Shown in pieces: positions 1-64,000 of a stretch of DNA of 64,000 nucleotides. The stretch is taken from NCBI RefSeq assembly GCF_036588685.1, contig NC_086375.1, positions 26,040,001-26,104,000 of the forward strand. Direction: 5' to 3'. Both the position numbers and the translations under genes were made by a program. Source of the DNA: Mytilus trossulus (lineage: Eukaryota). Each line of letters begins with the position of its first letter. Positions within the stretch are counted from its first letter, which is position 1. The notes under the pieces are model-generated. The model had not been told where the DNA came from and did no database searches. It saw only the letters and a list, made by a program, of their open reading frames with translations.

Positions 1-2388
1 GGCATCCTGACTTTCTATCTGACAGGTTTTTATGTGTCAATACTTGTGTTTCTATGCCTTTATCTGCTTCTTTTACTAATTTATAAACTCTGAATCTACA
101 GAAAAGAAGTTTATCTCAGATAAAATGTGCAAAATGTGTTGTATAAATGACCCTTGTCTAACGCCTTGTTTGGATGAAGTCAATAGTGGGGAGCTTGGTA
201 TATAAAATTTGATGTCCATATTAGAGACCTCACTAAATTTGTATCAAATGCACTTTACAATGTCTATTGTACCTGTTCCATTTCACATAATATATTTCTT
301 TTCTTCTGTAGGATAGAAAGTGGTTTAAATATAAGCCTGTTGAGAATAAATTGCATGCAAGTTTTTCCCTAAAAAAGCAAAAATCTTTGTTTCAGCCCAT
401 ACTGCTTGTAAGAAAAGTTAATTGCAAGAGTTTTGTTGTGCTCAGATTTGTTGTATTATGTCACATGAGTATAGAAATGATAAAAAAGACACAAATTTTT
501 ATTTTTTATAACCTCAATATGCATTTTTTAATGTAAATATGTGGCACGGCCTAAATTGACCCTAAATTTTTTCCAGTCTTACTTGGCCTAAGACCCTTTT
601 AAACTAATATCATATGTTATTTGTAACTTTTCTTTCCATTTAAAGTACTTTAAATACATATGTAAGGATTATTTATAACCAAAAAGCTTCACAAATTTAA
701 AATTGCTGGAAAATATTACATCTTCATGTAAGGCCCCCTTTCATTGAAAAACCAAAATTTTTAGGCGCAGGCTCATATAAATTTGACTTTTGAGTAATTA
801 TGTCTAGTCTGATAAATCAAATGAGTACTCTATTGCTTTAAGTACATGATAAGTTATATATTAAGGCATTTAAAAAGTATTTTTTTGCAATATTTTAATT
901 TTTAAAGCCCCAAATGTTGATAGTTGAAATTTTTCAATTTTAACGTCAAAATTTTACACGCAAAGGAGAGTATAGAACTTAACTTAATGTCCATAATATA
1001 CATCCCATTGTCATGAAACTTTGTAAGCAGTGTTATAATACATTAAGCTTTGTTCATACCAAGTTTTTTTAAGATTTGTCAACTCTTTCTACCCTAAGAG
1101 GTGAAATCTGTAAATATAGAATTTGTACTCTGGCAACTTCCCTAAATGATTTAATGGTGTCAACTTGTCAAATAGAATGAAACTAAAGGATTTAAACTTT
1201 TATTTTATAGAATTTCTGCAAAAACGACCATTTTTTGGCATTTTATGGTCAAAATAGGCATTTTTTTACTTTTTCAATATTGTTGCATAAATGGCATCCT
1301 GACTTTCTATCTGACAGGTTTTTATGTGTCAATATTTGTGTTTCTATGCCTTTATCTGCTTCTTTTACTAATTTATAAACTCTGAATCTACAGAAAAGAA
1401 GTTTATCTCAGATAAAATGTGCAAAATGTGTTGTATAAATGACCCTTGTCTAACGCCTTGTTTGGATGAAGTCAATAGTGGGGAGCTTGGTATATAAAAT
1501 TTGATGTCCATATTAGAGACCTCACTAAATTTGTATCAAATGCACTTTACAATGTCTATTGTACCTGTTCCATTTCACATAATATATTTCTTTTCTTCTG
1601 TAGGATAGAAAGTGGTTTAAATATAAGCCTGTTGAGAATAAATTGCATGCAAGTTTTTCCCTAAAAAAGCAAAAATCTTTGTTTCAGCCCATACTGCTTG
1701 TAAGAAAAGTTAATTGCAAGAGTTTTGTTGTGCTCAGATTTGTTGTATTATGTCACATGAGTATAGAAATGATAAAAAAGACACAAATTTTTATTTTTTA
1801 TAACCTCAATATGCATTTTTTAATGTAAATATGTGGCACGGCCTAAATTGACCCTAAATTTTTTCCAGTCTTACTTGGCCTAAGACCCTTTTAAACTAAT
1901 ATCATATGTTATTTGTAACTTTTCTTTCCATTTAAAGTACTTTAAATACATATGTAAGGATTATTTATAACCAAAAAGCTTCACAAATTTAAAATTGCTG
2001 GAAAATATTACATCTTCATGTAAGGCCCCCTTTCATTGAAAAACCAAAATTTTTAGGCGCAGGCTCATATAAATTTGACTTTTGAGTAATTATGTCTAGT
2101 CTGATAAATCAAATGAGTACTCTATTGCTTTAAGTACATGATAAGTTATATATTAAGGCATTTAAAAAGTATATTTTTGCAATATCTTCATTTTTAAAGC
2201 CCCAAATGTTGATAGTTGAAATTTTTCAATTTTAACGTCAAAATTTTACACGCAAAGGTGAGTATAGAACTTAACTTAATGTCCATAATATACATCCCAT
2301 TGTCATGAAACTTTGTAAGCAGTGTTATAATACATTAAGCTTTGTTCATACCAAGTTTTTTTAAGATTTGTCAACTCTTTCTACCCTA
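1..2388. repeat. Tandem repeat with a 1292-bp unit (about 1.85 copies visible; array runs off the window start)
   Basis: Sequence at 1 (ggcatcctgactttc) recurs at 1293. Identical 61-aa ORFs lie at 351 and 1643 (offset 1292). Near-identity continues to 2388. Confidence 0.95.
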
Positions 2389-2391
2389 TTA

Positions 2392-2842
2392 GGTCCGAGA
2401 CCACCATTGTCGTCCCTTGATTTTCGTTGTTCACAAATATAGTCCATAGTGTTGACAGTGGGTTACTTGCCATTAATTTTTATACCCCTTCCAAATTTAT
2501 TTCTCCATGTTCAATGCCTCAAATTGCAAGTAGGGGGATGAAATTACACTGTACAAAAATTTGGGTCCAGAATTTTAAAGGAAAGTAGTGATTTGGTCCA
2601 GCTGAAAAAGGTTGAAAATGAGCAGTTCGGAAGCTGTCAAAAGATTTCAAGACGCCCTAAACATAAAATTGTCCATATTTTCAGTTAGAGGCGATGAAGT
2701 TTTCTATAAATTTGATATAATTTGCCCCAAAAGTAGTACAACACACTGTAAAGGTTTCTTTGAGAAAGCGCAGGTGGGATTTTTTTTATTTTTATTTATG
2801 TTCTAAAAGAAATGCACTACGAATTAATTGTGTTCTCGGACC
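2392..2842. mobile_element. MITE with GGTCCGAG terminal inverted repeats
   Basis: Termini are ggtccgaga...tctcggacc. A diverged copy lies in opposite orientation at 61687-62119. Confidence 0.75.
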
Positions 2843-5492
2843 AACTGCAGCGACTAAACTTGGGAATTTCAAGCTAGGAGCCCAGACCAGATATTTCATA
2901 ATTAATTTCTATATGTTCAACTGAAATTTAACTGAAAGTTTAGGCCCAGCTCAAAATCTAGAATGACATCTTGAAAGGCTATGATATTTTTTTTACTTTG
3001 ACGCCCTACACCGATGCAAGGAAAAGTAAAAAAAATATAATAGCCTCCTGAGACGTCATAAATATTTGGACTAACGATAGTAAACCTGGCAATTGTAACA
3101 AACCTGTGGTCCATTGCCTGTTTTACCAGACAAGCTGGGCCGTAGGACGTAATATGGGGACGAAGTCCCCAATAACAGTAGAAAATACAATAAAAAAAAA
3201 AATCGGGGAAAAATTCCTGAATTTTTCATTGTACTAATGAACTCAAAATCATTCAATTTTTTTATGTCATGTTTTGAAATCCCGGACCTGCGCAGAAATC
3301 TACAATGTACTTCCCTTTTCCGGTTTTGTTTGTATGAATCTTTCAGTAAAATATATATTTACCAGTCTATTATAAATAGGAAGAAACGCAATAACAATTT
3401 CATTTTTTATATGAAAAAACGTTACCTAATGAAAGCGTTTCTTTGTTTACATTTCATATGACGTCATAACTCACGCACAACTAAACTCTCTAACAACAGA
3501 ACCAAAATCGGAAAAGTTAAGGTATATTTCCGTTTCTTTTTTTAACAAATGTTTAAGTTACAGAAAAATAATTCATACAGACTTCGTCCCCATTTACAGG
3601 TAATGCCTGCCTCATATTAGCTCATCCCATATTATCAAGATAGAAACAAGTGCCTGTGCCTCTGCAAGCTCGTTGGGTTGTTTTATTGTCAGTTGATAAA
3701 ATAAAGTAGATGGGAACCTTACACCATTTGAGATTATTTGTGCTGAGTGATTTTTTGCTTTAGTTCCTCAACTTTGTTGATTGTATCCAAAAGGGATTAT
3801 GCTTGAAACAAAATTTGATGTTTATAAAAAATGAACCTGTTGATAGCCTTCATCATCCGTATCCTGTATTATGTACGACGATTGAGAGTGTAAGTTTGCT
3901 TCAATGTATGTATCCCCGTCTGCCTTGTATTCAGGTAAAAGCTTGCCACCAACCAGTACTGAAAATGAAAATGTTGTTTCCATGCTGTCAAATTATCAAG
4001 CGGGAAAAATTTAAATAATCAACATAGAGTAACTTCCCTTGGGACCAAAAAAATATAAAAGATGGAGTACTGATCCCGCGCGTATACCCGATTCACTGCG
4101 TTTTACATCTTAACTTCTATATTTTGAATATAAAATTGATATATTGAATGCCGAATTTAAAGTTTTGCTTAAGTTGATACCCTGATAATTTTCACAGATT
4201 TGAATCATGCTGATAATTGTATCTTTGTCATATTACCCATTTACATTAGTCATTTGAAATCAGAGAAAAAAAATTCTAACTTCAGTATATTTTCTTTTTT
4301 TCTTTTTTTTTTATCAAGTTGAGCCTATTAGTACTGTGTCTAAAAGATAGTGAAGTTTTGCATCAAAAGAATAACCAAACATTTACAATTGGAATGTAGG
4401 AAGCACTTACAAGTAACTCAATTAACAATAATAAATAAATAAAGACAAAATAAGTAAAATTATCTTGAGTGTGCAACTACTCTTTTCGGCTTTGATATTC
4501 TACTGAGTCTATGAAAAGTGTGGTATATAATTGTATCTTGAAAGTCAGGGAAAATAAAAATTGAAAATCTCACTCTGTTTGGAATCATACTTTTATCATT
4601 TGTTTATTTATTTTCCGGTTTACTGGAAGCCGTATTGGATTGGATTTTGTCTCTCTGAATATTTCGTTTTCTCAAGATATGTATTTCATTGTGTTTGTCG
4701 GCGTGGCTATGATATGATATAATCGAATGTATTTACGTCTAAATATCATTAAAAGATTCATTTCTGCGAATGTGTTAGTTGGTTTAAGTAAAAAATTACA
4801 CCAATCATGGTGAATTATTGGCCTGATGCGTCGAAACCAAGAGGCCAAAACAGTACCACAAGTAATATTTGTGTCGTGCATAATATAAATTATTGAAATG
4901 AACTGCATATAGCTGGTACCAGTTACGTGATACTCTTATCTTCAAACAACCCGTCCCATCCACATGTACTTGTCTCAGAATTTTTTTCCCCATTATACCT
5001 AAATATTAAGGTTTATCGGGAAAAACATTCTGAGAAAAGTGCCTGTGTTCCCATCCCATCGCATTCAGACTGACTGTATAATCGACTTTTTCACTTCACG
5101 GAAAAATATTCTTATATTTGACTCTCACTTCTCGCAATCTATATCGGTGTTCACGCATCACTCGGAAAATAAAAACGTCCCTCACGAAAATTATGGCCAA
5201 ATAAACATAAAAAATGCAAACATTTCTATATTTTTTGGTTTCATATTTAAACAAATTGCTCGAAAAGTCACTTGGTATTTTTTTTTAAATTCTGAATAAG
5301 TTAAAACGATAGGATATTTTTTGAGTGGGAACTCACTTTTGTCTACTGACTGTACTACATCACGGTAAAATAAATTCACTTGGCCAAATCATATAGTTAT
5401 ATAACAATATTTTAAAAGTTTTCACAAACAAGCTATCGAATGTTGTCAAAATGTCTTAATATCTACGATGTCCACAAGTTTATCAAATTGAC

Positions 5493-5500
5493 TATATAAA
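5493..5500 (+). promoter_or_regulatory. Candidate TATA box of the CYP4 gene
   Basis: TATATAAA about 50 bp upstream of the ATG at 5549. Confidence 0.4.
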
Positions 5501-5548
5501 TATCGTCGCATTACCTATCTTACAGATAATAAAAAGATAAAGGTTAAA

Positions 5549-8500
5549 ATGGCTACCTTAACACTGACTTTGTTGAAATTTATACCTGTTTTCATTATAC
5601 TATTCATAATAAAGAAACTGTTTGGATTATATCAAAGAAGAAAGGCACTACAAAGAGCATTGAAGGATTTCCCTGGTCCGGCCCCACATTGGTTATGGGG
5701 CAACATGAAGGAGGTAAGTTAAATACCGAATACACCGTCATAAATTTTTACATTACAGTTAGATTATCGTGTAGAATATGGCATTATTTATATTGAAATA
5801 GAAGGAGATTCCTAATGAGATATCTCCACAGGAAACCCAAAGATGTAGAATTAAACAATTGTAGGTCACTGCGATTGAGACAATGGCCTTCGGCAATGAG
5901 CAAAACCTATACTGCATAAATTATAAATGGCTTTCTGCCGTTCCTATTTGATATACTGAGTACCGAATTTTAAAATTCCATTCGTTCATCTTGGTCTATA
6001 AATTTGATTTCTTAATTTTGTGTCGTCCTAATTATGCATAAAATATGTCCCAATGGACGACCAGACGAAACATTCAAATATGACAGAGTTTTTGGTGTTC
6101 AACTCTTCCCCTTAGACATTCATAAAGTATGGGAGGTATAAAGAAATCTTACTAGAAAAATCAGTATTGAAAAAATGCATTATTGAATAATATTGAAACT
6201 ATAACAATAAAAAAAATAAAAAGAACGAAAAAACATTGCACCTACTGAAGCCGGTCTTAAACCATGCCTCCTTTCATTGTACAAGTGACGGCTGTATAGC
6301 AGCATCCCTACAAGTGCAGAAAAAACATGACCAAGTGCAGCGATATATGTAATGAATGAAACGAATACATTATGCTATGTTCTACTAACAACAGTGCATG
6401 CATAGCGGGTAAAATCTCTATTGAGGGATATGAGAAATAGCTTGTAAAAATGTTAAACACTATGTTTTAGCTGACCGGAGATTACCAAGGGATGCTTCGG
6501 ACTGTAGAGTATGCCAAGAAATACAATGGAGCATTCCCTGTATGGATGGGACCAACAGATGCCTTCTTGATGACTGTCAATCCTTCCACTGTTAAGTACG
6601 TCTTATCAGGAACAGGTACTGTGCACACTCAAGACGTTTTCGTATGTTATGGGGTTGTTTTGCCTTTTTTCTTCTTTTTGTTATGTGTTTTATGTTGTTC
6701 TTGTTTCTTTTTATTTCATGTTTGACTATTTTTGGTTTACTATTTTAAGTATTTTTTTGTGTTACTTTTTGTTTCTTATCTTATAATGATTCTGTAATTT
6801 CATTTTTTTTCAAAGTAAAATAGTATAGTTGTATGTAAAGTAGATTTAAACAGTTTAGATATTTTTTTCTTTTTAGTAAGCACTCATTTATGTCATACAA
6901 ATATGTCCAGATAATCTAATATCATGGTCTTTTGGCTTCATTGCAGTTTGTTTTCATAAAGCCATTTATTTTTACATGTTCTTCATGTAGATGTTAATAT
7001 CTCTGTATGAATAACAGCATGTCTGTCTTTTGAATCTATGTTTTGAGAGGACTTGGACGTGTATTCTCAGAACGATTTTCGATTTTATGCTTTGTCTTTT
7101 CATTCATGAAATGTAATACTAGTAGTAAAAAAACGAAATTAATCGTGTGTTTCATATCTTACAGATCCTAAAGATGAATTTTCTTATGCACTGATGAGGC
7201 CATGGATCGGTAAGTTTATGCTCAAAGAAAGTTAAACGCGAGGGAAGATAACGATTTTGTTTTTGGCATCACGCTTTTTATGGTCCAATTTTGAAAAAGT
7301 TCATGATGAAAGCTAGTGATATTATACATGGACATTGGAAAATCAAATTCCCTTTATTCTAAAGCCATAATTTCATTAAGGCCAGTGGTCTTTTTACTTA
7401 TACATTGTTATTAATGATATTATTTTCTTGGCAAAAATGTTTGCGTAAGTTTTATCCAACCCAAATGATTTTCCTCAGGCCAGTAACAAGTATTTTAAGT
7501 AGTGACCTTTTTTAGTTGATTCAACATGCTCATCTTTTTTTGTCTATTTTTTTTGTATTCAAAGACTTGAAAGAGAGACGTTTATTAAGTGACAGGTTTG
7601 GCTAGCTTTAAAACTAGGTTTAGTCCACCAATTTTAATGCCTGTACCAAGTCAGGATTATGACAGTTGTTGTCCATTCGTTTGGTGTGTTTGGGTTTTTG
7701 ATTTTGCTATTTGATTAGGAACTTTCGTTTTGAAATTTCCTCGGAAATCAATAATTTTGTAATTTTACTTTTCTCTTTTTACAAGGTGATGGTTTATTAC
7801 TGAGTGGTGGCAAGAAATGGGATAGAAATAGACGTCTTATGACACCAGCATTCCATCAAGATATCCTCAAGAATTATGTGAAGATATTTTATGATTCATC
7901 TAAAATATTGATAGTAAGTATACCGCCATTTTAAACAAACATTTTTTCAGCGACAATTAAAAACATTTTCTATGAGTATAAATATTTTTCTCATGACAAT
8001 AGATATGATTATATAAATATAAGAAGATGTGATAAGAGTGCCAAATGAGACAACTCTTCATCTAAGTCACAATTTGTAAAAGTAAACCGTTATTGGTCAA
8101 AGTACGGTCTTTAAAAGGGAGCGTTGGCTCACACCGAATAGGAAGCTATAAGGTTCCCAAAAGTATAAAAATTAGTTATTTTTGTTTTCCTCGTTTTAGA
8201 TGCATACTTCACATAACACATATAAAATAAGTCTGTTTGATTGCATACATGTAAGTCTTAAGTGGAAAGAAGTCTAAACAAATTTAACATTTCTTACATT
8301 ATACCAGATAACCTTTACTCAACTGGAAATCAAAATGTTGAACCTGACTATATCCTTTTGTGCCAGTTTCTCGTAAGAAACTACAATATAGGTTGATTTT
8401 TTATTCATTAAGTACTCGTAAGAAACTACAATAAAGGTTGATTTTTTTAGTGATTAAGTATGAAACACTTTTCACTGGACGTTAATTTAACAACAGACTT

Positions 8501-11500
8501 TCGATCATTTCTATTCAGAAAGAAGAATTCTAACTCGAGTCATTCATAAGTTAATTGTGCATTTGAAGAAAAGCATTTAGTTTGGTATTATTAAAGATAG
8601 GTAAGATATAAATGAATGAGACACAACCCCAACAACACAGAAAAAGTAAACGACTTATGTATACGTGTATGCATGCAAACTTGCTATAATTATGCGGTAT
8701 GGATTTGTATAATTGTTGGATGCCGTACGGTGACCTATAGTTGCTAACATCCTTTGAACTTTAATATAGTTGTCTCATTTGGAAATCATAATACATCTTC
8801 ATATTGTATATTCACATGGATCAAAATATTTATTTCAGGAAAAATGGAGGGAAACGACAGAACCAGTAGAAACTTTTCATTACATCAGTCTTCTTACCTT
8901 GGACAGTATGATGAAATGTCTGTTTGGCTACAACAGTGACTGTCAAAACGAAAGGTACGACAAAGTTAATCCGTTTCCCACCCAAGGAAAGTAAAACTCA
9001 TGTACAGTTTTGCGAATGTATGATACCGTCTTCGAAGTCCCCTTTCCTATAAATATCGCTAACATAGCTATTTATTTACAATACATCTTTGGCGTTCAAA
9101 TGTTCAAGTTTTAGCGTTAACGTTCTTGATGATTTTGTGTCTAAAGAATCCATTCGAACGCGCGAAATTAACAACGTGTTAGCACTGCTGGTGGACTGTT
9201 AATCCCCAAGGTTTCGATTACTAAAATAATTTATAACCTATTTTGTTTCTACAATTACCACAAGCTGTCCTGATCGTTAAAAACTTTTAAAATTTAAGGT
9301 TTAAGATGAAGGTAAATCCAGAAAAGGTGCTTCGAAGCACACACTTTATAATGTGTTATTTTTATTTACCACCAAATATTTCCCCGTTCAAAAGTTGCTG
9401 CATAGATTTCCCTTTATATTAGAGCCTTTTGTTTTTATCGATCAAGAAAGGCTATTAAAATTCCTGCAAAAGCAGTTTTGATCTCATCAGTTTGGTATAT
9501 ATGAATATAGAATTGAACATAAATATAATGATAGAATACCTTTATTTCTAGTACAAGACATCCATATATACAAGGAGTGTATGATGTGTCAGAGCTTATA
9601 GTAAAACGGATAACAAATCCATTTCACCACAACCCATTTATCTACAAATTTACAGAAAATGGGTAAGTAAGGAATTTTGAATACCTTTACAGTCGATTGC
9701 ATTGAGTGTGTATGTAAGGGTAAAATCTTTGGTTAGCTTGCTTGCTTACTGAACAGTGAAGTCATTATTAGGTTATGTAAACTATCCTCCTTTAATTAAG
9801 AGTAGATAAGCCGACAGATAACAAATCAATTTCATTATATGTCTGCATGACTAGTCTACCTCGAAAGGAGAATAGTATACCTTACATTATAATGTCTTCA
9901 CGGTTCAGATAACAAGCAATCTAACCTAAGATATTACCTTTTAGAGATACACGCTCAATGCAATCGGCTGTAAAAAGGCTTAGAAGAATTTCAGTTCTGA
10001 TCCCATGTACGTTATTTGTCCTGGTCGGTTAAGGACCTTTTGTACTTTCATATACATATCATCTTCTATACTTTCCCGTCTGTTTACAATGGGGAAACAT
10101 TTACCAACGTTCATGTCAACCCATCACTGCGTTAGCATCTATTGATTATGGTTTTGACGTTGTTTTGATCTTTCCATTCGTATGATAATGAACATTCAAA
10201 TAAATACATTTGTATTTCGAGCCTCTTAAAAATCACAAAAATACTAAGCTCCGAGGAAAATTCAAAACGGAAAATCCAATACATTAAACGGATGCTTAAA
10301 AACTATCATATTCCTGACTTGGTACAGGCACTATTTTCTTATCTAGAATATGGTGGATTAAACCTAGTTTTTAAGCTAGCTAAACCTGTCACTTGTATAA
10401 TATCTTTTCGTGAGTTTGACTCAAATTCGTGGAAAAAGTTTCATATGGATAAAAGATTTATGTTTTTAGTGGAAAGATGAAATGTTGACCTTTTCTTTAT
10501 TTCAGAAAGAAATTTTACAAAGCTTGTGAAGTAATTCATGAACATTCATCGAAAATAATATCTGACAGAAAAAAGCTGTTACGAACGGAGGAAAAAGGCA
10601 GTAGAAACACAGACTTCTTGGATATTCTTATAAATTCGAGGGTAAGATTCATTTACAACAACAAAAATGTAGAGTAAGGTATCATATGTTTAATTGGCTT
10701 ATATTTCAAAGTGAAATTATTTGAAGAAGTACTGTTAAAAAGCAGTGGAAATTTCGAACTAATGTGGAAAACGGAAATAATGTGTCGTATACTTGTAAAA
10801 TCTAGTTTCTAAAAAATAGAGAGCAATATGACTTTAATTGACAATATGTATACAGACATTTTGGCACCAATTAAGAGTTATCGTATAGATATTTTGTTAT
10901 CATCTGATTCAGTTCGCGATTTATTGTTACCGATTCTTAGTATTTTAAAGTGAACGTAAAAGAAGGGCTCATTGTTAAATGCGCATTCATAGAATCAAAT
11001 TAATTTTGGTGTCTGGTAGTTTTTTTGTTTCTTTATTATTTGATTTGTTTGTTATTGCTGACGTTTGCGATGCAGATTTATATCTTAAAATCTCGCACTG
11101 ATTATTTGTTACGCTAAATGGTGCATTAACGGTATCTTTGTCACTAATAAGTTCTATATGATATAAGTCAGTATAGCCCTTTAATTCAGTAGTTCTTGTT
11201 GTTTGTTGCTGTGCAACATATTTGTTTTTCGTTCATTTCTGTGTACACAAGTTAGTCCTTTAGTTTTCTCATTAAAATTGTATAAATCATTTCGGGGACC
11301 TTTTGTAGCTGACTATGCGGTATGGGCTTTGTTCATTGTTGACCTATAGTTGTAAATGTCATTGTCATTTGTTCTGTTGTGGAGAGCTGTTTCAATTGCA
11401 AATATTGAACATCTTTTTACATCATTGTCTTTTGATTTATCATTTTGATTTTAATAACTTTCCTACTTTCGGCCAAAAGTAAAAGTTTCCGGAATCCTAT

Positions 11501-14500
11501 GCTTTTCTGAATTTTCGTTTTAGCATTATATGAGGGTTTAGATGGGGTTAAATTATTAAAGAATAATGCCCTTAAAAATGAAGATTAGAGAATAACGGGC
11601 TAAAAAAATAAAGATTAGAGAAAAAAGGGGTTATTTTTTTAAAGATTAGAGATAAAAGGGGTTATTTTTTTGAAGATTAGAGAAAAAAGGGGTTATTTTT
11701 TGAAGATTAGAGAAAAAAGGGATTTGACAACAAGAGATGAATGATTGAGAGTTTATTATTATTCTGACTTTATTATAAACCTAGCAATTATTTGTTTGTA
11801 CAGGACGAGGATGGAAACGGAATGTCTGATACAGAAATACAAGATGAAGTCGATACATTTATGTTTGAGGGTCACGACTCTACCGCTAGCACTTTGTCAT
11901 GGTGTCTCTACAACCTCGCTAAACATCCAGAATACCAAGAAAGAATCAGAGAAGAAGTGAAAGAACAATGGGGAAACAAGGATGAAATTACCTGGTAAAT
12001 TGTTTTTAATAATATCTACATCACTGAACAGCTAAAATTGACGAGCCTTTTGGCTGAAACAACCTGATTAGTTTGGTTGGAAATTACTGAAGTGCGTTAT
12101 AAAGTAGCTGTTTATTTTTTGTTATTTAGATATGTCCATTCCTTTAAATAAGGACTCTGTCTTATATAGAACGACTAATATAAAAAAGAAGATGTGGTAT
12201 GATTGCCAATGAGACAACTATTCACAAAAGACCAAAATGACACAAAAATTAACAAGAATAGGTCACCGTACGGCCTTCAACAATGAGCAAAGCCCATACC
12301 GCATATAGTCAGCTATAAAAGGCCCCGATAAGACAATGTAAAACAATTCAAGCGAGAAAACTAACGGCCTCATTTATGTAAAAAAATGAACGAAAAACAA
12401 ATATGTAACACATAAACAAACGACAACCACTGAGTTACATAAATAAATGTGGCGGGGTTAAACATGTTAGCGGGATCCCAACCCTCCTCCTAACCTGGGA
12501 CAGTGGTATAACAGTACAGCATAAGAACGAACTATAAAAATCAGTTGAAAAAGGCTTAACTCATCAGATAGACAAAAAATAAAAGTGGACGTGGCCGGGT
12601 ACTTATACATCCCGACACAAAAAGACACAATGAACAGATCTGAGAGTACTCGCAGTTATCTGACAGCTAGTTCAAAGCCATTAACAACTAATAAAAAATC
12701 ATGCCTCTAAGACTTAGCAATCAATCCGTACACATCCAACATACAATGGATTTAATGCCTGCGTCAAACTGTCCCAAATTTGACTCCACATGAAAACATC
12801 ATAAAGAAAAGGTTCAAATTTGAATGTGGTTGAAAAAAACATCGGGCCATCCATGATCATTCTTACGTCACTGCATGAATGAACACAAGTTGATTTCTCA
12901 GTGCCTCAGATTCCGGCAGCAACTTCATAAGCGGTAGCCAAATATTTGGCATTTCTCATTCATAAAATTGCCGAATTACCTTGTGAAGGAACATTTTCGT
13001 GTTGAATCCGTATGCCCATTTTATATCCCTCCGTAAAACCATCGTGTATGTAGAACTTCGTATGTCATTGCCTGACCTTTTGTAGGCATCGAACTAGTTA
13101 ATTTCATTTCAATTTTACCTATAGTAGGAAAGAAAGGTTATGCCGTATCAATTCAACATGCAAATATGTATAAAGATAGATACTATATGAATTTATAACC
13201 AGTTAATTTCATTTTTTCTAATGAAGGGAAGACATCAACAAACTGGAGTATACTTTGATGTGTGTGAAAGAAAGTATGAGAATGTTTGCACCAGTACCAA
13301 ATATATCTCGGTGTACAGAGAAAGATATACTATTACCCGATGGTCGGCTGATCCCAGCAGGTATTTGTTCTAGTATTTTGTATAATTTGTATAATTTGTA
13401 TTACAGCCGATTACTTTGAGTGTGTAGATAAAGGTAATATATTTGGTTAGCTTGCTTGCTACCTGAACCGTGAATCATTATTAGGATAAGTAAACTACCC
13501 TCCTTTAAGAGAAGACTACTTCGAAAGAAGGGTAGTATACCTTACCTAATAATGGCTTCACGGTTCAGCTACCAAGCAAGCTAACCAAATATATTATCTT
13601 TAGCTATACACTCAATGCAATCGGCCGTAATAGATTCAGCTCGGTTCCTTGGCTTACCTAGTCATTTGTTGTCGCTCTTTGACTTATAAGTATATCATTA
13701 TGTATACGGGCTTCCCAAATATTGTTGCTCTTTGACTTATAGGTATATACTCATGTTTACTGGATAAAAATAAAACGCACAATTAAATGAAGATGGATAC
13801 AAATAAGCTAGCCTCACATTTACTATTATTTCATATCTTTCTTTTGACATTAGTAAATACATGACTTGCATTTTGTGTATTGCCCTAAGATTTCACATCG
13901 TTGTTTTTTTACTTTATTTTAGGGGTTCGGATGGGAGTATCTATTTATGCTCTTCAAAGAAACCCGGATGTTTGGAAAGATCCAGAGGTACAGTTGTTAT
14001 AGAATAGATTTTGTAAAATGACTTTAACTTGCTGTTTTTTGTTCTTTGCAGATATTCACATCTTAAATTCACTAACACATGACATAACTTAAATATAACT
14101 GCAAAAATTATTGTAGTTTTTTCTTTATCATTTCAGATATATGACCCTTCAAGATTCTCATCAGAAAATAAAGTTTCAGCTTTACAATTCATGGCATTTT
14201 CAATGGGTCCAAGGTAAGGATCAGTTAACATGGTCTCTCGTCTGCATTAGGTCACGTGCATTGTTGAGTCAACAATTTCCTTTTTAAAACTGAAAATATA
14301 AAAAACAATATTTAGAAAAGATTGTCGCTTGAAAATAACACCACGCTAACATACAGTACATGCATTCCATTTAACTGTTTGTGGTTTAGTTAAATTGTGA
14401 AGCAATTGATGCATATGAAATAAATCGGACCGAAATCCATTGGTATATCATTGGAATATATTTTTGATGTAGTAGACAAATGTGTTCGATTAATATTTTT

Positions 14501-15499
14501 TTTAATGTATTGTACTCTTAACATGCATTTAAAATTGACTGCTGGACTTTCAAGCAAGACTAAAATGTGTTTTTCGACGTAATCGGTATAGTTTCGGTTT
14601 GTGCTCTTTGAACTTAAGGACGCTTTACTATGGCAACAGAATACGCACGCTCGAAAATCCTTTCTGTGATTGGACAAAATGCTGTCATGGTGGGTGATTT
14701 GGTTGTGTTTGAAAAAACGTCTCGCCAATTATATTGTGATGGAAAGCAAGTGAAAAACTATGAATATTTGAACTAGATCTTACAAAGATTTATATTTTTA
14801 TTAAAATAATTGATTCTCCAATAGCTCTTTGCAACCATGACAGCTGTTTATTCGGGACAATTATATAATTTTTAATGTAAACTTTGTTGTACGAACGTAC
14901 ATGACTTTTAGAACGCACCTACGCATGTGAGATATCATCACAATATTCTTATATATTATTCCCTTAATATAACCAGACTTAGTAAAGAATTTCTTGTTGT
15001 TACATTCAGATGGAAATTTAAGTCATTGTGCTTCTGAAGGTTATCGAAATGATAGTTTTAAACATATACTCATCGTCGGATATATTTTTTAAAGATAGTT
15101 CTTGTTTTTATATATATTGCTTGGATGTTTTTGTTTATTCTTGAAAAAACAAAGTATAATACACACGACAGCAACATCATAACAAAACAAAAACCCAAAT
15201 AAAAACAAAACATTTAATCGGAATTTTAGATAAACATTGAACTCTAAATTGTCATTTTTCGTTCTTTTGGGATTTCATCCTATTGAAGTTCACTCTAGGT
15301 CCACTTTTATCAACTTTTACTGATTTATTTTAGAAACTGTATTGGAATGCAGTTTGCGTTAACCCAGATAAAAGTAATTATTCCAATGATAGTCCGTAAT
15401 TTCCACTTGGATTTGGATCCTGAGCGACCAGCAGAACCTGAGAGTATGTTGATATTAAGGAGCAAGAATGGATTGTATCTTAAAGCGACACCAATATAA
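5549..15499 (+). CDS. Cytochrome P450, CYP4 clan (CYP4F/4A-like), 12 coding exons, 492 aa
   Basis: GT-AG exons: 5549-5713, 6471-6615, 7165-7209, 7786-7913, 8839-8954, 9552-9662, 10506-10641, 11804-11994, 13227-13360, 13923-13987, 14137-14213, 15334-15499 (1479 nt, open frame). Motifs: N-terminal TM anchor, [12 protein letters not shown] hinge, [14 protein letters not shown]-helix, [14 protein letters not shown]-helix, KESMR (ExxR), DPSRF, FSMGPRNCIG heme-Cys. AATAAA signals follow near 15640-15695. Confidence 0.95.
9687..9973. mobile_element. Fold-back (palindromic) MITE, TTACAG...CTGTAA family
   Basis: Long inverted arms (ttacagtcgattgcattgagtgtgta...tacacgctcaatgcaatcggctgtaa). Relatives at 13401-13630, 27093-27466 and a partial copy at about 19538-19690. 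Confidence 0.8.
11580..11722. repeat. Minisatellite, about 30-bp unit (aagattagagaaaaaaggggttattttttt), about 5 copies
   Basis: Directly visible tandem copies in the CYP4 intron just upstream of exon 8. Confidence 0.85.
12180..12760. mobile_element. Abundant interspersed non-autonomous repeat (aagaagatgtggtatgattgccaatgagacaac family)
   Basis: A long inverted copy lies at about 58860-59415. Partial copies lie near 8020, 11180-11400, 21680, 38130-38310 and 59630. Confidence 0.7.
13401..13630. mobile_element. Fold-back MITE (same family as 9687-9973)
   Basis: Palindromic arms ttacagccgatt...aatcggccgtaa. Confidence 0.8.
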
Positions 15500-15782
15500 A
15501 TCTCGGCTCGGACAAAAGCGTCTTTGGTACTGGGTAACTGAATGTAAACTTCATGATCAAGCCGAGAGAAGAATGGTGCAGTCAATATTAAAGTGTAGAT
15601 GTTATCATAAACCTGAGGTTATGAGCTTATACAGTTTTAATAAATATATAGTTTTAATAAATATATTAAATTTGTACGTTTACTTAATCAATAAAACCAG
15701 ATGCACTGCCATTTGTGAGTTAAAAAAATAGTGTGCACTTGACCAAAATATTAATTGAGTAGGATTGTCAGTTTTCCTATCG

Positions 15783-15900
15783 AAGATCGGTAGTTTTCTC
15801 CGGGCACTCCGGTATCCTCCAACAAAAAAAAAACTGGCCGCCACGAAATAGCCTAAATGCGGTGCTTAAAAGTTGCGTTAAAATATCAAAAATCAAATAA
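15783..15900 (+). mobile_element. SINE fragment with V-domain-like core
   Basis: tttctccgggcactccggtatcctcc resembles the conserved V-SINE core. An A-rich tail follows. Confidence 0.45.
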
Positions 15901-15983
15901 AATCAGTTTACAATAAAATAGGATGTAAATGCAACTAAGTACGAAAAGGTACTAACCAAAATATCGAACCCCAAAGTATATCA

Positions 15984-16687
15984 AACTAGAGGCTCTAAAG
16001 AGCCCGTGTCGCTCACCCTGGTCTATGTGCATATTAAACAAGGACACATATGGATTCATGACAAAATTGTGTTTTGATGTTGGTGATGTGTTTGTGGATC
16101 TTACTTTATTGAACAATCTTGCTGCTTACAATTATCTCTATCTATAATGAAACTGGCCAAGAAGATATTTTGAAAAAAATCATGAAAATTGTTCAAAATT
16201 GACTATAAAGGACAATAACTCCTTAAGGGGTCAATTTACCACTTTGGTCATGTTGACTTATTTGTAGATTTTACTTTGGTGAACATTATTGCTGTTTACA
16301 GTTTATCTCTATCTTTAATAATATTCAAGATAATACACAAAAACGGCAAACATTCCTTAAAATTACAAATTATGGGGCAGCAACCCAACATCGGGTACTC
16401 GGATTTTCCCAGGTCAAATTTGCTCTAAATGCTTTGTTTTCAGAGATATAAGCCAAAATCTACATTTTACCCCTATGCTGTATCTTTAACCATGGCGGCC
16501 ATCTTAGTTGGTTGGCGAGGTCACCGGAAACACTTTTAAACTAGATACCCCAATGATGATTGTGGCCAAGTTTGGTTTAATTTGGCCCAGTAGTTTCAAA
16601 GGAGAAGATTTTTGTAAAAGTTAACGACGACGGACGCAAAGTGATGAGAAAAGCTCACTTGGACATTTGGGCCAGGTGACTTAAAAA
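15984..16687 (+). mobile_element. Non-autonomous Helentron/Helitron-like element (bivalve HINE type)
   Basis: 5' end aactagagg...gctcacc. 3' end gacgacggacg followed by the hairpin agctcacttgg...ccaggtgactt and AAAAA, typical of bivalve Helentron-derived elements. Confidence 0.6.
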
Positions 16688-16856
16688 GGGGTCGCCAATA
16701 ATAAACATGACAAAACTAAATGCTAGACTACATCGACCAATAGAGCAAAACAGCTGTCATATTCCTGACTTGGTACGGGCATCGTATGACAGCTGTTTAC
16801 AGTAGTCATATTGACAAAATTTAATGAGCTAGTTGGTTTATGTGACAAAACAACTA

Positions 16857-17631
16857 AGACGTCAACATGCGGTTTCCAACAGCAAATAAAAGAGGGACGA
16901 AAGATACCAAAGGGATAGTAAAACTCATAAATCTAAAACAAACTGACAACGCCATGGCTAAAAATGAAAAAGACAAACAGAAAAACAATAGTACACATGA
17001 CACAACATAGACGTCAACATGCGGTTTCCAACAGCAAATAAAAGAGGGACGAAAGATACCAAAGGGATAGTAAAACTCATAAATCTAAAACAAACTGACA
17101 ACGCCATGGCTAAAAATGAAAAAAGACAAACAGAAAAACAATAGTACACATGACACAACATAGAAAACTAAAGAATAAACAACACGAACCCCTTCAAAAT
17201 CTAGGAGTGATCTCAGGTGCTCCGGAAGGGTAAGCAGATCCTGCTCCACATGTGGCAGCCGTCGTGTTGCTTATGTGATTACAAATCCGGTAAATAGTCT
17301 AATTCGGTAGGTCACATTCATGAAAGGGAAGGGGATTGTAGTTACGACATAAGGAACATATCCGATATCATTTGTGAAACGGTTATTCCATAACGGTCAA
17401 CCAACTCGTGATGGCGTCCGTAAAATTTACGAAGGAATGATTTCAACTTCACCATTTGGAACTCTTGGTTTAATAGCTTCCTTGTAAGCAGCAACCCTCT
17501 ATCAAGATCATGATAGAAAATGCAAGCACGGGAATATCGTATCAATTGGGAGATGTATACCCTGTATACAGGTGCTGCTGGAATGTTGCTACTTAGAAAT
17601 GGAAAGTTCACAATTGGAAAGCTGAACTCAT
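16857..17631 (-). mobile_element. Penelope-like retroelement 3' fragment, with a tandem duplication of about 152 bp at its end
   Basis: ORF 17342-17611 (NFPFLSSNIPAAPVYRVYISQLIRYSRAC...KFYGRH) resembles the post-RT region of abundant molluscan PLE-type elements. 16857-17008 is repeated at 17009-17163. Confidence 0.6.
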
Positions 17632-20357
17632 CAAATAAGTGACATCATGTACGGTACGTCAAGCTTAATTTGAAAAGACCGGAGAGTTCGTTCTGGTTTT
17701 CTTTAAACATATATTATTCAATAAAGCACAGGCAATCATACTTTTAAAATCCATCGTTTAATCGGAAAATTGAAGAGGTACAAGATGTTGAAACTCAGAT
17801 AGTTACTCAACATCTTGACTGGTTATTGCTTTACGCCGCATTAGCACAAAAGGCTATATCGCGGATATTAAAATTGTGAAGAAAAACATCCTAAATATTA
17901 TGAAGCCTTGTCACCAACAATATGTGTTCTTTATTGGAAAATGGGCATAACAAATTATCAATAACAATCTTACGTCGCCATACACTTGAAGGGGTCAAGA
18001 AGATAAATTGACAAAAACTATTAATACAAGTAGATATGAACATCATGTCATCTGATAAAAGGTGGGTACTGATAGCAATATTACCTTAGGTATATAAGTA
18101 CACAAAACAAACACACTTTACGAAAACTAAGATAAAACAGACAGGATTAAATGTGTACTCAAATATCATGATGACCCTTTTGACTCGCGAGTATCAGAAC
18201 ATCTGGTGAATCCAGAGTATGAAAAAATTGACGAAAGACAACCGTCAACATTGAGTAAAATATATTCTTTGGAAGTTGTTCGTCAATCAGAACAACTTCA
18301 AGCTCAGTGTCAGACGGTAATACTGTAACAACAGCGAATATTTTCAAATTATAAAAGTTACCGGTATGACAACATGCGAGACAAGATAACAGAGAAAATC
18401 AATGGCCTTATTTTTTGTTGAAAACAACAAAAGGCAAACAAATATGACAGACAACAAACAACGGAAACCATTGAATTGGAACAGCTGAGGAAAATAAATA
18501 TTGTAAATGTTAAGCATACTTGTGAGATCTGTAACACCTATTTAAAACTTTGATATCATAGTAACATAACTTGTGCTCATCACTTTGTGTCCGTCAGCGC
18601 CCGTTGTCATTGTTCGTTAACTTTTACAAAATCTTTTCCTCAAACTACTTGGCCAAATTTAACCAAACTTCGCCACAATTATCACTAGCGTATTTATTTT
18701 TTAGCATTGGTGTAATTGTGAGTCGCCTCGGAACTAAAAAAATGAACTTAAATGAAGATGCATTTTTTTTTTAATTTCCTGATCTTTGTTCAAGCACAAA
18801 CAGTTACGGTACAATCGGACATCGAGCGCCATACGGACATATACAAGTTAGTTTGACCTGATGAAATCTGTCACATTTTCACCTCGATCTTTATTTTACA
18901 ATTTAAAGTACGCGGAATTTAACATCATAGACTCATTAACTTGACAAAGAACGGAGTCTGTGCGCTGTGTGTTCACTTTATGAACCCATTTCGTCCTTGT
19001 TGTCAAATCAAGCTTGTTTATCTGACCTTTTCATAATCAGCCTGTTTATCTGACCTTTTCAAATACAGCATGCTTGTTTGACCTTTACATACAAGTGCAG
19101 GCGATGCTACTATTTTTATTCTGATTACTCATCGTCCAGTGGCAATTTGTTTATGCACTTTCAGTACTAATTAAACAGAAATCAAATAAAGAGGGTATAT
19201 TTACAGATTGTGTCGATGGAAATGGAGACTTTCACTGAGAAACAGAGAGAAACTGACATATTACAAGAAAAAAAACAGAGCGTTCCGAATATCTAACAAA
19301 ATTCAATAAAGAGCACTGAATTGAGAAAGGAAATGGGAAATGTGTCAAAGCGACAACAATCGACCATAGAGCAGACAACAGCCGAAGGCCACCAATGGGT
19401 CTTCAAAGTCAATAAATCCACACATTTGTCATATGAAAAGACAGTACTCGTATAATAACAACAAAAGCTGAGCAATTCAGGGAAATAACGTGTAGCAACT
19501 ATACAAAGAGTTATTCAGATTCCTTCTCTTTGTGCATTACAGCAAAATGCGTTGGGTAATATATTTGGATAGCTTGCTTGCTATAGCTAGGTATACTACC
19601 GTCCTTTATTAGTACACAAGTCGGACAGAGAACCAACTTATATCTGTCTGTAGGACTTCACGTTTCCAAAAGGAGGGTAGTACACACACAAACACACGTA
19701 CAATACCACGCAATTACCTGATGAATCTTTTATCTTCTGTCCTATTATAAGTTTCTCTATATTAAGGTCTTCACCTATGTGACCCGAGTTCTAGGTAACC
19801 AAAGTCACGTATGTGTTAGATATTGGTCAGTTTTGTAACTGATAGTGAAAGGGTTAAAATTACGGTCAACTATATATATGTCCCCTCTAAATTAAACCCT
19901 CTTATCTCTTGAAATATTTATTTTAGTATCATAGGAAAACGATAACGATTGGCGTATCTTATTGTATTTCTATCATTTAAGCTTAGCAATGAAATCTTGG
20001 CTGCTGAATTGAAATGTAAATTTTTTTACCACTTTTGAAATATCATTACATACTTTCCTTATCTGCATTTTATCATCAACTAACAGTTTTTTTTATGTAA
20101 TTTGATTATGCACTTTTATCACTTTTCTTTGTCAATTATGTTTTGGGTCCGCAGAAATGCATTGGAAATCTAGCTTTGAACGGCACTTTAAAGATCCTCT
20201 CCTTCAGCGTCAGTCCAAGTTGTAAACTATTCAACCTGGTCGACCAACACTGCAGAATCCACCAAAATGGATTTATTTTTCTATCTTATTGTTCTGAATG
20301 TGTGTGAAATATTTGCCACTGGTCATATTTCTCTTATAACAAAAGTCTATTACTTAA

Positions 20358-20978
20358 GGGGGCTCGCAGGTCTAAATAAATTTTTTTTAATTTAATATAG
20401 GATTTTGCTATATTTTTCTATAAATGAACTTTATCTTATACTAAATAAAAAATGAAATAAAAAAAAAATGGTGTCACCGTCCATTTTCGCTTACAGTCTG
20501 TCTTCTAAAGAAGGATACATTTTTGTAAAGGTACTTATTCTCTGTTAAACTGATAGGAGAAAAAGATGTAATATCGAAATAAAAAAGAACTTAATTACAG
20601 AAATCGCTAAAATTTTACAATTATTTAATTTATGTACAGCTTATTCGAAAACAACAATAAAAAAAAAATAGGTCACCTATGAGTTAAAAAAAGATATTTC
20701 CCGCATTTTTGCACCAAAAGGAGATAATTTGGAGCTTTTTCAATGATGTCTACATTTTAAAAGTCACCTGGGGCCAACACGAATTAATTTTGTGGAATGA
20801 TTTTTGTACCATATGATAAAGTAACAAACTACTCAAGGTACTTAATAAAATTTGTAATGAAAAATAAATGTTTTTTTTTTCTTTCTGAAAATCTTATACA
20901 ACAAATGGAAATTTTTAACGACCTTGACTGGCTATACAGCCCTTGCACGGTCGGTAAATCTTATACCCGCGAGCCTCC
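20358..20978. mobile_element. Non-autonomous Kolobok-like DNA transposon (TTAA TSD)
   Basis: ttaa|gggggctcgc...gcgagcctcc|ttaa. Sister copy at 34884-35438. Confidence 0.75.
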
Positions 20979-22659
20979 TTAAGAAAAACAGTCTGTTTTA
21001 AGGGTCTGTAAGAAATAAAATATGTTGAGTGGTCGATTGTTGTTTGATTAACTTCCATTGCTTATAATTTGTGTACTAGTATATTCAAACAAAAACAAAT
21101 AATTTGTTAAACTAAGTACTGCATAGATGTAAATCCGGGATTTAAAGTTGATAATTTAAATATTTACTGTGAAATGAGATCATGTTGGATAGGTGCAGTA
21201 CTTTTGCATTGCAAACACATGCAGGCTGCCTGCTAACTCTTCAAAGAGTTGTAAATCAGTTGTTGCAAGGGTTATTCAACGTGCAACCAGGCAGTGATTA
21301 CGCTTTAATCCTCCCAATCCGTCCGGACGTGGCTGCGTATTTGTGCATCCACAGCCAAACGAACTGCAGATTTATTGCTGGTTTTGATACATTTCCATTC
21401 TTCTGTCGAACCATCTAAGGGTGAAATATTATCGATTAACTTGCAAGATATTTTATATTTCCAACATATTATTCGTCTTTTAATTGTAAGACTTTTAAAA
21501 TGAATCAGCTACATTACACATCTTCAAACAGGACAGGTGCAAGTGGATTTTGAACTCAACACGCACATCAATTACGTAATGTGGCGCCCTGACGTTTGGA
21601 AAGTTAGATAGATAAAAATCAAGAATCAAAAACAAAAAAGAACAGAATTAGAACTGCCAAAAACCGTATAAATATAAAAAAGAAAATGTGGTATGATTGC
21701 CAATGAGACAACTGTACACCAAAGACCAAAATTACACAGAAACTAATAACTTTATGTCACCATACGGCCTTCAACAATGAGCAAAGTCAATTTGGCTGAA
21801 AGAGTTCCAATAGTAGTTTAAGTTCACTTTATGTAACACTTTAATTTTATCAGTATTGAAGTATTAGTGACTGGACGGTTGGCATCTCCGACGACCTGTT
21901 AGTGCACCAGTCGTGTGACCAACTGATGAAGTGGTTGTTCATTAAGAAGGTATGATACCTATTTATATGAGATAGCACGTGTTTAAAAATCCGTCATAAG
22001 GTAGACTCGAGACCAAAAGTTTGGACCGTCAAATTTATGAATCGTTTGATAGTATTAAAAAAACAAGAGACGTTAAATCTAAAATACCTGCACTTGTGAG
22101 ACAAACACATCTTTCAGAACCAGTCTCAACAATTCTATTAAAAGAAAAAAAAATGCACAGCAACATTTTTGATCTTACTTAACTTGTTCACATTATTTAT
22201 CCAGTCATTCTGCTCCCGAACTATTTCCTTAGATAACACCTATAATTGATCGACGCTTTGAAGCTGTATTTGGAGATTGTACTGCAAGTTTTAAAAAAAT
22301 AAACCCTTCTTTCGCTTAATAAGACAACAATCATTGAATCCATAAGCGGAAAAACAATACATAACATAGACAATTGTCTTATCTCGAATTGTAATTAAGT
22401 CACAACAGTTGATTTAGATTTTGGAAGGGAGAAGTATACAATGTTTTTCTAAAAATATATTTAATATGAGGTTGATCATTTTTTTAAGTATACACAAATG
22501 AGAAAATTCAACTTTTGGCAGCATTTTTGTTTGCAGTAAATATCTGTATAGTAGGTTTCGTATACTGCAATTCCAGCCGACTTAAACTGTTCAATAACAT
22601 TCATTTGATTTTAACACTGAAAATAAAATGGCGTGTATTGTTTCAGACATGTTAATTTA

Positions 22660-24813
22660 CTAGTATGACGACCATTGTGTTAGTATAGAGATCGCTTGCG
22701 AAGGGAGTGATCTAATGCTGTCAATGTCTATGACTTTGTTTGTTTTAAGACAATAGAGACCATAAATGGCACTTGAGAAAAGTATAGATCTGGATATCAA
22801 CCAAAACCATCCGTCATAAAGCCCTTTTGTGGTTCCTTCCCCTGCTCTTCTAGTTTGTAATGGATACCACGTCTTTTCGTCAACCTGTTCAATTGCTCGA
22901 CGAGCTCCATCCCATTTTCCAGGTCCGTCTAATCTCCATTGAGGCGGTGCAGCAGGCCCAAAAAATAGCTTGGACCAGAACAGAGGGGCAGTGAAGAAAT
23001 ATTTCGTAAGATTGGGTTTGCATCCAATTAACCCAGCTATTTTGTCGACGTATGTAACTGCGTGAATCTGTAAACAGTACTTTGGAGACTCCGGAAAATG
23101 CCTTTTCATAAATTCGTGCTTTTTAGTAGCCATGGATTTCATGACTGACGCAGGCGGAAGTATGCAATTTCCAGAAAACACTCGCGCAGCCCATCTTGTC
23201 TGCATCTCTAAAATTGGCGGTAATGCTCCAAATGGCTGAACGAGACCAATGATTGCCAAGGTTGGCCTACTCAGATCTACTGGGAAAACCAATTCATGAA
23301 GATAAGGAAAATGGTTCTCTATTCTTACAACGGAGTCCTTCAGAAACGGGAAGCTAAATTTAAACCCTGTTGCTAAGATGATAACGTCTAAATTGTCTGC
23401 TGTTGTTCCATCTTCAAAAGTAACACTATTCGCTGCGAATTCTTTCACGTTAGGTTTTACAGTAATCGTTCCATACAGTATACGGGTTGGCAGGTCATCG
23501 CTGATTGTGACAACACTAAGACCAAATTTACCATTTGGTGCCAAGCTGTACTTTGTATGGTCAAATCGACTATTCAGCCTTTTAAAAGCAAACGGTTTCA
23601 TTAACCAAAACGGTACTGTTAACCCATAGCGTGTCATCGCTTTATGGTCAAAGGGGACACCTTGGTCTGTTGTTCTCTGTATCACATAGGTACCAGTTCG
23701 TGTGCTCATATAAACCTGTAAAATAGTAATTGATTTTTTATTATCAGATGCTGCTTCTACAGAAAGGTAAATTGTGAAAATGTCTCTTAGAGCTTTGGAG
23801 AGGTGCTGAAGAAATCATACTAAACATAAATTCCGATTTGTACATGCGGTTTATTGTAATTTTGTATGGCGAAGACTATCAAAATGCATAAAAAAACGTG
23901 AAGACAGCACGAGGCAATATTTAAATAAATAGTGTGATTGGATTACTGTCATTTTGATGTTTTATTCTCTCCTTTTCAACATAAGCAATATAAAATGTAT
24001 TATTATCTCCATTTACATTTTAATATTTCTTATTTGTAATGTCCAATGAATTATTTTTCGTTTAATAGCTAAAATTTAGATTGTCTCTCAGTTGAATTGA
24101 TTTAACTATTTCATCCTGTTAGTAAAAACTTGGAAGAAAAAAGAACAATATGTTTGTCCCTTGAATGCAACTTTTTAACTTACATGTTCAGCATGACGAC
24201 TCAATTCTGAAGCAACATCTGAAGCAGAGTTCCCAATCCCAATGACAAGAACCCTCTTTCCCTCAAAACTTCGAAAATCTTTGTAGTCATGGGTGTGTAA
24301 AACACGCCCTGTAAAGTTTGCAAGTCCTTTAAAAGTTGGTATGAACGGTTCGTGAAGATGTCCATTACAAACCATTACACAGTCAAATACGTCTTTGTTT
24401 GTAGAATTAGTGGCGAGATTTTTGTATGTTACCACCCATCTTCCGCTTTCTTCAAAGTCTTCTGCTTGTTCTACGCGCAAAATCATGTGTCTAAATCTGA
24501 TAAAATTTCTAAGCTTAAAATGTTCAGCATAAAGTTGTAAGTATCGTTTGAAGTGTCTGTGTGCCATGAAGTTTGGAAATTCTTTTGGAATTGGAAAATC
24601 GCTATAACATGTCATTTCTTTGCTGGTGTTAATGCTACACGAGTTGTAAATACTGGGATCGCCTTCCTTTGATTCATCCTTGTAATTCCAAAGCCCGCCA
24701 ACTTCATCGTCTTTTTCAAAACATACTGGTTCCATGCCTTCATCCAAGGAATTCTTGATACCAGCAAGACCTGCTACACCGGCACCAATCACGCATACCT
24801 TCTTTTTTGACAT
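22660..24813 (-). CDS. Flavin-containing monooxygenase (class B, FMO5-like), copy 1, 2 coding exons, 561 aa
   Basis: Exons 24813-24184 (cag|ATG...GAACAT|gtaagt) and 23715-22660 (cag|GTT...TAG). Motifs: GAGVAG (FAD), GGLW, FTGRVLHTHDY (FxGxxxHxxxY fingerprint), GIGNSA (NADPH), ILATGF, WRLDGPGKWDGAR, C-terminal hydrophobic anchor. Confidence 0.95.
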
Positions 24814-25319
24814 CTGAAAAAAATTTATGTTAACTTTAGGGAAAACATCAGTCAAAAATGCATTTGTCCTGGATATGCATGTACTATTTGCAACCGGACG
24901 TTTAAACAACCACCCTGCAAGTGATAAATAAAAAAAACATATAAGCTGATCGAGTGTCATGTTTTGGACGACATTTTTTAAAGTGTATTTTCCAACACTC
25001 AAGTTTGATTAATTTTAAACTTATTATCTCATTAAGACAGACAAATAGGGAACCCATCAGAGTTCCAAAGCAAACATTATCTGATGCAAAACCTATATCA
25101 AAAAGTAAAATCACAAAAATACTGAACTCAGAGGAAAATACAACCGGTAAGTCCATAATCACATGGCAAAATCAAATTACAAAACACATCAAAAACGAAT
25201 GGTCATATTCCTGACCTGGTACAGGCATTTTTCAATGCAGAAAATGGTGGATTAGCGCCAAACCTCTCAGTCACTTTGTTGACCGTCTTATCAACTTGTT
25301 TTGCAATCTATAACATTTT

Positions 25320-25640
25320 AGCATGTTTCAGAAGTTTGAACATCAACCCAACAATGTTAGATCTGTAAATTTGCTTTCGCAAATTTTTGGTTCGCAAATT
25401 TTTGGTTCTTCCCTCGCCGGGATTCGAACCCATGCTACTGTGATATCGTGACACCAAATCGCCTGCACTGCAGCATATATATACAACTCGTCTAAACATC
25501 AACTCAACAATGTTAGATCTGTAAATTTGCTTTCGCAAATTTTTGGTTCTTCCCTCGCCGGGATTCGAACCCATGCTACTGTGATATCGTGACACCAAAT
25601 CGCCTGCACTGCAGCCGTCCCGCTTGACCACACGACCAGT
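25320..25640 (-). mobile_element. tRNA-derived SINE head, partly duplicated in tandem
   Basis: Minus strand shows an A-box (TGGTCGTGTGG, ending near 25638) and a B-box (GGTTCGAATCCC, about 25560-25572). The B-box segment is repeated at about 25418-25430. Confidence 0.6.
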
Positions 25641-25850
25641 CTATAGTAAAGGATCCTACAAATTAATGTAAGATACAGTCACAGAAAATAATTATATTCA
25701 TAAGTACGTCTGAGTCAGTGACAACCCTACAACAGATGTATCCATCGGATCGCCATCAATATATATCCGATATGTCGAAATCCGGATATGGTGTACTAAA
25801 GAAATATTGACACCGAATGTTTGTGGCACAACATCCTGTCCACAAGTTAA

Positions 25851-25884
<34 letters not shown>

Positions 25885-27092
25885 CTGTGACGTATTAAAT
25901 TTATATTAGGATCCATTTTGTTACATCTTGTGATCAATTTTATTTGGCAATCGCCAATGGCAGTCAGCAGGGTTAAAGAACATCAGTTGTTCGACCTGTT
26001 AGTCAAATGCGTTTTGTTTAAATATACTTTTTCACTCTTTTGGTCTTTTGGAAAATGTTGTTTGTGCTGTTTTTAGACCCTTCTACAACGAAATTTGTTT
26101 GACATGCACACGTATAAAAACTGCGGTTTTTATCCAACGCAGTCATAGGTTTGAACGTAGTTTTCAATTTAGACTCGTATATATATATATATATATATAT
26201 AGATTACTAATAAATCCAACATTTCCGGTATGAATAGTTTTAATTCACTAGTACTTTCATTATATATATATAATATTTATTAAGTTTATGTTTCAGAAAA
26301 TTAAAAACTTGCCTGGATTTTTATGTGCATTTTTTCCAATCTGCAGAAGGAAGAAAAAACCCAAAAACATACGGTCCACTCAGATACACAGTTTAAATCA
26401 CCCATGTATTAAAATTTAAAATGGCAATGGGGAATTTGTCAAAGAGACAACAACCCGACCATAGAAAGGCTAACAACAGAAGGTCATCAACAGGTCTTCA
26501 ATGCAACGAGAAATTCCCGCGACCGAGGCGTCCTTCAGCTGGCCCCTTATCAAATATGTATACTCGTTCAGTGATAATGAATGCCATACTAAACTCCAAA
26601 TTGTACACACAAAAAATAAAATTAAAATTAAACAAGTCTAACAAAGGCTAGAGGCTTCTGACTTGGGACAGGCGCAAAAATGATTATGAGATCCCAGCTC
26701 TCCCCCTATACCTCTAGCCAATGTAGAAAAGTAAACGCATAGTAATACGCACATTAACATTCAGTTAAAGAGAATTCCGAGTCTGATGTCAGAAGATGTA
26801 ACAAAAGAAAATAAACAAAATGACAATAATAAATAAATAACAGACTAATAGCAGTTAACTGACATGCCAGCTCCAGACTTTAATAAAACTGATTGAAATA
26901 TTATGTCTTCATCATATGCATATCAGGCACAATTGTCCATTTAAATCAATACTACCCTCAACATTTATTATATGAGGGGAGCTTCTCAAACCTCTTTAAT
27001 AACTTAGTTTATTTATGCACCTACTGCACGAATGGTTCTGGAACATTTTTTAAAAATTTAACTATCTAGTTCCTGACATGTCTTATAACCTT

Positions 27093-27466
27093 TTACAGTA
27101 AAAAAAAAGGCTCTTAAGTATGAAAGTAAATGTAATATCTTTGGTGATCTTGCTTGCTAGCTGAACCTTGAAGTAATTCTTAAGTTAAGTAAATCGTGAA
27201 ATCATTATAAGGCTGGGTATACTAGTACCCTCCTTTCGAAGTAGTATATAGTATTCCTATAAAGACAGATACATTGGTCATTTGTCGTTAAGAATATAGA
27301 CTAATCCGACAAATGACCAATGTATCTGTCTTCATAGGAATACTAGACTACTTCAAAAGGAGGGTACTAGTATACCCAGCCTTATAATGATTTCACGGTT
27401 CAGGTAGCAAGCAAGCTAATCAAATATAATTACATTTACCTACACACTCAAAGCATTCTGCTGTAA
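27093..27466. mobile_element. Fold-back MITE (TTACAG family) with a near-perfect central hairpin
   Basis: Arms gacagatacattggtcatttgtcg / cgacaaatgaccaatgtatctgtc. Termini ttacag...ctgtaa. Confidence 0.8.
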
Positions 27467-27670
27467 TGTGTACAGGTTTGTCTGTACTCAGAAAAAATGG
27501 TGTTGTAAATCCGGCCATTGTTTATATAAGATGAACCTTAACTCTTTTAAGGTAGCTTTGTTTACATTTGAATATGCTTCACATATGATCACATTTTGTT
27601 TTGTTTTAAAATTAAGTCTTTTGAAATGAATATATTAAAAAACGTTGATAAACAAACAAAAACTGTAAAT

Positions 27671-27730
27671 ACTTACGTTCGTCCACTTATACAACCTGAT
27701 AAAGTTATCTTCAGCTTTAATGCCTTTATA
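27671..27730 (-). promoter_or_regulatory. Putative TATA box, short non-coding exon 1 and splice donor of FMO copy 1
   Basis: The ATG at 24813 follows a splice acceptor, so an upstream exon is expected. Minus strand shows TATAAA at 27730-27725 and GTAAGT at 27676-27671. Confidence 0.45.
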
Positions 27731-29603
27731 AAGGTAAAGGTCAGGATTGAAGAAGATAAATAATCAACACGCATAACTTACACAACTGGACGGGTGGCGG
27801 TATTAACTAGTATTTAACAATTCTGTGTTATGAAAAGATCTTTTTTCTCATTTTAACCAATACAACTACGTTACAACATTAACTAGTATAAGTGCTGATG
27901 CATCATTTGCGCATTTCCCAAATAATGTCCATGAAGTTATGTTCTAAGCACAGGGGCGAATTCAGCCATTTTATAAAGGTGGTTCCCTTGTGGACTGCCA
28001 CAATATATATACGTCCCCATTCACTGAAATGCATTGATCTCGTAAAAAAAGGAGTTATAATTTCCAGAATCCCCAATCCCTTGGATCTGCCACTGAAGCT
28101 TAATTGAGAATCTTGTAAAACGCTCAAGAACTGAAATAAACGGAAGAAGGACATTTTTCAATTACGTATCATCAACCCTTGCAGTTAGTGTTTTGCCCTA
28201 GAAACGATGAAAGATCATATCTTTATTAATTTTTCGTGATCTTGTACTTTTCTTAATCATTAAAATGCTTAGGTTTAAACACCCGTAGGTAAAGTTACCC
28301 TTAACTGTATTTCCTATTCATTTAGATGTCATTGAAAGGTGGTTACAAACACCTTGCCTAAAGTAAATTTGTTTCATTTAATTTTTATTAAATTTTGACC
28401 AAAACAAACTTAAATATAAATTTCCAGTTTACAAAACATTGAATTTCTTATCCCAGGCATAGATTACCTTAGCCGTATTTGGTACAACTTTTTGGAATTT
28501 TGAGCGTCACTGTCTTATGTAGACGAAACGCGCGTCTGGCGTATTAAATTCCATCCTGGTAACTATTTACGTTGACCCTTTGAAAAAATTATTTGAAAAA
28601 CTTTGAAACACACTCTTTCTTTGATAAAAATCATTGAATATTATTATATCATTATATTATTATATCAGTTTATAAACAAACATTTATTTTGATCATTTAG
28701 AAGCCTGATTTTTACGGAGCTCTCCAATCGTTAATTTTACGGACACCATCACGAATATCTGTTTCGCAGACGACGACGGAAAGGTCGCAACCAAATCCCG
28801 TCCTCTTTTCCCCGAATGTGACCTACTAAATTTAACTTATAATCGGTTTGCACCTCCATCAGCAACACGACGGGAACCACAGGTGGAACAGGACATGTTA
28901 CCCGTCCGGAGCAACTAAGTCACCCTGGTTTTTAGTCGGGTTCGTGTTTCTCAAATTTAACTTTTCTTGTTGTGTTTTGTGTACTGTTGTTTGTCTGTAG
29001 GTCTTTTCCTTTTTTGCCATGAAGTTTTCAGTTTATTTACCTTAAAAATTGTTTTTGGCTTTGATAAATACTATTCCAGAAAAAAAACGTTTTCTGAGCA
29101 TTGACAAATAGGTTCTAATTACTGAACACGTCATTAACCTTACTATTGACGAATTGAAACACTCCTACTCACGTGGACGGTACTTCCAGCTTATATTTAT
29201 TGACATCATGGATAGCCATGTGTTCATGGATATTTGGATTTGATTGGTCTATAAATGTTTGATGCTTTAGTTAGTACGGTAATTTGAATGTATCACAGTT
29301 ACATACGATTTTTTTACTTTAATAATCATATTTTCATCAATTATTTCCCGTGTGCCTTTGTCCCATTTCTGTAATGATGTACAGTACTACAATGTATATA
29401 TGCTAGTTGTTTACAGCTTCGGGAATGCAGCATTTCAACCCCAATAGAGTTTCAGTAGCTTAATTTTGTTCATTGAAACATTTATTACCATGCACTTATC
29501 CAATTTGATATACTAGTAAACAAAATCAAAATTCCAATGACGGTTCTTTTGCAACAATGAACATATTGTGCAGTATGGTCATTTAAAAACATAACTGCTC
29601 TTA

Positions 29604-29862
29604 GGGACGACATCAAAAGTTCAATGTAGGATAAAAAAAACTTAATTCAGATAGTTTTTTTACTGACCCCCCTACCCCCCCCCCCCCCCCTCATAACTTA
29701 ATTTGGGGGAAAATGATTGACCCACATGGATATATGTAAAATCGATGTAGGATAAACAAAGCTTGCAGCAAGTTTAACCCCCCCCCCCCCCCCCCTCCCC
29801 CCCACCCCCAAACTATTTGAATTAAGTTTTTGTATCCTTCATTGATCTTTTGATGTCGTCCC
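29604..29862. mobile_element. PIF/Harbinger-like MITE with two poly-C tracts
   Basis: tta|gggacgacatcaaaag...cttttgatgtcgtccc|tta (TTA TSD, TIR of at least 16 bp). Confidence 0.75.
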
Positions 29863-30000
29863 TTACTGACGTCAATGTAATCAATTTTGTTAAAACTTTT
29901 CTTGAAAACGCCATCATTTCTCATTATGTTTAGAACATAACTGATAAACAAAAACATATAGTTAAAAAATAAGATTTCCCTATGATGTCATAGGTATTGC

Positions 30001-30094
30001 CACAGGCACTTGTCTCAAAAAATTTTTTCTATATACCTTAATATGTGTTATATTAAGGTATATAGGAATTTTTTTTTTGAGACAAGTGCCTGTG
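30001..30094. mobile_element. 94-bp hairpin MITE with an 8-bp TSD (hAT- or P-like)
   Basis: ggtattgc|cacaggcacttgtctc...gagacaagtgcctgtg|ggtattgc. Confidence 0.85.
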
Positions 30095-30455
30095 GGTATT
30101 GCATGTCGTCTACTGTTTCAAAATTTTCTAGTTTACTGACTTTTTCTGGCTTTGCCCTTCGAAATATTTATACGCAGTTTCAGTAAACCTCGAATGATTT
30201 TTTTGTGAATTGATTGTTGATGTAATCAACTATTAGTTAATGTAATAACATCAACAGAAAGCACAACTTGTTATACCGTATACATAGAAACTCTTTTTTT
30301 TAAATGAAAACAAAATCTAATATCAAGCTGAATAATTTATAATATACATTAATTTAGAGTTAAATACAATAATGAAGAAACATCAACCCAAAAAGTATTG
30401 ATAACAATACAGGGGTATCGTTCCAGTCATAACCAGTTGAAGGGGTCAATTTATT

Positions 30456-32804
30456 TTAAACTTTAAAAGAATGCACACTATATCCGTTAGAGAACATGAA
30501 ACGAAGAATAAAAAGTACGAGTATAAAGATTATAAATCTTTTCAACCATTTGATCCATCCGTCATATAATCCTTCTAGTTCTCCGGCTCCAGATTGCCTT
30601 GTTTTCATTGGATAGTATGTATTCTCCTGAACATTCTCGATTGCCTTTCGCGCTCCGTCCCATTTTCCTGGACCATCCAGTCTCCATTGTGGTGGTGTAG
30701 CAGGTCCGAAGTACAATTTATACCAAAGCTTTGGATCTGTGAAAAAGTGCTTTAGAAGGTTTGGTTTGCAACCTATTTTCGATGAGATAGTATCTAAGTA
30801 GGCAATGAAATATACCTGAAGACTATACCGTGGTGAATCGACATACTTCTTCTTCAAAAACTGTCGCCTTTCCTCAACAACTCTACGACGTTCAGATGGG
30901 CTTGGTAAACTGCATTTACCCGAGAACACCATACTCGCCCAGCGCGCTTGAATTTCTAGAATTGGCGCGAGACTGCCAAATGGTTGAACAAGACCAACTA
31001 CTGCTAAAGTGCTCGGCTCCATGTCTACAGGAAATACAAGTTCATATAAGTACGAAAAATGGTTATCTACTTCAATGACGGAATTATCTAAGAAAGGAAA
31101 GCTGTATGTAAATCCGGTTGCCAAGACAACGACATCGATATTTTCAACCATAGAACCATCATCGAAAATGACTCCGTTCTCTGTGAACTTCTCCACGTTC
31201 GACTTGATGCTGATAGCGCCATACAATATACGGTTTGGTAAATCATCGCTAACCGTGACAACTCCGCCATCAAACCGGAAGTTCGGAGCCAGTCCATAGT
31301 TTGAATGTTTGTATTTGTAGTTGATTTTGTTGTAATGGATAGGTCTCATGATATCCCATGGTAAACTCTGGCTATATCTGTTTAATGCTATGTGATCAAA
31401 CGGAACGCCGTACTCGCCAGCTCTTTGCTGAATGTAAGAACCCCTTCTGGTGCTGACATAAACCTTGAAAAAAACCCAATATAAATCAATTATATAGTTA
31501 TAAACAAACAGAAAAATATACATTTTTTTTCATTTCATTTTAAAATTGATAAGATTTCAATTATTTTCACATTGCTTTTTAAAAACATGTTATGCGTCAT
31601 GAAATGAATTGTTCGTTCTTTTTACTTTTTGTGGTGTGCTGAATATTGAATATAACGTGTGAAATTTACCTCTAAATTGAACACCTTTTTTTTTAGCAGC
31701 ATAAGATATGCTGTGCCAAGAAAATATTTGTGTTGGGGGTACTTGTTAGCCTCTTTGTACCAATTAAAGTTAAACGTAAAAGAGCAAAGATTCGTAGAGG
31801 TGTAGAGACTACTTATTCTGTTTGTTTTTTTCAAAGAAACCCTGCAATATGTCTGGCTTTTAAAGTAGATAAGCTTTATTTACCAAATTTGTTATTCTAT
31901 ATTTTGTCTAAATTTCTGTTCGTTTTTACTCGCACTCGCCGAGGAACAATATTCGAGCGCGAAGCCATGTGTTCCACATCACTTTCTTTATATGTATTTC
32001 CTGTTAAAACCATTTCCTACACCCTACCTATCCTGATGCCCGACACTACGTTCCAGGTATTAGCTAAAAGCCATACTCTCTCTTATATTGGTATATGGGT
32101 AACATACTGAATATTGCGATCGGGAACCAGTCTACACCCTACCATAAGATATTCTACCATTAAAGAAACTATAATAAATGAAAACTAACGTGTTCAGCAT
32201 GTCTACTTAGTTCACATGCAACGTCTGCTCCAGAATTCCCAATACCAACAACCAGTATGCGTTTGTCTTCGTATCCATGGAAAGTCTTGTAGTCACGTGT
32301 ATGCATCACTTTACCTTTGAACCTGTTCAAGCCGGGAAATGTTGGTTTGTTTGGTTCGTGCAAATGTCCATTGCATACCATTACAAAGTCAAATAGTTCT
32401 GTAGAGTTCTTTCCGGATTTCGTGTTCTGTGTTCGGACTTTCCATCTGTTGTCGTCACTTTTCTCGATTTTTTCTACTAATGTTTGAAATCTTATACAGC
32501 TCATCAGATCAAAATGATCAGCATAGAGGTTTAAATACTTCTTAAAATGTTTATGATCCATAAAATTTGGGAATTCTTTAGGGATAGGAAAATCGCTATA
32601 ACATGAAATTTCTTTGCTGGTGTTGATACTGCAAGAATTGTATAAACTTGTGTCGCCCTCTTTCGTTGTTGTATGATAGTTCCATAGACCTCCAATGTCA
32701 GTATCTTTCTCGTAGCAGACGACATCAAAACCTTCCTCCAAACTATTTTTTATTGACGTAAGGCCTGCTACCCCTGCGCCTACTACACATACCCGTTTTG
32801 TCAT
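30456..32804 (-). CDS. Flavin-containing monooxygenase (class B, FMO5-like), copy 2, 2 coding exons, 540 aa
   Basis: Exons 32804-32190 (cag|ATG...GAACAC|gttagt) and 31463-30456 (aag|GTT...TAA). Motifs: GAGVAG, FKGKVMHTRDY, GIGNSG, VLATGF, C-terminal TM segment FIIFILVLFILRFMF. Intron position matches copy 1. Confidence 0.95.
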
Positions 32805-33437
32805 CTGAAAGAAGGATAATAAATGATTTAAAAAACCCAAACACAATATGTGTTTGTATTCTGGTGTTTTAATATGCGTTTAGGAATCTTTTTTATGTGG
32901 TGACTACACGTTTTAAGTTAATGTTGGGGTATTTGTACAGGTATTGAAACATAAGAAGCATTCTCCAAACAGCATTTATCGTGACCACCTAAAATTCGGT
33001 ATTTATGTTATTATGTTTAGTGTTGAGTGTGTATGGTGTGTTTTTTTGTCGGCTTTTTTATGTTTTAAAACCGAAAACAAAAAATAAATATACCTAAACT
33101 TTTAAGAATTAAGAAATTAGGATTTTAAGAGTTCATTTAAACTTTAAAAGGTTATTTTAACCGTCAGTATAAACAAACTCTTTCGATACTCTTTTATTTA
33201 GATATGAGATATTATCAGATTATTACATGGCATTTTTCATATCGCATGTATTATCAGCCCTTAGTTCAATATCAGCCCAAGAGCCGCATGGCTCGAGGGC
33301 TGATATTGACCGAGGGCTGATAATATATGCGATATGAAAAATGACATGTTATGATCTTTTTATCATATGCTTCAACAATGGAGTAAAAAAGCTGATTCGT
33401 ATATTGATCCTTGTACGTGGTTCTGTAATAGAAGTTC

Positions 33438-33630
33438 CTGAGGGAAAGAGAAAAGTTGGACGTCCCAAAACCACCTGGAGACGGACTGTAGAGACTGAAA
33501 GAACATCACTTGGATGGAACAGCTGGGCTACAGCAAGAACAGCAGCTAAAGACCGTGTTAAATGGAAAGAATGTATCAGGGCCTTAAATGCCGACCGGCA
33601 TGAAGAGGATAGGTGAGGTGAGGTGTGAGG
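33438..33630 (+). mobile_element. 5'-truncated RTE-clade LINE with TSD
   Basis: PEGKRKVGRPKTTW...AKDRVKW...L is an RTE-type ORF C-terminus. It has a (TGAGG)n tail and is flanked by direct repeats taatagaagttc (33426-33437, 33631-33642). Confidence 0.85.
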
Positions 33631-34883
33631 TAATAGAAGTTCAAAGATTGAAAAGTTCACGGACCTCGGACCCCAAATTTAGTACATTCGATATGAAATT
33701 TTTCTATCATTTGCCTCAACAGAGAAGAAACACATTTTAATATGGACGAATCGACAAAAACAAACGAAAATTAACAATACACATAATGAAGACTGTTTGG
33801 CAACTTTTTAAAGTAACTTTCTAAATTATGTTTGAAACTTTTAAACAATGCATTTATTTAATAATTTGTTTGTTGTTTTTTTTGTTTGTTTTTTTTTTAA
33901 TTATTTCACAAAATATACTTTACATCATCCAAATGATTGTTTTGTACACTACTTTGTAATGGTTTTTATTGAAAACGTAGCATTGAGGTGTATTTTCTGG
34001 AATTTGCCGAGTATCACCGAAATGCCATGTGATAACCTTACGGAAAGGCATGTGATAACAATCGAAGCATGTGATAAACTTTTCATATCAGCCCGCTAAG
34101 GACTAATTCGAAAAATATTTAATGGTATTATCATACAGTAAAAATAATATGTTATTTAGTCTAAGTATATGATAATATAATATATTACAGGAAATTAATT
34201 TACTTCTCATTTATATAAAATTAGCTTTTAAAAGTAAACATATAAATAAAAAAGAATATGACCAATACAGACTTCGTAAATTAAAGTCAATTAAAATATA
34301 ATTGAATTCGAAAGTTAGTTTTCTCTGTTTGTTTTGTTGTTCTTCGATCTAATGCGTAAGTCTATCTATACGACAGAATATGAACTTTAATCTTTTATAC
34401 ATCAGAAGCTGTATTGCATTTTGAGCCTGTCCTAGGTGTAGTCAGGGTTAGGGGTTAGGTTATAGACATTCACAATTTTATAGGAGTAGAATATTTAGAT
34501 TGGCATGTTGTAGTTATGTTTTCTTTCGTGGTCCTGATTTTACAATAAATATGACCATGCTCAATATTTCTAGTTATTAAAAGACATTTAAAATGGTTAA
34601 AATGTTTGTAGTATCAGGCGAAAATTATTATATGGAGATGGCACATCATCAATTCAACCGACCAGCATCAATAATAGGATGCCTACTTTGACAAAACGTT
34701 TTACTTTTGAAGTTTGTATTTACACTCAAAAGAAAACTTACTAAATATTTGCATATACGAACTTTTTGTTGAAAGTTCAAATATATTTGGACTAATTTGT
34801 ACATGCAATTTTATTCGGCCAATATTTTGCATCTAGATATCATTGAAGATTGCGCTTCAAAGTATTCCCATTAATGTGTTTAA

Positions 34884-35438
34884 GGGGGCTCCTGGGTATA
34901 AATGATTTTTTTTTTCTAATATAGGATTTCGCTATATTTTTTCATAAATGAACTTTATCCTATACTTAAAAGAAAAATGAAATAAGAAAATGGGGTCACC
35001 GTTCATTTAAGCTAAAATCTGCCTTTGGAAGAAGCATACATTTTTGTTAATGTCCTTTTTTTCTGTTGAACTAATAGGAGAAAAAGAGGAAATATCGAAA
35101 TAAAAAAATAACCTTATATAAGAAATCGCTTAAATTTTACAATTATTTAGTTTATGTACAGCTTATTTGAAAACAATAATAAAAAATGTAGGTCACCGAT
35201 GAGTTAAAAAAGATATTTAAAATTTAAGGCCAAAAAAATGGCATTTTTGCTCCAAAGGGAGATAATTTGGAGCTTTTTTTCAATTTTTAAAGTCATCTGG
35301 GGCCAAACCAAATCATTTTTTTGGGGTTGTTTTTTGTACCATATCATAAAGTAACAACTAATAGTGTAATAAATAAAATTTGTAATGAAAAAATAAAGGT
35401 TTATTTTTTTGCTAAAATTTTTGTACCCACGAGCCACC
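34884..35438. mobile_element. Non-autonomous Kolobok-like element (sister of 20358-20978)
   Basis: ttaa|gggggctcc...cgagccacc|ttaa. Internal sequence is colinear with 20358-20978. Confidence 0.75.
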
Positions 35439-36186
35439 TTAAGTGATATATTTGTAGTATAGGTGACTGACGGAAGATCATATTTCGCACATTGGTTGTA
35501 GATTGGCATATTGAGAGGTTTCATGGTATATTTTTTTGATGTATAGCCCTGTCAATTCTCGCGAGGATATTGCTTTGGCGAATTTCTCACCTCGGTTTTA
35601 TATTGGTTGATTGATTGATTAATTGAATTATTGGTGATTGCTATACGCCGCATCGGCAGAAAAAGCTTCTTTCAAGAACAAAAATGACGAACCTTTCTTA
35701 AAATTCTATGCGACTATCATACAAGTGAATGTTTAATAGCTATCAGGTTTAACCACCATTTATTTGAATAAGGAATGCCTGTTACAAGTCAGGAAAGTCA
35801 GTTCTTTTCCATTCATTTATTGTGTTTGAGCTTATTCTTATGTCATTGAATTTTGATTTAGGACTTTCAGTTTTGAATTTTCCCTAAAATTCGTTGTTTT
35901 TGCTATTTAATTATTGGCCTATTGACGAAACGACTATTCTCGGCATACATCGGCGTACAGATATTGACTCATACAGAAATAACTTTTTTCAGTACATTTA
36001 TCTTTTTATTTTATTTTGCTAATTTCAATTTTCTGTTAATACTGCGTCATTGAGTTCTTAGTTTACGTTTAATTTGGAACTTCAATGTTCTGTTCTTTTA
36101 AGATTCGTGTGTGTTTTTTCTAGATATCATATACAAAAACAAAAAAAGGTATTGTGTTAAATCCTTGCAAATTTAAATACTGTTTA

Positions 36187-37005
36187 AGCTCCGGTCACAA
36201 CAGATCGTACGATTTTTTTTGTCGTGGAAGATCTATAAAATAGATGTCGTAGCACTGTCGTGCAAAATGTTAAAAAATATTTCGAGTGGTCACATCAGCT
36301 ACGAAATATCAACGATGTTTCCACGATGGGTACTAGACAGAAATAAATTGTAAGTGTTCTGTCGTGGGTTTATCGCATGTCGGTCGTGTGACAGTCGTGC
36401 GATAATCGTACGACAATCGTGAGTAGTTTGGAGCTATTTTTCAGGTTTTCATGTCATTGATTGCTCGTGTTCTGATGGAATAGACATCATGTTTAAACGA
36501 TAAACGGTATTTTTTTCCAAACATTCATTCTAACCAAACGTATTCTAAATAAAACGAAAATATGTTGCACGACGAACGTACCACTGTCGTACGACGGACA
36601 ATCAATGTTGTGCGAGCATCGTAAGAAATTTGGTGTTTGTGAGACAATCGTTCGACTGTATCACGAGTGTCTTCAGACAGTCGTGAGATTGTCGTACGAC
36701 AGTCGTGTGACGATTGTTTGATTAAAAGGATTTGTGTTGATACCCACGACAATGTGTTTATCGCACGACAGTTGCACGATGATTGTAAGACACTTTCTTG
36801 ACAGCCACAAGACTGTGACACGACAAACAAAATCGTAGAGCAAAAAAGGTGCATATCCAGTTTTTTTCCCACGACACACGACAACGCCACGATGCTCAAA
36901 ATATCGTGCGATTGTCGTACGACGACCACAGATGACCCGCGATTTGATCAAAGTCCGTGTCGTGTCGCTGCATAGATGTGTCGTGTGTTCGTTGTGACCA
37001 GGGCT
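36187..37005. mobile_element. Non-autonomous PIF/Harbinger-like element with many (T)GTCGT/ACGAC subterminal motifs
   Basis: tta|agctccggtcacaac...gttgtgaccagggct|tta. Confidence 0.75.
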
Positions 37006-37213
37006 TTAACAGATCTTTTACCGTTGATCTTTATTTTATGAGATTGCAATGTAAGAATTTTTGACAACAGGAAAACCATAAAAAACACATCCAAAGCTTT
37101 TGGATGATATACTATAGTTTAGCGGTATATAAGGTGGGTTCATTATAGTGTAGATTCCTGAAAAATACCATTTTCTGAAAAGGGAGACAATTTGAACTGA
37201 ACATAACTGGACT

Positions 37214-37294
37214 ACATACCTTGTACTTCTCGTCTGTATGTGAATCTCGTCTCTATGTATTTACAGCCATCTGTATGTTCTCAACAAGTTTATA
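37214..37294 (-). promoter_or_regulatory. Putative TATA box, non-coding exon 1 and donor of FMO copy 2
   Basis: Minus strand shows TATAAA at 37294-37289 and a donor AAG|GTATGT at 37219-37214. The ATG at 32804 directly follows an acceptor. Confidence 0.4.
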
Positions 37295-38319
37295 ACGATT
37301 TTGATAAGATGTTTCATAAGTTAACTGATTAACGTATGAATTATTACGTCAGATATAGTAAGGGGTGCCTGATCTGGAGAAATGGTAGGAGTTTACAATT
37401 GATAATGTGGTGAAAGAGATTTGGACACATCCATTGGGGAACTAACACCGTTACACGGGTTTCGGAGATTATAATATTTGATTATTTAGTCTTCATTTTA
37501 AGTCGGCCATGATGCTTTTCTGCTCTGTTAGGGGTTCATTTCTGTAAGATCTATTATAAAAGAAATAGTGGAATCAAAAAATTATTTAGTTGAGTGCCCA
37601 AAGATTATGACCAGATATATATACATTTAGTCTTCATGATTATACTGAAATATGAATTACCCAAATTATTTATAATAAGAAGGAATAAATGGAATGGTAT
37701 GTAAAAATTAGAAAACGATTATAAAATAAAACTAGATTTGCCATTGCAAGCAATAACGGATGGCACCCTTCTCCCATTGCCAGACAAATTTGGTTCAATT
37801 TTGTCATAATATGTCAAGGAACATCGCTGAGCAATTATTCACTTGCAAGTGAATAATTCGACCTAATTGCATCCGTATTTATGTGACCTTTAATTTCACC
37901 TATTAGCTAAAGATTGGTTAGGCATGTATTTGTCGTATTAGTATTTAAAAACTTCTCGTTGGCTGTCTAAATCTTTACATACAATCACATTTGGTTTAGA
38001 CAACGTATACAGACACTGAAGTTAATATTTACCAAAACACTATGGAGGTACGAGATTTTTTAGCATTGTGTGATGTGTTAATTAATATATAAACACAAGA
38101 CCAAACCTGGCCTGATAGGGTTAGACCATTGGTTTTTCTGTTTGAATGTTTTTACACTGGTCATTTTGGGGGCCCTTTATAGCTTGCAGTTCGGTGTGAG
38201 CTAAGGCTCCGTTTGAAGACCGTACTTTGACCTATAATGATTTTCTTTTACAAATTGTGACTTGGATGGAGAGTTGTCTCATTGGTACTCATACCACATT
38301 TTCTTATATCTATTTAACA

Positions 38320-38880
38320 GTGGATGAAGACATAAGTGTGCTGGAGTTTCTTTTTGGGGGTAGACTTTTTCAACAAATTGTCAAACTATGTGCCTCTCCT
38401 TGTCGACCTCTTCTTATTTAAGCATGAGTTGGAGCTCCTCCAAACACTGATCAAAATCAAGAATATCATAGAAGCCCGATATTTAAGATTCACATTCAGT
38501 TAAGTTGAGGATGTTCTTTCAAAAACTTATCTGATTGTGTTCCATTATTATATCCTCCAGAACTATAAATTAAAGAAACAACAGAAACGGCTCCCTCCGT
38601 CTCATATTTAGACTTATAACTCGAATTTGTCATAAGTGACTATCTCAGTACCAAAATCTATGACGATTTTAATAATGAAAATTATGAATCCTCCCTTAGC
38701 AAAAAAAATCCAACTCAACCTGCATATGGCCTAAACCTTTCCCCAACTCATTCGGTATTCAAAAGCTTGCAGCTGCTACTCAGACTTATTAAAACATCAC
38801 CAGTGTCTGAACAGATTCTGAAGATTAACTGTGACGAACCAAGTTTATGACAAAGAACGTTTCGACCTTTTTCTAAAAAT
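38320..38880 (+). pseudogene. Degenerate reverse-transcriptase fragment (PLE-type, related to 16857-17631)
   Basis: Remnants FGGRLFQQIV, ETTETAPSVSYLDL and ..QLIRYSKAC, broken by frameshifts. Confidence 0.5.
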
Positions 38881-40521
38881 GGTGGTCATGAAGTATTGAT
38901 TATAGGTACTGACGTGGTTTATTATCATAATCACATTAACGTGCTCTTTTCATTTGTTCTTATACATATTTAATTGGAATAAATGTTTGGCCTTGGCTAG
39001 GTATTTATACAGCCATTGTGTTATTACTAAGGTCATTTTTTTTCGTATTCTTGGCTTTCATGCTTATGGACTTTTTCAATAGAGTGTCAATATACTATTT
39101 TTAAATATGTATTTGTTTTATTGTGTTTAAGATCATAACACATAGTTGACTGCTGTACCACACATTTGGTTTGCTTTGTTTTCACGTTGCCTTGTCAATA
39201 TAATTGGGTACATATATCAAATGCAAAATGTCATACAATTGAGAGGTTAAGCTAGCTTTAAAATCAGGTTTAGTCTACAATTTTCGATAAAAAGAAATGC
39301 CTGTAACAAGTCAGGAATATGGCAGTTGTTTTCAAGTCGTTTGATGTGTTTGAGTTTTTGATTTTTTGCCATTTTGATAAATGACTTTCTGTTTTGAAGT
39401 TTCCTTTAAGTTCGTTTTTAAAAAAAAAAAATTACTTTATATTAATTTTTGTTTTTATGACATCAAATTTTTTTTTTTGGGGGGGGATGTTATGTGTACT
39501 GTAAAAAAATGTCTAGAAATTGGCAGCATAGATTCTCACAAAAAATAATATTTGTATCATCAGGTATGGAACGCCATAGCTGTCTTATGTGTCTTTTTTA
39601 TTGCTTTTCTATTATAAGATGGTGCTTTTCTATTATAAGATGGTGGTTTTCTATTATAAGATGGTGCTTTTCTATTATAAGATGGTGGTTTTCTATTATA
39701 AGATGGTGGTTTTCTATTATAAGATGGTGGTTTTCTATTATAAGATGATGGTTTTCTATTATAAGATGGTGCTTTTCTATTATAAGATGGTGGTTTTCTA
39801 TTATAAGATGGTAGTTTTCTATTATAAGGTGCTTTTTTATTATAAGGTGCTTTTCTATTATAAGGTGCTTTTCTATTATAAGGTGCTTTTTTATTATAAG
39901 GTGCTTTTCTATTATAAGGTGCTTTTCTATTATAAGGTGCTTTATAAGGTGCTTTTCTATTATAAGGAGCTTTTCTATTATAAGGTGCTTTTCTATTATA
40001 AGGTGCTTTTTTATTATGTGATGGTGTTTCCCGTGATTAACCGGGAGTGTGGGGAAGCACTAATGACAGGACGATTGCCCGGATAGTGACAGGACGGTTG
40101 ACCGGACGAGATATAAATAGTCATAACTTTTTTGTTATTCGGTAGATTGGTTTAATATTTGTAGACCTTAAAGATATTAAAATATATTTTATGAAAATAA
40201 AAGAAAATAAGTGAAAACAAATATTTTTGAGCAAATAAAGTTAACCGGACGGTATTCACACTCTTCGTTATACGCTGTACATATATTCAACTTGTTCAAT
40301 TCAATTTAAAATATTTTATTGTTCATATCAAATGTACATTTAAACAAAGGGATTGGACAAAAGGCAGTGCCTATACAAATCCTTTCCCATACAAGACGAA
40401 TTGAATAACATGCATGCTAGTATATAATTTTCTGGTAAGTTAATAGATCATACGTTGTTGCAGTGAGTCAGGGAGGCAGTTCCTCCACTTCTTGAAGTAT
40501 TTTTTGTGTATACATTATATA

Positions 40522-41196
40522 TGTTCCGGACCATATGAGTATTTGGACCATACGCGTATGGTCATGACCATATGGGTATATACTCATATGGTCCGACCAT
40601 ACGCATATGGTCCGACCGTACGCGTATGGTCGGGGTAATTAATACTCTGTTACAGTTTACTTTTAATATTTCTAAACTCTTCATATGGTCTGGCGTTTCT
40701 TTAAAAAGACGCTATCATACAGTTAATTTTATCTTTATATTATAGTAAAAAGGTTAGCTAAATAAAAGTTACAAGTTTCACAGCTAATATTACTTACTTG
40801 TTAAAACTATAATAATCACAATTTATACCGATTTATATCAATGTGGAAGTAAATGTCACCTCAAGCCTACATGCAAGAATGTAATTAGCGATGAAAACTT
40901 ACTATGGCATAAATATTTTTTTTTACGTAGTATTTGAATTATAAAAATAATACATTGTTTTTTAGATAAAGTTTTTGTATTATTGAAACTTTTATAATGT
41001 GAGTTACAAAAAAAAATACCTGTATGGTCCAAATACTCATATGGTCCGGCCCGTTAATAACCAAACGAGTATTATACTCATATGGTCCGACCATACGCGT
41101 ACGGTCGGACCATACGCGTATGGTCGGACCATATGAGTATACGCATTTGGTCATGACCATACGCGTATGGTCCAAATACTTATATGGTCCGGAACA
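40522..41196. mobile_element. Nested MITE with TGT...ACA termini and TATA TSD (Ginger-like), about 110-bp repetitive TIRs
   Basis: tata|tgttccggaccatatgag...tatatggtccggaaca|tata. The TIRs are built of CCATA/TATGG, CATATG and ACGCGT palindromes. Confidence 0.75.
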
Positions 41197-41585
41197 TATA
41201 TAAATAACTATGTTAACAAAGTTAAAGCAAGACCTACTGAAGGTGATGTCGAATTTTATACCAAAATAATAAGTGTTGGTTAGGAATCAAGTAGATCATA
41301 AAGTGATTTTTACTCAAATTCACAAGCTCACTGCAACAAAGTTGTTCTATTTATATGAATAAAAAGAATTCATTGGCCCTTTTTTGCAATACATAAATAA
41401 TTTAGTGTACCATCTTATTACACGACTATTATTTTCTTGATTTTTGAAAATATAATTACTAATACAAAAAATAAAATAAAATAAATATAAATTTATTTGC
41501 AAAAAGATTCTAAACACAATTGGTTGTTTTTTGTGTTAAAAGTTAGGTTTGTCTTAAATTAAGACTAAAGAGTGGTACACTGTGG

Positions 41586-42240
41586 TTATAGGCTGGTTTC
41601 TAAACAGTATATATCACATGAATTATTATAAAATCTTCCAGTTTCATGACTATATTGTTGTACATATGTAAATATCTCTGTGTTTTCGTCAATATTTAAG
41701 TCTGAGCAACCCTGTAGTAGGACATCAAGATTGACATTTTCAAAGTTACTTATTTTTTGAAAGAGCTCATATCTCTGATAAATGTAAAAATGGACAAACA
41801 TAAAAGAAATGAATATTATCTTCTACTGGATCTCCACATGCACACATAGAGCTGTCCGACAAATGATCACAGAAGAGATGATCTTTTAGATCACTAGCCT
41901 CATTTCTTAATTGGCAGTGGATTATATTAACTTTACGTGAACCAGTGGAAAAGAAAACAGGACAAGGACTTATGTCCTCATTCAGTTTTCTTTTAAATCC
42001 TGTGAAGCTTAAAATATTTTTAACTTCTCCATCAAGGGAATTCCTCTTTTCAAGAGTATGTGGAATAAAACTGTTTTTATAGGCTGTGGTTCGACACTGA
42101 GGAGTTTTAAATTTCCTTTTTTTTCTCAAACCATACTGGTCATTAGTGTTTGTATATGACAAGATATCAGCAGCAATATAATTAGGAATATCTCCAGAAA
42201 TAGTTTTATGACGAAACAATAATTTGTTTTTCTGACGTCA
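41586..42240 (-). mobile_element. CR1/L2-group LINE 3' fragment (frameshifted ORF2 C-terminus)
   Basis: RTTAYKNSFIPHT...NSL and HCQLRN...L...CACG..VEDNIHFFYVCP are typical ORF2 C-terminal motifs. A frameshift separates ORFs 41767-42219 and 41586-41801. Confidence 0.7.
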
Positions 42241-44233
42241 ACAAGTGTTAATATCTTTGACAATATTTGTCCAAGTAATTCAGGAATCTGTGAGATTTAA
42301 AAAACAAATTATACGAAAATATAGATTTATAGTAAAAAAAAATATTTTTCTGCTAAAAAAGTTGACCGGACTAAATTCACATTCGCCGATGTGTTTAACA
42401 GAGACATATATGATACATGAAGAGATTCGCACATCTATAATTGTATTTTAGGTCTTTGGCTTTAAATATATTAACAGGATTTTCTTTCTTCACAGAAGGT
42501 TGACTGTCAGTAAGAAGTATCTGATGAACTTGACTGCCATTATCAGCATACCTCAATCTTAGTAGATTTCGGTGTTTATACAACCTTTCTGTTTTGACTG
42601 AGGTATTTTTAACTTGGCTGGTGTTTTCAACTTGGCTGATGTTTTGTTGTTTTTGGAGACTGAGGTTCCAAGGGAAAGGACATTCAAATAATATGCCTCC
42701 TAAGAGTCCGAGAAGCTCTCGAGATGCACGATTTTGCGTATTTTTTCAAGGCTTCTGGGGGTCTTGAGCGACCGCCAGACCCCTCACCGAATGATGAATA
42801 TATTTTGCCTCACTTTTAAATTTAAATATAGTGACAGACTAGTAGTTAGTGACAGTGCAATATTATACAAGAGTAACTTTGTGTTCGATGCCCGTCCTTT
42901 ATTTTCTATTGTAAAGTGTCTGAACACGACTGAATGCAAGTTTACTCCTTCGAAGTTAAAGGTCATATTGGAATACATTGTTGTTGTTTTTTTCAAATGA
43001 TTTGATACCGGCAGATTGGTGGTCTCACTTTAATTTAATCCATGTCAGCTATCTAGTTTTATCTTTAAAAAAAAAAGAGAGCCAGTTTTGTATTCTTTAA
43101 TAAAAAGTTCAATTCACTGTAATCTTTGTTTGGATTCTGATTGCCATCTGATTATATAAGTTAATTCAATTAAATGTATTTGATGTCTCAGGTGTGAAAA
43201 CTTAAATGACATGATTATTTGCTTGATTGGTGATTACGACAGGTGTCAAAATTAGATAGTAATCTAATTAAATACATGTAATAAATATTTTATATATCAG
43301 GTCTTCTAGTGTGCTGGTGAGCTTACTCAAGTCAATATTTTAAGCTCAAAAGTTTTTATTAATTTATTTTATTTTATTTATTTATTAATGAAATGCGCAT
43401 TTATACCCCTGGGGGTTAATAAAAAAGCACCTTATAATAGAAAAGCACCTTATAATAGAAAACCACCTTATAATAGAAAACCACCTTATAATAAAAAAGC
43501 ACCTTATAATAGAAAAGCACCTTATAATAGAAAAGCACCTTATAATAGAAAAGCACCTTATAATAGAAAAGCACCTTATAATAAAAAAGCACCTTATAAT
43601 AGAAAAGCACCTTATAATAGAAAACCACCTTATAATAGAAAACCACCATCTTATAATAGAAAACCACCATCTTATAATAGAAAAGCACCATCTTATAATA
43701 GAAAACCATCATCTTATAATAGAAAACCACATCTTATAATAGAAAAGCACCTTCTTATAATAGAAAAGCACCATCTTATAATAGAAAAGCACCATCTTAT
43801 AATAGAAAAGCACCATCTTATAATAGAAAAGCACCATCTTATAATAGAAAAACACCATCTTATAATAGAAAAGCATCATCTTATAATAGAAAAGCATCAT
43901 CTTATAATAGAAAAGCAATAAAAAAGACACATAAGACAGCTATGGCGTTCCATAATCAGGCGTTTATTTGTAACTGTGTAACATGCACACAAGAGGACAT
44001 ACAAAAACACATATACCGACTGCTTCAGTAAACCCTAAATTTCTTATTTACGAAAAATCGGGTCCAAGGATGTAAATGTTACAGCCTTAATAAAAATTAT
44101 CAAGCATGAAAAATATACTGACGTCACGGGAGAATGAGATAGAACGGTATAAAAAGGGCGCCAAATAACATTATATAATTTTCCAAAAATTTATTCTATA
44201 TCTAAATGCAACATCATATACAAACACAAATAT

Positions 44234-45427
44234 TCATTGCCTTTGTAGAGTATAGTACTGGAGTATCCCACTCTTATCGTCAGCAATGCCAATACAATGT
44301 TTAACAACGAAGTTTTCCATCAAAGAAAAGTTAGCAGACGATAGCAAGACCGGTGTATGTCCAAATATTACCATGTATCCACCTTTCTTAACTGTCGGCA
44401 AAAGAGCACCAATGAGTTGTTCTGCTTCGGTGGACGTAACAACTTCAGAATTGAGAAAACGAATAAAGACAACATCAGCTGACGCTGGAGATATTTTTGG
44501 TTCCATGGCGTTCCCACAGTGTACCTCATCGACCCGAGTTTTAGAAAATCCTACCATTTGCTTGCTGAGATCTTGTCCAATGGTATAACTCTCGGGAAAT
44601 GCCTTTTTCAAAGTTGACAGGAAGACGCCAGTTGAGCAGGCCGGATCAAACAGTACCAACTTTTGAGTGCTCAGAGTTTTTAGAAATTTAATGGTGTACG
44701 CTCTTATCCTTTCTTCCCCACATCCAAGCATTACGTCAAACGCATCATCAACAACCCAACCTTCGGAAGGTGAGCATAATTCCTTCCTTGTCGATTCCCG
44801 CAGAAGAGAAAATGGAAAAACAATCTCTACGTTTTCTATTTTATGGTCAGTGATGTCTTTCATTATTTTGAGCTTTTCACCGTTCTTCAACGGATGATAA
44901 AATACATTGACGAATGTTTCAGTTATCCTTTGGTCGGAGAATACGCCTAATATCATACCCGCGGAAATAAAGCTGCAGTGGATCTCTGGAATCCTATTTT
45001 GTATCCACAAGTCCGAGAGGATCTTTCTTCCCACTAGTCTATATTTCGATGGACCTATATTAAATGTTAAGAAGAATACACTTTGCGGAAGGGCCCAGTG
45101 CTTCTCAGTAAGTCGCTCCAACTTTCTATTATTGACTTCTGTCCAGTTAACATCGTCAACAATTTTGCAAGAGTTTGTAATGTGGAAGGTAACATAGCGA
45201 TCTAGTTCACTTTTAAGAAGCTGCAAGGTACTCCTGTCTGACGGGTGTTCTCCCGACTGGGATAAAGATTCTTCTAATAATGCCTGTGCATTTTTCAACT
45301 GTCCTTCCGCAAGAAGTCGCCGAATTTGTAAAAATTTCTCTCGGAGATTATCATCGTACATTCCTTTGAAGATCCCATCGTAGCTTTTAATAGCATCTGT
45401 CAAAACGGGTGCCTTCTTGTCGGCCAT
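44234..45427 (-). CDS. Intronless class I SAM-dependent transferase, probable 3-amino-3-carboxypropyl transferase (Nat/isonocardicin synthase-like, ACT), 397 aa
   Basis: Single ORF from ATG 45427 (MADKKAP) to TGA 44234. C-terminal Rossmann fold with LFDPACSTG (motif I), GQDLS (motif II), ADVVFIRFLN and KKGGYMVIFGHTPVL. Minus-strand AATAAA at 44195-44190. The family assignment is from recalled motif resemblance, not a database search. Confidence 0.8.
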   Translation of the reverse strand: MADKKAPVLTDAIKSYDGIFKGMYDDNLREKFLQIRRLLAEGQLKNAQALLEESLSQSGEHPSDRSTLQLLKSELDRYVTFHITNSCKIVDDVNWTEVNNRKLERLTEKHWALPQSVFFLTFNIGPSKYRLVGRKILSDLWIQNRIPEIHCSFISAGMILGVFSDQRITETFVNVFYHPLKNGEKLKIMKDITDHKIENVEIVFPFSLLRESTRKELCSPSEGWVVDDAFDVMLGCGEERIRAYTIKFLKTLSTQKLVLFDPACSTGVFLSTLKKAFPESYTIGQDLSKQMVGFSKTRVDEVHCGNAMEPKISPASADVVFIRFLNSEVVTSTEAEQLIGALLPTVKKGGYMVIFGHTPVLLSSANFSLMENFVVKHCIGIADDKSGILQYYTLQRQ

Positions 45428-45972
45428 TGTTTCTTTTATTCCAAAGTATATTGTGGTCACAAAAAGATTCACAAGAATATGATGACGTTTGTAAACAGTT
45501 TGTAAAATCCTTATAGCCTTGATCAGATGGTAGTTTAACCTTTATCGCTACTTAGTAGATATCGTATCGAACATAGATAACATTGCGGTTCAGGAAAACA
45601 AATCCATGTATGACTGGACTGTGAACCAATTATTATGTAATAGAATATACTAGTATTATCAAATATTCAATTGAAACCTATAAATAATTGTCAGATTAGG
45701 CAAATCTATTTGACATCCTTTAAATCTTATTTGTTTTCCGATTAAACATTCACACTTTTAAGTGAGCAGATTAACAGTCTTTCCAAAGAAATTTCACACC
45801 CTTGCTTTTTTTGTTATTTTAAAGCGTCTACTTGATTGCTTTTTATTTAGTTGAACGGTTCCGATTCGGTTATGGTTTGAAAAACGATAATATTAATAAA
45901 TCTTATTAGCTTTTCTTTTTTACATTGATAAGAAATTAGAGAATAATATATGGAACTTTCTCTTAAAACTAA

Positions 45973-47130
45973 CTATAATATTCCATCATCTTTCTAATAG
46001 GCTTTGTGATTTGGAGCATCGTATTTGGCTATTTTGCTATAATATTCCATCATCTTTCTAATAGGCTTTGTGATTTGGAGCATCGTATTTGGCTATTTTG
46101 CTATAATATTCCATCATCATTCTAATAGGCTTTGTGATTTGGAGCATCTTATTTGGCTATTTTGCTATAATATTCCATCATCATTCTAATAGGCTTTGTG
46201 ATTTGGAGCATCGTATTTGGCTATTTTGCTATAATATTCCATCATCATTCTAATAGGCTTTGTGATTTGGAGCATCGTATTTGGCTATTTTGCTATAATA
46301 TTCCATCATCTTTCTAATAGGCTTTGTGATTTGGAGCATCGTATTTGGCTATTTTGCTATAATATTCCATCATCTTTCTATTAGGCTTTGTGATTTGGAG
46401 CATCGTATTTGGCTATTTTGCTATAATATTCCATCATCTTTCTATTAGGCTTTGTGATTTGGAGCATCGTATTTGGCTATTTTGCTATAATATTCCATCA
46501 TCTTTCTAATAGGCTTTGTGATTTGGAGCATCTTATTTGGCTATTTTGCTATAATATTCCATCATCTTTCTAATAGGCTTTGTGATTTGGAGCATCGTAT
46601 TTGGCTATTTTGCTATAATATTCCATCATCTTTCTAATAGGCTTTGTGATTTGGAGCATCGTATTTGGCTATTTTGCTATAATATTCCATCATCATTCTA
46701 ATAGGCTTTGTGATTTGGAGCATCGTATTTGGCTATTTTGCTATAATATTCCATCATCTTTCTAATAGGCTTTGTGATTTGGAGCATCGTATTTGGCTAT
46801 TTTGCTATAATATTCCATCATCATTCTAATAGGCTTTGTGATTTGGAGCATCGTATTTGGCTATTTTGCTATAATATTCCATCATCTTTCTAATAGGCTT
46901 TGTGATTTGGAGCATCGTATTTGGCTATTTTGCTATAATATTCCATCATCATTCTAATAGGCTTTGTGATTTGGAGCATCGTATTTGGCTATTTTGCTAT
47001 AATATTCCATCATCATTCTAATAGGCTTTGTGATTTGGAGCATCGTATTTGGCTATTTTGCAGCATCGTATTTGGCTAATTTGGAGCATTGTATTTGGCT
47101 ATTTTGCAGCATTGTATTTGGCTATTTTGC
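45973..47130. repeat. Minisatellite: 17 near-identical copies of a 64-bp unit plus a degenerate tail of about 21-bp subrepeats
   Basis: Unit ctataatattccatcatc(t/a)ttctaataggctttgtgatttggagcatcgtatttggctattttg. 45973-47060 equals 17 x 64. Confidence 0.95.
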
Positions 47131-47364
47131 CATTGGTAGAAAGTAGCATCTGTAAAACAAATCGGGGATTTCGCTCACTTGTATATTTTTCTTCTAAATA
47201 CATGTATTAGAAAGGAAAATTCTCAGTAAAAATTCATAGATACTCATTAGATACTCATTTTCAAATAGTTTTTAGTGTGAGATTATTGGTAAACACAAAA
47301 ATTAGGAGGGAACTACAGATAAATAATTTGAAAACTTTAAAAACACAAAATAAACAAATTCTAA

Positions 47365-47625
47365 TTCGGCTCTCCCTTGACACCATTTGCAAGTATGGTC
47401 TTGAGGAAACGATGTTAGTCCGTCGGAAGGGGACGATAAATGGTTGACCCGTGTTAAGAGAGCCATATCTCTTGCACGTTAAAGACACCCTTGTAGATTT
47501 CGAAAAAGAGCAGGCTAATGCCACTACAAGGCAGCACTCACACCCGCAAAGTGGGAAGGGATTAATATAAGTTGCAAAACTTGTTTCCCAACCACTATAA
47601 ATAATACTAAACTAAACAAATACAA
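47365..47625 (+). mobile_element. SINE body fragment (Meta/Nin-domain-like)
   Basis: tccgtcggaaggggacgataaa...gcacgttaaagacaccc resembles a conserved SINE core. A-rich 3' end. Confidence 0.4.
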
Positions 47626-47777
47626 AAAAAAATAAAAAAAATCTTAAAATAAACAAAAACTGCAGTTCATTTTTAGATGTTAAAACATTTTTTTCATTTT
47701 ATAAAATTCTAAACGTTAGAATAAGTATCTGACAATATGGTGAAAATTTGAAATGTCTATCTTTTTCTTTCAATAAT

Positions 47778-47788
47778 GGGCGGAGCTT
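47778..47788 (+). promoter_or_regulatory. GC box (Sp/KLF-type) upstream of the divergent P450
   Basis: GGGCGGAGCTT about 60 bp before ATG 47840, in an otherwise AT-rich context. Confidence 0.45.
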
Positions 47789-47839
47789 AAAGATGGTCTA
47801 ACACATGGCCGTTTTGTTTACAACTGATTACAGTGAAAC

Positions 47840-50800
47840 ATGGCTGATTACCACCAGATAGTGTCTTTCTGTTGTATATTCTGTTTAAAACTAATTTGTT
47901 ATATCATTAATGTGGTAAGTTTTTTTAACATTTAAACTATAAAATACGTGTCACAAAAATACAAAATACTTATGTTTACATGCTTATACATTTGTTTAGT
48001 TCTTATGAAATAATATGCGTAGGCCAGAACAACTTTATTCCTGTTTTCACGATTTCTTGTCACGAACTTTTTCTGTGCACTGTAAAGGAATGCTTTTCTT
48101 TTCGCCTACTGATTGCTTTATTTGCTTATACTACGAATGCACATTTATGTAGTTCTATGAACACGTTATGCTAAAGGTAAATATTCTCTGCTGTTATCCG
48201 CCAAAGACAGGTCCTGTGTTTTATATCTGTTTTTTATTTAGAAAAGGCGTGGGCGGGTAGGTGCTACAACACTAATTCGCCTGATTATTAGTTATTCAAG
48301 GGAAATCGTCTTCTGAAAGGCGTGTCTCACTGTCTCTCCTCAACCTAAATTTTCCACTGCCAAATGAGTGCAAAAAGTTATCAAATCTAAATGTTATCTT
48401 TTGAATGTGCAGCATATAAATCTGTTCACGGTTAAAATTTAAGGTATAAAAGAACACACCAGTTGTCTTGTTGTTTGTTACTGTTTGTCATGTTTAATAT
48501 ACACGAAAACAAACAATAATTTACTAATATTTTATAGTTTTTTAAGGTGGTACCAAACACTACAGGGGGGTAACTCTGTAAAATCAGCTAAACGTTTTAA
48601 TTACGTTGTGTTGTTAAAAGAATATTAAGCTTCTCAATGATCAAAATTAGTGTTTGTCAAACTGCTATATAACCAGTCACGTAATTTTTCTGATAAAATG
48701 GTTGGTTCAAATTTTTTGAAATTTTAATATTTTTGTCAAATGGTCAAAGTTAATACTTTGTAAAAATTTTATGAACATTAAACGAGCCAAATCAATTTTA
48801 GTTAAAGTGTTGAGTACCACTTTAATATAAACGAAAACAAACACTATATATATAATGTACTAATATTTTATAGTTTCTTTAGTAGAAAAGTATGTTGAAG
48901 AGACCAAAAACATGTACATATGATATAAAGCATACGGTCAATATAGAATGATTCGGCAAAAATGTACATGAACATTTGCTGTAGAGAACCAGGTTAAAGT
49001 TTCTATTGATATGTCTGAATCAACACACATTTTGCTTTCGTTAAAAGTTTTGACTTTCTCTCTTCTTTTCTAGGTTCCATGGTTAAGTAATGGTTCCGTT
49101 TCAAAGCCGTCCTGGATTATACAGTATCTGTTACAGAAAACGTTTGAAGATGACAAGTTGAAAAAGTTAGAATTTCTTACACAAATTTACCACAAGCAAG
49201 GTTTATTTCGTTTTGACAGTAAAATCTATATTTTCAACCAGAAGCTAGCACAAACAGCTATCAACAAGTTGGAAAAAGGAGCAGAAAATTACTTAGACAA
49301 CTCTCCACTTAAAGATACATTTTTAGGTTCATCTCAGAAAAGTCCCGAAACAAGACGTGCTATCGCATCCTTGTTCAGAAAAACATCTATAGAAGAAAGG
49401 GCATCTTCGATGACAGAAGATATTAAAAAGATGTGTTTGAAAATGAAGCAGCAATCACTTAGATCTGTAAATATAACTCATTGGTCGCTACGTCTAGCGT
49501 TAGACATTGTCGGTCACGTGCTTTTGCAGTTAGATCTGAATGCTTTGGACGGCGAACAAGATGAATTATTAGAGTGTATGGTGACAATTCTCCATAGGTG
49601 TTATGCTTTAAATGAAATTTCAACAGACTCTGACGAATTTAAGCAAGCAAACGAGGGACTTGATCGGATTACTTCAAATATACTCAAAGATGCTCTAGAA
49701 AAAGACGATACTACAATACAGAAACGGCTGGTTGTTCAATTGCACGAGGCCTGTGGATTTGAAGAAGTGAGTATTTCCCTGTAGTTATAAAATCGCATAG
49801 TTTTCACAGGGACTTTCTATACTCCCTGTTTTTTACTCCCAAGTTCATCTGTATTTGTGTGTGTAAAGGAAGAATAGACAAGGGAAAGAATACTACACAA
49901 ACACACAACTTTAAATTTTATTATGTCAAGTCAAATATTGAAAACCTACCAGCAAGTCTAGAATAAACAAATAGATTTCTTTTGCCTTTCAATATTGAAA
50001 CACTTCATTAATCATCTTATTTTATAATGTAACAAATAGGCTCCTTTTTATTATTTCAGGCTAAGGACAATATGAAGCTATTTCTGATGGCTGGAACAGA
50101 AACAACAGCTTCATCTATTCCCGTGGTGTTCTCATTGTTAACTGATAATCCTGACATTCAGGTAAGTGCTATCTTTTCGGAATTTGGTTATGGAATTAAT
50201 TTTTTTTATTGAGTATGCGACTGTCACATTTCCGTCTAACCTTGGAAGAGTTGTCTTTCCCTATGGTAAACCTGAATTTATTGACTTCTAGATGTCAATT
50301 TGCCTTTCTTTGTAGGTTGTTTGCTGTTACTTCAATTTGACGTAGATGTTATGAAAGGATTTAGGGCACTTGTGGAAATAATTAGAAATTGAAATAAAAT
50401 AGATCTTATTTAAATAAAAGTATATGTTTATAGGTGATAAAGATAGTTCCAAGTAAAATATTATATAAAGGTCAAATGATTCGTTGATATAGGAAAATAA
50501 AATAAGAAGAAAACACATAAAGAAAATAGCGAATAACAAGCATATCTTAGATGCATGATAAACAAAAATAGTACAAGTCAAGAACCTCATTAGTTATTTG
50601 GCACGCGTTTAGAAGGTTGCTAGGTCGACGGACAGATGTGTATGTCGAATTGATATTACATCCAAGGTTATAACCATATTCACAGAATGTGTAGATACTA
50701 CAGCATCATGAATATTCAGTAATATATTTAGGCACACAAGATTGTATAAATAACCAATCAAAAAGTTTAGATACGAAGATTGACGTACACAAGATATTAA

Positions 50801-53800
50801 TTAAAATTTAACAAATCTTTAATTATCAATTATAATAGAGATCGGAAATTGAAATTCTTCCAAAAATATTATTTTATTTAATTTAAGAAATAAAAGTCCA
50901 AATGCTTTTCAAAAACAAATAAATACATTTTGCATATTATGAAGCAATATAAGTTTTGGCAACACATTCCAAGAAGCTCAATCTTGTCTGGGGAACAAGA
51001 ATGTCGGGTAATGAGTAGTGACTATAAAAGCAAATATAAGTCTACTGCCCGTACATTACATTACAATCCTTGTTCCAACCAGCAAATTGAGTTGTCTTAT
51101 TTATTTCATTAAAAAGGTAAGTTATATAATGTTAATTAAAGTAATTTAATAAAATAAATTAATTGCAGATTAATAGGAAATAATTCAATAAATATAATAG
51201 GTTTAATTCGAGCAATATTTGAAACAGAAATATATTTGTTATTGTTAAATGTTATCTATATTTAATCTGTATGATTTATGCACTGTAATATTTTACGATA
51301 AAAAAGAAAAGAAACATTACATTACATTACATTACAATCCTTGTTCCAACCAGCAAATTGAGTTGTCTTATTTATTTCATTAAAAAGGGTAAGAAGGCGC
51401 GAGTCCCACTCTCGCTGCCAAGCAAGTCCACAACAACGACATGTAGTCCCCAGATGTGCAAACATCCTTCTACCGACAAGAACTGTAGAAGAACGCAGAA
51501 AACAAGAAGAGACAAATCAACAACATGTAATCAATTAAGAAACCACCAAAGACAATTCAAATACAAACATTAACAAGCGACCTCCAGGTTCAGTTTCCAA
51601 CAACAATAATACAAAACCCTTCACAACAATATGGCGGAGGACCCAAACCTTCTTTATGACAACAGAGGACGAGACGATTTAAACTACCTTATCAGGAGTA
51701 GACAGAAATTTAAAGGCCATGAGGAGACAAACAGTACCCTAAGCCAATTCATAAAAATCTACCTATGTGATGTTAGGAACGATACCATACAGGTCAATCG
51801 CCACTTGAGAATAGCGACTACAGAACCTCAATTCAGTGAGCCCGAATTTCAAAACAATCCATGACGATTCCAACAATTCTTACGGAAACAGATACAATTA
51901 GTTACCCATGCACTATTGTGACAACCCGAAGGATCAAACTAGAACAGATTTTCAAACCACACACGAACAATATTAATGTTTTCTAACAATATTTCCAATA
52001 TTATCTATGGACAATAATTTCATTTCCAACTCGTATTATTTTTGTATTCACATGTACGGTAAGACGGTTGATTTTACTTATTTTCTCTCTACTAAAACAA
52101 TGATTTAAAAAAATTAATGATAATAATAATAAAGAAAATTAAAAAGAAAATTAAAAATAAAAAAAAAATAGATAAATAAATTTTTCGTATTAAAATTTAA
52201 AGAAAGTAAATTTGAATACTTCTAACCATTTAAAAAAAAAAAAAAAAATTGTCACATCATGCAATTCAAATACAAAAGTATTATATAATCTAACTGGTAT
52301 GTACATGTATCCTTTTGAATAGTTAATTGAAATATTATAAGGTGAACGTTTAACTGAACCTGTATTTTTTAAAATCATCACGGTGACACCAATTACTGAT
52401 TTAATCTTTCAAATCGAACACTATATTTATTCTAAATGTCTTTCCTATAGTTTTTAAGTTGATATTCAGTAAACAAACCATATTTGTTTATAAAATTGCA
52501 TTACTGACCACTTGATGCTCTCATGATTCATATCTGATATACAAGTTATATTAAATTGTTTTACAAAAAGAGATGAAACAATCGAAACTTTAACTAATAT
52601 ACATCCATAATTCTCCTATATCAAGGAAATAGAATTTAAAAGTACAAAAGTACAAGTTTAAAGTATACATCAAAAGTGGAAGCAAAACTTCCCACGCTTA
52701 TTTATTATCTAAGATATAACTTAAATCGAACAATCAGGAAGATCGTACTACTGACATACTCATTTAATCTATAAACAAAATAAAGTATTCACCTTTATAA
52801 TGATGCACCTATTCCGCCAGATAACATTTTAAAAATAAATATCATTCGTTCTGGCCAATGCATTGCCAACTATCAATAATATTACAAATGTAGATACCGT
52901 TGTAAAAAAAAGGAATACATCAGAGATAATATTCGTATTTCAAATACATCTATGCGTTCTTATTGAAAGGTTTATTACAATATAACATAGCTAAACAACA
53001 AAAAAATCCTATGAATGCAGGCAGTACGAAATGATAAATTAAGTTTTATACAACGTTTTCCAACCCAATGCTAAACAAAAACAAAAACAAAATAAATTGG
53101 GAGAAGTTTTATTTCAAATTGCAGTACCAGAAGAATTACGGAATAGCATAAACATATATTAATTGCATTTCACGATAATTCTTTCCACCAAGGTGTTATA
53201 AAAAAAAAATATGAAGCTATAAAAGCTAGATATTATTGGCCTGACATGACAAGTTTACAATCACGTGACATTGTGTAAAACATGCCAGGAAGTAAAATCA
53301 AGTTAACAAAAAAATGCGAGCGCCCTTACATCCTATGCCGGTGGTAAACGTTTTTGAACGTATTCATGTCGATATCCTTGAAGGATTATGCAAATTCCGT
53401 TCTGGAAATTCATTTATCCTTATTGGTCACAGACAGTCTAAATCACTGGTCGGAGTGCTTCCCCCTGAAAAAAAACAGGAGGCGAAATATATAGCAGACG
53501 TGTAATATTAAGAAATGGTTCCCCGTTATGAACAATGAGGGAACATATTCAAATTAGCTAAGTCCTTAATAGCGTCATGCTCAATCAGAATAGGACACGG
53601 AGATCAAGTGTTGAAAAGTGTTATGACGGCATTTCAAATGACGACAGTCACCCAATCTTTAGGATACTCGCTTTTAACATGCATATCAAATTGGGGAAAG
53701 AAATGACGTAAATAAACTATTGATACTCAATTGATTCCCACACAAAAAAAAAAATGGAAAAAGCACCTTAAGATTCATTGATGAACTAATTAAATAGGTC

Positions 53801-54389
53801 AAAATTATCCATAAAACGGCTAAAGAGAATATAACAGAGGCGCAGTTATAAAAGTAAAATATATAAAGATAATAATAAAAGTAAATTATTTATAAAAAAG
53901 TTATAGTTGAAGATTTCATAATGAAAATAAATAAACAATGAAGATTCGGTCCGGTAAGAAAAAGACACCGGAACCCTAACGAATGGGCCCTTAATATAAG
54001 GTACGGGGCGTATCAAATGATACGTACAAAATTTGTGAAACTGCAGTCACATAACATGATGATACCATTAGTTTTTGCTAATAGGTTGAAACCGTACAAA
54101 GATCCACGAGATTACAGACCACAGGCTGATAATCAATCGGATCCGCGTATTGATAAAAAGATTAACACACAAAGATGAATCAGACACAAAAGTCTATTCA
54201 AAATTTGCGTCAGATCAATCAGTACAGCAATCACAGACACGTGATACGAGTATATATAAACAAAGAGATAATATTAATTTTGATAAGAAATCAGACAATA
54301 CACCTGACGGTACTAAGAATAGTAATAACGATAAATCATCTAAGAACATTTGGTTTGAAGAAACTTATTTTTTTTAAATAGAATTTATA

Positions 54390-54421
<32 letters not shown>

Positions 54422-57400
54422 CATTACTTGATACAATGGACGGAACGTTTAAGAAAAAAAAGACGATAGTGAAAATTGAGTTTTAGCTCATTCATCAAAA
54501 GAACTGTTTAAGAGGACGACTTTCAACGTAATGACAAATTACTTTCTGCCGAAAACGTTATGTTGCTTATAATTTTGAAGTTACGGATCCTAACTTCGAT
54601 AATTTATATTGTAGGTCTGGCAAGGGTAATATGAATTATGTTACTACATTTTTAGTGTACTTCTCAGTTCTGACCATCTCAATGCTTGATGAAATAGTAT
54701 AAAATTTGCAATATTAGGTCTGTTTTAGAAAAACATCAATCTGGACGCATTATGATGTGTCATTGATAAAATAGTATAATTCAAGACTACATAATATAGC
54801 AAGAAATACTTAAACTAAATCGACAAGGATATATATAAATATATTAAAGATAAGATACATTCATAACAAAAATAGACAGTGAAATGAAACTATATAAATT
54901 TATAACAGAGATCATTATAATGGTAAATAATTTGTCAAACAACTAAACATGCGTTGGTAAAGTAAAGTAAGAAGGTCAGAGATAATAACATATGTTTTGA
55001 TAGTTAATCATCACTATATATATTTTTGGCACGCGAGAGAAATCAAGATAAGATTTTTCTAAACTGGCAGTTTGCCTTCAGAAACAGGTTGAGATTTCTG
55101 AACAATCTGTCATATAGACATTAGTTTAACTTTCATAACACATCAGAATAATAATAACATACATTTATTTGATAAAGATTATATTACTGTAACAATTCTA
55201 GCACACAAAAAGGAGGGTAGAAAAATTAAAGAATTAAAAATAATAAAAATGAAAATAAATCAAATGAAGTAAAAGAAAAGAAAAAAAAAGAGTAAAAATC
55301 ATAAAAAATCTGGTGGAATTCAAACAATCAAGTCCGATCTTCCTCTATATATATATACATAAGAAAGTATTAACATGTTCAATATAAACGTTATAACAAC
55401 CACGTTGAGTTAAATTCTCTATAGTTTAAATGACAAAAAAGAGAGAGAGAATATGTTATTTTATTCACTTGCATATGGAGTACATAAGACACAGATCTTC
55501 ATATGACTTATTTTCGCGTGTTGGAGTACATCCAAAGACAGATCTCCAATATTTCGCAGGTGGACTTTTGTTCCACGGAAGAGGATCGGCATAATAATAT
55601 TATTATTTTTCATTGTGCATGCATCATACAATTTGTGTATGTATATGTATTTGTGTTTCATTTATTGCAAAAACAGTTCATAGGAAAAATTAAATAATCA
55701 CAATTAATAAGATTCAAAGATTAAAGTTAAATTCAAAACAAACATGTGAAAAAAAAATGAAATCAGGAGATTTCAAACTTAACAAGGGGGTAATGTTATG
55801 AAAGGATTTAGGGCACTTGTGGAAATAATTAGAAATTGAAATAAAATAGATCTTATTTAAACAAAAGTATATGTTTATAGGTGATAAAGATAGTTCCAAG
55901 TAAAATATTATATAAAGGTCAAATGATTCGTTGATATAGGAAAATAAAATAAGAAGAAAACACATAAAGAAAATAGCGAATAACAAGCATATCTTAGATG
56001 CATGATAAACAAAAATAGTACAAGTCAAGAACCTCATTAGTTATTTGGCACGCGTTTAGAAGGTTGCTAGGTCGACGGACAGATGTGTATGTCGAATTGA
56101 TATTACATCCAAGGTTATAACCATATTCACAGAATGTGTAGATACTACAGCATCATGAATATTCAGTAATATATTTAGGCACACAAGATTGTATAAATAA
56201 CCAATCAAAAAGTTTAGATACGAAGATTGACGTACACAAGATATTAATTAAAATTTAACAAATCTTTAATTATCAATTATAATAGAGATCGGAAATTGAA
56301 ATTCTTCCAAAAATATTATTTTATTTAATTTAAGAAATAAAAGTCCAAATGCTTTTCAAAAACAAATAAATACATTTTGCATATTATGAAGCAATATAAG
56401 TTTTGGCAACACATTCCAAGAAGCTCAATCTTGTCTGGGGAACAAGAATGTCGGGTAATGAGTAGTGACTATAAAAGCAAATATAAGTCTACTGCCCGTA
56501 CATTACATTACAATCCTTGTTCCAACCAGCAAATTGAGTTGTCTTATTTATTTCATTAAAAAGGTAAGTTATATAATGTTAATTAAAGTAATTTAATAAA
56601 ATAAATTAATTGCAGATTAATAGGAAATAATTCAATAAATATAATAGGTTTAATTCGAGCAATATTTGAAACAGAAATATATTTGTTATTGTTAAATGTT
56701 ATCTATATTTAATCTGTATGATTTATGCACTGTAATATTTTACGATAAAAAAGAAAAGAAACATTACATTACATTACATTACAATCCTTGTTCCAACCAG
56801 CAAATTGAGTTGTCTTATTTATTTCATTAAAAAGGGTAAGAAGGCGCGAGTCCCACTCTCGCTGCCAAGCAAGTCCACAACAACGACATGTAGTCCCCAG
56901 ATGTGCAAACATCCTTCTACCGACAAGAACTGTAGAAGAACGCAGAAAACAAGAAGAGACAAATCAACAACATGTAATCAATTAAGAAACCACCAAAGAC
57001 AATTCAAATACAAACATTAACAAGCGACCTCCAGGTTCAGTTTCCAACAACAATAATACAAAACCCTTCACAACATAGATCGCCAATACACCTCCTTTAT
57101 GTATTTGGTCCATACTGTTTCACACAAGAGAACGCCAAATTGTATACTCATAAATGTTCAATTATATCTTACTAGTATTTATTTTTTTAAATTTTGATCG
57201 TCAAATTTAAAGTTTTCCTACAAATTGACCAAACAAAAGAAAACATTCCAGCATACAGCAATATCAGAGGGCTGTAAGATTCGCCAAAATTTAACACAAT
57301 CTACCATTAATGAAACATTTTTTTTTCGAAGGAAGAACTAAGAGATGAAGCAATAGATCGCTGGTCTGAAATGATGGCGGAACCTACCACGTCTTTACCA

Positions 57401-58259
57401 AAAATAGAAAGTATGATTAAAGAGGTCCTAAGACTTTATCCAATAGCACCTTTCATTAGCAGACAAAACAATGTCCCTGTAAATCTGGGAAACATACACT
57501 TGGATGAACATGTAAGTTTCAACATATATAATGCAGTATATTTGTAAACCTTAGCTTCAACAGAGAATCAAGTTTCTGCAATGCTAGCTACTTTTTTTGT
57601 TATTCTAGGAATAATGGTTAATCCAATGGAAAACGCACATAAATGTTATTCGCCATTTACTTCAAGATTAAAATCAATATTTTTTTCTTGCAGTAATTGA
57701 TATAAAAACTGCGTCTGCATATTGATCGAGTCCGAATGGCATCAATACGTGTAACATTTGTTAATCAGAGGTCTATTTGACACACCAAAAACCTCTAGAA
57801 AAAATGTGTTATATCTTTATAGATTATCAAAGAATTATTACATAACACAAACATGTTCCATATTTATTTAGATAAAATTAACTTGGATTATATAATATTT
57901 CTAGTATTTGCTCATTTTTTGACAATATAATTTCATTTCAGAGTGATGTCGTTATTTTCACATGGGGAATTCACAGATCTCCGTACCTGTGGAAAGATTC
58001 AAAAGTATTTAAACCGTTCCGCTTTCTTGGAGAGGAAGCTTTGCATTCAAACATGTATATACCATTTGGAGCAGGATCTCGAGTGTGTATTGGACAACAT
58101 ATGGCGGTTCTGGAACTGCGTTTAGCTATAGCAATCTTACTTCATACTTTTACATTTTCAAAGAACCAATCCACACCAGACTTAAAGTTTGTTGTTGACT
58201 GGGCCCATGCTGTTGTGCACCCAGATAAAGATATGATGTTTACTTTAGAGAATGTTTAA
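47840..58259 (+). CDS. Divergent cytochrome P450, 5 exons, 455 aa (family not assignable by eye)
   Basis: Exons 47840-47914 (MADYHQIVSFCCIFCLKLICYIINV|gtaagt), 49074-49766, 50060-50161 (LFLMAGTETT), 57332-57511 (KEVLRLYP) and 57942-58259 (FKPFRF, PFGAGSRVCIG). Total 1368 nt, open frame, all introns phase 0 and GT-AG. Confidence 0.88.
48546..48821. mobile_element. Kolobok-like MITE (TTAA TSD) in P450 intron 1
   Basis: ttaa|ggtggtaccaaacac...gtgttgagtaccact|ttaa. Confidence 0.7.
50347..57075 (+). mobile_element. Non-autonomous Gypsy-type LTR retrotransposon (6729 bp) in intron 3 of the divergent P450
   Basis: 1282-bp LTRs at 50347-51628 and 55794-57075 (TGTT...AACA). TSD TAGA at 50343-50346 and 57076-57079. 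PBS-like TGGCGGAGG at 51632 and PPT AACAAGGGGG before the 3' LTR. Decayed integrase remnants (YYWP, CKTCQ, FERIHVDIL) at about 53100-53700. Confidence 0.93.
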
Positions 58260-58859
58260 TTGTCTTTTGAATTCTTAATAACATGCACTTCAAAACAGCT
58301 TGGACATAAGATGCATCGGCTAACTGGTATGTGGAAAAAACTATCCTGTTACATTTGTCGATTGGACTATATGCATGGCCCACTTCAGGAAACTTAAAAG
58401 TTAAATACAATTATGAGCACCAAAAACAGCTACAATAAAACATTCAGTGCCAAATATTTCGTAGCACTTTTTACTTGAGACATTTTTATCCATAGCCAAT
58501 GCCAATCACGATAAAGTTAAGTCATCAGCCAAAACCATGACTCATTAATTGCTGTGACCAATGCCGTTTTTATTAGTATATTTATTCAGGAACGTTTAGA
58601 TTAAGTCACTTTTTGAAAATTGAGCTGCTTGAGGCAATCTATGCGACAGGACAAACTTCATATTTTATTTCGTATTTGAATGTACCAAAATTTATGAAAG
58701 TCTCATACAAGTACATATATAAGCGCACTTGTATAAGGTCGATTTCGATCTGATATTTCAGAGCAGGTTTGACATGCATGCGTTCCGAAGTACGATATAA
58801 TAAAGTCCCGCATTAGGCGATGTTTGCTTGCAGATTTTAACATGAGGTTTAACATGTTT

Positions 58860-59415
58860 ATTTAGTCTTAGATGTATGATTTTATTTTATAAGTTGTAAG
58901 TGGCTTTGAACTAGCTGTCAGTAACTGCAAGTTATCTTTGGGATCTGTATGTATTGTCCTCTTGTTGTTTGGATATACAAGTACTCGGTCACGTCAACTC
59001 TGTGTAGTATTTGAATTTGTATCCATCTGATGAGTTAACCCTTTTCAATTCAAGTGTATAGTTCATTCTTATGTTGTTCTGTTACACCACTCTCCCAGGT
59101 TAGGGGGAGGGTTGGAATACCGCTAACATTCTGTATGTATGTGCCTGTCCCAAGTTAGGAACCTGTAATTCAATGGTTGTCTTTGCTTATTTGTAATATA
59201 TTTGTTTTTCATTCATTTTTGTACTTAAATTAGGCCGTTAGTTTTCTCGTTTTAAGTGTTTTACATTGTCATTTCGGGCCTTTTATAGCTGAGTGACTGC
59301 GCGGTATGGGCCTTGCTCGTTGTCGAAGGACGTACGGTGACTTATAGATGTTAATTTCTGTGTCATTTGGTCTCTTGTGGAGAGTTGTCAATCATACCAC
59401 ATCTTCTTTTTTATA
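58860..59415. mobile_element. Interspersed repeat, inverted copy of the 12180-12760 family
   Basis: Reverse-complement colinearity, e.g. gtggctttgaactagctgtcag vs ctgacagctagttcaaagcca. Confidence 0.7.
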
Positions 59416-60447
59416 TAATGGAAGAAACCCTAAGTCTTGATGACAGTTATATAGTGACCTTTTCAACATGCCGCCGAAATTAAACCATTCATGCATTAGA
59501 ACACATAATTATAAGTAGGAATCCACATGACAGCCTGGAGTTTTCAAGCAACAACAATGACAACTATTTTACAAAATAAGCTGTATTTGAAGTACATACC
59601 ACAAGACGTTGTTATATAAAAATAAGGATATGTGGTATGATTGCCAATGAGACAATTATCCGCCAAAGATCGAATAAAGTTGATATTTTATATTTATTGA
59701 CTGGGTATGAGTAGTTGAGTAGTATAGTATAGTAATTTTATTGTACTCCGAGACGAAAGTCTTGACATGAGGCGCAGCATCTTTATGGTTCCATGAAGTT
59801 GTAACAGGAAATTAACTACTTTTCAACAGCTGTGAAATGAACGAATTAATTGGCAATATAATGGCTTTGAAAAAGGTGGTATGAATTTTCGCAATGGATT
59901 TTGAAGTTTCGAAACATAAAATTGAGAATGGAAACGAGGAATATGTCAAAGAGACAGCAACCCCGACCAAGAGCAGGTGATTAGTATCTACGAGTTTACG
60001 AGATGTGCGAAATAGATAAACCAAACAAAGTAACACCCGTAGGTCCGGCTTCTATTGCATTTCAAGTGATATGTCGTTTTTTACATTAACATTTACAGAA
60101 ATATTAGAAAATACTATTTTGCTAGAATCATCACGCAAAATATTTAAGATATTTTTTTGCTAAAGCTCGAGATACTAACATACTGGCAGATTAGATCACA
60201 TTTAATAAGTTGATCATTTTTCTATTGTACTATCTTATAATTACATTAGATGTATGTTTCATTATAATACTTTATTTTGATTGGCTAACTGCACATCACT
60301 TGTTATTCCGTAAGCAATTGCATCACTCAATAAAACTTTTCATTCAAGATAACTCGTGGTCCCACAATAAAGTGCACAGGTGAATAACATACAAAAAATA
60401 TAAAATTCGTGTTTTCACGATCATAGCTGAAAAATGTAATTATAAGT

Positions 60448-60597
60448 ATTGAATGCTTCTTTTTGTAACTTTATAGGGTTGTAAAAGCGTTGACCGTGCG
60501 TATATTTTTAGTATGAAGCGCTTCCGCGCTTCATACAGAATGTACTTCGGTCAACGCTTTTACACCCCAATAAATTTACAAAAAGAAGCATTCAATT
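60448..60597. repeat. About 150-bp palindrome (probable transposon end or MITE)
   Basis: attgaatgcttctttttgtaa...ttacaaaaagaagcattcaat, with the inner stem gtatgaagcg/cgcttcatac. Confidence 0.75.
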
Positions 60598-60634
60598 CTT
60601 AAGTAAAATTATTAAAATATAAGTTTCAATATAT

Positions 60635-63074
60635 ACTTGAACACACCCGCGATATCGCGGGCATATGCAGCTTGTGAACTGTTGTAGGATGATTTTTTGT
60701 AAAAGATATTATGTATTGAGAATGACCTAAAAGGTAGCTTCCTTTTTCCAAAGTCCGATATTTGTTTCCTTTCTGTTAAATTCAATTAAAATTCGTGTTT
60801 CTGGCCTACGACCACAATTATTCTTCTCCTTTGCTACAATGCTTTTAAAAAATTGCACCGTTTCAAACATGAAATAAATGAAACTGCTTATATATAGACC
60901 ATTATTAGTCTAAAAAATATGCTTCTATGACAATCTATCAGTGCTTTTTTTTTGAGAGCCTTATTAATATGCCAATGGTAGGATTTGAATCATGTATAAA
61001 TGACTAATACCGACTAAGGCTAATTTGAGGGGTTGTCGTTTACATAAAAGGTATCTCCCTTTTTCCAAAGTCCGATATTTGTTTCCTTTTCGTTAAATTC
61101 ATTTATATTTGTGTTTCTGGCCTACGACCACACTTATTCTTCTCCTTTGCAACAATGCTTCTTTTGGTAAAAGTCAAATAAAATTAAAAATTTGCACCGT
61201 TTCAAACATGAAATAAATGTAACTGCTTATATATAGACCATTATTAGTCTAAAAATATGCTTCTATGACAATCCATCAGTGCTTTTTTTTTAGAGCCTTA
61301 TTAATATGCCAATGGTAGGATTTGAATCATGTATAAATGACTAATACCGACAAAGGCTAATTTAAGGGGTTGTCGATCGTTGGGGTCCTGATCCCGAAAT
61401 CCCTGGCTTAAAACCATGAAATCCCGAGATGCAGAATTTAAAGAAATTCATATCCCGAAATCGAAAAATATATTCCCGGATCCCGTAAAGATCAATCCCC
61501 AAATCCCGAGCTTAAAAACACCCGATCCCGACGCCCCGAAAAATTAAAGTCCTGTCTCCCTCTAATCTCTACCTTACTTTCATTTTTGCCAAATTACTAT
61601 TTTCCCTTTTAACGATAAATTATATATAGAAATTCCCTGACAGAATACAGAGAGTCTCTATATACTAAAGTAGTATAATCGTAGATGGTCCGAGCACACA
61701 GTTATTTCGTAGTGCATTTCTTTTAGACAATAAATGTAAATAAAAAAAATCCCACCTGCGCTTTCTCAATAATATTTTTACAGTGTGTTGTACTACCTTT
61801 GGGACAAATTATATCAAAATTATAGAAAACTTCATCAGCTCTAACTCAAAATATGGACAATTTTGTGTTAAGGGGGTCTTGAAATCTTTTGAAAGACTCC
61901 GAAGTGCTAATTTTTTACCTTTTTCGGCTGAACCTTATCACTACTTTACCTAAATATTTATGACCCAAATTTTTTTACAGTGTCATTTCAATCCCCAACT
62001 TGCTATATGAGGCATAACACATGGAGAATTAAATTTGGAAGGGGTATAACAAAAATTGGCAAGTAACACACTGTCCACATTAAGGACAAATCAAAGGACG
62101 ATAACTGTGTACTCGGACCAGATTACATGTAGATAAACGCGAAAAATAGTTGTCCTCTCTAAGGGATATAATAGTTGTGATTGTTGCTATCTAAACACCA
62201 TGATATGGAGAACGCTCTACCATTGGTTGTACTTGTGTCACATGTTTTACTTATTTTAATATAAATGCAACTGGTATGACCCCTTTGTAGATAAACGCGA
62301 AAAATATTTGTCCTCTCTAAGGGATATAATAGTTGTGATTTTTGCTATCTAAACACCATGATATGGAGAACGCTCTACGATTGGTTGTACTTGTGTCACA
62401 TGTTTTACTTATTTTAATATACTAGTAAATGCAACTGGTATGACCCCTTTGTAGATAAACGCGAAAAATATTTGTCCTCTCTAAGGGATGTACTAGTTGT
62501 GATTTTTGCTATCTAAACACTATGATATAGAGAACGCTCTACGATTGGTTGTACTTGTGTCACATGTTTTACGTATTTTAATATAAATGCAACTGGTATA
62601 ACCTCTTGAATAGTAAACATCTAAAAAAAAAAATATAGAAGACAGAATATAGAGATTCTCTATATATTAAAGAAGTATAATCGTAGTTTACATGTAGATA
62701 AACGCGAAAAATAATTGTTTTAAGGAGGTATCATAGTACTAAGTTGTGGTTCTTGCGATCTAAACACCATGATATTGAAAACGCTCTGATTGGCTTATCT
62801 AATTTTTTTTTGGTTATCTATCATACGATTGGTTGTATTTGTGCAAACAGGAAGTCTTATCTATGACTAAAAAGCAGTCTGATGAATGAATCATTTCCGG
62901 ACTCCTTTTTTGTCGTTTTTCTCCCAAAATAACTCAATCTGAATAATCATAAGAATGGATGACAAATGCGACTATGCATGTTACCTATAGGACACGGAGG
63001 CATGATGATTGATTTATTGTGGAAGGAAGAGAAGCGACACCCAAAATGAGGTCTTCTCGTTTAATAGTATAGAT
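60635..63074 (+). mobile_element. Helitron/Helentron-like non-autonomous element carrying tandem arrays (about 320 bp x2, about 158 bp x3) and a nested MITE
   Basis: 5' palindrome cccgcgatatcgcggg and 3' end tttaatagtatagat. Duplication at about 60727-61376. Tandem units gtagataaacgcgaaaaata at about 62129, 62287 and 62451, with a further related start at 62694. Confidence 0.5.
61687..62119. mobile_element. MITE (GGTCCGAG TIR family, inverted relative to 2392-2842)
   Basis: agat|ggtccgagcacacagtt...aactgtgtactcggacc|agat. Confidence 0.8.
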
Positions 63075-64000
63075 TACCCAAGATAATCGTTAATATCGCC
63101 TACGATCTTCTATAATGTTTCTATTTAATTTTATATGATTCATTAGATTTCTTGAGAAAAAGAACCCTGCATTAGTAGTAAAATGTTGGGGTATAATTTT
63201 CTGCACGTACATGTAACTCGTTTCTAGAGTTCGTACAAGAACTGTTTATATTTCTTAAAACTCATATATTACAATATATATATAAAAGTGTAAAAACTGC
63301 TGAAAATTTTCTTTGTTTGTTTTTTCAAAGAATTTTAACAAGTAATTTATTAAAAACCAACGTTTTATTTCGTTGATTGCAAAATTTGATGGCTTTAAAA
63401 TTGTAAAATTAGTTTAATTAATCTATGTACCCAAATGATATCTTAGTACTTTTATCCGTGATCTAGTTTACCTACAGTCAGAAGGATGGACTATATCACA
63501 TCGTAATGTTACATTCTCATGTACTATAATCAACCTTGATAGCTGCTTACGTGTTTTCAATTGGTCCGGTTATATAATGAATGGGTCTGAAACTGCCATA
63601 TGGTTCCTAAATATAGAAATTATTGACCAATTTGGTAAGACTATCATTTCCTTAGTATTATAAAACGTGCTTCAAGGTCATCAGTAAAGATGATCAGATA
63701 CGTTCATGGTTTGAAGAAATTACCAGAAATTACCAGAAATTACCAGAAGTATATTTGTGTAAATCTAAATAATGGTAATTGTGTCACCCACCTAAAAAGT
63801 CCTTCAAAGTTCATTAATATACTATCATAATGCATCAATTAAGTCTTTGTGTCTTCTCTACAATTAATTATCTTTTCGTCTTTTTATTTTTAGCCATGGC
63901 GTTGTCAGTTTGTTTTCAATCTGAGTTTGACTATCCCTCTGGTATCTTTCGTTTCGTCTTCTATGCATCAATTAAACTATATTCTTGCGTTTTATTGTCA

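What the first reader, a model, noticed from the sequence alone, without database searches (positions are those of the whole stretch)
5549..58259. Candidate animal biosynthetic gene cluster: CYP4 + FMO + FMO + SAM-dependent ACP-transferase + orphan P450
Seen: the only five host genes in 53 kb are all intact small-molecule tailoring enzymes from three unrelated folds (P450, class B flavoprotein monooxygenase, class I SAM transferase), with no housekeeping gene between them. They have spliceosomal introns and animal TEs, so this is host DNA rather than a symbiont contig. Known: Nat-type enzymes transfer the 3-amino-3-carboxypropyl group of SAM to a phenolic oxygen. N-hydroxylating FMOs and P450s can convert amino acids to aldoximes and nitriles. 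The mollusc metabolites bursatellin and the mussel oxazinins carry an aryl O-CH2CH2-CN ether on a beta-oxygenated tyrosinol. Inference: the transferase makes the homoserine ether, the FMO(s) and/or a P450 decarboxylate it to the cyanoethyl ether, and a P450 does the benzylic hydroxylation. From memory, a mollusc 'bur-ox' pathway (NRPS FmtATR plus ACT) has been reported without the nitrile-forming step being demonstrated; this needs verifying. This locus would supply candidates for the oxidative steps.
Basis: partly seen in the sequence, partly recalled or inferred. Interest (0 to 1): 0.95.

Follow-up and report, generated by a model that had tools for sequence, protein, structure and literature searches.

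The report
Known mussel bursatellin-oxazinin (bur-ox) gene cluster

Summary
All five genes exist at the stated coordinates and look intact. They are a 12-exon CYP4, two tandem 2-exon FMOs, an intronless isonocardicin-synthase-like aminocarboxypropyl transferase (ACT), and a 5-exon orphan P450 head-to-head with the ACT. Between them I found only transposon remains. The window is Mytilus trossulus chromosome DNA.

A single 1629-aa ORF with Fmt-A-T-R domains, the FmtATR NRPS, lies 13.3 kb beyond the P450 stop, outside the window. The locus is therefore the bur-ox cluster itself. Venugopalan and Schmidt (JACS 2025, PMC11869996) already described that cluster in Mytilus as fmt-atr + act + p450 + two fmos. 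They already proposed the P450 for the hydroxyl group and the FMOs for the nitrile. A 2026 paper (PMC12833800) reports rediscovering the cluster computationally.

Accession and locus-tag order supports the same gene order in M. coruscus, M. galloprovincialis and M. edulis. It also supports ACT-P450-FMO linkage in Potamilus and ACT-P450 linkage in Tegillarca. Shared scaffolds link ACT and FMO in Ruditapes and Mizuhopecten.

The only item not in the paper is the flanking CYP4, and I could not test whether it belongs. The oxidative chemistry is still inference.

Verdict: real, correctly read, already known, low novelty.

The parts
5549..15499 (+). CYP4-family P450 gene that flanks the cluster. 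My model has 12 coding exons: 5549-5713, 6471-6615, 7165-7209, 7786-7913, 8839-8954, 9552-9662, 10506-10641, 11804-11994, 13227-13372, 13923-13987, 14137-14213 and 15334-15496, then the stop. It codes for 496 aa. Whether it belongs to the cluster is untested.
   Evidence: The exon ORFs were read. Five exons match the Pfam p450 profile. Exon 8's best solved-structure match is CYP4B1, E 1.2e-18. GT-AG junctions that keep the frame were found. The N-terminal 19-aa hydropathy mean is 2.45. The own genome has no close paralogue of exon 8. The model was not checked against RNA or a full-length orthologue.
22660..24813 (-). FMO-A, a class B flavin monooxygenase of 561 aa. CDS exons are 24184-24813 and 22663-23715, with the stop at 22660-22662. 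One CDS intron.
   Evidence: Pfam FMO-like scores 274 and 286 bits. Exons are identical to RefSeq M. trossulus XP_063425561.1 (P0426). The motifs GAGVAG, FTGRVLHTHDY and GIGNSA are present.
30456..32804 (-). FMO-B, a class B flavin monooxygenase of 540 aa. CDS exons are 32190-32804 and 30459-31463, with the stop at 30456-30458. One CDS intron, at the same position as in FMO-A.
   Evidence: Pfam FMO-like scores 264 and 305 bits. Exons are identical to RefSeq XP_063427512.1 (P0432). It is 53-63% identical to FMO-A. The motifs GAGVAG, FKGKVMHTRDY and GIGNSG are present.
44234..45427 (-). ACT, a SAM-dependent 3-amino-3-carboxypropyl transferase of the isonocardicin synthase type. 397 aa, intronless CDS.
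   Evidence: The only significant solved-structure match is isonocardicin synthase 8zhu, E 2.5e-39. The shared motifs are D(P/A)ACSTG, TIGQDLS, HCG and GHTPVL. It is 91-94% identical to the ACTs of M. coruscus and M. galloprovincialis. Its mollusc homologues carry the name 'isonocardicin synthase-like'.
47840..58259 (+). The bur-ox P450, an orphan mollusc P450 family. 455 aa. Exons are 47840-47914, 49074-49766, 50060-50161, 57332-57511 and 57942-58256, then the stop. All introns are phase 0. It lies head-to-head with ACT across 2.4 kb.
   Evidence: Exons are identical to RefSeq XP_063427513.1 (P0413). The mollusc orthologues form one clade with 99% support. The heme motif is FGAGSRVCIG.
50346..57047 (.). 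LTR retrotransposon remnant inside P450 intron 3. It is not part of the pathway.
   Evidence: Direct repeats of about 1.25 kb lie 5447 nt apart. There is an Integrase_H2C2 fragment at 53147-53275.
39565..43955 (.). Multicopy element with inverted ends, lying between FMO-B and ACT. It is not part of the pathway.
   Evidence: Parts of it match dozens of places on many chromosomes at 89-98% identity, the longest covering about 2.7 kb. Its ends match each other in inverted orientation.

Best explanation
The window is the Mytilus trossulus copy of the published bur-ox (bursatellin-oxazinin) biosynthetic gene cluster. The gene order is CYP4(+), FMO-A(-), FMO-B(-), ACT(-), P450(+), and then the FmtATR NRPS(+) 13.3 kb past the window's last gene.

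Shown for orthologues in the paper:
- The NRPS reductase part makes tyrosinols from tyrosyl thioesters.
- The ACT transfers the aminocarboxypropyl group of SAM to the phenol, giving the O-homoserine ether.

Inferred, both here and in the paper:
- One or both FMOs N-oxygenate the alpha-amino group of the homoserine ether. This gives decarboxylation to the aldoxime, then the nitrile (the cyanoethyl ether).
- The clustered orphan P450 puts in the benzylic hydroxyl and/or dehydrates the aldoxime.

The CYP4 is most likely a neighbouring gene with no role in the pathway.
For: NRPS. A single ORF of 1629 aa at G000:C3:26111583-26116472 carries Formyl_trans_N, AMP-binding, AMP-binding_C, PP-binding and NAD_binding_4. 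NCBIfam also finds an amino-acid adenylation domain and a thioester reductase domain.

ACT. It is homologous to isonocardicin synthase and belongs to the mollusc 'isonocardicin synthase-like' family.

Oxidases. There are two FMOs and one orphan P450.

The paper. It defines bur-ox as fmt-atr + act + p450 + two fmos in Mytilus. It says the organisation is conserved across sequenced Mytilus species, and it proposes these same roles.

Species. Contig C3 is 94,312,406 bp, the same length as the contig that carries the RefSeq M. trossulus proteins. Those proteins match the window's exons 100%.

Linkage, from consecutive accessions or locus tags and shared contigs:
- M. coruscus CAC5390677-680 run P450, ACT, FMO-B, FMO-A.
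- M. galloprovincialis VDI72201-204.
- M. edulis CAG2199367-369.
- Potamilus CHS0354_024259 / 024261 / 024263.
- Tegillarca KUTeg_012993 / 012996.
- Ruditapes and Mizuhopecten have ACT and FMO on one scaffold of 165 kb and 676 kb respectively.

Phylogeny. The linked FMOs and the P450 each form a mollusc clade whose branching follows the species tree.
Against: - No oxidative step has been demonstrated for any bur-ox FMO or P450.
- In scallops, and apparently in Dreissena and Haliotis asinina, the nearest P450 or ACT homologues sit on different contigs. Linkage is therefore not universal.
- The FMOs are ordinary animal-type, membrane-anchored FMOs and could have general substrates.
- Orthology to the biochemically tested McalACT is inferred from congeners. 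The M. californianus ACT sequence was not at hand.
Confidence: 0.9

Rival explanations
1. The cluster has six genes. On this reading the flanking CYP4 is a working bur-ox member. It might do the benzylic hydroxylation, the aldoxime dehydration, or a step towards the indole-bearing oxazinins.
For: The CYP4 is the immediate neighbour, 7.2 kb from the FMO-A stop, with only repeat-like DNA between. It looks intact. At E <= 1e-8 its exon 8 finds only two weak partial matches elsewhere in the genome, so it is not part of a CYP4 tandem array. Beyond it the flank changes to an array of B-box/TRIM-like ORFs.
Against: The paper's cluster lists a single p450 and never mentions CYP4. The gene has 11 introns and a standard microsomal anchor, like ordinary animal CYP4 genes. 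I could obtain no linkage or co-expression data.
Confidence: 0.15
2. The FMOs, and perhaps the P450, are general xenobiotic or amine oxidases that merely sit beside ACT and the NRPS. On this reading some other enzyme makes the nitrile.
For: The FMOs are typical animal FMOs with a C-terminal membrane anchor, and vertebrate FMOs are the closest non-mollusc relatives found. No activity data exist.
Against: FMO-ACT linkage holds in mussels, a unionid, a venerid and a scallop. The own genome has other, multi-exon FMO genes elsewhere (C2 array, C1) that could serve general roles. The linked FMOs form their own mollusc clade.
Confidence: 0.12
3. The genes are a chance neighbourhood of detoxification genes, not a biosynthetic cluster.
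For: P450s and FMOs are numerous in bivalve genomes.
Against: A single-place ACT, an Fmt-A-T-R NRPS, two FMOs and an orphan P450 lie within 54 kb. The order is the same in four other Mytilus species, and linkage recurs in distant bivalve orders. The activities of orthologous ACT and TR fit one pathway.
Confidence: 0.02

Closest known systems
bur-ox cluster of Mytilus (Venugopalan and Schmidt, J Am Chem Soc 2025, PMC11869996)
   Same: The gene set is the same: FmtATR NRPS, isonocardicin-synthase-like ACT, one unusual P450 next to ACT, and two animal-type FMOs. The genus is the same. The gene order matches M. coruscus, M. galloprovincialis and M. edulis, judged by consecutive accessions.
   Different: The species name M. 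trossulus does not occur in the paper's main text. The RefSeq model of the P450 has a hydrophobic N-terminus (19-aa hydropathy mean 2.35), whereas the paper calls the P450 globular. A CYP4 gene flanks the cluster here and is not mentioned in the paper.
Isonocardicin synthase (Nat) of nocardicin biosynthesis, solved as 8zhu, 8zhv and 9upq
   Same: It is clearly homologous over residues 113-374, E 2.5e-39. It shares the SAM-site motif D(P/A)ACSTG and other blocks. Both act on a phenol oxygen; for the mussel enzyme this was shown on the M. californianus orthologue.
   Different: The mussel protein has about 110 extra N-terminal residues, sits in an animal chromosome, and takes tyrosinols rather than nocardicins.
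Amino acid to aldoxime to nitrile routes of cyanogenic plants (CYP79 then CYP71) and the fern FMO oxime synthase. This comparison rests on my own knowledge.
   Same: The chemistry proposed for the homoserine ether is the same: N-hydroxylation of an alpha-amino acid, decarboxylation to an aldoxime, then dehydration to a nitrile one carbon shorter.
   Different: No sequence relationship was tested. This is a statement about how it may work, not about family membership. Here the candidates are animal FMOs and an orphan P450.

Membership tests
bur-ox biosynthetic gene cluster | Monomodular NRPS with formylation, adenylation, thiolation and reductase domains (FmtATR) | tested here: met
   A 1629-aa ORF at L021:2583-7472 carries Formyl_trans_N, AMP-binding, AMP-binding_C, PP-binding and NAD_binding_4. 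NCBIfam finds an adenylation domain and a thioester reductase domain. It lies 13.3 kb past the P450 stop, outside the window.
bur-ox biosynthetic gene cluster | Clustered isonocardicin-synthase-like ACT | tested here: met
   The ACT lies 2.4 kb from the P450 and 11.4 kb from FMO-B.
bur-ox biosynthetic gene cluster | One unusual (non-CYP-clan, 'bacteria-like') P450 close to ACT | tested here: met
   The P450 is head-to-head with ACT. Its orthologues form a mollusc clade with a hemichordate sister. Its affinity to bacterial versus animal P450s was not resolved in my tree (support 35).
bur-ox biosynthetic gene cluster | Two animal-type FMO genes in the cluster | tested here: met
bur-ox biosynthetic gene cluster | Gene organisation conserved in other Mytilus and other molluscs | tested here: met
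   The test was indirect, using consecutive accessions or locus tags and shared contig lengths.
bur-ox biosynthetic gene cluster | The animal contains bursatellin- or oxazinin-type nitriles | not testable with these tools
   The paper reports oxazinins in commercial mussels and clams. M. trossulus itself was not examined here.
Isonocardicin synthase type SAM aminocarboxypropyl transferases | Sequence homology to the solved enzyme, including the SAM-binding motif | tested here: met
   8zhu, E 2.5e-39, 262 aligned residues. The motifs D(P/A)ACSTG, TIGQDLS and GHTPVL are shared.
Isonocardicin synthase type SAM aminocarboxypropyl transferases | Transfers the aminocarboxypropyl group rather than the methyl group | not testable with these tools
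   This was shown for the M. californianus orthologue in PMC11869996. The window's ACT is 91-94% identical to the ACTs of M. coruscus and M. galloprovincialis.
Class B flavin-containing monooxygenases (FMO) | FAD GxGxxG, FMO motif FxGxxxHxxxY and NADPH GxGxxG/A, with a full-length Pfam FMO-like match | tested here: met
   Both proteins cover almost the whole 532-position profile (1-507 for FMO-A, 2-530 for FMO-B) across two exons.
CYP4 family of P450s (for the flanking gene) | Best match to CYP4 enzymes, a CYP4-type I-helix (EGHDxT) and a heme-binding FxxGxRxCxG | tested here: met
   Exon 8 matches CYP4B1 at 70 bits against 39 bits for the next family. FEGHDST and FSMGPRNCIG were read. The spliced model was searched exon by exon only.

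The most novel reading that the evidence does not exclude
The single-copy CYP4 that flanks FMO-A is a sixth, so far unreported, working member of bur-ox. It could supply one of the unassigned oxidative steps: benzylic hydroxylation, aldoxime dehydration, or a step towards the indole-bearing oxazinins.
Probability: 0.15. Interest if true: 0.45.

Novelty: already known. Interest (0 to 1): 0.15.

Why it matters
Animal-encoded biosynthetic gene clusters are rare, and bur-ox is one of the few with an NRPS. That value already belongs to the 2025 paper.

This window adds a clean, chromosome-level copy in M. trossulus with exact gene models, and it shows the cluster's limits. On one side lies a CYP4 and then a B-box/TRIM-like gene array. 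On the other side lies the NRPS.

Which enzyme makes the nitrile is still an open question. It can be tested directly with the four oxidase genes listed here.

Tried and rejected
Steps that did not work:
- The one metagenome scan, with FMO-A exon 2, returned only a 5.2-kb mytilid-like contig (L022, 77% identity). That is too short to show whether a CYP4 follows FMO-A.
- The paper's supplementary tables are not held, so I could not check whether M. trossulus is in its species list.

Scope limit: I sent no joined spliced protein to any search tool. The CYP4 model was searched exon by exon. For the P450 and the FMOs I used the full-length RefSeq proteins that the tools returned.

Weak or negative results:
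- NCBIfam has no model for the ACT. The only hit was BioC, far below its cut-off.
- NCBIfam hits of the P450 orthologue P0121 (ApyO 109 bits, albaflavenone monooxygenase 94 bits) are far below their cut-offs and name nothing.

Readings I considered and rejected:
- A symbiont or contaminant contig. Rejected because the window has GT-AG introns, lies on a 94-Mb chromosome and carries animal transposons.
- An undetected extra gene in the ORFs of 134-177 aa between FMO-B and ACT. Three of them lie in a multicopy element. The fourth (36525-36929) has no Pfam hit and lies in single-copy DNA.
Full report
**What is in the window.** The window is AT-rich animal DNA (GC 28-37%) with no N. It is G000:C3:26040001-26104000 on a contig of 94,312,406 bp, in a genome of 1.30 Gb.

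Pfam scans of the long ORFs showed three things:
- two FMO genes on the minus strand, each split into two large exons;
- an unbroken 397-codon methyltransferase-fold ORF on the minus strand;
- a piece of a P450 on the plus strand.

**The five genes.**

*ACT (44237-45427, minus strand).* It has no intron. Its only significant match among solved structures is isonocardicin synthase (8zhu, E 2.5e-39, residues 113-374). The two share D(P/A)ACSTG, TIGQDLS, HCG and GHTPVL. Its database relatives are mollusc proteins named 'isonocardicin synthase-like', followed by a rotifer protein and then bacterial proteins.

*FMO-A and FMO-B.* They match the RefSeq Mytilus trossulus proteins XP_063425561.1 (561 aa) and XP_063427512.1 (540 aa) exactly over their exons.
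- FMO-A CDS: 24184-24813 and 22663-23715.
- FMO-B CDS: 32190-32804 and 30459-31463.
- Each has one GT-AG intron, at the same place in both genes.
- Both carry the FAD motif, the FMO motif and the NADPH motif, and a hydrophobic C-terminus.
- They are 53-63% identical to each other.

*The P450.* Its exons are identical to XP_063427513.1 (455 aa). The exons are 47840-47914, 49074-49766, 50060-50161, 57332-57511 and 57942-58256. All introns are phase 0 and GT-AG. It lies head-to-head with ACT. Intron 3 holds an LTR element, with direct repeats of about 1.25 kb lying 5447 nt apart and an integrase fragment.

*The CYP4.* It runs from 5549 to 15499. I could join 12 exons through GT-AG sites into 496 codons, with FEGHDST and FSMGPRNCIG in place. 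Exon 8 matches CYP4B1 best. I built this model in a script only and searched it exon by exon. I sent no joined sequence to any tool.

**Species.** The contig length equals that of the contig carrying the RefSeq M. trossulus proteins, and those proteins are identical to the window's exons. The source is therefore Mytilus trossulus.

**Nothing else between the genes.**
- Twenty-four further ORFs in the intergenic and intronic DNA gave no credible Pfam hit, apart from the integrase fragment.
- Window 39565-43955 is a multicopy element with inverted ends.
- Window 34880-35446 is a multicopy element of about 565 bp.
- Small-exon genes in the remaining unique DNA cannot be ruled out without RNA data.

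**What lies outside the window.** I fetched 100 kb on each side.
- Downstream, a single ORF of 1629 aa starts 13.3 kb past the P450 stop, at G000:C3:26111583-26116472. It carries Formyl_trans_N, AMP-binding, AMP-binding_C, PP-binding and NAD_binding_4, and NCBIfam finds a thioester reductase domain. This is the FmtATR architecture.
- Upstream of the CYP4, the flank is an array of B-box/TRIM-like ORFs.

**The literature.** Venugopalan and Schmidt (PMC11869996) describe the bur-ox cluster of Mytilus as fmt-atr, act, one P450 and two fmos. They state that the organisation is conserved across sequenced Mytilus species. They show reductase and ACT activity for orthologues. They also write that they predict the P450 and the FMOs install the hydroxyl and nitrile groups. 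A 2026 paper reports that a synteny method rediscovered this cluster in mollusc genomes (PMC12833800). I found no later paper on the nitrile step.

The oxidases it offers as new candidates are already the published candidates.

- M. coruscus: CAC5390677 to CAC5390680 are P450, ACT, FMO-B and FMO-A on one scaffold.
- M. galloprovincialis: VDI72201 to VDI72204 show the same neighbourhood.
- M. edulis: CAG2199367 to CAG2199369 show the same neighbourhood.
- Potamilus: P450, ACT and FMO have locus tags two apart on a 420-kb contig.
- Tegillarca: P450 and ACT are three tags apart.
- Ruditapes and Mizuhopecten: ACT and FMO share scaffolds of 165 kb and 676 kb.
- Pinctada: all three genes are on one chromosome.
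- Scallops, Dreissena and Haliotis asinina: the nearest P450 or ACT homologue is on another contig. Linkage is common but not universal.

**Trees.**
- The linked FMOs form a mollusc clade apart from vertebrate FMOs.
- Within the pteriomorph bivalves, FMO-A and FMO-B are separate mytilid subclades, and FMO-A has a long stem.
- The same genome has other FMO genes with five or more exons, on C2 and C1. The cluster FMOs are therefore a distinct, intron-poor subgroup.
- The P450 orthologues form one mollusc clade that follows the species tree, with a hemichordate protein as sister.
- The P450 clade's position relative to bacterial and animal P450s was unresolved.

**How it most likely works.**

Shown for orthologues in the paper:
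- the NRPS reductase part makes N-formyl-tyrosinol and related tyrosinols;
- ACT makes the O-homoserine ether.

Inferred:
- an FMO N-oxygenates the amino acid end, which decarboxylates to the aldoxime;
- dehydration then gives the cyanoethyl ether;
- the P450 adds the benzylic hydroxyl and may also dehydrate the aldoxime.

I put the identification of the locus at about 0.95. I put the oxidase assignments at about 0.5 to 0.6.

**The CYP4.** This is the only element beyond the paper. It is intact, and at E <= 1e-8 its exon 8 finds only two weak partial matches elsewhere in the genome. It is the last gene before the flank changes character. However, it looks like an ordinary microsomal CYP4, and I could not test its linkage or expression. 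I rate its membership at about 0.15.

**Verdict.** The finding is the already published bur-ox cluster in one more Mytilus species.

Noticed in passing
window 47840-47914 (P450 exon 1): The RefSeq model's first 25 residues are strongly hydrophobic (19-aa Kyte-Doolittle mean 2.35, close to the CYP4 anchor's 2.45). This looks like a membrane anchor, whereas the paper calls the bur-ox P450 globular with no N-terminal transmembrane part. Exon 1 is conserved at 73-77% in M. californianus and M. coruscus.
   Followed up: partly
P0129 (Glandiceps talaboti, hemichordate): Outside molluscs, the closest relative of the bur-ox P450 is a hemichordate protein (36% identity over 88% of the query). It is sister to the mollusc clade with 100% support, on long branches. 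The bacterial hits cover much less of the query or are less similar, and my tree does not resolve a bacterial affinity.
   Followed up: partly
window 22660-32804 compared with G000:C2:96.27-96.34 Mb and C1:102.3 Mb: The two cluster FMOs have a single CDS intron, near Pfam profile position 209-210. Other FMO genes of the same genome have five or more exons and also have a boundary near that position. This suggests the cluster lineage lost introns.
   Followed up: partly
window 22660-24813 (FMO-A): In the FMO tree the mytilid FMO-A subclade sits on a long stem (0.69 changes per column), against 0.17 for FMO-B. This hints at faster change after the duplication.
   Followed up: no
P0121, P0418, P0421 (M. 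galloprovincialis scaffold of 627,705 bp): That M. galloprovincialis scaffold carries a second, divergent P450 copy. P0121 is about 72% identical to the window's P450, while the window's P450 is 93% identical to the M. californianus protein. This may be a local duplication or a divergent haplotype.
   Followed up: no
window 1-2600: There is a tandem duplication with a period of 1292 nt. Copies start at 1 and 1293. An exact run covers 44-880, and similarity of at least 80% reaches about 1100.
   Followed up: partly
L005-L008 and L010 (G000:C3:25.98-26.04 Mb): Upstream of the cluster lies a tandem array of intronless ORFs of about 570 aa with B-box zinc fingers, resembling TRIM proteins.
   Followed up: no
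P0001 (window ACT): The exact 397-aa ACT sequence is on record only from a 2,224-nt Logan contig, not as an NCBI protein. The neighbouring P450 and FMOs are RefSeq proteins. The RefSeq model of the ACT may be different or missing.
   Followed up: no

Follow-up and report, generated by a model that had tools for sequence, protein, structure and literature searches.

What do two FMO genes contribute when a P450 and an isonocardicin-synthase-like transferase (ACT) are located about 11 kb away? This arrangement is found in a stretch of 64,000 nucleotides of Mytilus trossulus DNA (the window), whose two FMO genes, FMO-A and FMO-B, had been read in the initial annotation as pathway enzymes rather than generic detoxifying oxidases, with sequential N-hydroxylation and decarboxylation of a homoserine ether divided between them. 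The features on which the analysis draws are the following.

5549..15499, plus strand, flanking CYP4-like P450, intact, 12 exons, 492 aa; tail-to-tail with FMO-A and only a candidate cluster neighbor; presumably CYP4, judging by its motifs
22660..23715, minus strand, FMO-A coding exon 2, 351 aa plus stop (E=1.5e-85); faster-evolving, with a weaker and longer C-terminal anchor
23716..24183, minus strand, single coding intron of FMO-A, 468 bp, GT-AG, phase 0, H|V
24184..24813, minus strand, FMO-A coding exon 1, 210 codons, with FAD motif, NTSK, FMO fingerprint, and NADPH motif (PF00743, E=4.6e-81)
30456..31463, minus strand, FMO-B coding exon 2, 335 aa plus stop (E=3.7e-90); clade-consensus residues kept, strong C-terminal membrane helix
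31464..32189, minus strand, single coding intron of FMO-B, 726 bp, GT-AG, phase 0, H|V
32190..32804, minus strand, FMO-B coding exon 1, 205 codons (E=9.9e-78)
44234..45427, minus strand, ACT (aminocarboxypropyl transferase), intronless, 397 aa, isonocardicin-synthase-like (8zhu, E=2.5e-39)
49074..58259, plus strand, cluster cytochrome P450 adjoining ACT, seen as four coding pieces without a located start; fits the published 'p450'

FMO-A is encoded on the minus strand by join(24813-24184, 23715-22660) and has 561 aa; FMO-B, on the same strand, is encoded by join(32804-32190, 31463-30456) and has 540 aa. In each, the sole stop is the terminal one. That both genes are intact and have in common a single phase-0 intron between His and Val, as initially annotated, was borne out by the reading frames, by the alignment of the two proteins, in which the intron sites coincide, and by contigs from four of four runs (four studies) that skip both introns; one of these runs is recorded as RNA and three are guessed to be RNA. 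The proposal that the ATG directly follows a splice acceptor likewise held. A pyrimidine tract and AG stand immediately 5' of the ATG in both genes, and those listed contigs that extend as far as the ATG cease to match there, with 28–50 unaligned 5' letters beyond it (seen, among the matches listed, in at least two of the four runs for FMO-A and at least one of four for FMO-B). Because the M. galloprovincialis isoform P0001, which is 96% identical to FMO-A, starts two residues before the FMO-A ATG, the upstream exon may be partly coding.

By its gene content, the locus matches the bur-ox (bursatellin/oxazinin) cluster of Mytilus, with no difference apparent, and FMO-A and FMO-B would be its two 'fmos'. 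In the report on that cluster (Venugopalan and Schmidt 2025, PMC11869996), it comprises two Fmos, ACT, and a nearby P450, arranged in an order described as conserved throughout Mytilus, and the ACT of M. californianus is shown to make an O-homoserine ether. The Fmos are predicted there, without a test, to install the nitrile, and the oxidases are described as "plausibly involved in beta-oxidation and/or" nitrile formation. The cluster and the nitrile-forming prediction are already in print, and we found no assay of these FMOs in the literature searched. Within this pathway, whose compounds are present in farmed mussels and clams, formation of the nitrile is the step still to be assigned. Inspection of the ORFs of at least 90 aa in the window, rather than a dedicated NRPS search, revealed no FmtATR NRPS.

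Both proteins carry the marks of class B clade I FMOs: the FAD GxGxxG motif, the FxGxxxHxxxYK fingerprint, the NADPH GxGxxG/A motif, and catalytic Asn61. The fold was modeled on P0001, and the AlphaFold model (pLDDT 95) displays the paired Rossmann fold and the NADPH-domain insert, with the C-terminal membrane helix identified by hydropathy; an earlier model, built on 11 sequences, resolved the substrate insert badly (pLDDT about 30) and was set aside. The top Foldseek match was 6sek (E=7e-68), and the mammalian FMO1-5 enzymes, represented by the AncFMO structures 6sek, 6se3, 6sem, and 7al4, have the same fold (TM 0.91–0.97 by target, 40–45% identity) and the same motifs. Next came DiatB (8z12, 31% identity), which we take to be a related nitrile-pathway FMO. 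The mussel H|V intron falls at the site of intron 5 in human FMO3. Vertebrate FMOs have many more coding introns, and the mussel pair, unlike mammalian FMO1-5, has far fewer of these, lies in a biosynthetic cluster, and differs at residues 150, 222, 281-285, 375, 378, 426, and 431. The intron poverty appears to be clade-wide and is uninformative on function. Horizontal transfer as its cause was rejected, since FMO-A and FMO-B fall among animal FMOs, and their intron site is one that vertebrates also have. FMO5-type Baeyer–Villiger activity follows, in tetrapod enzymes, a rule of I60, H275, and H426 together (PMC9950137); in FMO-A and FMO-B this triad is incomplete, with I60 present, G or F at 275, and Y at 426.

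The cluster FMOs fall into a clade of their own. A branch with 100% support sets it apart from 17 generic mollusc FMOs, and the same branch receives 100/100 against four outgroups; the 128-row tree took in 105 of 148 new representatives, selected by length. Residue changes accompany this split. Clade members have L150 (14/14), whereas 15 of 17 generic mollusc FMOs have H; F375 is present in 45 of 47 and in none of the 17 generic proteins, while H281 occurs in none of 44 clade members and in 15/17 generic ones. The clade further has S/T285 (46/46; generic N in 17/17), Q222 (33/33; generic N in 16/17), and C58 (15/15; generic T in 17/17). In the structures of mammalian FMOs, sites 150, 281, and 375 belong to the active site or the gate. 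The generic proteins are FMO5-like (H150, H281-P282, N285, H426, D431), and FMO-A and FMO-B neither group with them nor keep these residues. Read from sequence, the changes, among which we identified no residue that would bind an amino acid, indicate divergence and are silent on which substrate binds.

The earlier reading had made its pathway role depend on orthologues being linked to the transferase elsewhere. Clade FMO and ACT apparently lie on one contig in five of seven named species, as read indirectly from the equal size of the longest contig carrying each: Argopecten, Mizuhopecten (676 kb), Potamilus (421 kb; locus tags 024261/024263), Ruditapes (165 kb), and Pinctada. The two lengths differ in Haliotis asinina and Dreissena. 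In Potamilus, consecutive locus tags hold ACT, an FMO that is very divergent, and one that is conserved; two FMOs beside ACT would fit a need for two activities. Together, the bur-ox gene content, the separate clade, the changed pocket residues, and the ACT linkage support a role in the pathway over generic detoxification. What the analysis adds, perhaps in overlap with trees or synteny published alongside the cluster, is a distinct mollusc FMO clade with changed active-site and gate residues and its linkage to ACT in other species.

The two copies differ considerably from each other, and the initial description of an old duplication with both copies retained and with clear divergence in exon 2 and the C-terminal anchor agrees with our measurements. 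The proteins share 57% identity (130/205 positions in exon 1 and 176/335 in exon 2), and the best 19-residue hydropathy of the anchor is 1.27 in FMO-A and 2.08 in FMO-B. Synonymous sites are saturated (pS 0.86, dN 0.35), so that dN/dS between A and B is not computable; this saturation, with DNA similarity between the loci restricted to exons, makes the duplication old. Among the SNPs listed, synonymous changes prevail (FMO-A 6/2, FMO-B 13/3; 24 coding SNPs among 40 of 221 rows, making pN/pS values rough), and both copies are transcribed and under purifying selection. FMO-A outpaces FMO-B against six of seven outgroups, an excess confined to exon 2; with Argopecten as the outgroup there is no difference in rate.

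Known FMO oxime synthases offer a frame for the function. SCO7468, fern FOS1, and millipede ChuaMOxS each yield an aldoxime as a single enzyme (PMC3617294, PMC7486406, PMC12671775). SCO7468, whose gene is paired with a transferase gene, and FOS1 are class B FMOs that perform two N-hydroxylations of the amino acid; they differ from the mussel pair in coming from a bacterium or a plant, in belonging to other clades, and in acting on aromatic amino acids. For SCO7468, both the amino acid and its N-hydroxy intermediate serve as substrates, and decarboxylation is presumed to be non-enzymatic (PMC3617294). Any likeness of ChuaMOxS to the mussel pair would be one of function. It is an animal FMO of class B, clade I, has a C-terminal membrane helix, and has been recruited to convert an amino acid to an aldoxime that is then dehydrated by CYPs; it differs in that it is one gene, acts on free Phe, and was active in E. 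coli cells (PMC12671775).

The explanation we prefer, with roughly an even chance of being correct, is that one FMO, likely the conserved copy B, converts the ACT-made homoserine ether to the aldoxime, which another enzyme dehydrates. ACT would supply the ether; the flavin hydroperoxide would N-hydroxylate its alpha-amine twice in one active site; loss of water and CO2 would then give the aldoxime; and another enzyme, a dehydratase that is probably a P450, would turn this into the cyanoethyl nitrile. Conservation is the one ground on which B is the likely copy for the oxime step over A. Copy A would have arisen later by duplication, with tuning to a related substrate or tissue, and would not form an obligatory half-step. 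If true, an FMO that turns a homoserine ether into an oxime or nitrile would join the millipede enzyme as a second case among animals, and FMO and ACT together could serve as a tool for placing nitriles on phenols, as suggested in PMC11869996. Our contribution is a list of candidates: B foremost and then A, sites 150, 281-285, 375, and 431-432, and both neighboring P450s as candidate dehydratases.

It is also possible, if on the unlikely side, that the two copies catalyze two pathway reactions, one giving the aldoxime and the other finishing the nitrile or oxidizing within the oxazinin branch. The consecutive Potamilus genes argue for this, as do two contigs on each of which two divergent clade FMOs are found (P0028/P0030 and P0032/P0040) and the residues of the faster copy A at 431-432 and around 280, which depart from the clade consensus. 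Yet the second copies of scallop and oyster nest with their own groups (100/100 and 100/99), and second copies in other species look to be mostly independent duplicates; the divergent copies are at most candidate orthologues. The tree separates other species' second copies from A, whereas AU tests of three groupings of A rejected none (p 0.15–0.42), including A with Potamilus 024262 and A with Aplysia. Moreover, the second FMO copy of Argopecten and its ACT lie on different contigs, and Ruditapes, in which oxazinin-1 was detected (PMC11869996), has one clade FMO among the matches listed. We judge distinctly unlikely the broader proposition that an intron-stripped mollusc FMO clade takes an alpha-amino acid to a nitrile within flavoenzymes, has been repeatedly duplicated in mussels, oysters, scallops, and clams, and has a fast second copy that takes a separate step or sets the bursatellin/oxazinin compounds of each lineage.

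In plants and moths, it is usually P450s that make oximes from amino acids, and the cluster P450 might make the oxime or nitrile CYP79-style, with the FMOs carrying out some other tailoring oxidation; we hold this to be quite improbable. Aliphatic C–H hydroxylation lies outside ordinary FMO chemistry, which counts against it, and the beta-hydroxyl also requires an oxidase. PMC11869996 gives that hydroxyl to the P450 but leaves the exact roles open.

The division initially proposed, in which one copy performs the first N-hydroxylation and the other the second hydroxylation and decarboxylation, is poorly supported, and we find it highly doubtful. It is chemically possible, in that N-hydroxy-phenylalanine can escape from FOS1 (PMC7486406), and the two copies, both of them old, are transcribed and subject to purifying selection. 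However, SCO7468 accepts the substrates of both steps, FOS1 and ChuaMOxS likewise make their oximes unaided, and second copies mostly arose independently. The A/B split, furthermore, sits inside the pteriomorph bivalve group (98/95), whereas PMC11869996 reports the pathway from bivalves and gastropods alike.

That these are generic detoxifying FMOs near the cluster by chance would accord with their public names ('FMO5-like' or 'dimethylaniline monooxygenase'), the mammalian FMO fold, and the two species of seven in which linkage is absent, but is very improbable indeed, as the generic mollusc FMOs form the other clade and keep the ancestral residues, and linkage on scaffolds of 165–676 kb in three distant bivalves is improbable by chance.

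The two flavin monooxygenase genes, FMO-A and FMO-B, lie 5.6 kb apart on the minus strand, between a CYP4-like P450 gene and a gene for an aminocarboxypropyl transferase (ACT):

5549-15499, plus strand, CYP4-like P450, intact, 12 exons, 492 aa, tail-to-tail with FMO-A
join(24813-24184, 23715-22660), minus strand, FMO-A, 561 aa, sole stop terminal
join(32804-32190, 31463-30456), minus strand, FMO-B, 540 aa, sole stop terminal
44234-45427, minus strand, ACT, intronless, 397 aa
49074-58259, P450, located beyond ACT

All four coding exons of the pair match PF00743, and both proteins preserve intact FAD, fingerprint and NADPH motifs. A single GT-AG intron in phase 0 interrupts each gene between a His and a Val codon. 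Both introns are skipped by contigs in 4/4 runs examined, one of which is on record as RNA, and the joints coincide with the splice sites. These data bear out the initial annotation, which had described two intact FMOs with the same single phase-0 intron, and so does an acceptor-like AG directly preceding both ATGs, where it had placed an acceptor. Among the contigs listed, those reaching the ATG extend 28-50 unaligned letters beyond it, as would be expected from an upstream exon in both genes.

ACT lies 11 kb upstream of FMO-B and matches isonocardicin synthase (E=2.5e-39). FMO-A is most similar to a M. galloprovincialis protein (P0001, 96% identity). A published Mytilus bursatellin/oxazinin (bur-ox) cluster comprises an NRPS, ACT, a P450 and two Fmos; ACT was shown to produce tyrosinol O-homoserine ethers, and nitrile installation was predicted for the Fmos, whose exact roles were said to need biochemistry (PMC11869996). 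The window is very probably this locus. The feature is real, with its pathway context and predicted role already published. No later test of these Fmos was found in the literature searched, which lay mostly outside subscription journals, nor was there anything on them in the available parts of PMC12833800 and PMC11350588. What the analysis of the clade, its residues, the intron and the duplication adds is a sharper experiment; the kind of system stays the same.

A search with FMO-A exon 2 returned about 45 proteins at 49-95% identity, the named ones all from molluscs, followed by vertebrate FMO5-like proteins. A 100%-supported branch separates 20 rows, including FMO-A and FMO-B, from 23 others, 17 of them generic mollusc FMOs; a careful tree of 23 rows recovers the same split at 100/100. 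Clade members carry, in tAncFMO1-5 numbering, C58, L150, Q222, S/T285, F375, L378 and mostly Y426 and are devoid of H281-P282 and D431, whereas generic mollusc FMOs have T58, mostly H150, N222, H281, P282, N285, H426 and D431. In mammalian FMO structures, the cavity is closed when residue 150 is His and wider when it is Leu, E281 faces the flavin (PMC7948450), and L375 is the gatekeeper (PMC10682829). Because the clade differs at such mapped cavity and gate sites, its pocket is, judged by its residues, altered relative to generic FMOs; these residues do not name the substrate. Of the three residues on which Baeyer-Villiger activity depends in tetrapod FMOs (PMC9950137), FMO-A and FMO-B lack two. 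The structure model of P0001 (pLDDT 95) adopts the fold of mammalian FMOs.

The intron lies at Q209|V210 in ancestral numbering, which we take to equal that of human FMO3. Vertebrate FMOs have many more coding introns. Assuming equal numbering, the site is that of human FMO3 intron 5, since both follow codon 209 (c.627; PMC4190592). Among 45 top matches to exon 2, a query that biases this tally, 12 were full length, and in 33 the alignment began at or after the start of exon 2; in four of the matches unrelated residues run up to the Val, and several correspond to uninterrupted frames on contigs of 0.9-5.3 Mb. This suggests a clade-wide two-exon layout, most simply read as loss of the remaining introns on the clade stem. 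The layout has no bearing on catalysis.

FMO-A and FMO-B share 57% identity (130/205 residues in exon 1, 176/335 in exon 2), synonymous sites are saturated and non-coding similarity is gone. Synonymous changes make up 6/8 coding SNPs listed in FMO-A and 13/16 in FMO-B. The second exon thus differs clearly and the duplication is old, as initially annotated; that both copies are maintained is how they look. Since relatives at 73-83% identity to FMO-A and 76-80% to FMO-B exist, the pair predates their lineages. Both copies fall within a pteriomorph group (98/95) whose internal order the 23-row tree leaves unsettled; in that tree the second copies of Argopecten and Saccostrea echinata each fall in their own group, and Potamilus 024262 is a long branch outside the pteriomorph group. 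Because AU tests rejected none of three groupings (A+B, p 0.42; A+Potamilus 024262, 0.15; A+Aplysia, 0.20), the pairing may be older. FMO-A is the derived copy: it has more unique changes than FMO-B against 6/7 non-independent outgroups, with an excess in exon 2 in 4/5 outgroup tests and in exon 1 in 0/5, and FMO-B keeps the clade consensus. Two long-branch clade members, P0243 (Aplysia) and P0401 (Saccostrea echinata), share His431 with FMO-A, although the trees set them apart from it; this is convergence or a hidden older subgroup.

Linkage of orthologues to the transferase, which the initial annotation had expected, is indicated indirectly: the longest contigs of a clade FMO and of ACT have equal lengths in 5/7 named species having both among the matches listed (limited to the 120 best clusters at 90% identity, which gives absences little weight). 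These contigs measure 676 kb in Mizuhopecten, 421 kb in Potamilus (locus tags 024261-024263) and 165 kb in Ruditapes; in Argopecten and Pinctada they are whole chromosomes, which makes the evidence weak. The lengths differ in Haliotis asinina and Dreissena, the ACT listed for Dreissena being a more distant paralogue. Cluster synteny is also stated in a figure legend of PMC11869996. In Potamilus a very divergent FMO (P0242, CHS0354_024262), devoid of most clade residues, separates ACT from the conserved FMO of the clade. A second, more distant ACT-like group (P0176-P0190, P0202; 37-44% identity) spans bivalves and gastropods and includes a protein named from the rotifer Rotaria socialis.

The known route from amino acid to nitrile runs through two N-hydroxylations and loss of water and CO2 to an aldoxime, which is then dehydrated. 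Here ACT equips the phenol with a free alpha-amino acid, and the nitrile carried by the end product is one carbon shorter, in agreement with the abstract of PMC11869996. In three FMO systems a single enzyme yields the aldoxime: SCO7468 (PMC3617294), FOS1 of a fern (PMC7486406) and ChuaMOxS of a millipede. ChuaMOxS is an animal FMO of clade I, and CYP4GL4 and CYP30008A2 dehydrate the oxime that it makes (PMC12671775). We infer all catalytic steps for FMO-A and FMO-B. By analogy, and at about even confidence, one FMO, probably FMO-B, would turn the homoserine ether into the aldoxime and a separate enzyme would complete the nitrile; we favor one FMO for the first step because single enzymes suffice in these three systems. 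That the copies carry out two different reactions draws some support from the Potamilus FMO pair and is a minority possibility. The remaining readings rank as less likely: an oxime made by the P450 is improbable, and the division of N-hydroxylation and decarboxylation between the copies, proposed in the initial annotation, is more doubtful still in view of the same single-enzyme precedents. Generic detoxification is very unlikely.

For the dehydration, the flanking CYP4-like P450 is an additional candidate by analogy, because a millipede CYP4-clan enzyme dehydrates aldoximes (PMC12671775); it is absent from the cluster genes named in the available main text of PMC11869996. An intron of the cluster P450 contains a 1287-bp direct duplication (50342-51628 and 55790-57075, 99.8% identity), either a recent event or an assembly artefact. 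The window begins with a tandem duplication whose copies are at least 1.1 kb long (1-1096 and 1293-2388, 99.5% identity). Two arrays of a common 21-bp unit in opposite orientation (39602-40030 and 43417-43917) lie between FMO-B and ACT, and a 64-bp array of 17 copies (45973-47061) lies upstream of ACT.

What the first reader, a model, noticed from the sequence alone, without database searches (positions are those of the whole stretch)
44234..45427. Intronless, bacterial-looking SAM enzyme with a DPACSTG motif: probable aminocarboxypropyl transferase, possibly horizontally acquired
Seen: a 397-aa single-exon ORF among intron-containing neighbours, with a eukaryotic AATAAA about 40 bp after the stop. 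Motif I reads DPACSTG rather than the usual D/ExGxGxG, followed by GQDLS, RFLN and GHTPVL. Recalled: this motif set resembles nocardicin Nat (isonocardicin synthase) and bacterial homologues rather than common animal methyltransferases. Inference: an ancient bacterium-to-mollusc transfer, domesticated as a core enzyme of the cluster.
Basis: partly seen in the sequence, partly recalled or inferred. Interest (0 to 1): 0.85.

Follow-up and report, generated by a model that had tools for sequence, protein, structure and literature searches.

The report
Mussel bursatellin-pathway aminocarboxypropyl transferase gene

Summary
A 397-codon, uninterrupted ORF lies on the minus strand at 44234-45427. It carries DPACSTG, GQDLS, RFLN and GHTPVL, and an AATAAA lies 41 nt after the stop.

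The protein is a true homologue of isonocardicin synthase Nat (PDB 8zhu, E 2.5e-39). Its predicted fold matches Nat at TM 0.89.

It sits in a complete bur-ox cluster: two FMO genes, a head-to-head P450, and a 1629-aa Fmt-A-T-R NRPS 26 kb away. It is 93.7% identical to the Mytilus galloprovincialis cluster protein.

Venugopalan and Schmidt (JACS 2025, PMC11869996) described this cluster. They showed that the M. californianus enzyme O-aminocarboxypropylates N-formyl-tyrosinol, and they proposed ancient HGT. The finding is therefore already known.

- Molluscs have two old paralogue clades, one cluster-linked and one unlinked.
- Mollusc proteins group (97/94) with a rotifer-like clade and with a bacterial clade.
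- In that bacterial clade the ACT gene sits directly next to an A-T-R reductase and a CmlA-like beta-hydroxylase, and in two loci also a formyltransferase. Some of these loci carry a tyrosine-type adenylation code.
- This hints that the pathway core came from bacteria as a linked block.

No earlier notes of this scan covered the gene itself.

The parts
44234..45427 (-). ACT gene: single-exon coding sequence, 397 codons plus TGA. It encodes a Nat-type SAM:phenol 3-amino-3-carboxypropyl transferase.
   Evidence: ORF and sequence. PDB 8zhu E 2.5e-39. Fold TM 0.89 to 8zhu/8zhv. 93.7% identical to M. galloprovincialis VDI72202.1.
44627..44647 (-). Motif I variant DPACSTG (residues 261-267). It replaces the glycine-rich D/ExGxGxG loop of ordinary class I methyltransferases.
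   Evidence: Read. D261, C264 and G267 are invariant and P262, A263 and S265 nearly invariant in 40 family members. Aligns to DAACSTG of Nat.
44564..44578 (-). GQDLS (residues 284-288). It holds the motif II acidic residue expected to bind the SAM ribose.
   Evidence: Read. G284 is invariant and D286 nearly invariant. Identical in Nat. The role is inferred from general class I methyltransferase knowledge.
44450..44461 (-). RFLN (residues 323-326), at the motif IV position beside the acceptor pocket.
   Evidence: Read. R323, F324 and N326 are invariant. Nat has RHLN.
44345..44362 (-). GHTPVL (residues 356-361), a family signature near the C-terminal strands.
   Evidence: Read. G356 and P359 are invariant; H357, T358 and L361 nearly invariant. 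Identical in Nat.
44190..44195 (-). AATAAA polyadenylation-type signal, 41 nt after the stop codon.
43417..43917 (.). 21-bp satellite, 25.6 copies, just 3' of the gene. The 177-aa 'ORF' at 43388-43921 is an artefact of this repeat.
45973..47130 (.). 64-bp satellite (17 copies) with a 23-bp tail array, in the divergent ACT-P450 intergenic region.
49116..58283 (+). Cluster P450, head-to-head with ACT and multi-exon. Pieces were verified at about 49116-49784, 50066-50164 and 57882-58283; the last carries the heme loop FGAGSRVCIG. The other exons were not mapped.
   Evidence: Pfam p450 hit, heme motif, exon-wise tblastn.
30456..32846 (-). FMO gene 1, in two coding blocks: 32172-32846 (FMO-like profile 2-209) and 30456-31523 (profile 208-530).
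22660..25002 (-). FMO gene 2, a tandem paralogue 52-62% identical to FMO 1. Coding blocks lie within 24178-25002 and 22660-23709.

Best explanation
The ORF is the mussel orthologue of the bur-ox ACT, a host-encoded, Nat-type SAM-dependent 3-amino-3-carboxypropyl transferase.

Mechanism. The first step is shown for the Mytilus californianus enzyme and inferred here by orthology. The phenolic oxygen of N-formyl-L-tyrosinol is made by the neighbouring Fmt-A-T-R NRPS. It attacks the C-gamma of the methionine part of SAM instead of the methyl group. This releases methylthioadenosine and gives the O-homoserine ether. The rest of the pathway is proposed, not shown: the clustered FMOs and P450 then turn this ether into the nitrile and add the beta-hydroxyl of bursatellin/oxazinin.

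Origin (inferred). The gene is of bacterial origin. It was acquired before bivalves and gastropods split, then duplicated, and is now fully adapted to the host (polyA signal, host-like context).
For: Homology to Nat:
- PDB 8zhu, E 2.5e-39 over residues 113-374.
- AF2 model with pLDDT 91. Its best fold hits are the four Nat chains, E about 1e-29 and TM 0.89; the next hit is at 3e-8.
- The family motifs are invariant or nearly so.

Orthology:
- 93.7% identity to M. galloprovincialis VDI72202.1. M. edulis and M. coruscus proteins are in the same 90% cluster.
- Mollusc clade A has support 100/99.

Cluster context:
- Two FMO genes.
- P450 head-to-head.
- Fmt-A-T-R NRPS as one 1629-aa ORF at G000:C3:26111583-26116472, 26 kb from ACT. 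Its T-R part is 96% identical to M. californianus LOC127698786.

Biochemistry, and the cluster as a published entity: PMC11869996. It is treated as a validated BGC in PMC12833800.

Host gene, not contaminant: it lies on a 94-Mb contig among intron-bearing genes and host satellites.

Bacterial origin: the family is rare (193 clusters at 50% identity among 1.84 billion proteins). Its named members are bacteria, molluscs and one rotifer.
Against: - No enzyme assay or metabolite data exist for this species.
- I could not obtain the McalACT sequence. Mytilus species carry two tandem copies (A, 93.7% identical to this ORF; B, about 73-74%), so the exact identity to the assayed enzyme is unknown.
- Expression and transcript ends could not be checked.
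- The published enzyme is promiscuous, so the true in vivo substrate and the order of steps are unsettled (PMC11869996, Discussion).
- The tree is unrooted, so HGT rests on the patchy distribution rather than on a demonstrated donor.
Confidence: 0.9

Rival explanations
1. It is an ordinary SAM-dependent O- or N-methyltransferase that only resembles Nat.
For: Pfam sees only generic Methyltransf_25/11 domains, just above threshold (30.1 bits against a cut-off of 27). NCBIfam gives weak BioC/UbiE-type hits.
Against: Those hits are far below the family cut-offs. Motif I lacks the glycine-rich loop. The whole-length sequence and fold match Nat specifically. The Mytilus cluster enzyme was shown to transfer the aminocarboxypropyl group (PMC11869996).
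Confidence: 0.03
2. The ORF is bacterial contamination or symbiont DNA misassembled into the mussel genome.
For: The gene is intronless and bacteria-like. ORF GC is 41% against 33% for the window.
Against: It lies inside a 94-Mb contig, between intron-bearing FMO and P450 genes and host satellites. It has a eukaryotic polyA signal and Kozak context. Orthologues are found in more than a dozen named mollusc genome assemblies on Mb-scale contigs. A coding GC above a non-coding background is normal.
Confidence: 0.01
3. The gene was inherited vertically from an early eukaryote or animal and lost almost everywhere; there was no HGT.
For: The tree is unrooted. Molluscs are monophyletic (100/96) and could in principle be sister to the bacterial clades. 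An annelid (Owenia) has a Fmt-A-T-R NRPS homologue, so the pathway may be older than Mollusca.
Against: The only named eukaryotic homologues are from molluscs and Rotaria. The remaining relatives, as far as they can be placed (the 80 loci from bacterial genomes), span at least 10 phyla. Animal clades group (97/94) with one particular bacterial clade to the exclusion of the other bacterial clades. Vertical descent does not predict this.
Confidence: 0.06
4. On the origin only: ACT was acquired alone and was later brought next to independently acquired NRPS and P450 genes. It did not arrive as part of a linked A-T-R/ACT block.
For: The best bacterial matches of the mussel NRPS T-R region are Chloroflexota/Anaerolineae NRPSs (31-33% identity), not the ACT-adjacent reductases. 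ACT-adjacent bacterial A-T-R genes match the mussel NRPS only at 24-30%. The bacterial cassettes use a CmlA-type diiron hydroxylase, not a P450.
Against: All three groups of the 97/94 clade have an A-T-R gene beside or near ACT: molluscs, the rotifer-like clade and the bacterial clade. The rotifer-like contig also has P450 head-to-head with ACT, as in the mussel. Its A-T-R aligns to mussel NRPS residues 605-1600 in one piece (378 bits).
Confidence: 0.45

Closest known systems
bur-ox ACT of Mytilus (McalACT; Venugopalan & Schmidt, JACS 2025, PMC11869996)
   Same: Same gene family and mollusc clade A. Same cluster partners (Fmt-A-T-R NRPS, P450, two FMOs). Same length (397 aa). 93.7% identical to the M. 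galloprovincialis cluster protein.
   Different: This copy comes from another mussel genome and has not been assayed. This genome has one intact cluster copy plus a decayed fragment, whereas M. edulis and M. galloprovincialis have two tandem copies.
Isonocardicin synthase Nat (Nocardia uniformis; PDB 8zhu, 8zhv)
   Same: Homologous over the whole catalytic core, with the same two-domain fold (TM 0.89). Same motifs: D-x-ACSTG, GQDLS, R-x-LN, GHTPVL. Same chemistry, aminocarboxypropyl transfer from SAM to a phenol oxygen (PMC11869996).
   Different: Only about 32% identical. The mussel protein has about 65 extra N-terminal residues, modelled as three helices. The acceptor is a tyrosinol, not a nocardicin. 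It is a eukaryotic nuclear gene.
Uncharacterised bacterial ACT genes in A-T-R / ACT / CmlA-like cassettes (for example Streptomyces spp., Xenorhabdus khoisanae, Rickettsiella, a Silvanigrellales MAG)
   Same: Same protein family, and grouped with the mollusc clade at 97/94. ACT sits next to an NRPS-like A-T-R reductase. Some cassettes also have a formyltransferase. Some A domains carry a Tyr-type code like the mussel's.
   Different: Beta-hydroxylation would be by a diiron CmlA-type enzyme instead of a P450. There are no FMOs. In places the genes are fused (A-T-R-ACT in L035, ACT-CmlA in L034). The products are unknown.
Other SAM aminocarboxypropyl transferases (nicotianamine synthase/CntL, BtaA, TYW2, Tsr3/TapT, MccD)
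   Same: They share the unusual use of the aminocarboxypropyl group of SAM.
   Different: No sequence relationship was detected: none of their Pfam or NCBIfam families appears among the hits.

Membership tests
Nat / isonocardicin-synthase-type ACP transferases | Significant sequence homology to Nat over the catalytic core | tested here: met
   phmmer against PDB: 8zhu_A E 2.5e-39, query 113-374 aligned to Nat 48-303. The next hit has E 0.26.
Nat / isonocardicin-synthase-type ACP transferases | Nat fold: an N-terminal beta-rich domain plus a Rossmann SAM domain | tested here: met
   AF2 model with pLDDT 91.1. Foldseek: 8zhu/8zhv E 3.5e-29, TM (target) 0.89 over 307 columns. The next fold has E 3e-8.
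Nat / isonocardicin-synthase-type ACP transferases | Family motifs D-x-A-C-S-T-G, GQDLS, R-x-L-N, GHTPVL | tested here: met
   All four are present and fall on invariant or nearly invariant columns of a 40-member alignment. They are aligned with Nat.
Nat / isonocardicin-synthase-type ACP transferases | Transfers the aminocarboxypropyl group (MTA released), not the methyl group | not testable with these tools
   Shown for the M. californianus cluster enzyme in PMC11869996. Inferred here by orthology.
Mollusc bur-ox cluster ACT | Orthology to the Mytilus cluster ACT | tested here: met
   93.7% identity over all 397 residues to VDI72202.1. Clade A has support 100/99.
Mollusc bur-ox cluster ACT | Clustered with the Fmt-A-T-R NRPS, a P450 and two FMOs | tested here: met
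   FMO x2, P450, NRPS with Formyl_trans_N, AMP-binding, PP-binding and NAD_binding_4 in one ORF 26 kb away.
Mollusc bur-ox cluster ACT | The animal makes bursatellin/oxazinin-type metabolites | not testable with these tools
   Oxazinins were reported from mussels in PMC11869996.
Ordinary class I SAM methyltransferases (Methyltransf_11/25) | Glycine-rich motif I (D/E-x-G-x-G-x-G) and a confident family assignment | tested here: not met
   Motif I is DPACSTG. Pfam scores are only 30.1 and 27.5 bits. NCBIfam hits are far below their cut-offs.
Other ACP transferase families (nicotianamine synthase, BtaA, TYW2, DTW/TapT) | A match to the family's profile | tested here: not met
   No such family is among the Pfam or NCBIfam hits at E up to 1.

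The most novel reading that the evidence does not exclude
The bur-ox core was not assembled in animals. ACT and its A-T-R partner, and possibly the formylation and hydroxylation functions, entered a spiralian ancestor (or molluscs and bdelloid-like rotifers separately) as a linked block from a bacterial gene cluster. Extant bacteria such as Xenorhabdus, Burkholderia, Rickettsiella, Streptomyces and a Silvanigrellales MAG still carry A-T-R / ACT / CmlA-type hydroxylase (+/- formyltransferase) cassettes with a tyrosine-type adenylation code. If so, these bacteria should make N-acyl-beta-hydroxy-tyrosinol O-homoserine ethers, that is, bursatellin-like compounds not yet described from bacteria.
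Probability: 0.4. Interest if true: 0.55.

Novelty: already known. Interest (0 to 1): 0.3.

Why it matters
The gene belongs to one of the very few characterised animal-encoded nonribosomal pathways, and its enzyme performs a rare SAM reaction (aminocarboxypropyl transfer).

The added value lies in the evolutionary context:
- There are two ancient mollusc paralogue clades. This would explain why a limpet such as Patella, whose only homologue recovered here is in clade B, has 'an ACT' but no NRPS.
- There is a rotifer-like cluster with the same ACT/P450/A-T-R parts.
- There are bacterial cassettes with the same biosynthetic logic.

Together these give a testable route to the donor type and to possible bacterial bursatellin-like metabolites.

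Tried and rejected
- The paper's supplement is not held, so the McalACT sequence could not be compared directly.
- The paper describing the Nat crystal structure was not found in the library, so catalytic residues are not cited from it.
- The metagenome scan with the Rotaria protein found nothing. The second scan gave two near-identical contigs.
- The search with the rotifer-like P450 returned only four close relatives and no mollusc proteins. It neither supports nor refutes a common origin of the P450s.
- Within +/-10 kb of the chromosome-6 paralogue, no ORF of 90 aa or more had a Pfam hit, so no second cluster was found there.
- Names for the unnamed roughly 400-470-aa homologues could not be obtained. 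Presence in other animal phyla is therefore not excluded.
- A search of earlier findings by words found nothing.
- Contamination and the plain-methyltransferase reading were considered and rejected (see the rival explanations).

Full report
OBSERVATION

The ORF exists as described, on the minus strand. The ATG is at 45427 and the TGA at 44234-44236, giving 397 codons. A longer frame from a GTG (412 aa) is listed. The ATG start is the real one, because the 397-aa Mytilus proteins align to it from residue 1 to 397 without gaps (93.7% identity). The coding sequence is therefore a single exon.

- An AATAAA lies 41 nt after the stop (44190-44195), and the start has a good Kozak context.
- The four motifs were checked codon by codon in the DNA: DPACSTG at 44627-44647, GQDLS at 44564-44578, RFLN at 44450-44461 and GHTPVL at 44345-44362.
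- The neighbours have introns. Both FMO genes are split into an N-terminal and a C-terminal block. The P450 is spread over at least 9 kb.
- The gene is bracketed by two satellite arrays. The 177-aa 'ORF' just downstream is an artefact of the 21-bp repeat.
- The window holds no N.

WHAT IT IS

- Pfam and NCBIfam see only generic, barely significant methyltransferase domains.
- Against solved structures, the one strong hit is isonocardicin synthase Nat (8zhu, E 2.5e-39, query residues 113-374). All four motifs align to their Nat counterparts.
- An AlphaFold model built on a 40-sequence alignment is confident (pLDDT 91.1). Its best structural matches are the four Nat chains (E about 1e-29, TM 0.89 on the target). 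The next fold is at E 3e-8.
- In the family alignment D261, C264, G267, G284, R323, F324, N326, G356 and P359 are invariant.
- The mussel protein has roughly 65 extra N-terminal residues, modelled as three helices.

CONTEXT

The window is G000:C3:26040001-26104000, on a 94-Mb contig. The cluster contains:

- two tandem FMO genes on the minus strand (52-62% identical to each other);
- the ACT gene;
- a P450 on the plus strand, head-to-head with ACT, with the heme loop FGAGSRVCIG near 58.07 kb.

Eight kb beyond the window's end lies a single 1629-aa ORF (C3:26111583-26116472). It has Formyl_trans_N, AMP-binding, PP-binding and NAD_binding_4 domains. Its T-R part is 96% identical to M. californianus LOC127698786.

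This is the gene set of the bur-ox cluster that Venugopalan and Schmidt described in Mytilus (PMC11869996). They:

- noted that the clustered methyltransferase is an isonocardicin synthase homologue;
- purified the M. californianus enzyme;
- showed that it adds the aminocarboxypropyl group of SAM to the phenol of N-formyl-tyrosinol and analogues (+101 Da, NMR-confirmed product, Km 0.28 mM);
- proposed ancient HGT for the NRPS, ACT and P450.

A 2026 paper treats the cluster as a validated animal BGC. The finding is therefore correct and already known. The window's protein is 93.7% identical to the M. galloprovincialis cluster protein VDI72202.1, and the same 90% cluster holds M. edulis and M. 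coruscus proteins.

MECHANISM

- Shown for the orthologue, inferred here: the phenolate attacks the C-gamma of SAM, MTA leaves, and the O-homoserine ether of the NRPS product is formed.
- Proposed in the paper, untested: the FMOs convert the homoserine side chain to the nitrile, and the P450 adds the beta-hydroxyl.
- Inferred from general class I methyltransferase knowledge: the altered motif I (DPACSTG in place of the glycine-rich loop), the ribose-binding acidic residue in GQDLS, and the invariant R323/N326 at the motif IV position probably set the SAM pose that exposes C-gamma. I could not check this against the Nat structure paper, which is not in the library.

DISTRIBUTION AND ORIGIN

The family is rare: 193 clusters at 50% identity among 1.84 billion proteins. 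Named animal members come from bivalves and gastropods, plus one Rotaria socialis entry. In one genome per prokaryotic species, 99 loci encode a relative, spread over at least 10 phyla.

A careful tree was built with 67 rows, the LG+C20 model, and ultrafast bootstrap / SH-aLRT support. It gives:

| Group | Support |
|---|---|
| Molluscs | 100/96 |
| Rotifer-like clade | 100/100 |
| Bacterial clade (Actinomycetota plus Rickettsiella, Legionellaceae, Francisellaceae, Xenorhabdus, Burkholderia and two MAGs) | 100/99 |
| Union of these three, excluding the other bacterial groups | 97/94 |

The order within the three-way group is unresolved (62/18). I left out near-duplicate Streptomyces, Kutzneria, Pseudomonas and gut-Bacilli rows, and the longest branches (listed).

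The tree is unrooted. HGT is therefore an inference from the very patchy eukaryotic distribution and from the animal clades grouping with one particular bacterial clade.

ADDITIONS TO THE PUBLISHED PICTURE

1. Two old paralogue clades in molluscs.
   - Clade A (100/99) holds the cluster-linked genes of bivalves and Haliotis.
   - Clade B (100/100) holds an unlinked copy present in this genome on another chromosome (C6:90741586-90742800; 404 aa, intact, intronless, 44% identical). It also holds the Patella, Pomacea, Batillaria, Dreissena, Potamilus and Mizuhopecten copies.
   - This may explain the paper's remark that some limpets have an ACT homologue but no NRPS.
   - No biosynthetic neighbours were seen within 10 kb of the C6 copy.

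2. Conserved cassettes in the bacterial sister-type clade.
   - Of the 80 bacterial loci, 23 have an A-T-R NRPS-like reductase directly upstream of ACT. Also 23 have a CmlA-type diiron beta-hydroxylase, usually directly downstream (domains).
   - L035 fuses A-T-R to ACT. Xenorhabdus L034 fuses ACT to the hydroxylase.
   - L035 and L066 add a formyltransferase and an MFS exporter.
   - These cassettes thus cover activation and four-electron reduction of an amino acid, O-aminocarboxypropylation, beta-hydroxylation and N-formylation. That is every step of the bursatellin skeleton except nitrile formation.
   - I mapped the adenylation pocket positions by motif offsets (GrsA numbering recalled from Stachelhaus et al. 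1999, not aligned to GrsA). This gives DASTIAAVC for the mussel and DASTVAAVC for L034 and L066, the canonical tyrosine code.
   - This supports, but does not prove, a tyrosine substrate.

3. A different context in the other large bacterial clade. In gut Bacilli, Clostridium and CPR the gene lies in a radical-SAM / EF-G-like / ACT / alanine racemase context, without an NRPS.

4. A bur-ox-like cluster in the rotifer-like clade.
   - A contig of this clade (L091, 99.95% identical to L090 from another metagenome) carries a P450 head-to-head with ACT, with a 114-bp spacer (7887-8000).
   - Just downstream of the P450 on the same strand is a 944-aa A-T-R gene. It aligns to mussel NRPS residues 605-1600 in one piece (29% identity, 378 bits).
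   - A second NRPS-like gene lies on the other side.
   - No Shine-Dalgarno motifs precede the starts, and an AATAAA plus a splice-acceptor-like TTTTAG lie between the P450 and A-T-R genes. This fits a bdelloid rotifer, but the organism is not proven.

LIMITS OF THE BLOCK-TRANSFER IDEA

- The best bacterial matches of the mussel T-R region are Chloroflexota/Anaerolineae NRPSs (31-33%), not the ACT-adjacent reductases.
- The bacterial cassettes use a different hydroxylase.
- The P450 search was uninformative.

I put block transfer at about 0.4.

NOT DONE

The P450 and the FMOs were handled exon by exon.

VERDICT

- Observation: confirmed.
- Interpretation: supported.
- Novelty: already known (JACS 2025).
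- Interest is low to moderate. It rests mainly on the evolutionary side-observations, which would need NRPS and P450 phylogenies and bacterial expression to firm up.

Noticed in passing
G000:C6:90741586-90742800 (L002:1471-2685): A second, intact, intronless ACT paralogue (404 aa, 44% identical, all four motifs kept) lies on another chromosome. It belongs to a separate old mollusc clade B (100/100) that includes the Patella, Pomacea and Batillaria copies. No ORF of 90 aa or more within 10 kb has a Pfam hit.
   Followed up: partly
G000:C3:26129188-26129716 (L003/L006), about 44 kb beyond the ACT gene and past the NRPS: A decayed ACT fragment with many stops. It is slightly closer to the second tandem Mytilus copy (45% over 154 aa) than to the window's gene (40%). 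It is probably the relic of the 'B' copy that M. edulis and M. galloprovincialis still have intact.
   Followed up: partly
G000:C3:26111583-26116472 (L007:1083-5972), 7.6 kb beyond the window's end: The bur-ox NRPS (Fmt-A-T-R) is one uninterrupted 1629-aa ORF. Like ACT, and unlike the P450 and the FMOs, its coding sequence appears intronless here.
   Followed up: partly
Bacterial loci L032, L034, L035, L039, L040, L066 and about 20 others: There is a conserved A-T-R reductase / ACT / CmlA-like diiron beta-hydroxylase cassette. Extras include a formyltransferase and MFS (L035, L066), a carbamoyltransferase (L034), TauD (L040), and an ATP-grasp, aldo-keto reductase and PPTase (L039). Fusions occur: A-T-R-ACT in L035 and ACT-CmlA in L034. 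The A-domain code is tyrosine-like in L034 and L066. No described product is known to me.
   Followed up: partly
Bacterial loci L008-L031 (gut Bacilli, Clostridium, CPR, Bdellovibrionota MAGs): A different clade of ACT homologues sits in a conserved radical-SAM / EF-G-like GTPase / ACT / alanine racemase context with no NRPS. This suggests a quite different, unknown acceptor.
   Followed up: no
L091:3961-12972 (identical in L090): A metagenome contig of the rotifer-like clade carries P450 head-to-head with ACT, an adjacent 944-aa A-T-R gene and a second 1259-aa A-T gene. GC is 30% and there are no Shine-Dalgarno motifs. An AATAAA plus a TTTTAG acceptor-like site lie in the 35-bp gap between the P450 and A-T-R genes, which would fit trans-spliced bdelloid genes.
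   Followed up: partly
Protein P0363 (Owenia fusiformis): An annelid has a 1599-aa protein with the same Fmt-A-T-R architecture, 40% identical in the T-R region. The NRPS may therefore predate Mollusca. Whether Owenia also has an ACT was not established.
   Followed up: no
window 15332-15409: A short match (26 aa, 42% identity) to the heme-loop region of a rotifer-like P450. It may be a P450 fragment or chance.
   Followed up: no
window 43388-43921 and 43416-43730: Long 'ORFs' on both strands with KAPYNR-type repeats are artefacts of the 21-bp satellite, not genes.
   Followed up: yes
L080 (Amoebophilaceae MAG) 4801-5920: An ACT homologue with an N-terminal extension (41% identity to the query) is interrupted by a frameshift near residue 207. 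This is either a pseudogene or an assembly error. Several other homologues come from intracellular bacteria (Cardinium, Chlamydiae, Rickettsiella, Legionellaceae, Francisellaceae).
   Followed up: no

What the first reader, a model, noticed from the sequence alone, without database searches (positions are those of the whole stretch)
47840..58259. Short, highly divergent P450 with all phase-0 introns, head-to-head with the transferase
Seen: 455 aa. It keeps AGTETT, ExLR, PxRF and FGxGxRxCxG but lacks the WxxxR C-helix tryptophan (QKSPETRR) and a clear proline-rich hinge. It has a Cys-rich N-terminal anchor on its own 75-nt exon and one 693-nt exon, and all four introns are phase 0. This structure is unrelated to the neighbouring CYP4, so it is not a local duplicate. 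Inference: a pathway-dedicated orphan P450 (tyrosinol beta-hydroxylase or oxime/nitrile-forming), possibly of non-animal origin with later intron gain.
Basis: partly seen in the sequence, partly recalled or inferred. Interest (0 to 1): 0.75.

Follow-up and report, generated by a model that had tools for sequence, protein, structure and literature searches.

The report
Known mussel bursatellin-cluster P450, activity untested
This is a real, spliced mussel cytochrome P450 gene beside a SAM-dependent transferase and two flavin monooxygenases, most likely the already published P450 of the bursatellin/oxazinin gene cluster, and it is predicted, but not shown, to add the side-chain hydroxyl group to these tyrosine-derived mollusc metabolites.

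Summary
The gene is real: five exons, 455 aa, four GT-AG phase-0 introns, each joined in public transcript-like contigs. It lies head-to-head with an isonocardicin-synthase-like transferase (ACT), with two FMOs upstream. That layout matches the bur-ox cluster of Mytilus published in 2025 (PMC11869996), which already predicts this P450 to be the tyrosinol hydroxylase and calls it bacteria-like. My literature searches found no assay of it. Orthologues occur in bivalves and gastropods (44-93% identity). Additions to the paper: the N-terminal helix is real and spliced in, but amphipathic; the family forms its own clade (100/99) with four unnamed distant proteins, outside clans 2, 3, 4 and the sampled bacteria; bacterial origin is neither shown nor rejected (AU p=0.21). 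An invariant DWxHxVxH motif marks the predicted substrate pocket. Verdict: already known gene, open function; beta-hydroxylase about 60%, nitrile step about 22%.

The parts
47840..47914 (+). P450 exon 1 (25 aa), hydrophobic amphipathic N-terminal helix
   Evidence: joint in 3 of 4 runs; helix 2-25 in the model of P0001; same exon end in L081
49074..49766 (+). P450 exon 2 (231 aa): hinge, B-C loop, C helix without Trp, F-G region
   Evidence: split by two extra introns in L092
50060..50161 (+). P450 exon 3 (34 aa): I helix with AGTETT (Glu270, Thr271)
57332..57511 (+). P450 exon 4 (60 aa): K helix EVLR and the IAPFISR segment
57942..58259 (+). P450 exon 5 (105 aa + stop): PFRF, haem Cys399, family motif DWxHxVxH
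44234..45427 (-). Single-coding-exon ACT (aminocarboxypropyl-transferase, isonocardicin-synthase-like), 397 aa
   Evidence: orthologues named isonocardicin synthase-like; contigs cover it
30456..32804 (-). Flavin monooxygenase, two coding exons (32804-32190, 31463-30456), 540 aa
22660..24813 (-). Flavin monooxygenase, two coding exons (24813-24184, 23715-22660), 561 aa
50347..57075 (.). LTR-type insertion filling most of P450 intron 3; not part of the enzyme
5549..15499 (+). Ordinary clan-4 P450, 12 exons, my reconstruction; comparison gene, probably not part of the pathway

Best explanation
The gene encodes a spliced 455-aa cytochrome P450 that is most likely the p450 of the published bur-ox cluster and is predicted to hydroxylate the benzylic (beta) carbon of an N-formyl-tyrosinol intermediate on the way to bursatellin and oxazinins. 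Published and assayed by others: the NRPS reductase domain makes tyrosinols, and ACT adds the aminocarboxypropyl group to the phenol. Shown here: gene structure, splicing, P450 motifs and predicted fold, linkage to act and two fmo genes, and conservation across bivalves and gastropods. Inferred: it sits on a membrane through its amphipathic N-terminal helix, takes electrons from a host reductase (CPR or adrenodoxin, not determined), activates O2 with Glu270/Thr271 and the Cys399-bound haem, and holds a polar substrate with the invariant Asp436/His439/His443; the FMOs would then turn the amino-acid arm into the oxime and nitrile.
For: Gene order act + p450 + two fmos matches the paper's description. 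Linkage outside Mytilus: Tegillarca locus tags KUTeg_012993 (P450) and KUTeg_012996 (ACT); Potamilus CHS0354_024259 and _024261 on a contig of the same length, 420,547; Pinctada both on a 67.9-Mb contig. Glu270 is invariant in 21 of 21 and position 271 is Thr in 20 of 21, as in ordinary monooxygenases. Predicted substrate-contact regions are more conserved than the protein overall: 0.82-0.92 against 0.67. The model is a complete P450 fold (pLDDT 87; VIA Z 36.1, rmsd 3.1 over 400 residues to CYP46A1, tied with BM3). By elimination (general enzymology, recalled): FMOs oxidise heteroatoms, not benzylic C-H, so the P450 is the one clustered enzyme fit for the hydroxyl; an FMO making an oxime from an amino acid has precedent in fern FOS1 (PMC7486406, abstract).
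Against: No assay found in the literature searches, and the paper itself says the oxidase roles are undetermined. I saw no NRPS in the window by reading ORF lists (not a profile search). I could not match accessions with the paper, because its supplement was unreadable. The paper describes its P450 as globular without an N-terminal membrane segment, whereas this one has a hydrophobic helix. In Mizuhopecten, Argopecten, Haliotis asinina and Dreissena the listed P450 and ACT records give different contig lengths, so linkage is not universal or involves other paralogues. A hydroxylase outside the cluster could do the step.
Confidence: 0.6

Rival explanations
1. The P450 belongs to bur-ox but acts on the amino-acid arm: it N-oxidises and decarboxylates the homoserine ether to the oxime, or dehydrates an FMO-made oxime to the nitrile, possibly as well as hydroxylating.
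For: Amino acid to aldoxime is P450 (CYP79) chemistry in seed plants (PMC7486406 abstract). It sits head-to-head with ACT, whose product carries that arm. Invariant Asp436, His439 and His443 lie around the C-terminal hairpin (strands 433-436 and 441-444 in the model), where other P450s line the pocket (recalled); they could bind an amino acid or act as acid. The paper allows this role.
Against: Two FMOs are on hand for N-oxidation; the hydroxyl would then lack a clustered enzyme; the I helix is that of a standard monooxygenase; the family does not group with the two plant clan-71 rows sampled.
Confidence: 0.22
2. The P450 is a later bur-ox tailoring enzyme, for example for the oxidation that builds the oxazinin morpholinone ring.
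For: Mussels accumulate oxazinins rather than bursatellin. A Mytilus paralogue at 76-77% identity exists (P0002) and could split the labour.
Against: Orthologues occur in gastropods too; no direct evidence for this step.
Confidence: 0.08
3. The gene is an unrelated, conserved P450 for another endogenous substrate that merely lies near act.
For: Five distant relatives with the same motif exist outside the mollusc clade, with no known link to bur-ox. Animal clusters are often interspersed with unrelated genes (PMC12833800, passage).
Against: Close linkage to act in Mytilus, Tegillarca and Potamilus; the paper reports conserved synteny.
Confidence: 0.1

Closest known systems
bur-ox p450 of Mytilus (Venugopalan and Schmidt 2025, PMC11869996)
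   Same: Position next to act, two fmo genes in the cluster, Streptomyces enzymes among best non-mollusc matches (top solved-structure hit CYP184A1 of S. avermitilis), presence across bivalves and gastropods. Very probably the same gene.
   Different: The paper calls it globular and bacteria-like. Here it has a spliced-in amphipathic N-terminal helix, and the tree does not place it among the sampled bacteria. Five database models (P0007, P0011, P0012, P0020, P0021) lack that helix, which may explain the paper's wording (inference).
Streptomyces CYP184A1 and similar long bacterial P450s (ApyO, CYP170 models)
   Same: Best sequence hit among solved structures (96.9 bits); the top NCBIfam models are bacterial (109.5 bits against a cut-off of 525). 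That library holds only prokaryotic families.
   Different: Match mostly limited to residues 255-423; about 30% identity; no DWxHxVxH motif; separate 100/96 clade. With a mollusc-only profile, bacterial-type (164 bits), clan-4 (162) and clan-3 (160) domains tie.
Animal clans 3 and 4 (CYP3A, CYP4)
   Same: Same fold and core motifs; NCBI auto-names such as 'CYP4Z1-like', '3A28-like' and 'CYP17-like' are given to orthologues.
   Different: 23.5% identity to a fish clan-3 protein over 451 columns and 17% to the neighbouring CYP4; outside both clades; no intron shared with the CYP4; the auto-names disagree with one another.
Nocardicin cluster (Nat transferase with a P450; P450 role recalled, from no call)
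   Same: An ACT together with a P450 in an NRPS pathway.
   Different: Only 2 of 80 bacterial ACT loci carry a P450 match in the fetched flanks (up to 10 kb a side, some shorter), both weak (31.6 and 22.5 bits); no sign that this gene pair came over together.

Membership tests
Cytochrome P450 superfamily | Haem-binding FxxGxRxCxG with axial Cys | tested here: met
   FGAGSRVCIG, Cys399; PF00067 E 9.5e-24 on exon 5
Cytochrome P450 superfamily | K-helix ExxR, I-helix AGxET and PxRF | tested here: met
Cytochrome P450 superfamily | P450 fold | tested here: met
   AlphaFold model of the 92.5%-identical P0001: TM up to 0.76, Z 36.1
Cytochrome P450 superfamily | Haem-thiolate spectrum and turnover | not testable with these tools
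   needs protein
bur-ox cluster p450 | Adjacent to an isonocardicin-synthase-like act gene | tested here: met
   2412 nt, head-to-head
bur-ox cluster p450 | Two fmo genes in the cluster | tested here: met
bur-ox cluster p450 | fmt-atr NRPS gene in the cluster | tested here: inconclusive
   none seen in the window's ORF lists; no genome held to look further
bur-ox cluster p450 | Best non-mollusc matches from Streptomyces | tested here: inconclusive
   true among solved structures; in the large libraries unnamed distant relatives score higher, and bacteria tie with clans 3 and 4
bur-ox cluster p450 | No N-terminal transmembrane segment (paper's prediction) | tested here: inconclusive
   hydropathy 2.35 over 19 residues but hydrophobic moment 1.07, against 0.18-0.60 in six controls; no topology predictor on hand
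bur-ox cluster p450 | Same accession or sequence as in the paper | not testable with these tools
   supplement unreadable
Animal CYP clan 4 (including the neighbouring gene) | Nests in the clan-4 clade; shares intron positions | tested here: not met
   family plus the window's CYP4 rejected, AU p=0.00025
Animal CYP clans 2 and 3 | Nests in the clade | tested here: not met
   both are separate 100/99 clades; a sister link to clan 3 had SH-aLRT 88 in the quick tree only. Clan labels of unnamed rows rest on recalled motifs and named anchors.
Other animal clans (mito, 7, 16, 19, 20, 26, 46, 51, 74) | Nests in the clade | not tested
   no animal reference of these clans was in my trees; CYP46A1 ties for best structural match
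Bacteria-derived (horizontally transferred) P450 | Nests within or is sister to bacterial P450s | tested here: inconclusive
   not in the free tree; forced grouping with 12 bacterial-type rows not rejected, p=0.206

The most novel reading that the evidence does not exclude
This is the mollusc branch of an old, unnamed, clan-level P450 lineage that also exists in other eukaryotes rather than a bacterial gene gained by molluscs, and its invariant Asp/His pocket motif lets it make the nitrile (oxime dehydration), alone or together with the hydroxylation, so that one animal P450 family supplies a rarely described nitrile-forming chemistry.
Probability: 0.15. Interest if true: 0.7.

Novelty: already known. 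Interest (0 to 1): 0.33.

Why it matters
The gene and cluster are in print, so the finding is a rediscovery. [quoted passage not shown] A verified exon model with the true N-terminus, the invariant pocket residues and the paralogue tell a biochemist what to express and mutate. The tree also weakens the BLAST-only case for bacterial origin and points to unnamed relatives that could date the lineage.

Tried and rejected
All-phase-0 as a sign of late intron gain: rejected; L092 keeps the four positions and adds phase-1 and phase-2 introns. Local duplication from the CYP4: rejected. Co-transfer of an ACT-P450 pair from bacteria: 2 of 80 loci, weak. Viral relatives: 2 loci at 33-34% identity, without the motif. 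Actinobacterial members: 29 of 401 sampled genomes match at E<=1e-35, best 163 bits, all ending by profile position 429, before the motif; at most 4 candidates were scored per genome, and the tally includes unpublished G323, G341 and G348. The motif was found in 2 of 127 loci, both animal-type (locus L121 there is from G323). The ESM Atlas gave only generic P450 clusters. The distant relatives could not be named: the cluster look-up could not be made. No genome is held. The paper reader closed before I could read the preprint or the SynBGC supplement. Earlier scan findings: none. The profile included one bacterial-type row (P0023), so its ranking of bacteria is biased and I did not use it. The first FastTree run let two long fungal-type or unnamed rows (P0088, P0111) fall among the distant relatives; they were not in the 50-row tree. 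P0328 and P0114 were missing from that set, and P0291 was too short for any tree. Searches on mollusc CYP clans gave no CYP name for this family; some searches gave background only.

Full report
Observation. Contigs from four public runs, guessed to be RNA, skip intron 1 in 3 of 4 runs, intron 2 in 3 of 4 (plus a divergent copy in two runs), and introns 3 and 4 in 4 of 4; I laid 4 of the 24 runs listed. An independent NCBI model from Mytilus californianus has the same length and start and is 92.5% identical. The gene is real and spliced as modelled. Its 10.4-kb span comes mostly from a 6.7-kb LTR-type insertion in intron 3.

Surroundings. A 397-aa single-coding-exon methyltransferase-fold gene starts 2412 nt away on the other strand. 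Its orthologues are named isonocardicin synthase-like. Two two-exon FMO genes lie at 22660-24813 and 30456-32804, and an ordinary clan-4 P450 at 5549-15499 (best of 96 candidate splicings, two acceptor choices uncertain). I saw no NRPS in the window's ORF lists.

What is known. PMC11869996 (I read parts 1-4 of 5 of the main text; no figures; supplement unreadable) describes a Mytilus cluster of nrps, act, p450 and two fmos, named bur-ox. It shows by assay that the NRPS reductase domain makes tyrosinols and that ACT adds the aminocarboxypropyl group. It says the P450 lies near ACT, is predicted globular, has Streptomyces as best non-mollusc BLAST hits, and is predicted to install the hydroxyl, while the FMOs make the nitrile; these roles were not tested. 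PMC12833800 (passages only) rediscovered the cluster computationally. Searches for bursatellin, bur-ox, oxazinin and FmtATR listed no follow-up assay; most subscription papers are outside this library. The unread supplements bear on identity of the gene and on the synteny claims. That this gene is the paper's p450 is my inference from position and similarity pattern.

Family. Orthologues occur in mussels, oysters, scallops, ark shell, pearl oyster, clams, a freshwater mussel, abalone and periwinkle, at 44-93% identity. Locus tags link P450 and ACT in Tegillarca and Potamilus, and both lie on one contig in Pinctada; in four other species the listed records show different contigs. In a mytilid-like contig (L081) all four introns are at the same places in phase 0. 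In a clam-like contig (L092) the same four are kept, one with a GC donor, and two more, in phases 1 and 2, split the long exon. So all-phase-0 and the 693-nt exon are lineage traits. The hinge Pro35 is invariant in 21 of 21 aligned orthologues, and this allele has Ser. The C-helix Trp is replaced (Ser in 18 of 21), while the Arg is kept.

N-terminus. Exon 1 is predicted as a helix (residues 2-25). In 17 family rows the most hydrophobic 19-mer has hydropathy 1.09-2.35 and hydrophobic moment 0.94-1.70, against 1.76-2.85 and 0.18-0.60 in six control P450s. It is therefore more amphipathic than a classic signal-anchor. This fits neither 'globular' nor 'standard anchor' well; surface membrane binding is my inference. 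Cys content is not conserved (none in 7 of 17).

Origin. A profile-free search of 1.84 billion representatives found no close non-mollusc family, but five unnamed proteins at 26-40% identity share a C-terminal motif DWxH[AS]VxH. The motif occurs in 32 of 270 sequences scanned: 27 of mollusc type and these five. In a 50-row IQ-TREE mixture tree the nine mollusc rows form a clade (100/99) that splits into bivalves and gastropods. With four of the distant proteins they form a larger clade (100/99), apart from clans 2, 3, 4 and a 12-row bacterial-type clade. The larger clade persists when the motif columns are dropped (SH-aLRT 98). Grouping with the neighbouring CYP4 is rejected (p=0.00025); grouping with bacteria is not (p=0.206). 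Deep branches are unresolved, P0297 is a long branch, labels of unnamed rows rest on recalled motifs, and several animal clans, notably 46 and mito, were not sampled. P0291 begins like a read-through of an acceptor at the position of intron 2, which hints at an intron-bearing eukaryote; I have no DNA for it. Bacterial ACT genes rarely have a P450 nearby (2 of 80, weak).

Mechanism. The I-helix acid-alcohol pair and haem Cys are intact, and the predicted substrate-contact regions are strongly conserved. This fits a monooxygenase with one fixed endogenous substrate. Of the three clustered oxidases only a P450 is suited to benzylic C-H hydroxylation (recalled enzymology), and FMO-made oximes have precedent (PMC7486406, abstract and outline only). 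I put beta-hydroxylation at 0.6, an oxime or nitrile role at 0.22, a later ring step at 0.08 and no role in the pathway at 0.1. The invariant Asp436, His439 and His443 around the C-terminal hairpin are the best lead to the chemistry; their place in the pocket is inferred from secondary structure and recalled P450 anatomy, as I had no coordinates.

Verdict. Observation confirmed; interpretation partly supported; gene and cluster already known; function untested. Interest 0.33.

Noticed in passing
window 50347-57075: LTR-type insertion in P450 intron 3: two 1.28-kb repeats 99.8% identical (1 mismatch, 1 gap in 1287), TG..CA ends, 4-bp target duplication, primer-site-like and polypurine stretches. 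The 4.2-kb interior has only short broken ORFs (no Pfam hit for three tested). Looks recent and non-autonomous.
   Followed up: partly
window 45845-47168: Tandem array of a 64-nt unit fills about half of the spacer between act and p450, the region of a possible shared promoter.
   Followed up: no
window 49545-50159 and 44735-45370; P0002: Runs X2 and X7 hold a second, divergent P450-like transcript piece, and X2 a divergent ACT-like contig (40 differences in 636). A Mytilus paralogue at 76% exists. A second act/p450 pair or a divergent allele is possible.
   Followed up: no
P0024 (Mizuhopecten): A scallop paralogue has lost Arg119 and has AGTEST in the I helix; possibly diverged in function.
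   Followed up: no
P0203: An ACT homologue (37%) is annotated in the rotifer Rotaria socialis, outside molluscs.
   Followed up: no
L021, L024, L027, L032, L033, L079: ACT homologues occur in endosymbiont-type bacteria (Cardinium, Amoebophilaceae, Rickettsiella) and in gut Bacilli; relevant to the donor of the animal act gene.
   Followed up: no
window 57511/57942 against 13360/13923: P450 intron 4 (phase 0) lies one aligned column from CYP4 intron 9 (phase 1): a near-intron pair, not a shared position.
   Followed up: partly
window 1-300 and 1293-1592; 39560-40086 and 43310-44031: An exact duplication at the window start and two short-period repeat arrays on the FMO side of act.
   Followed up: no
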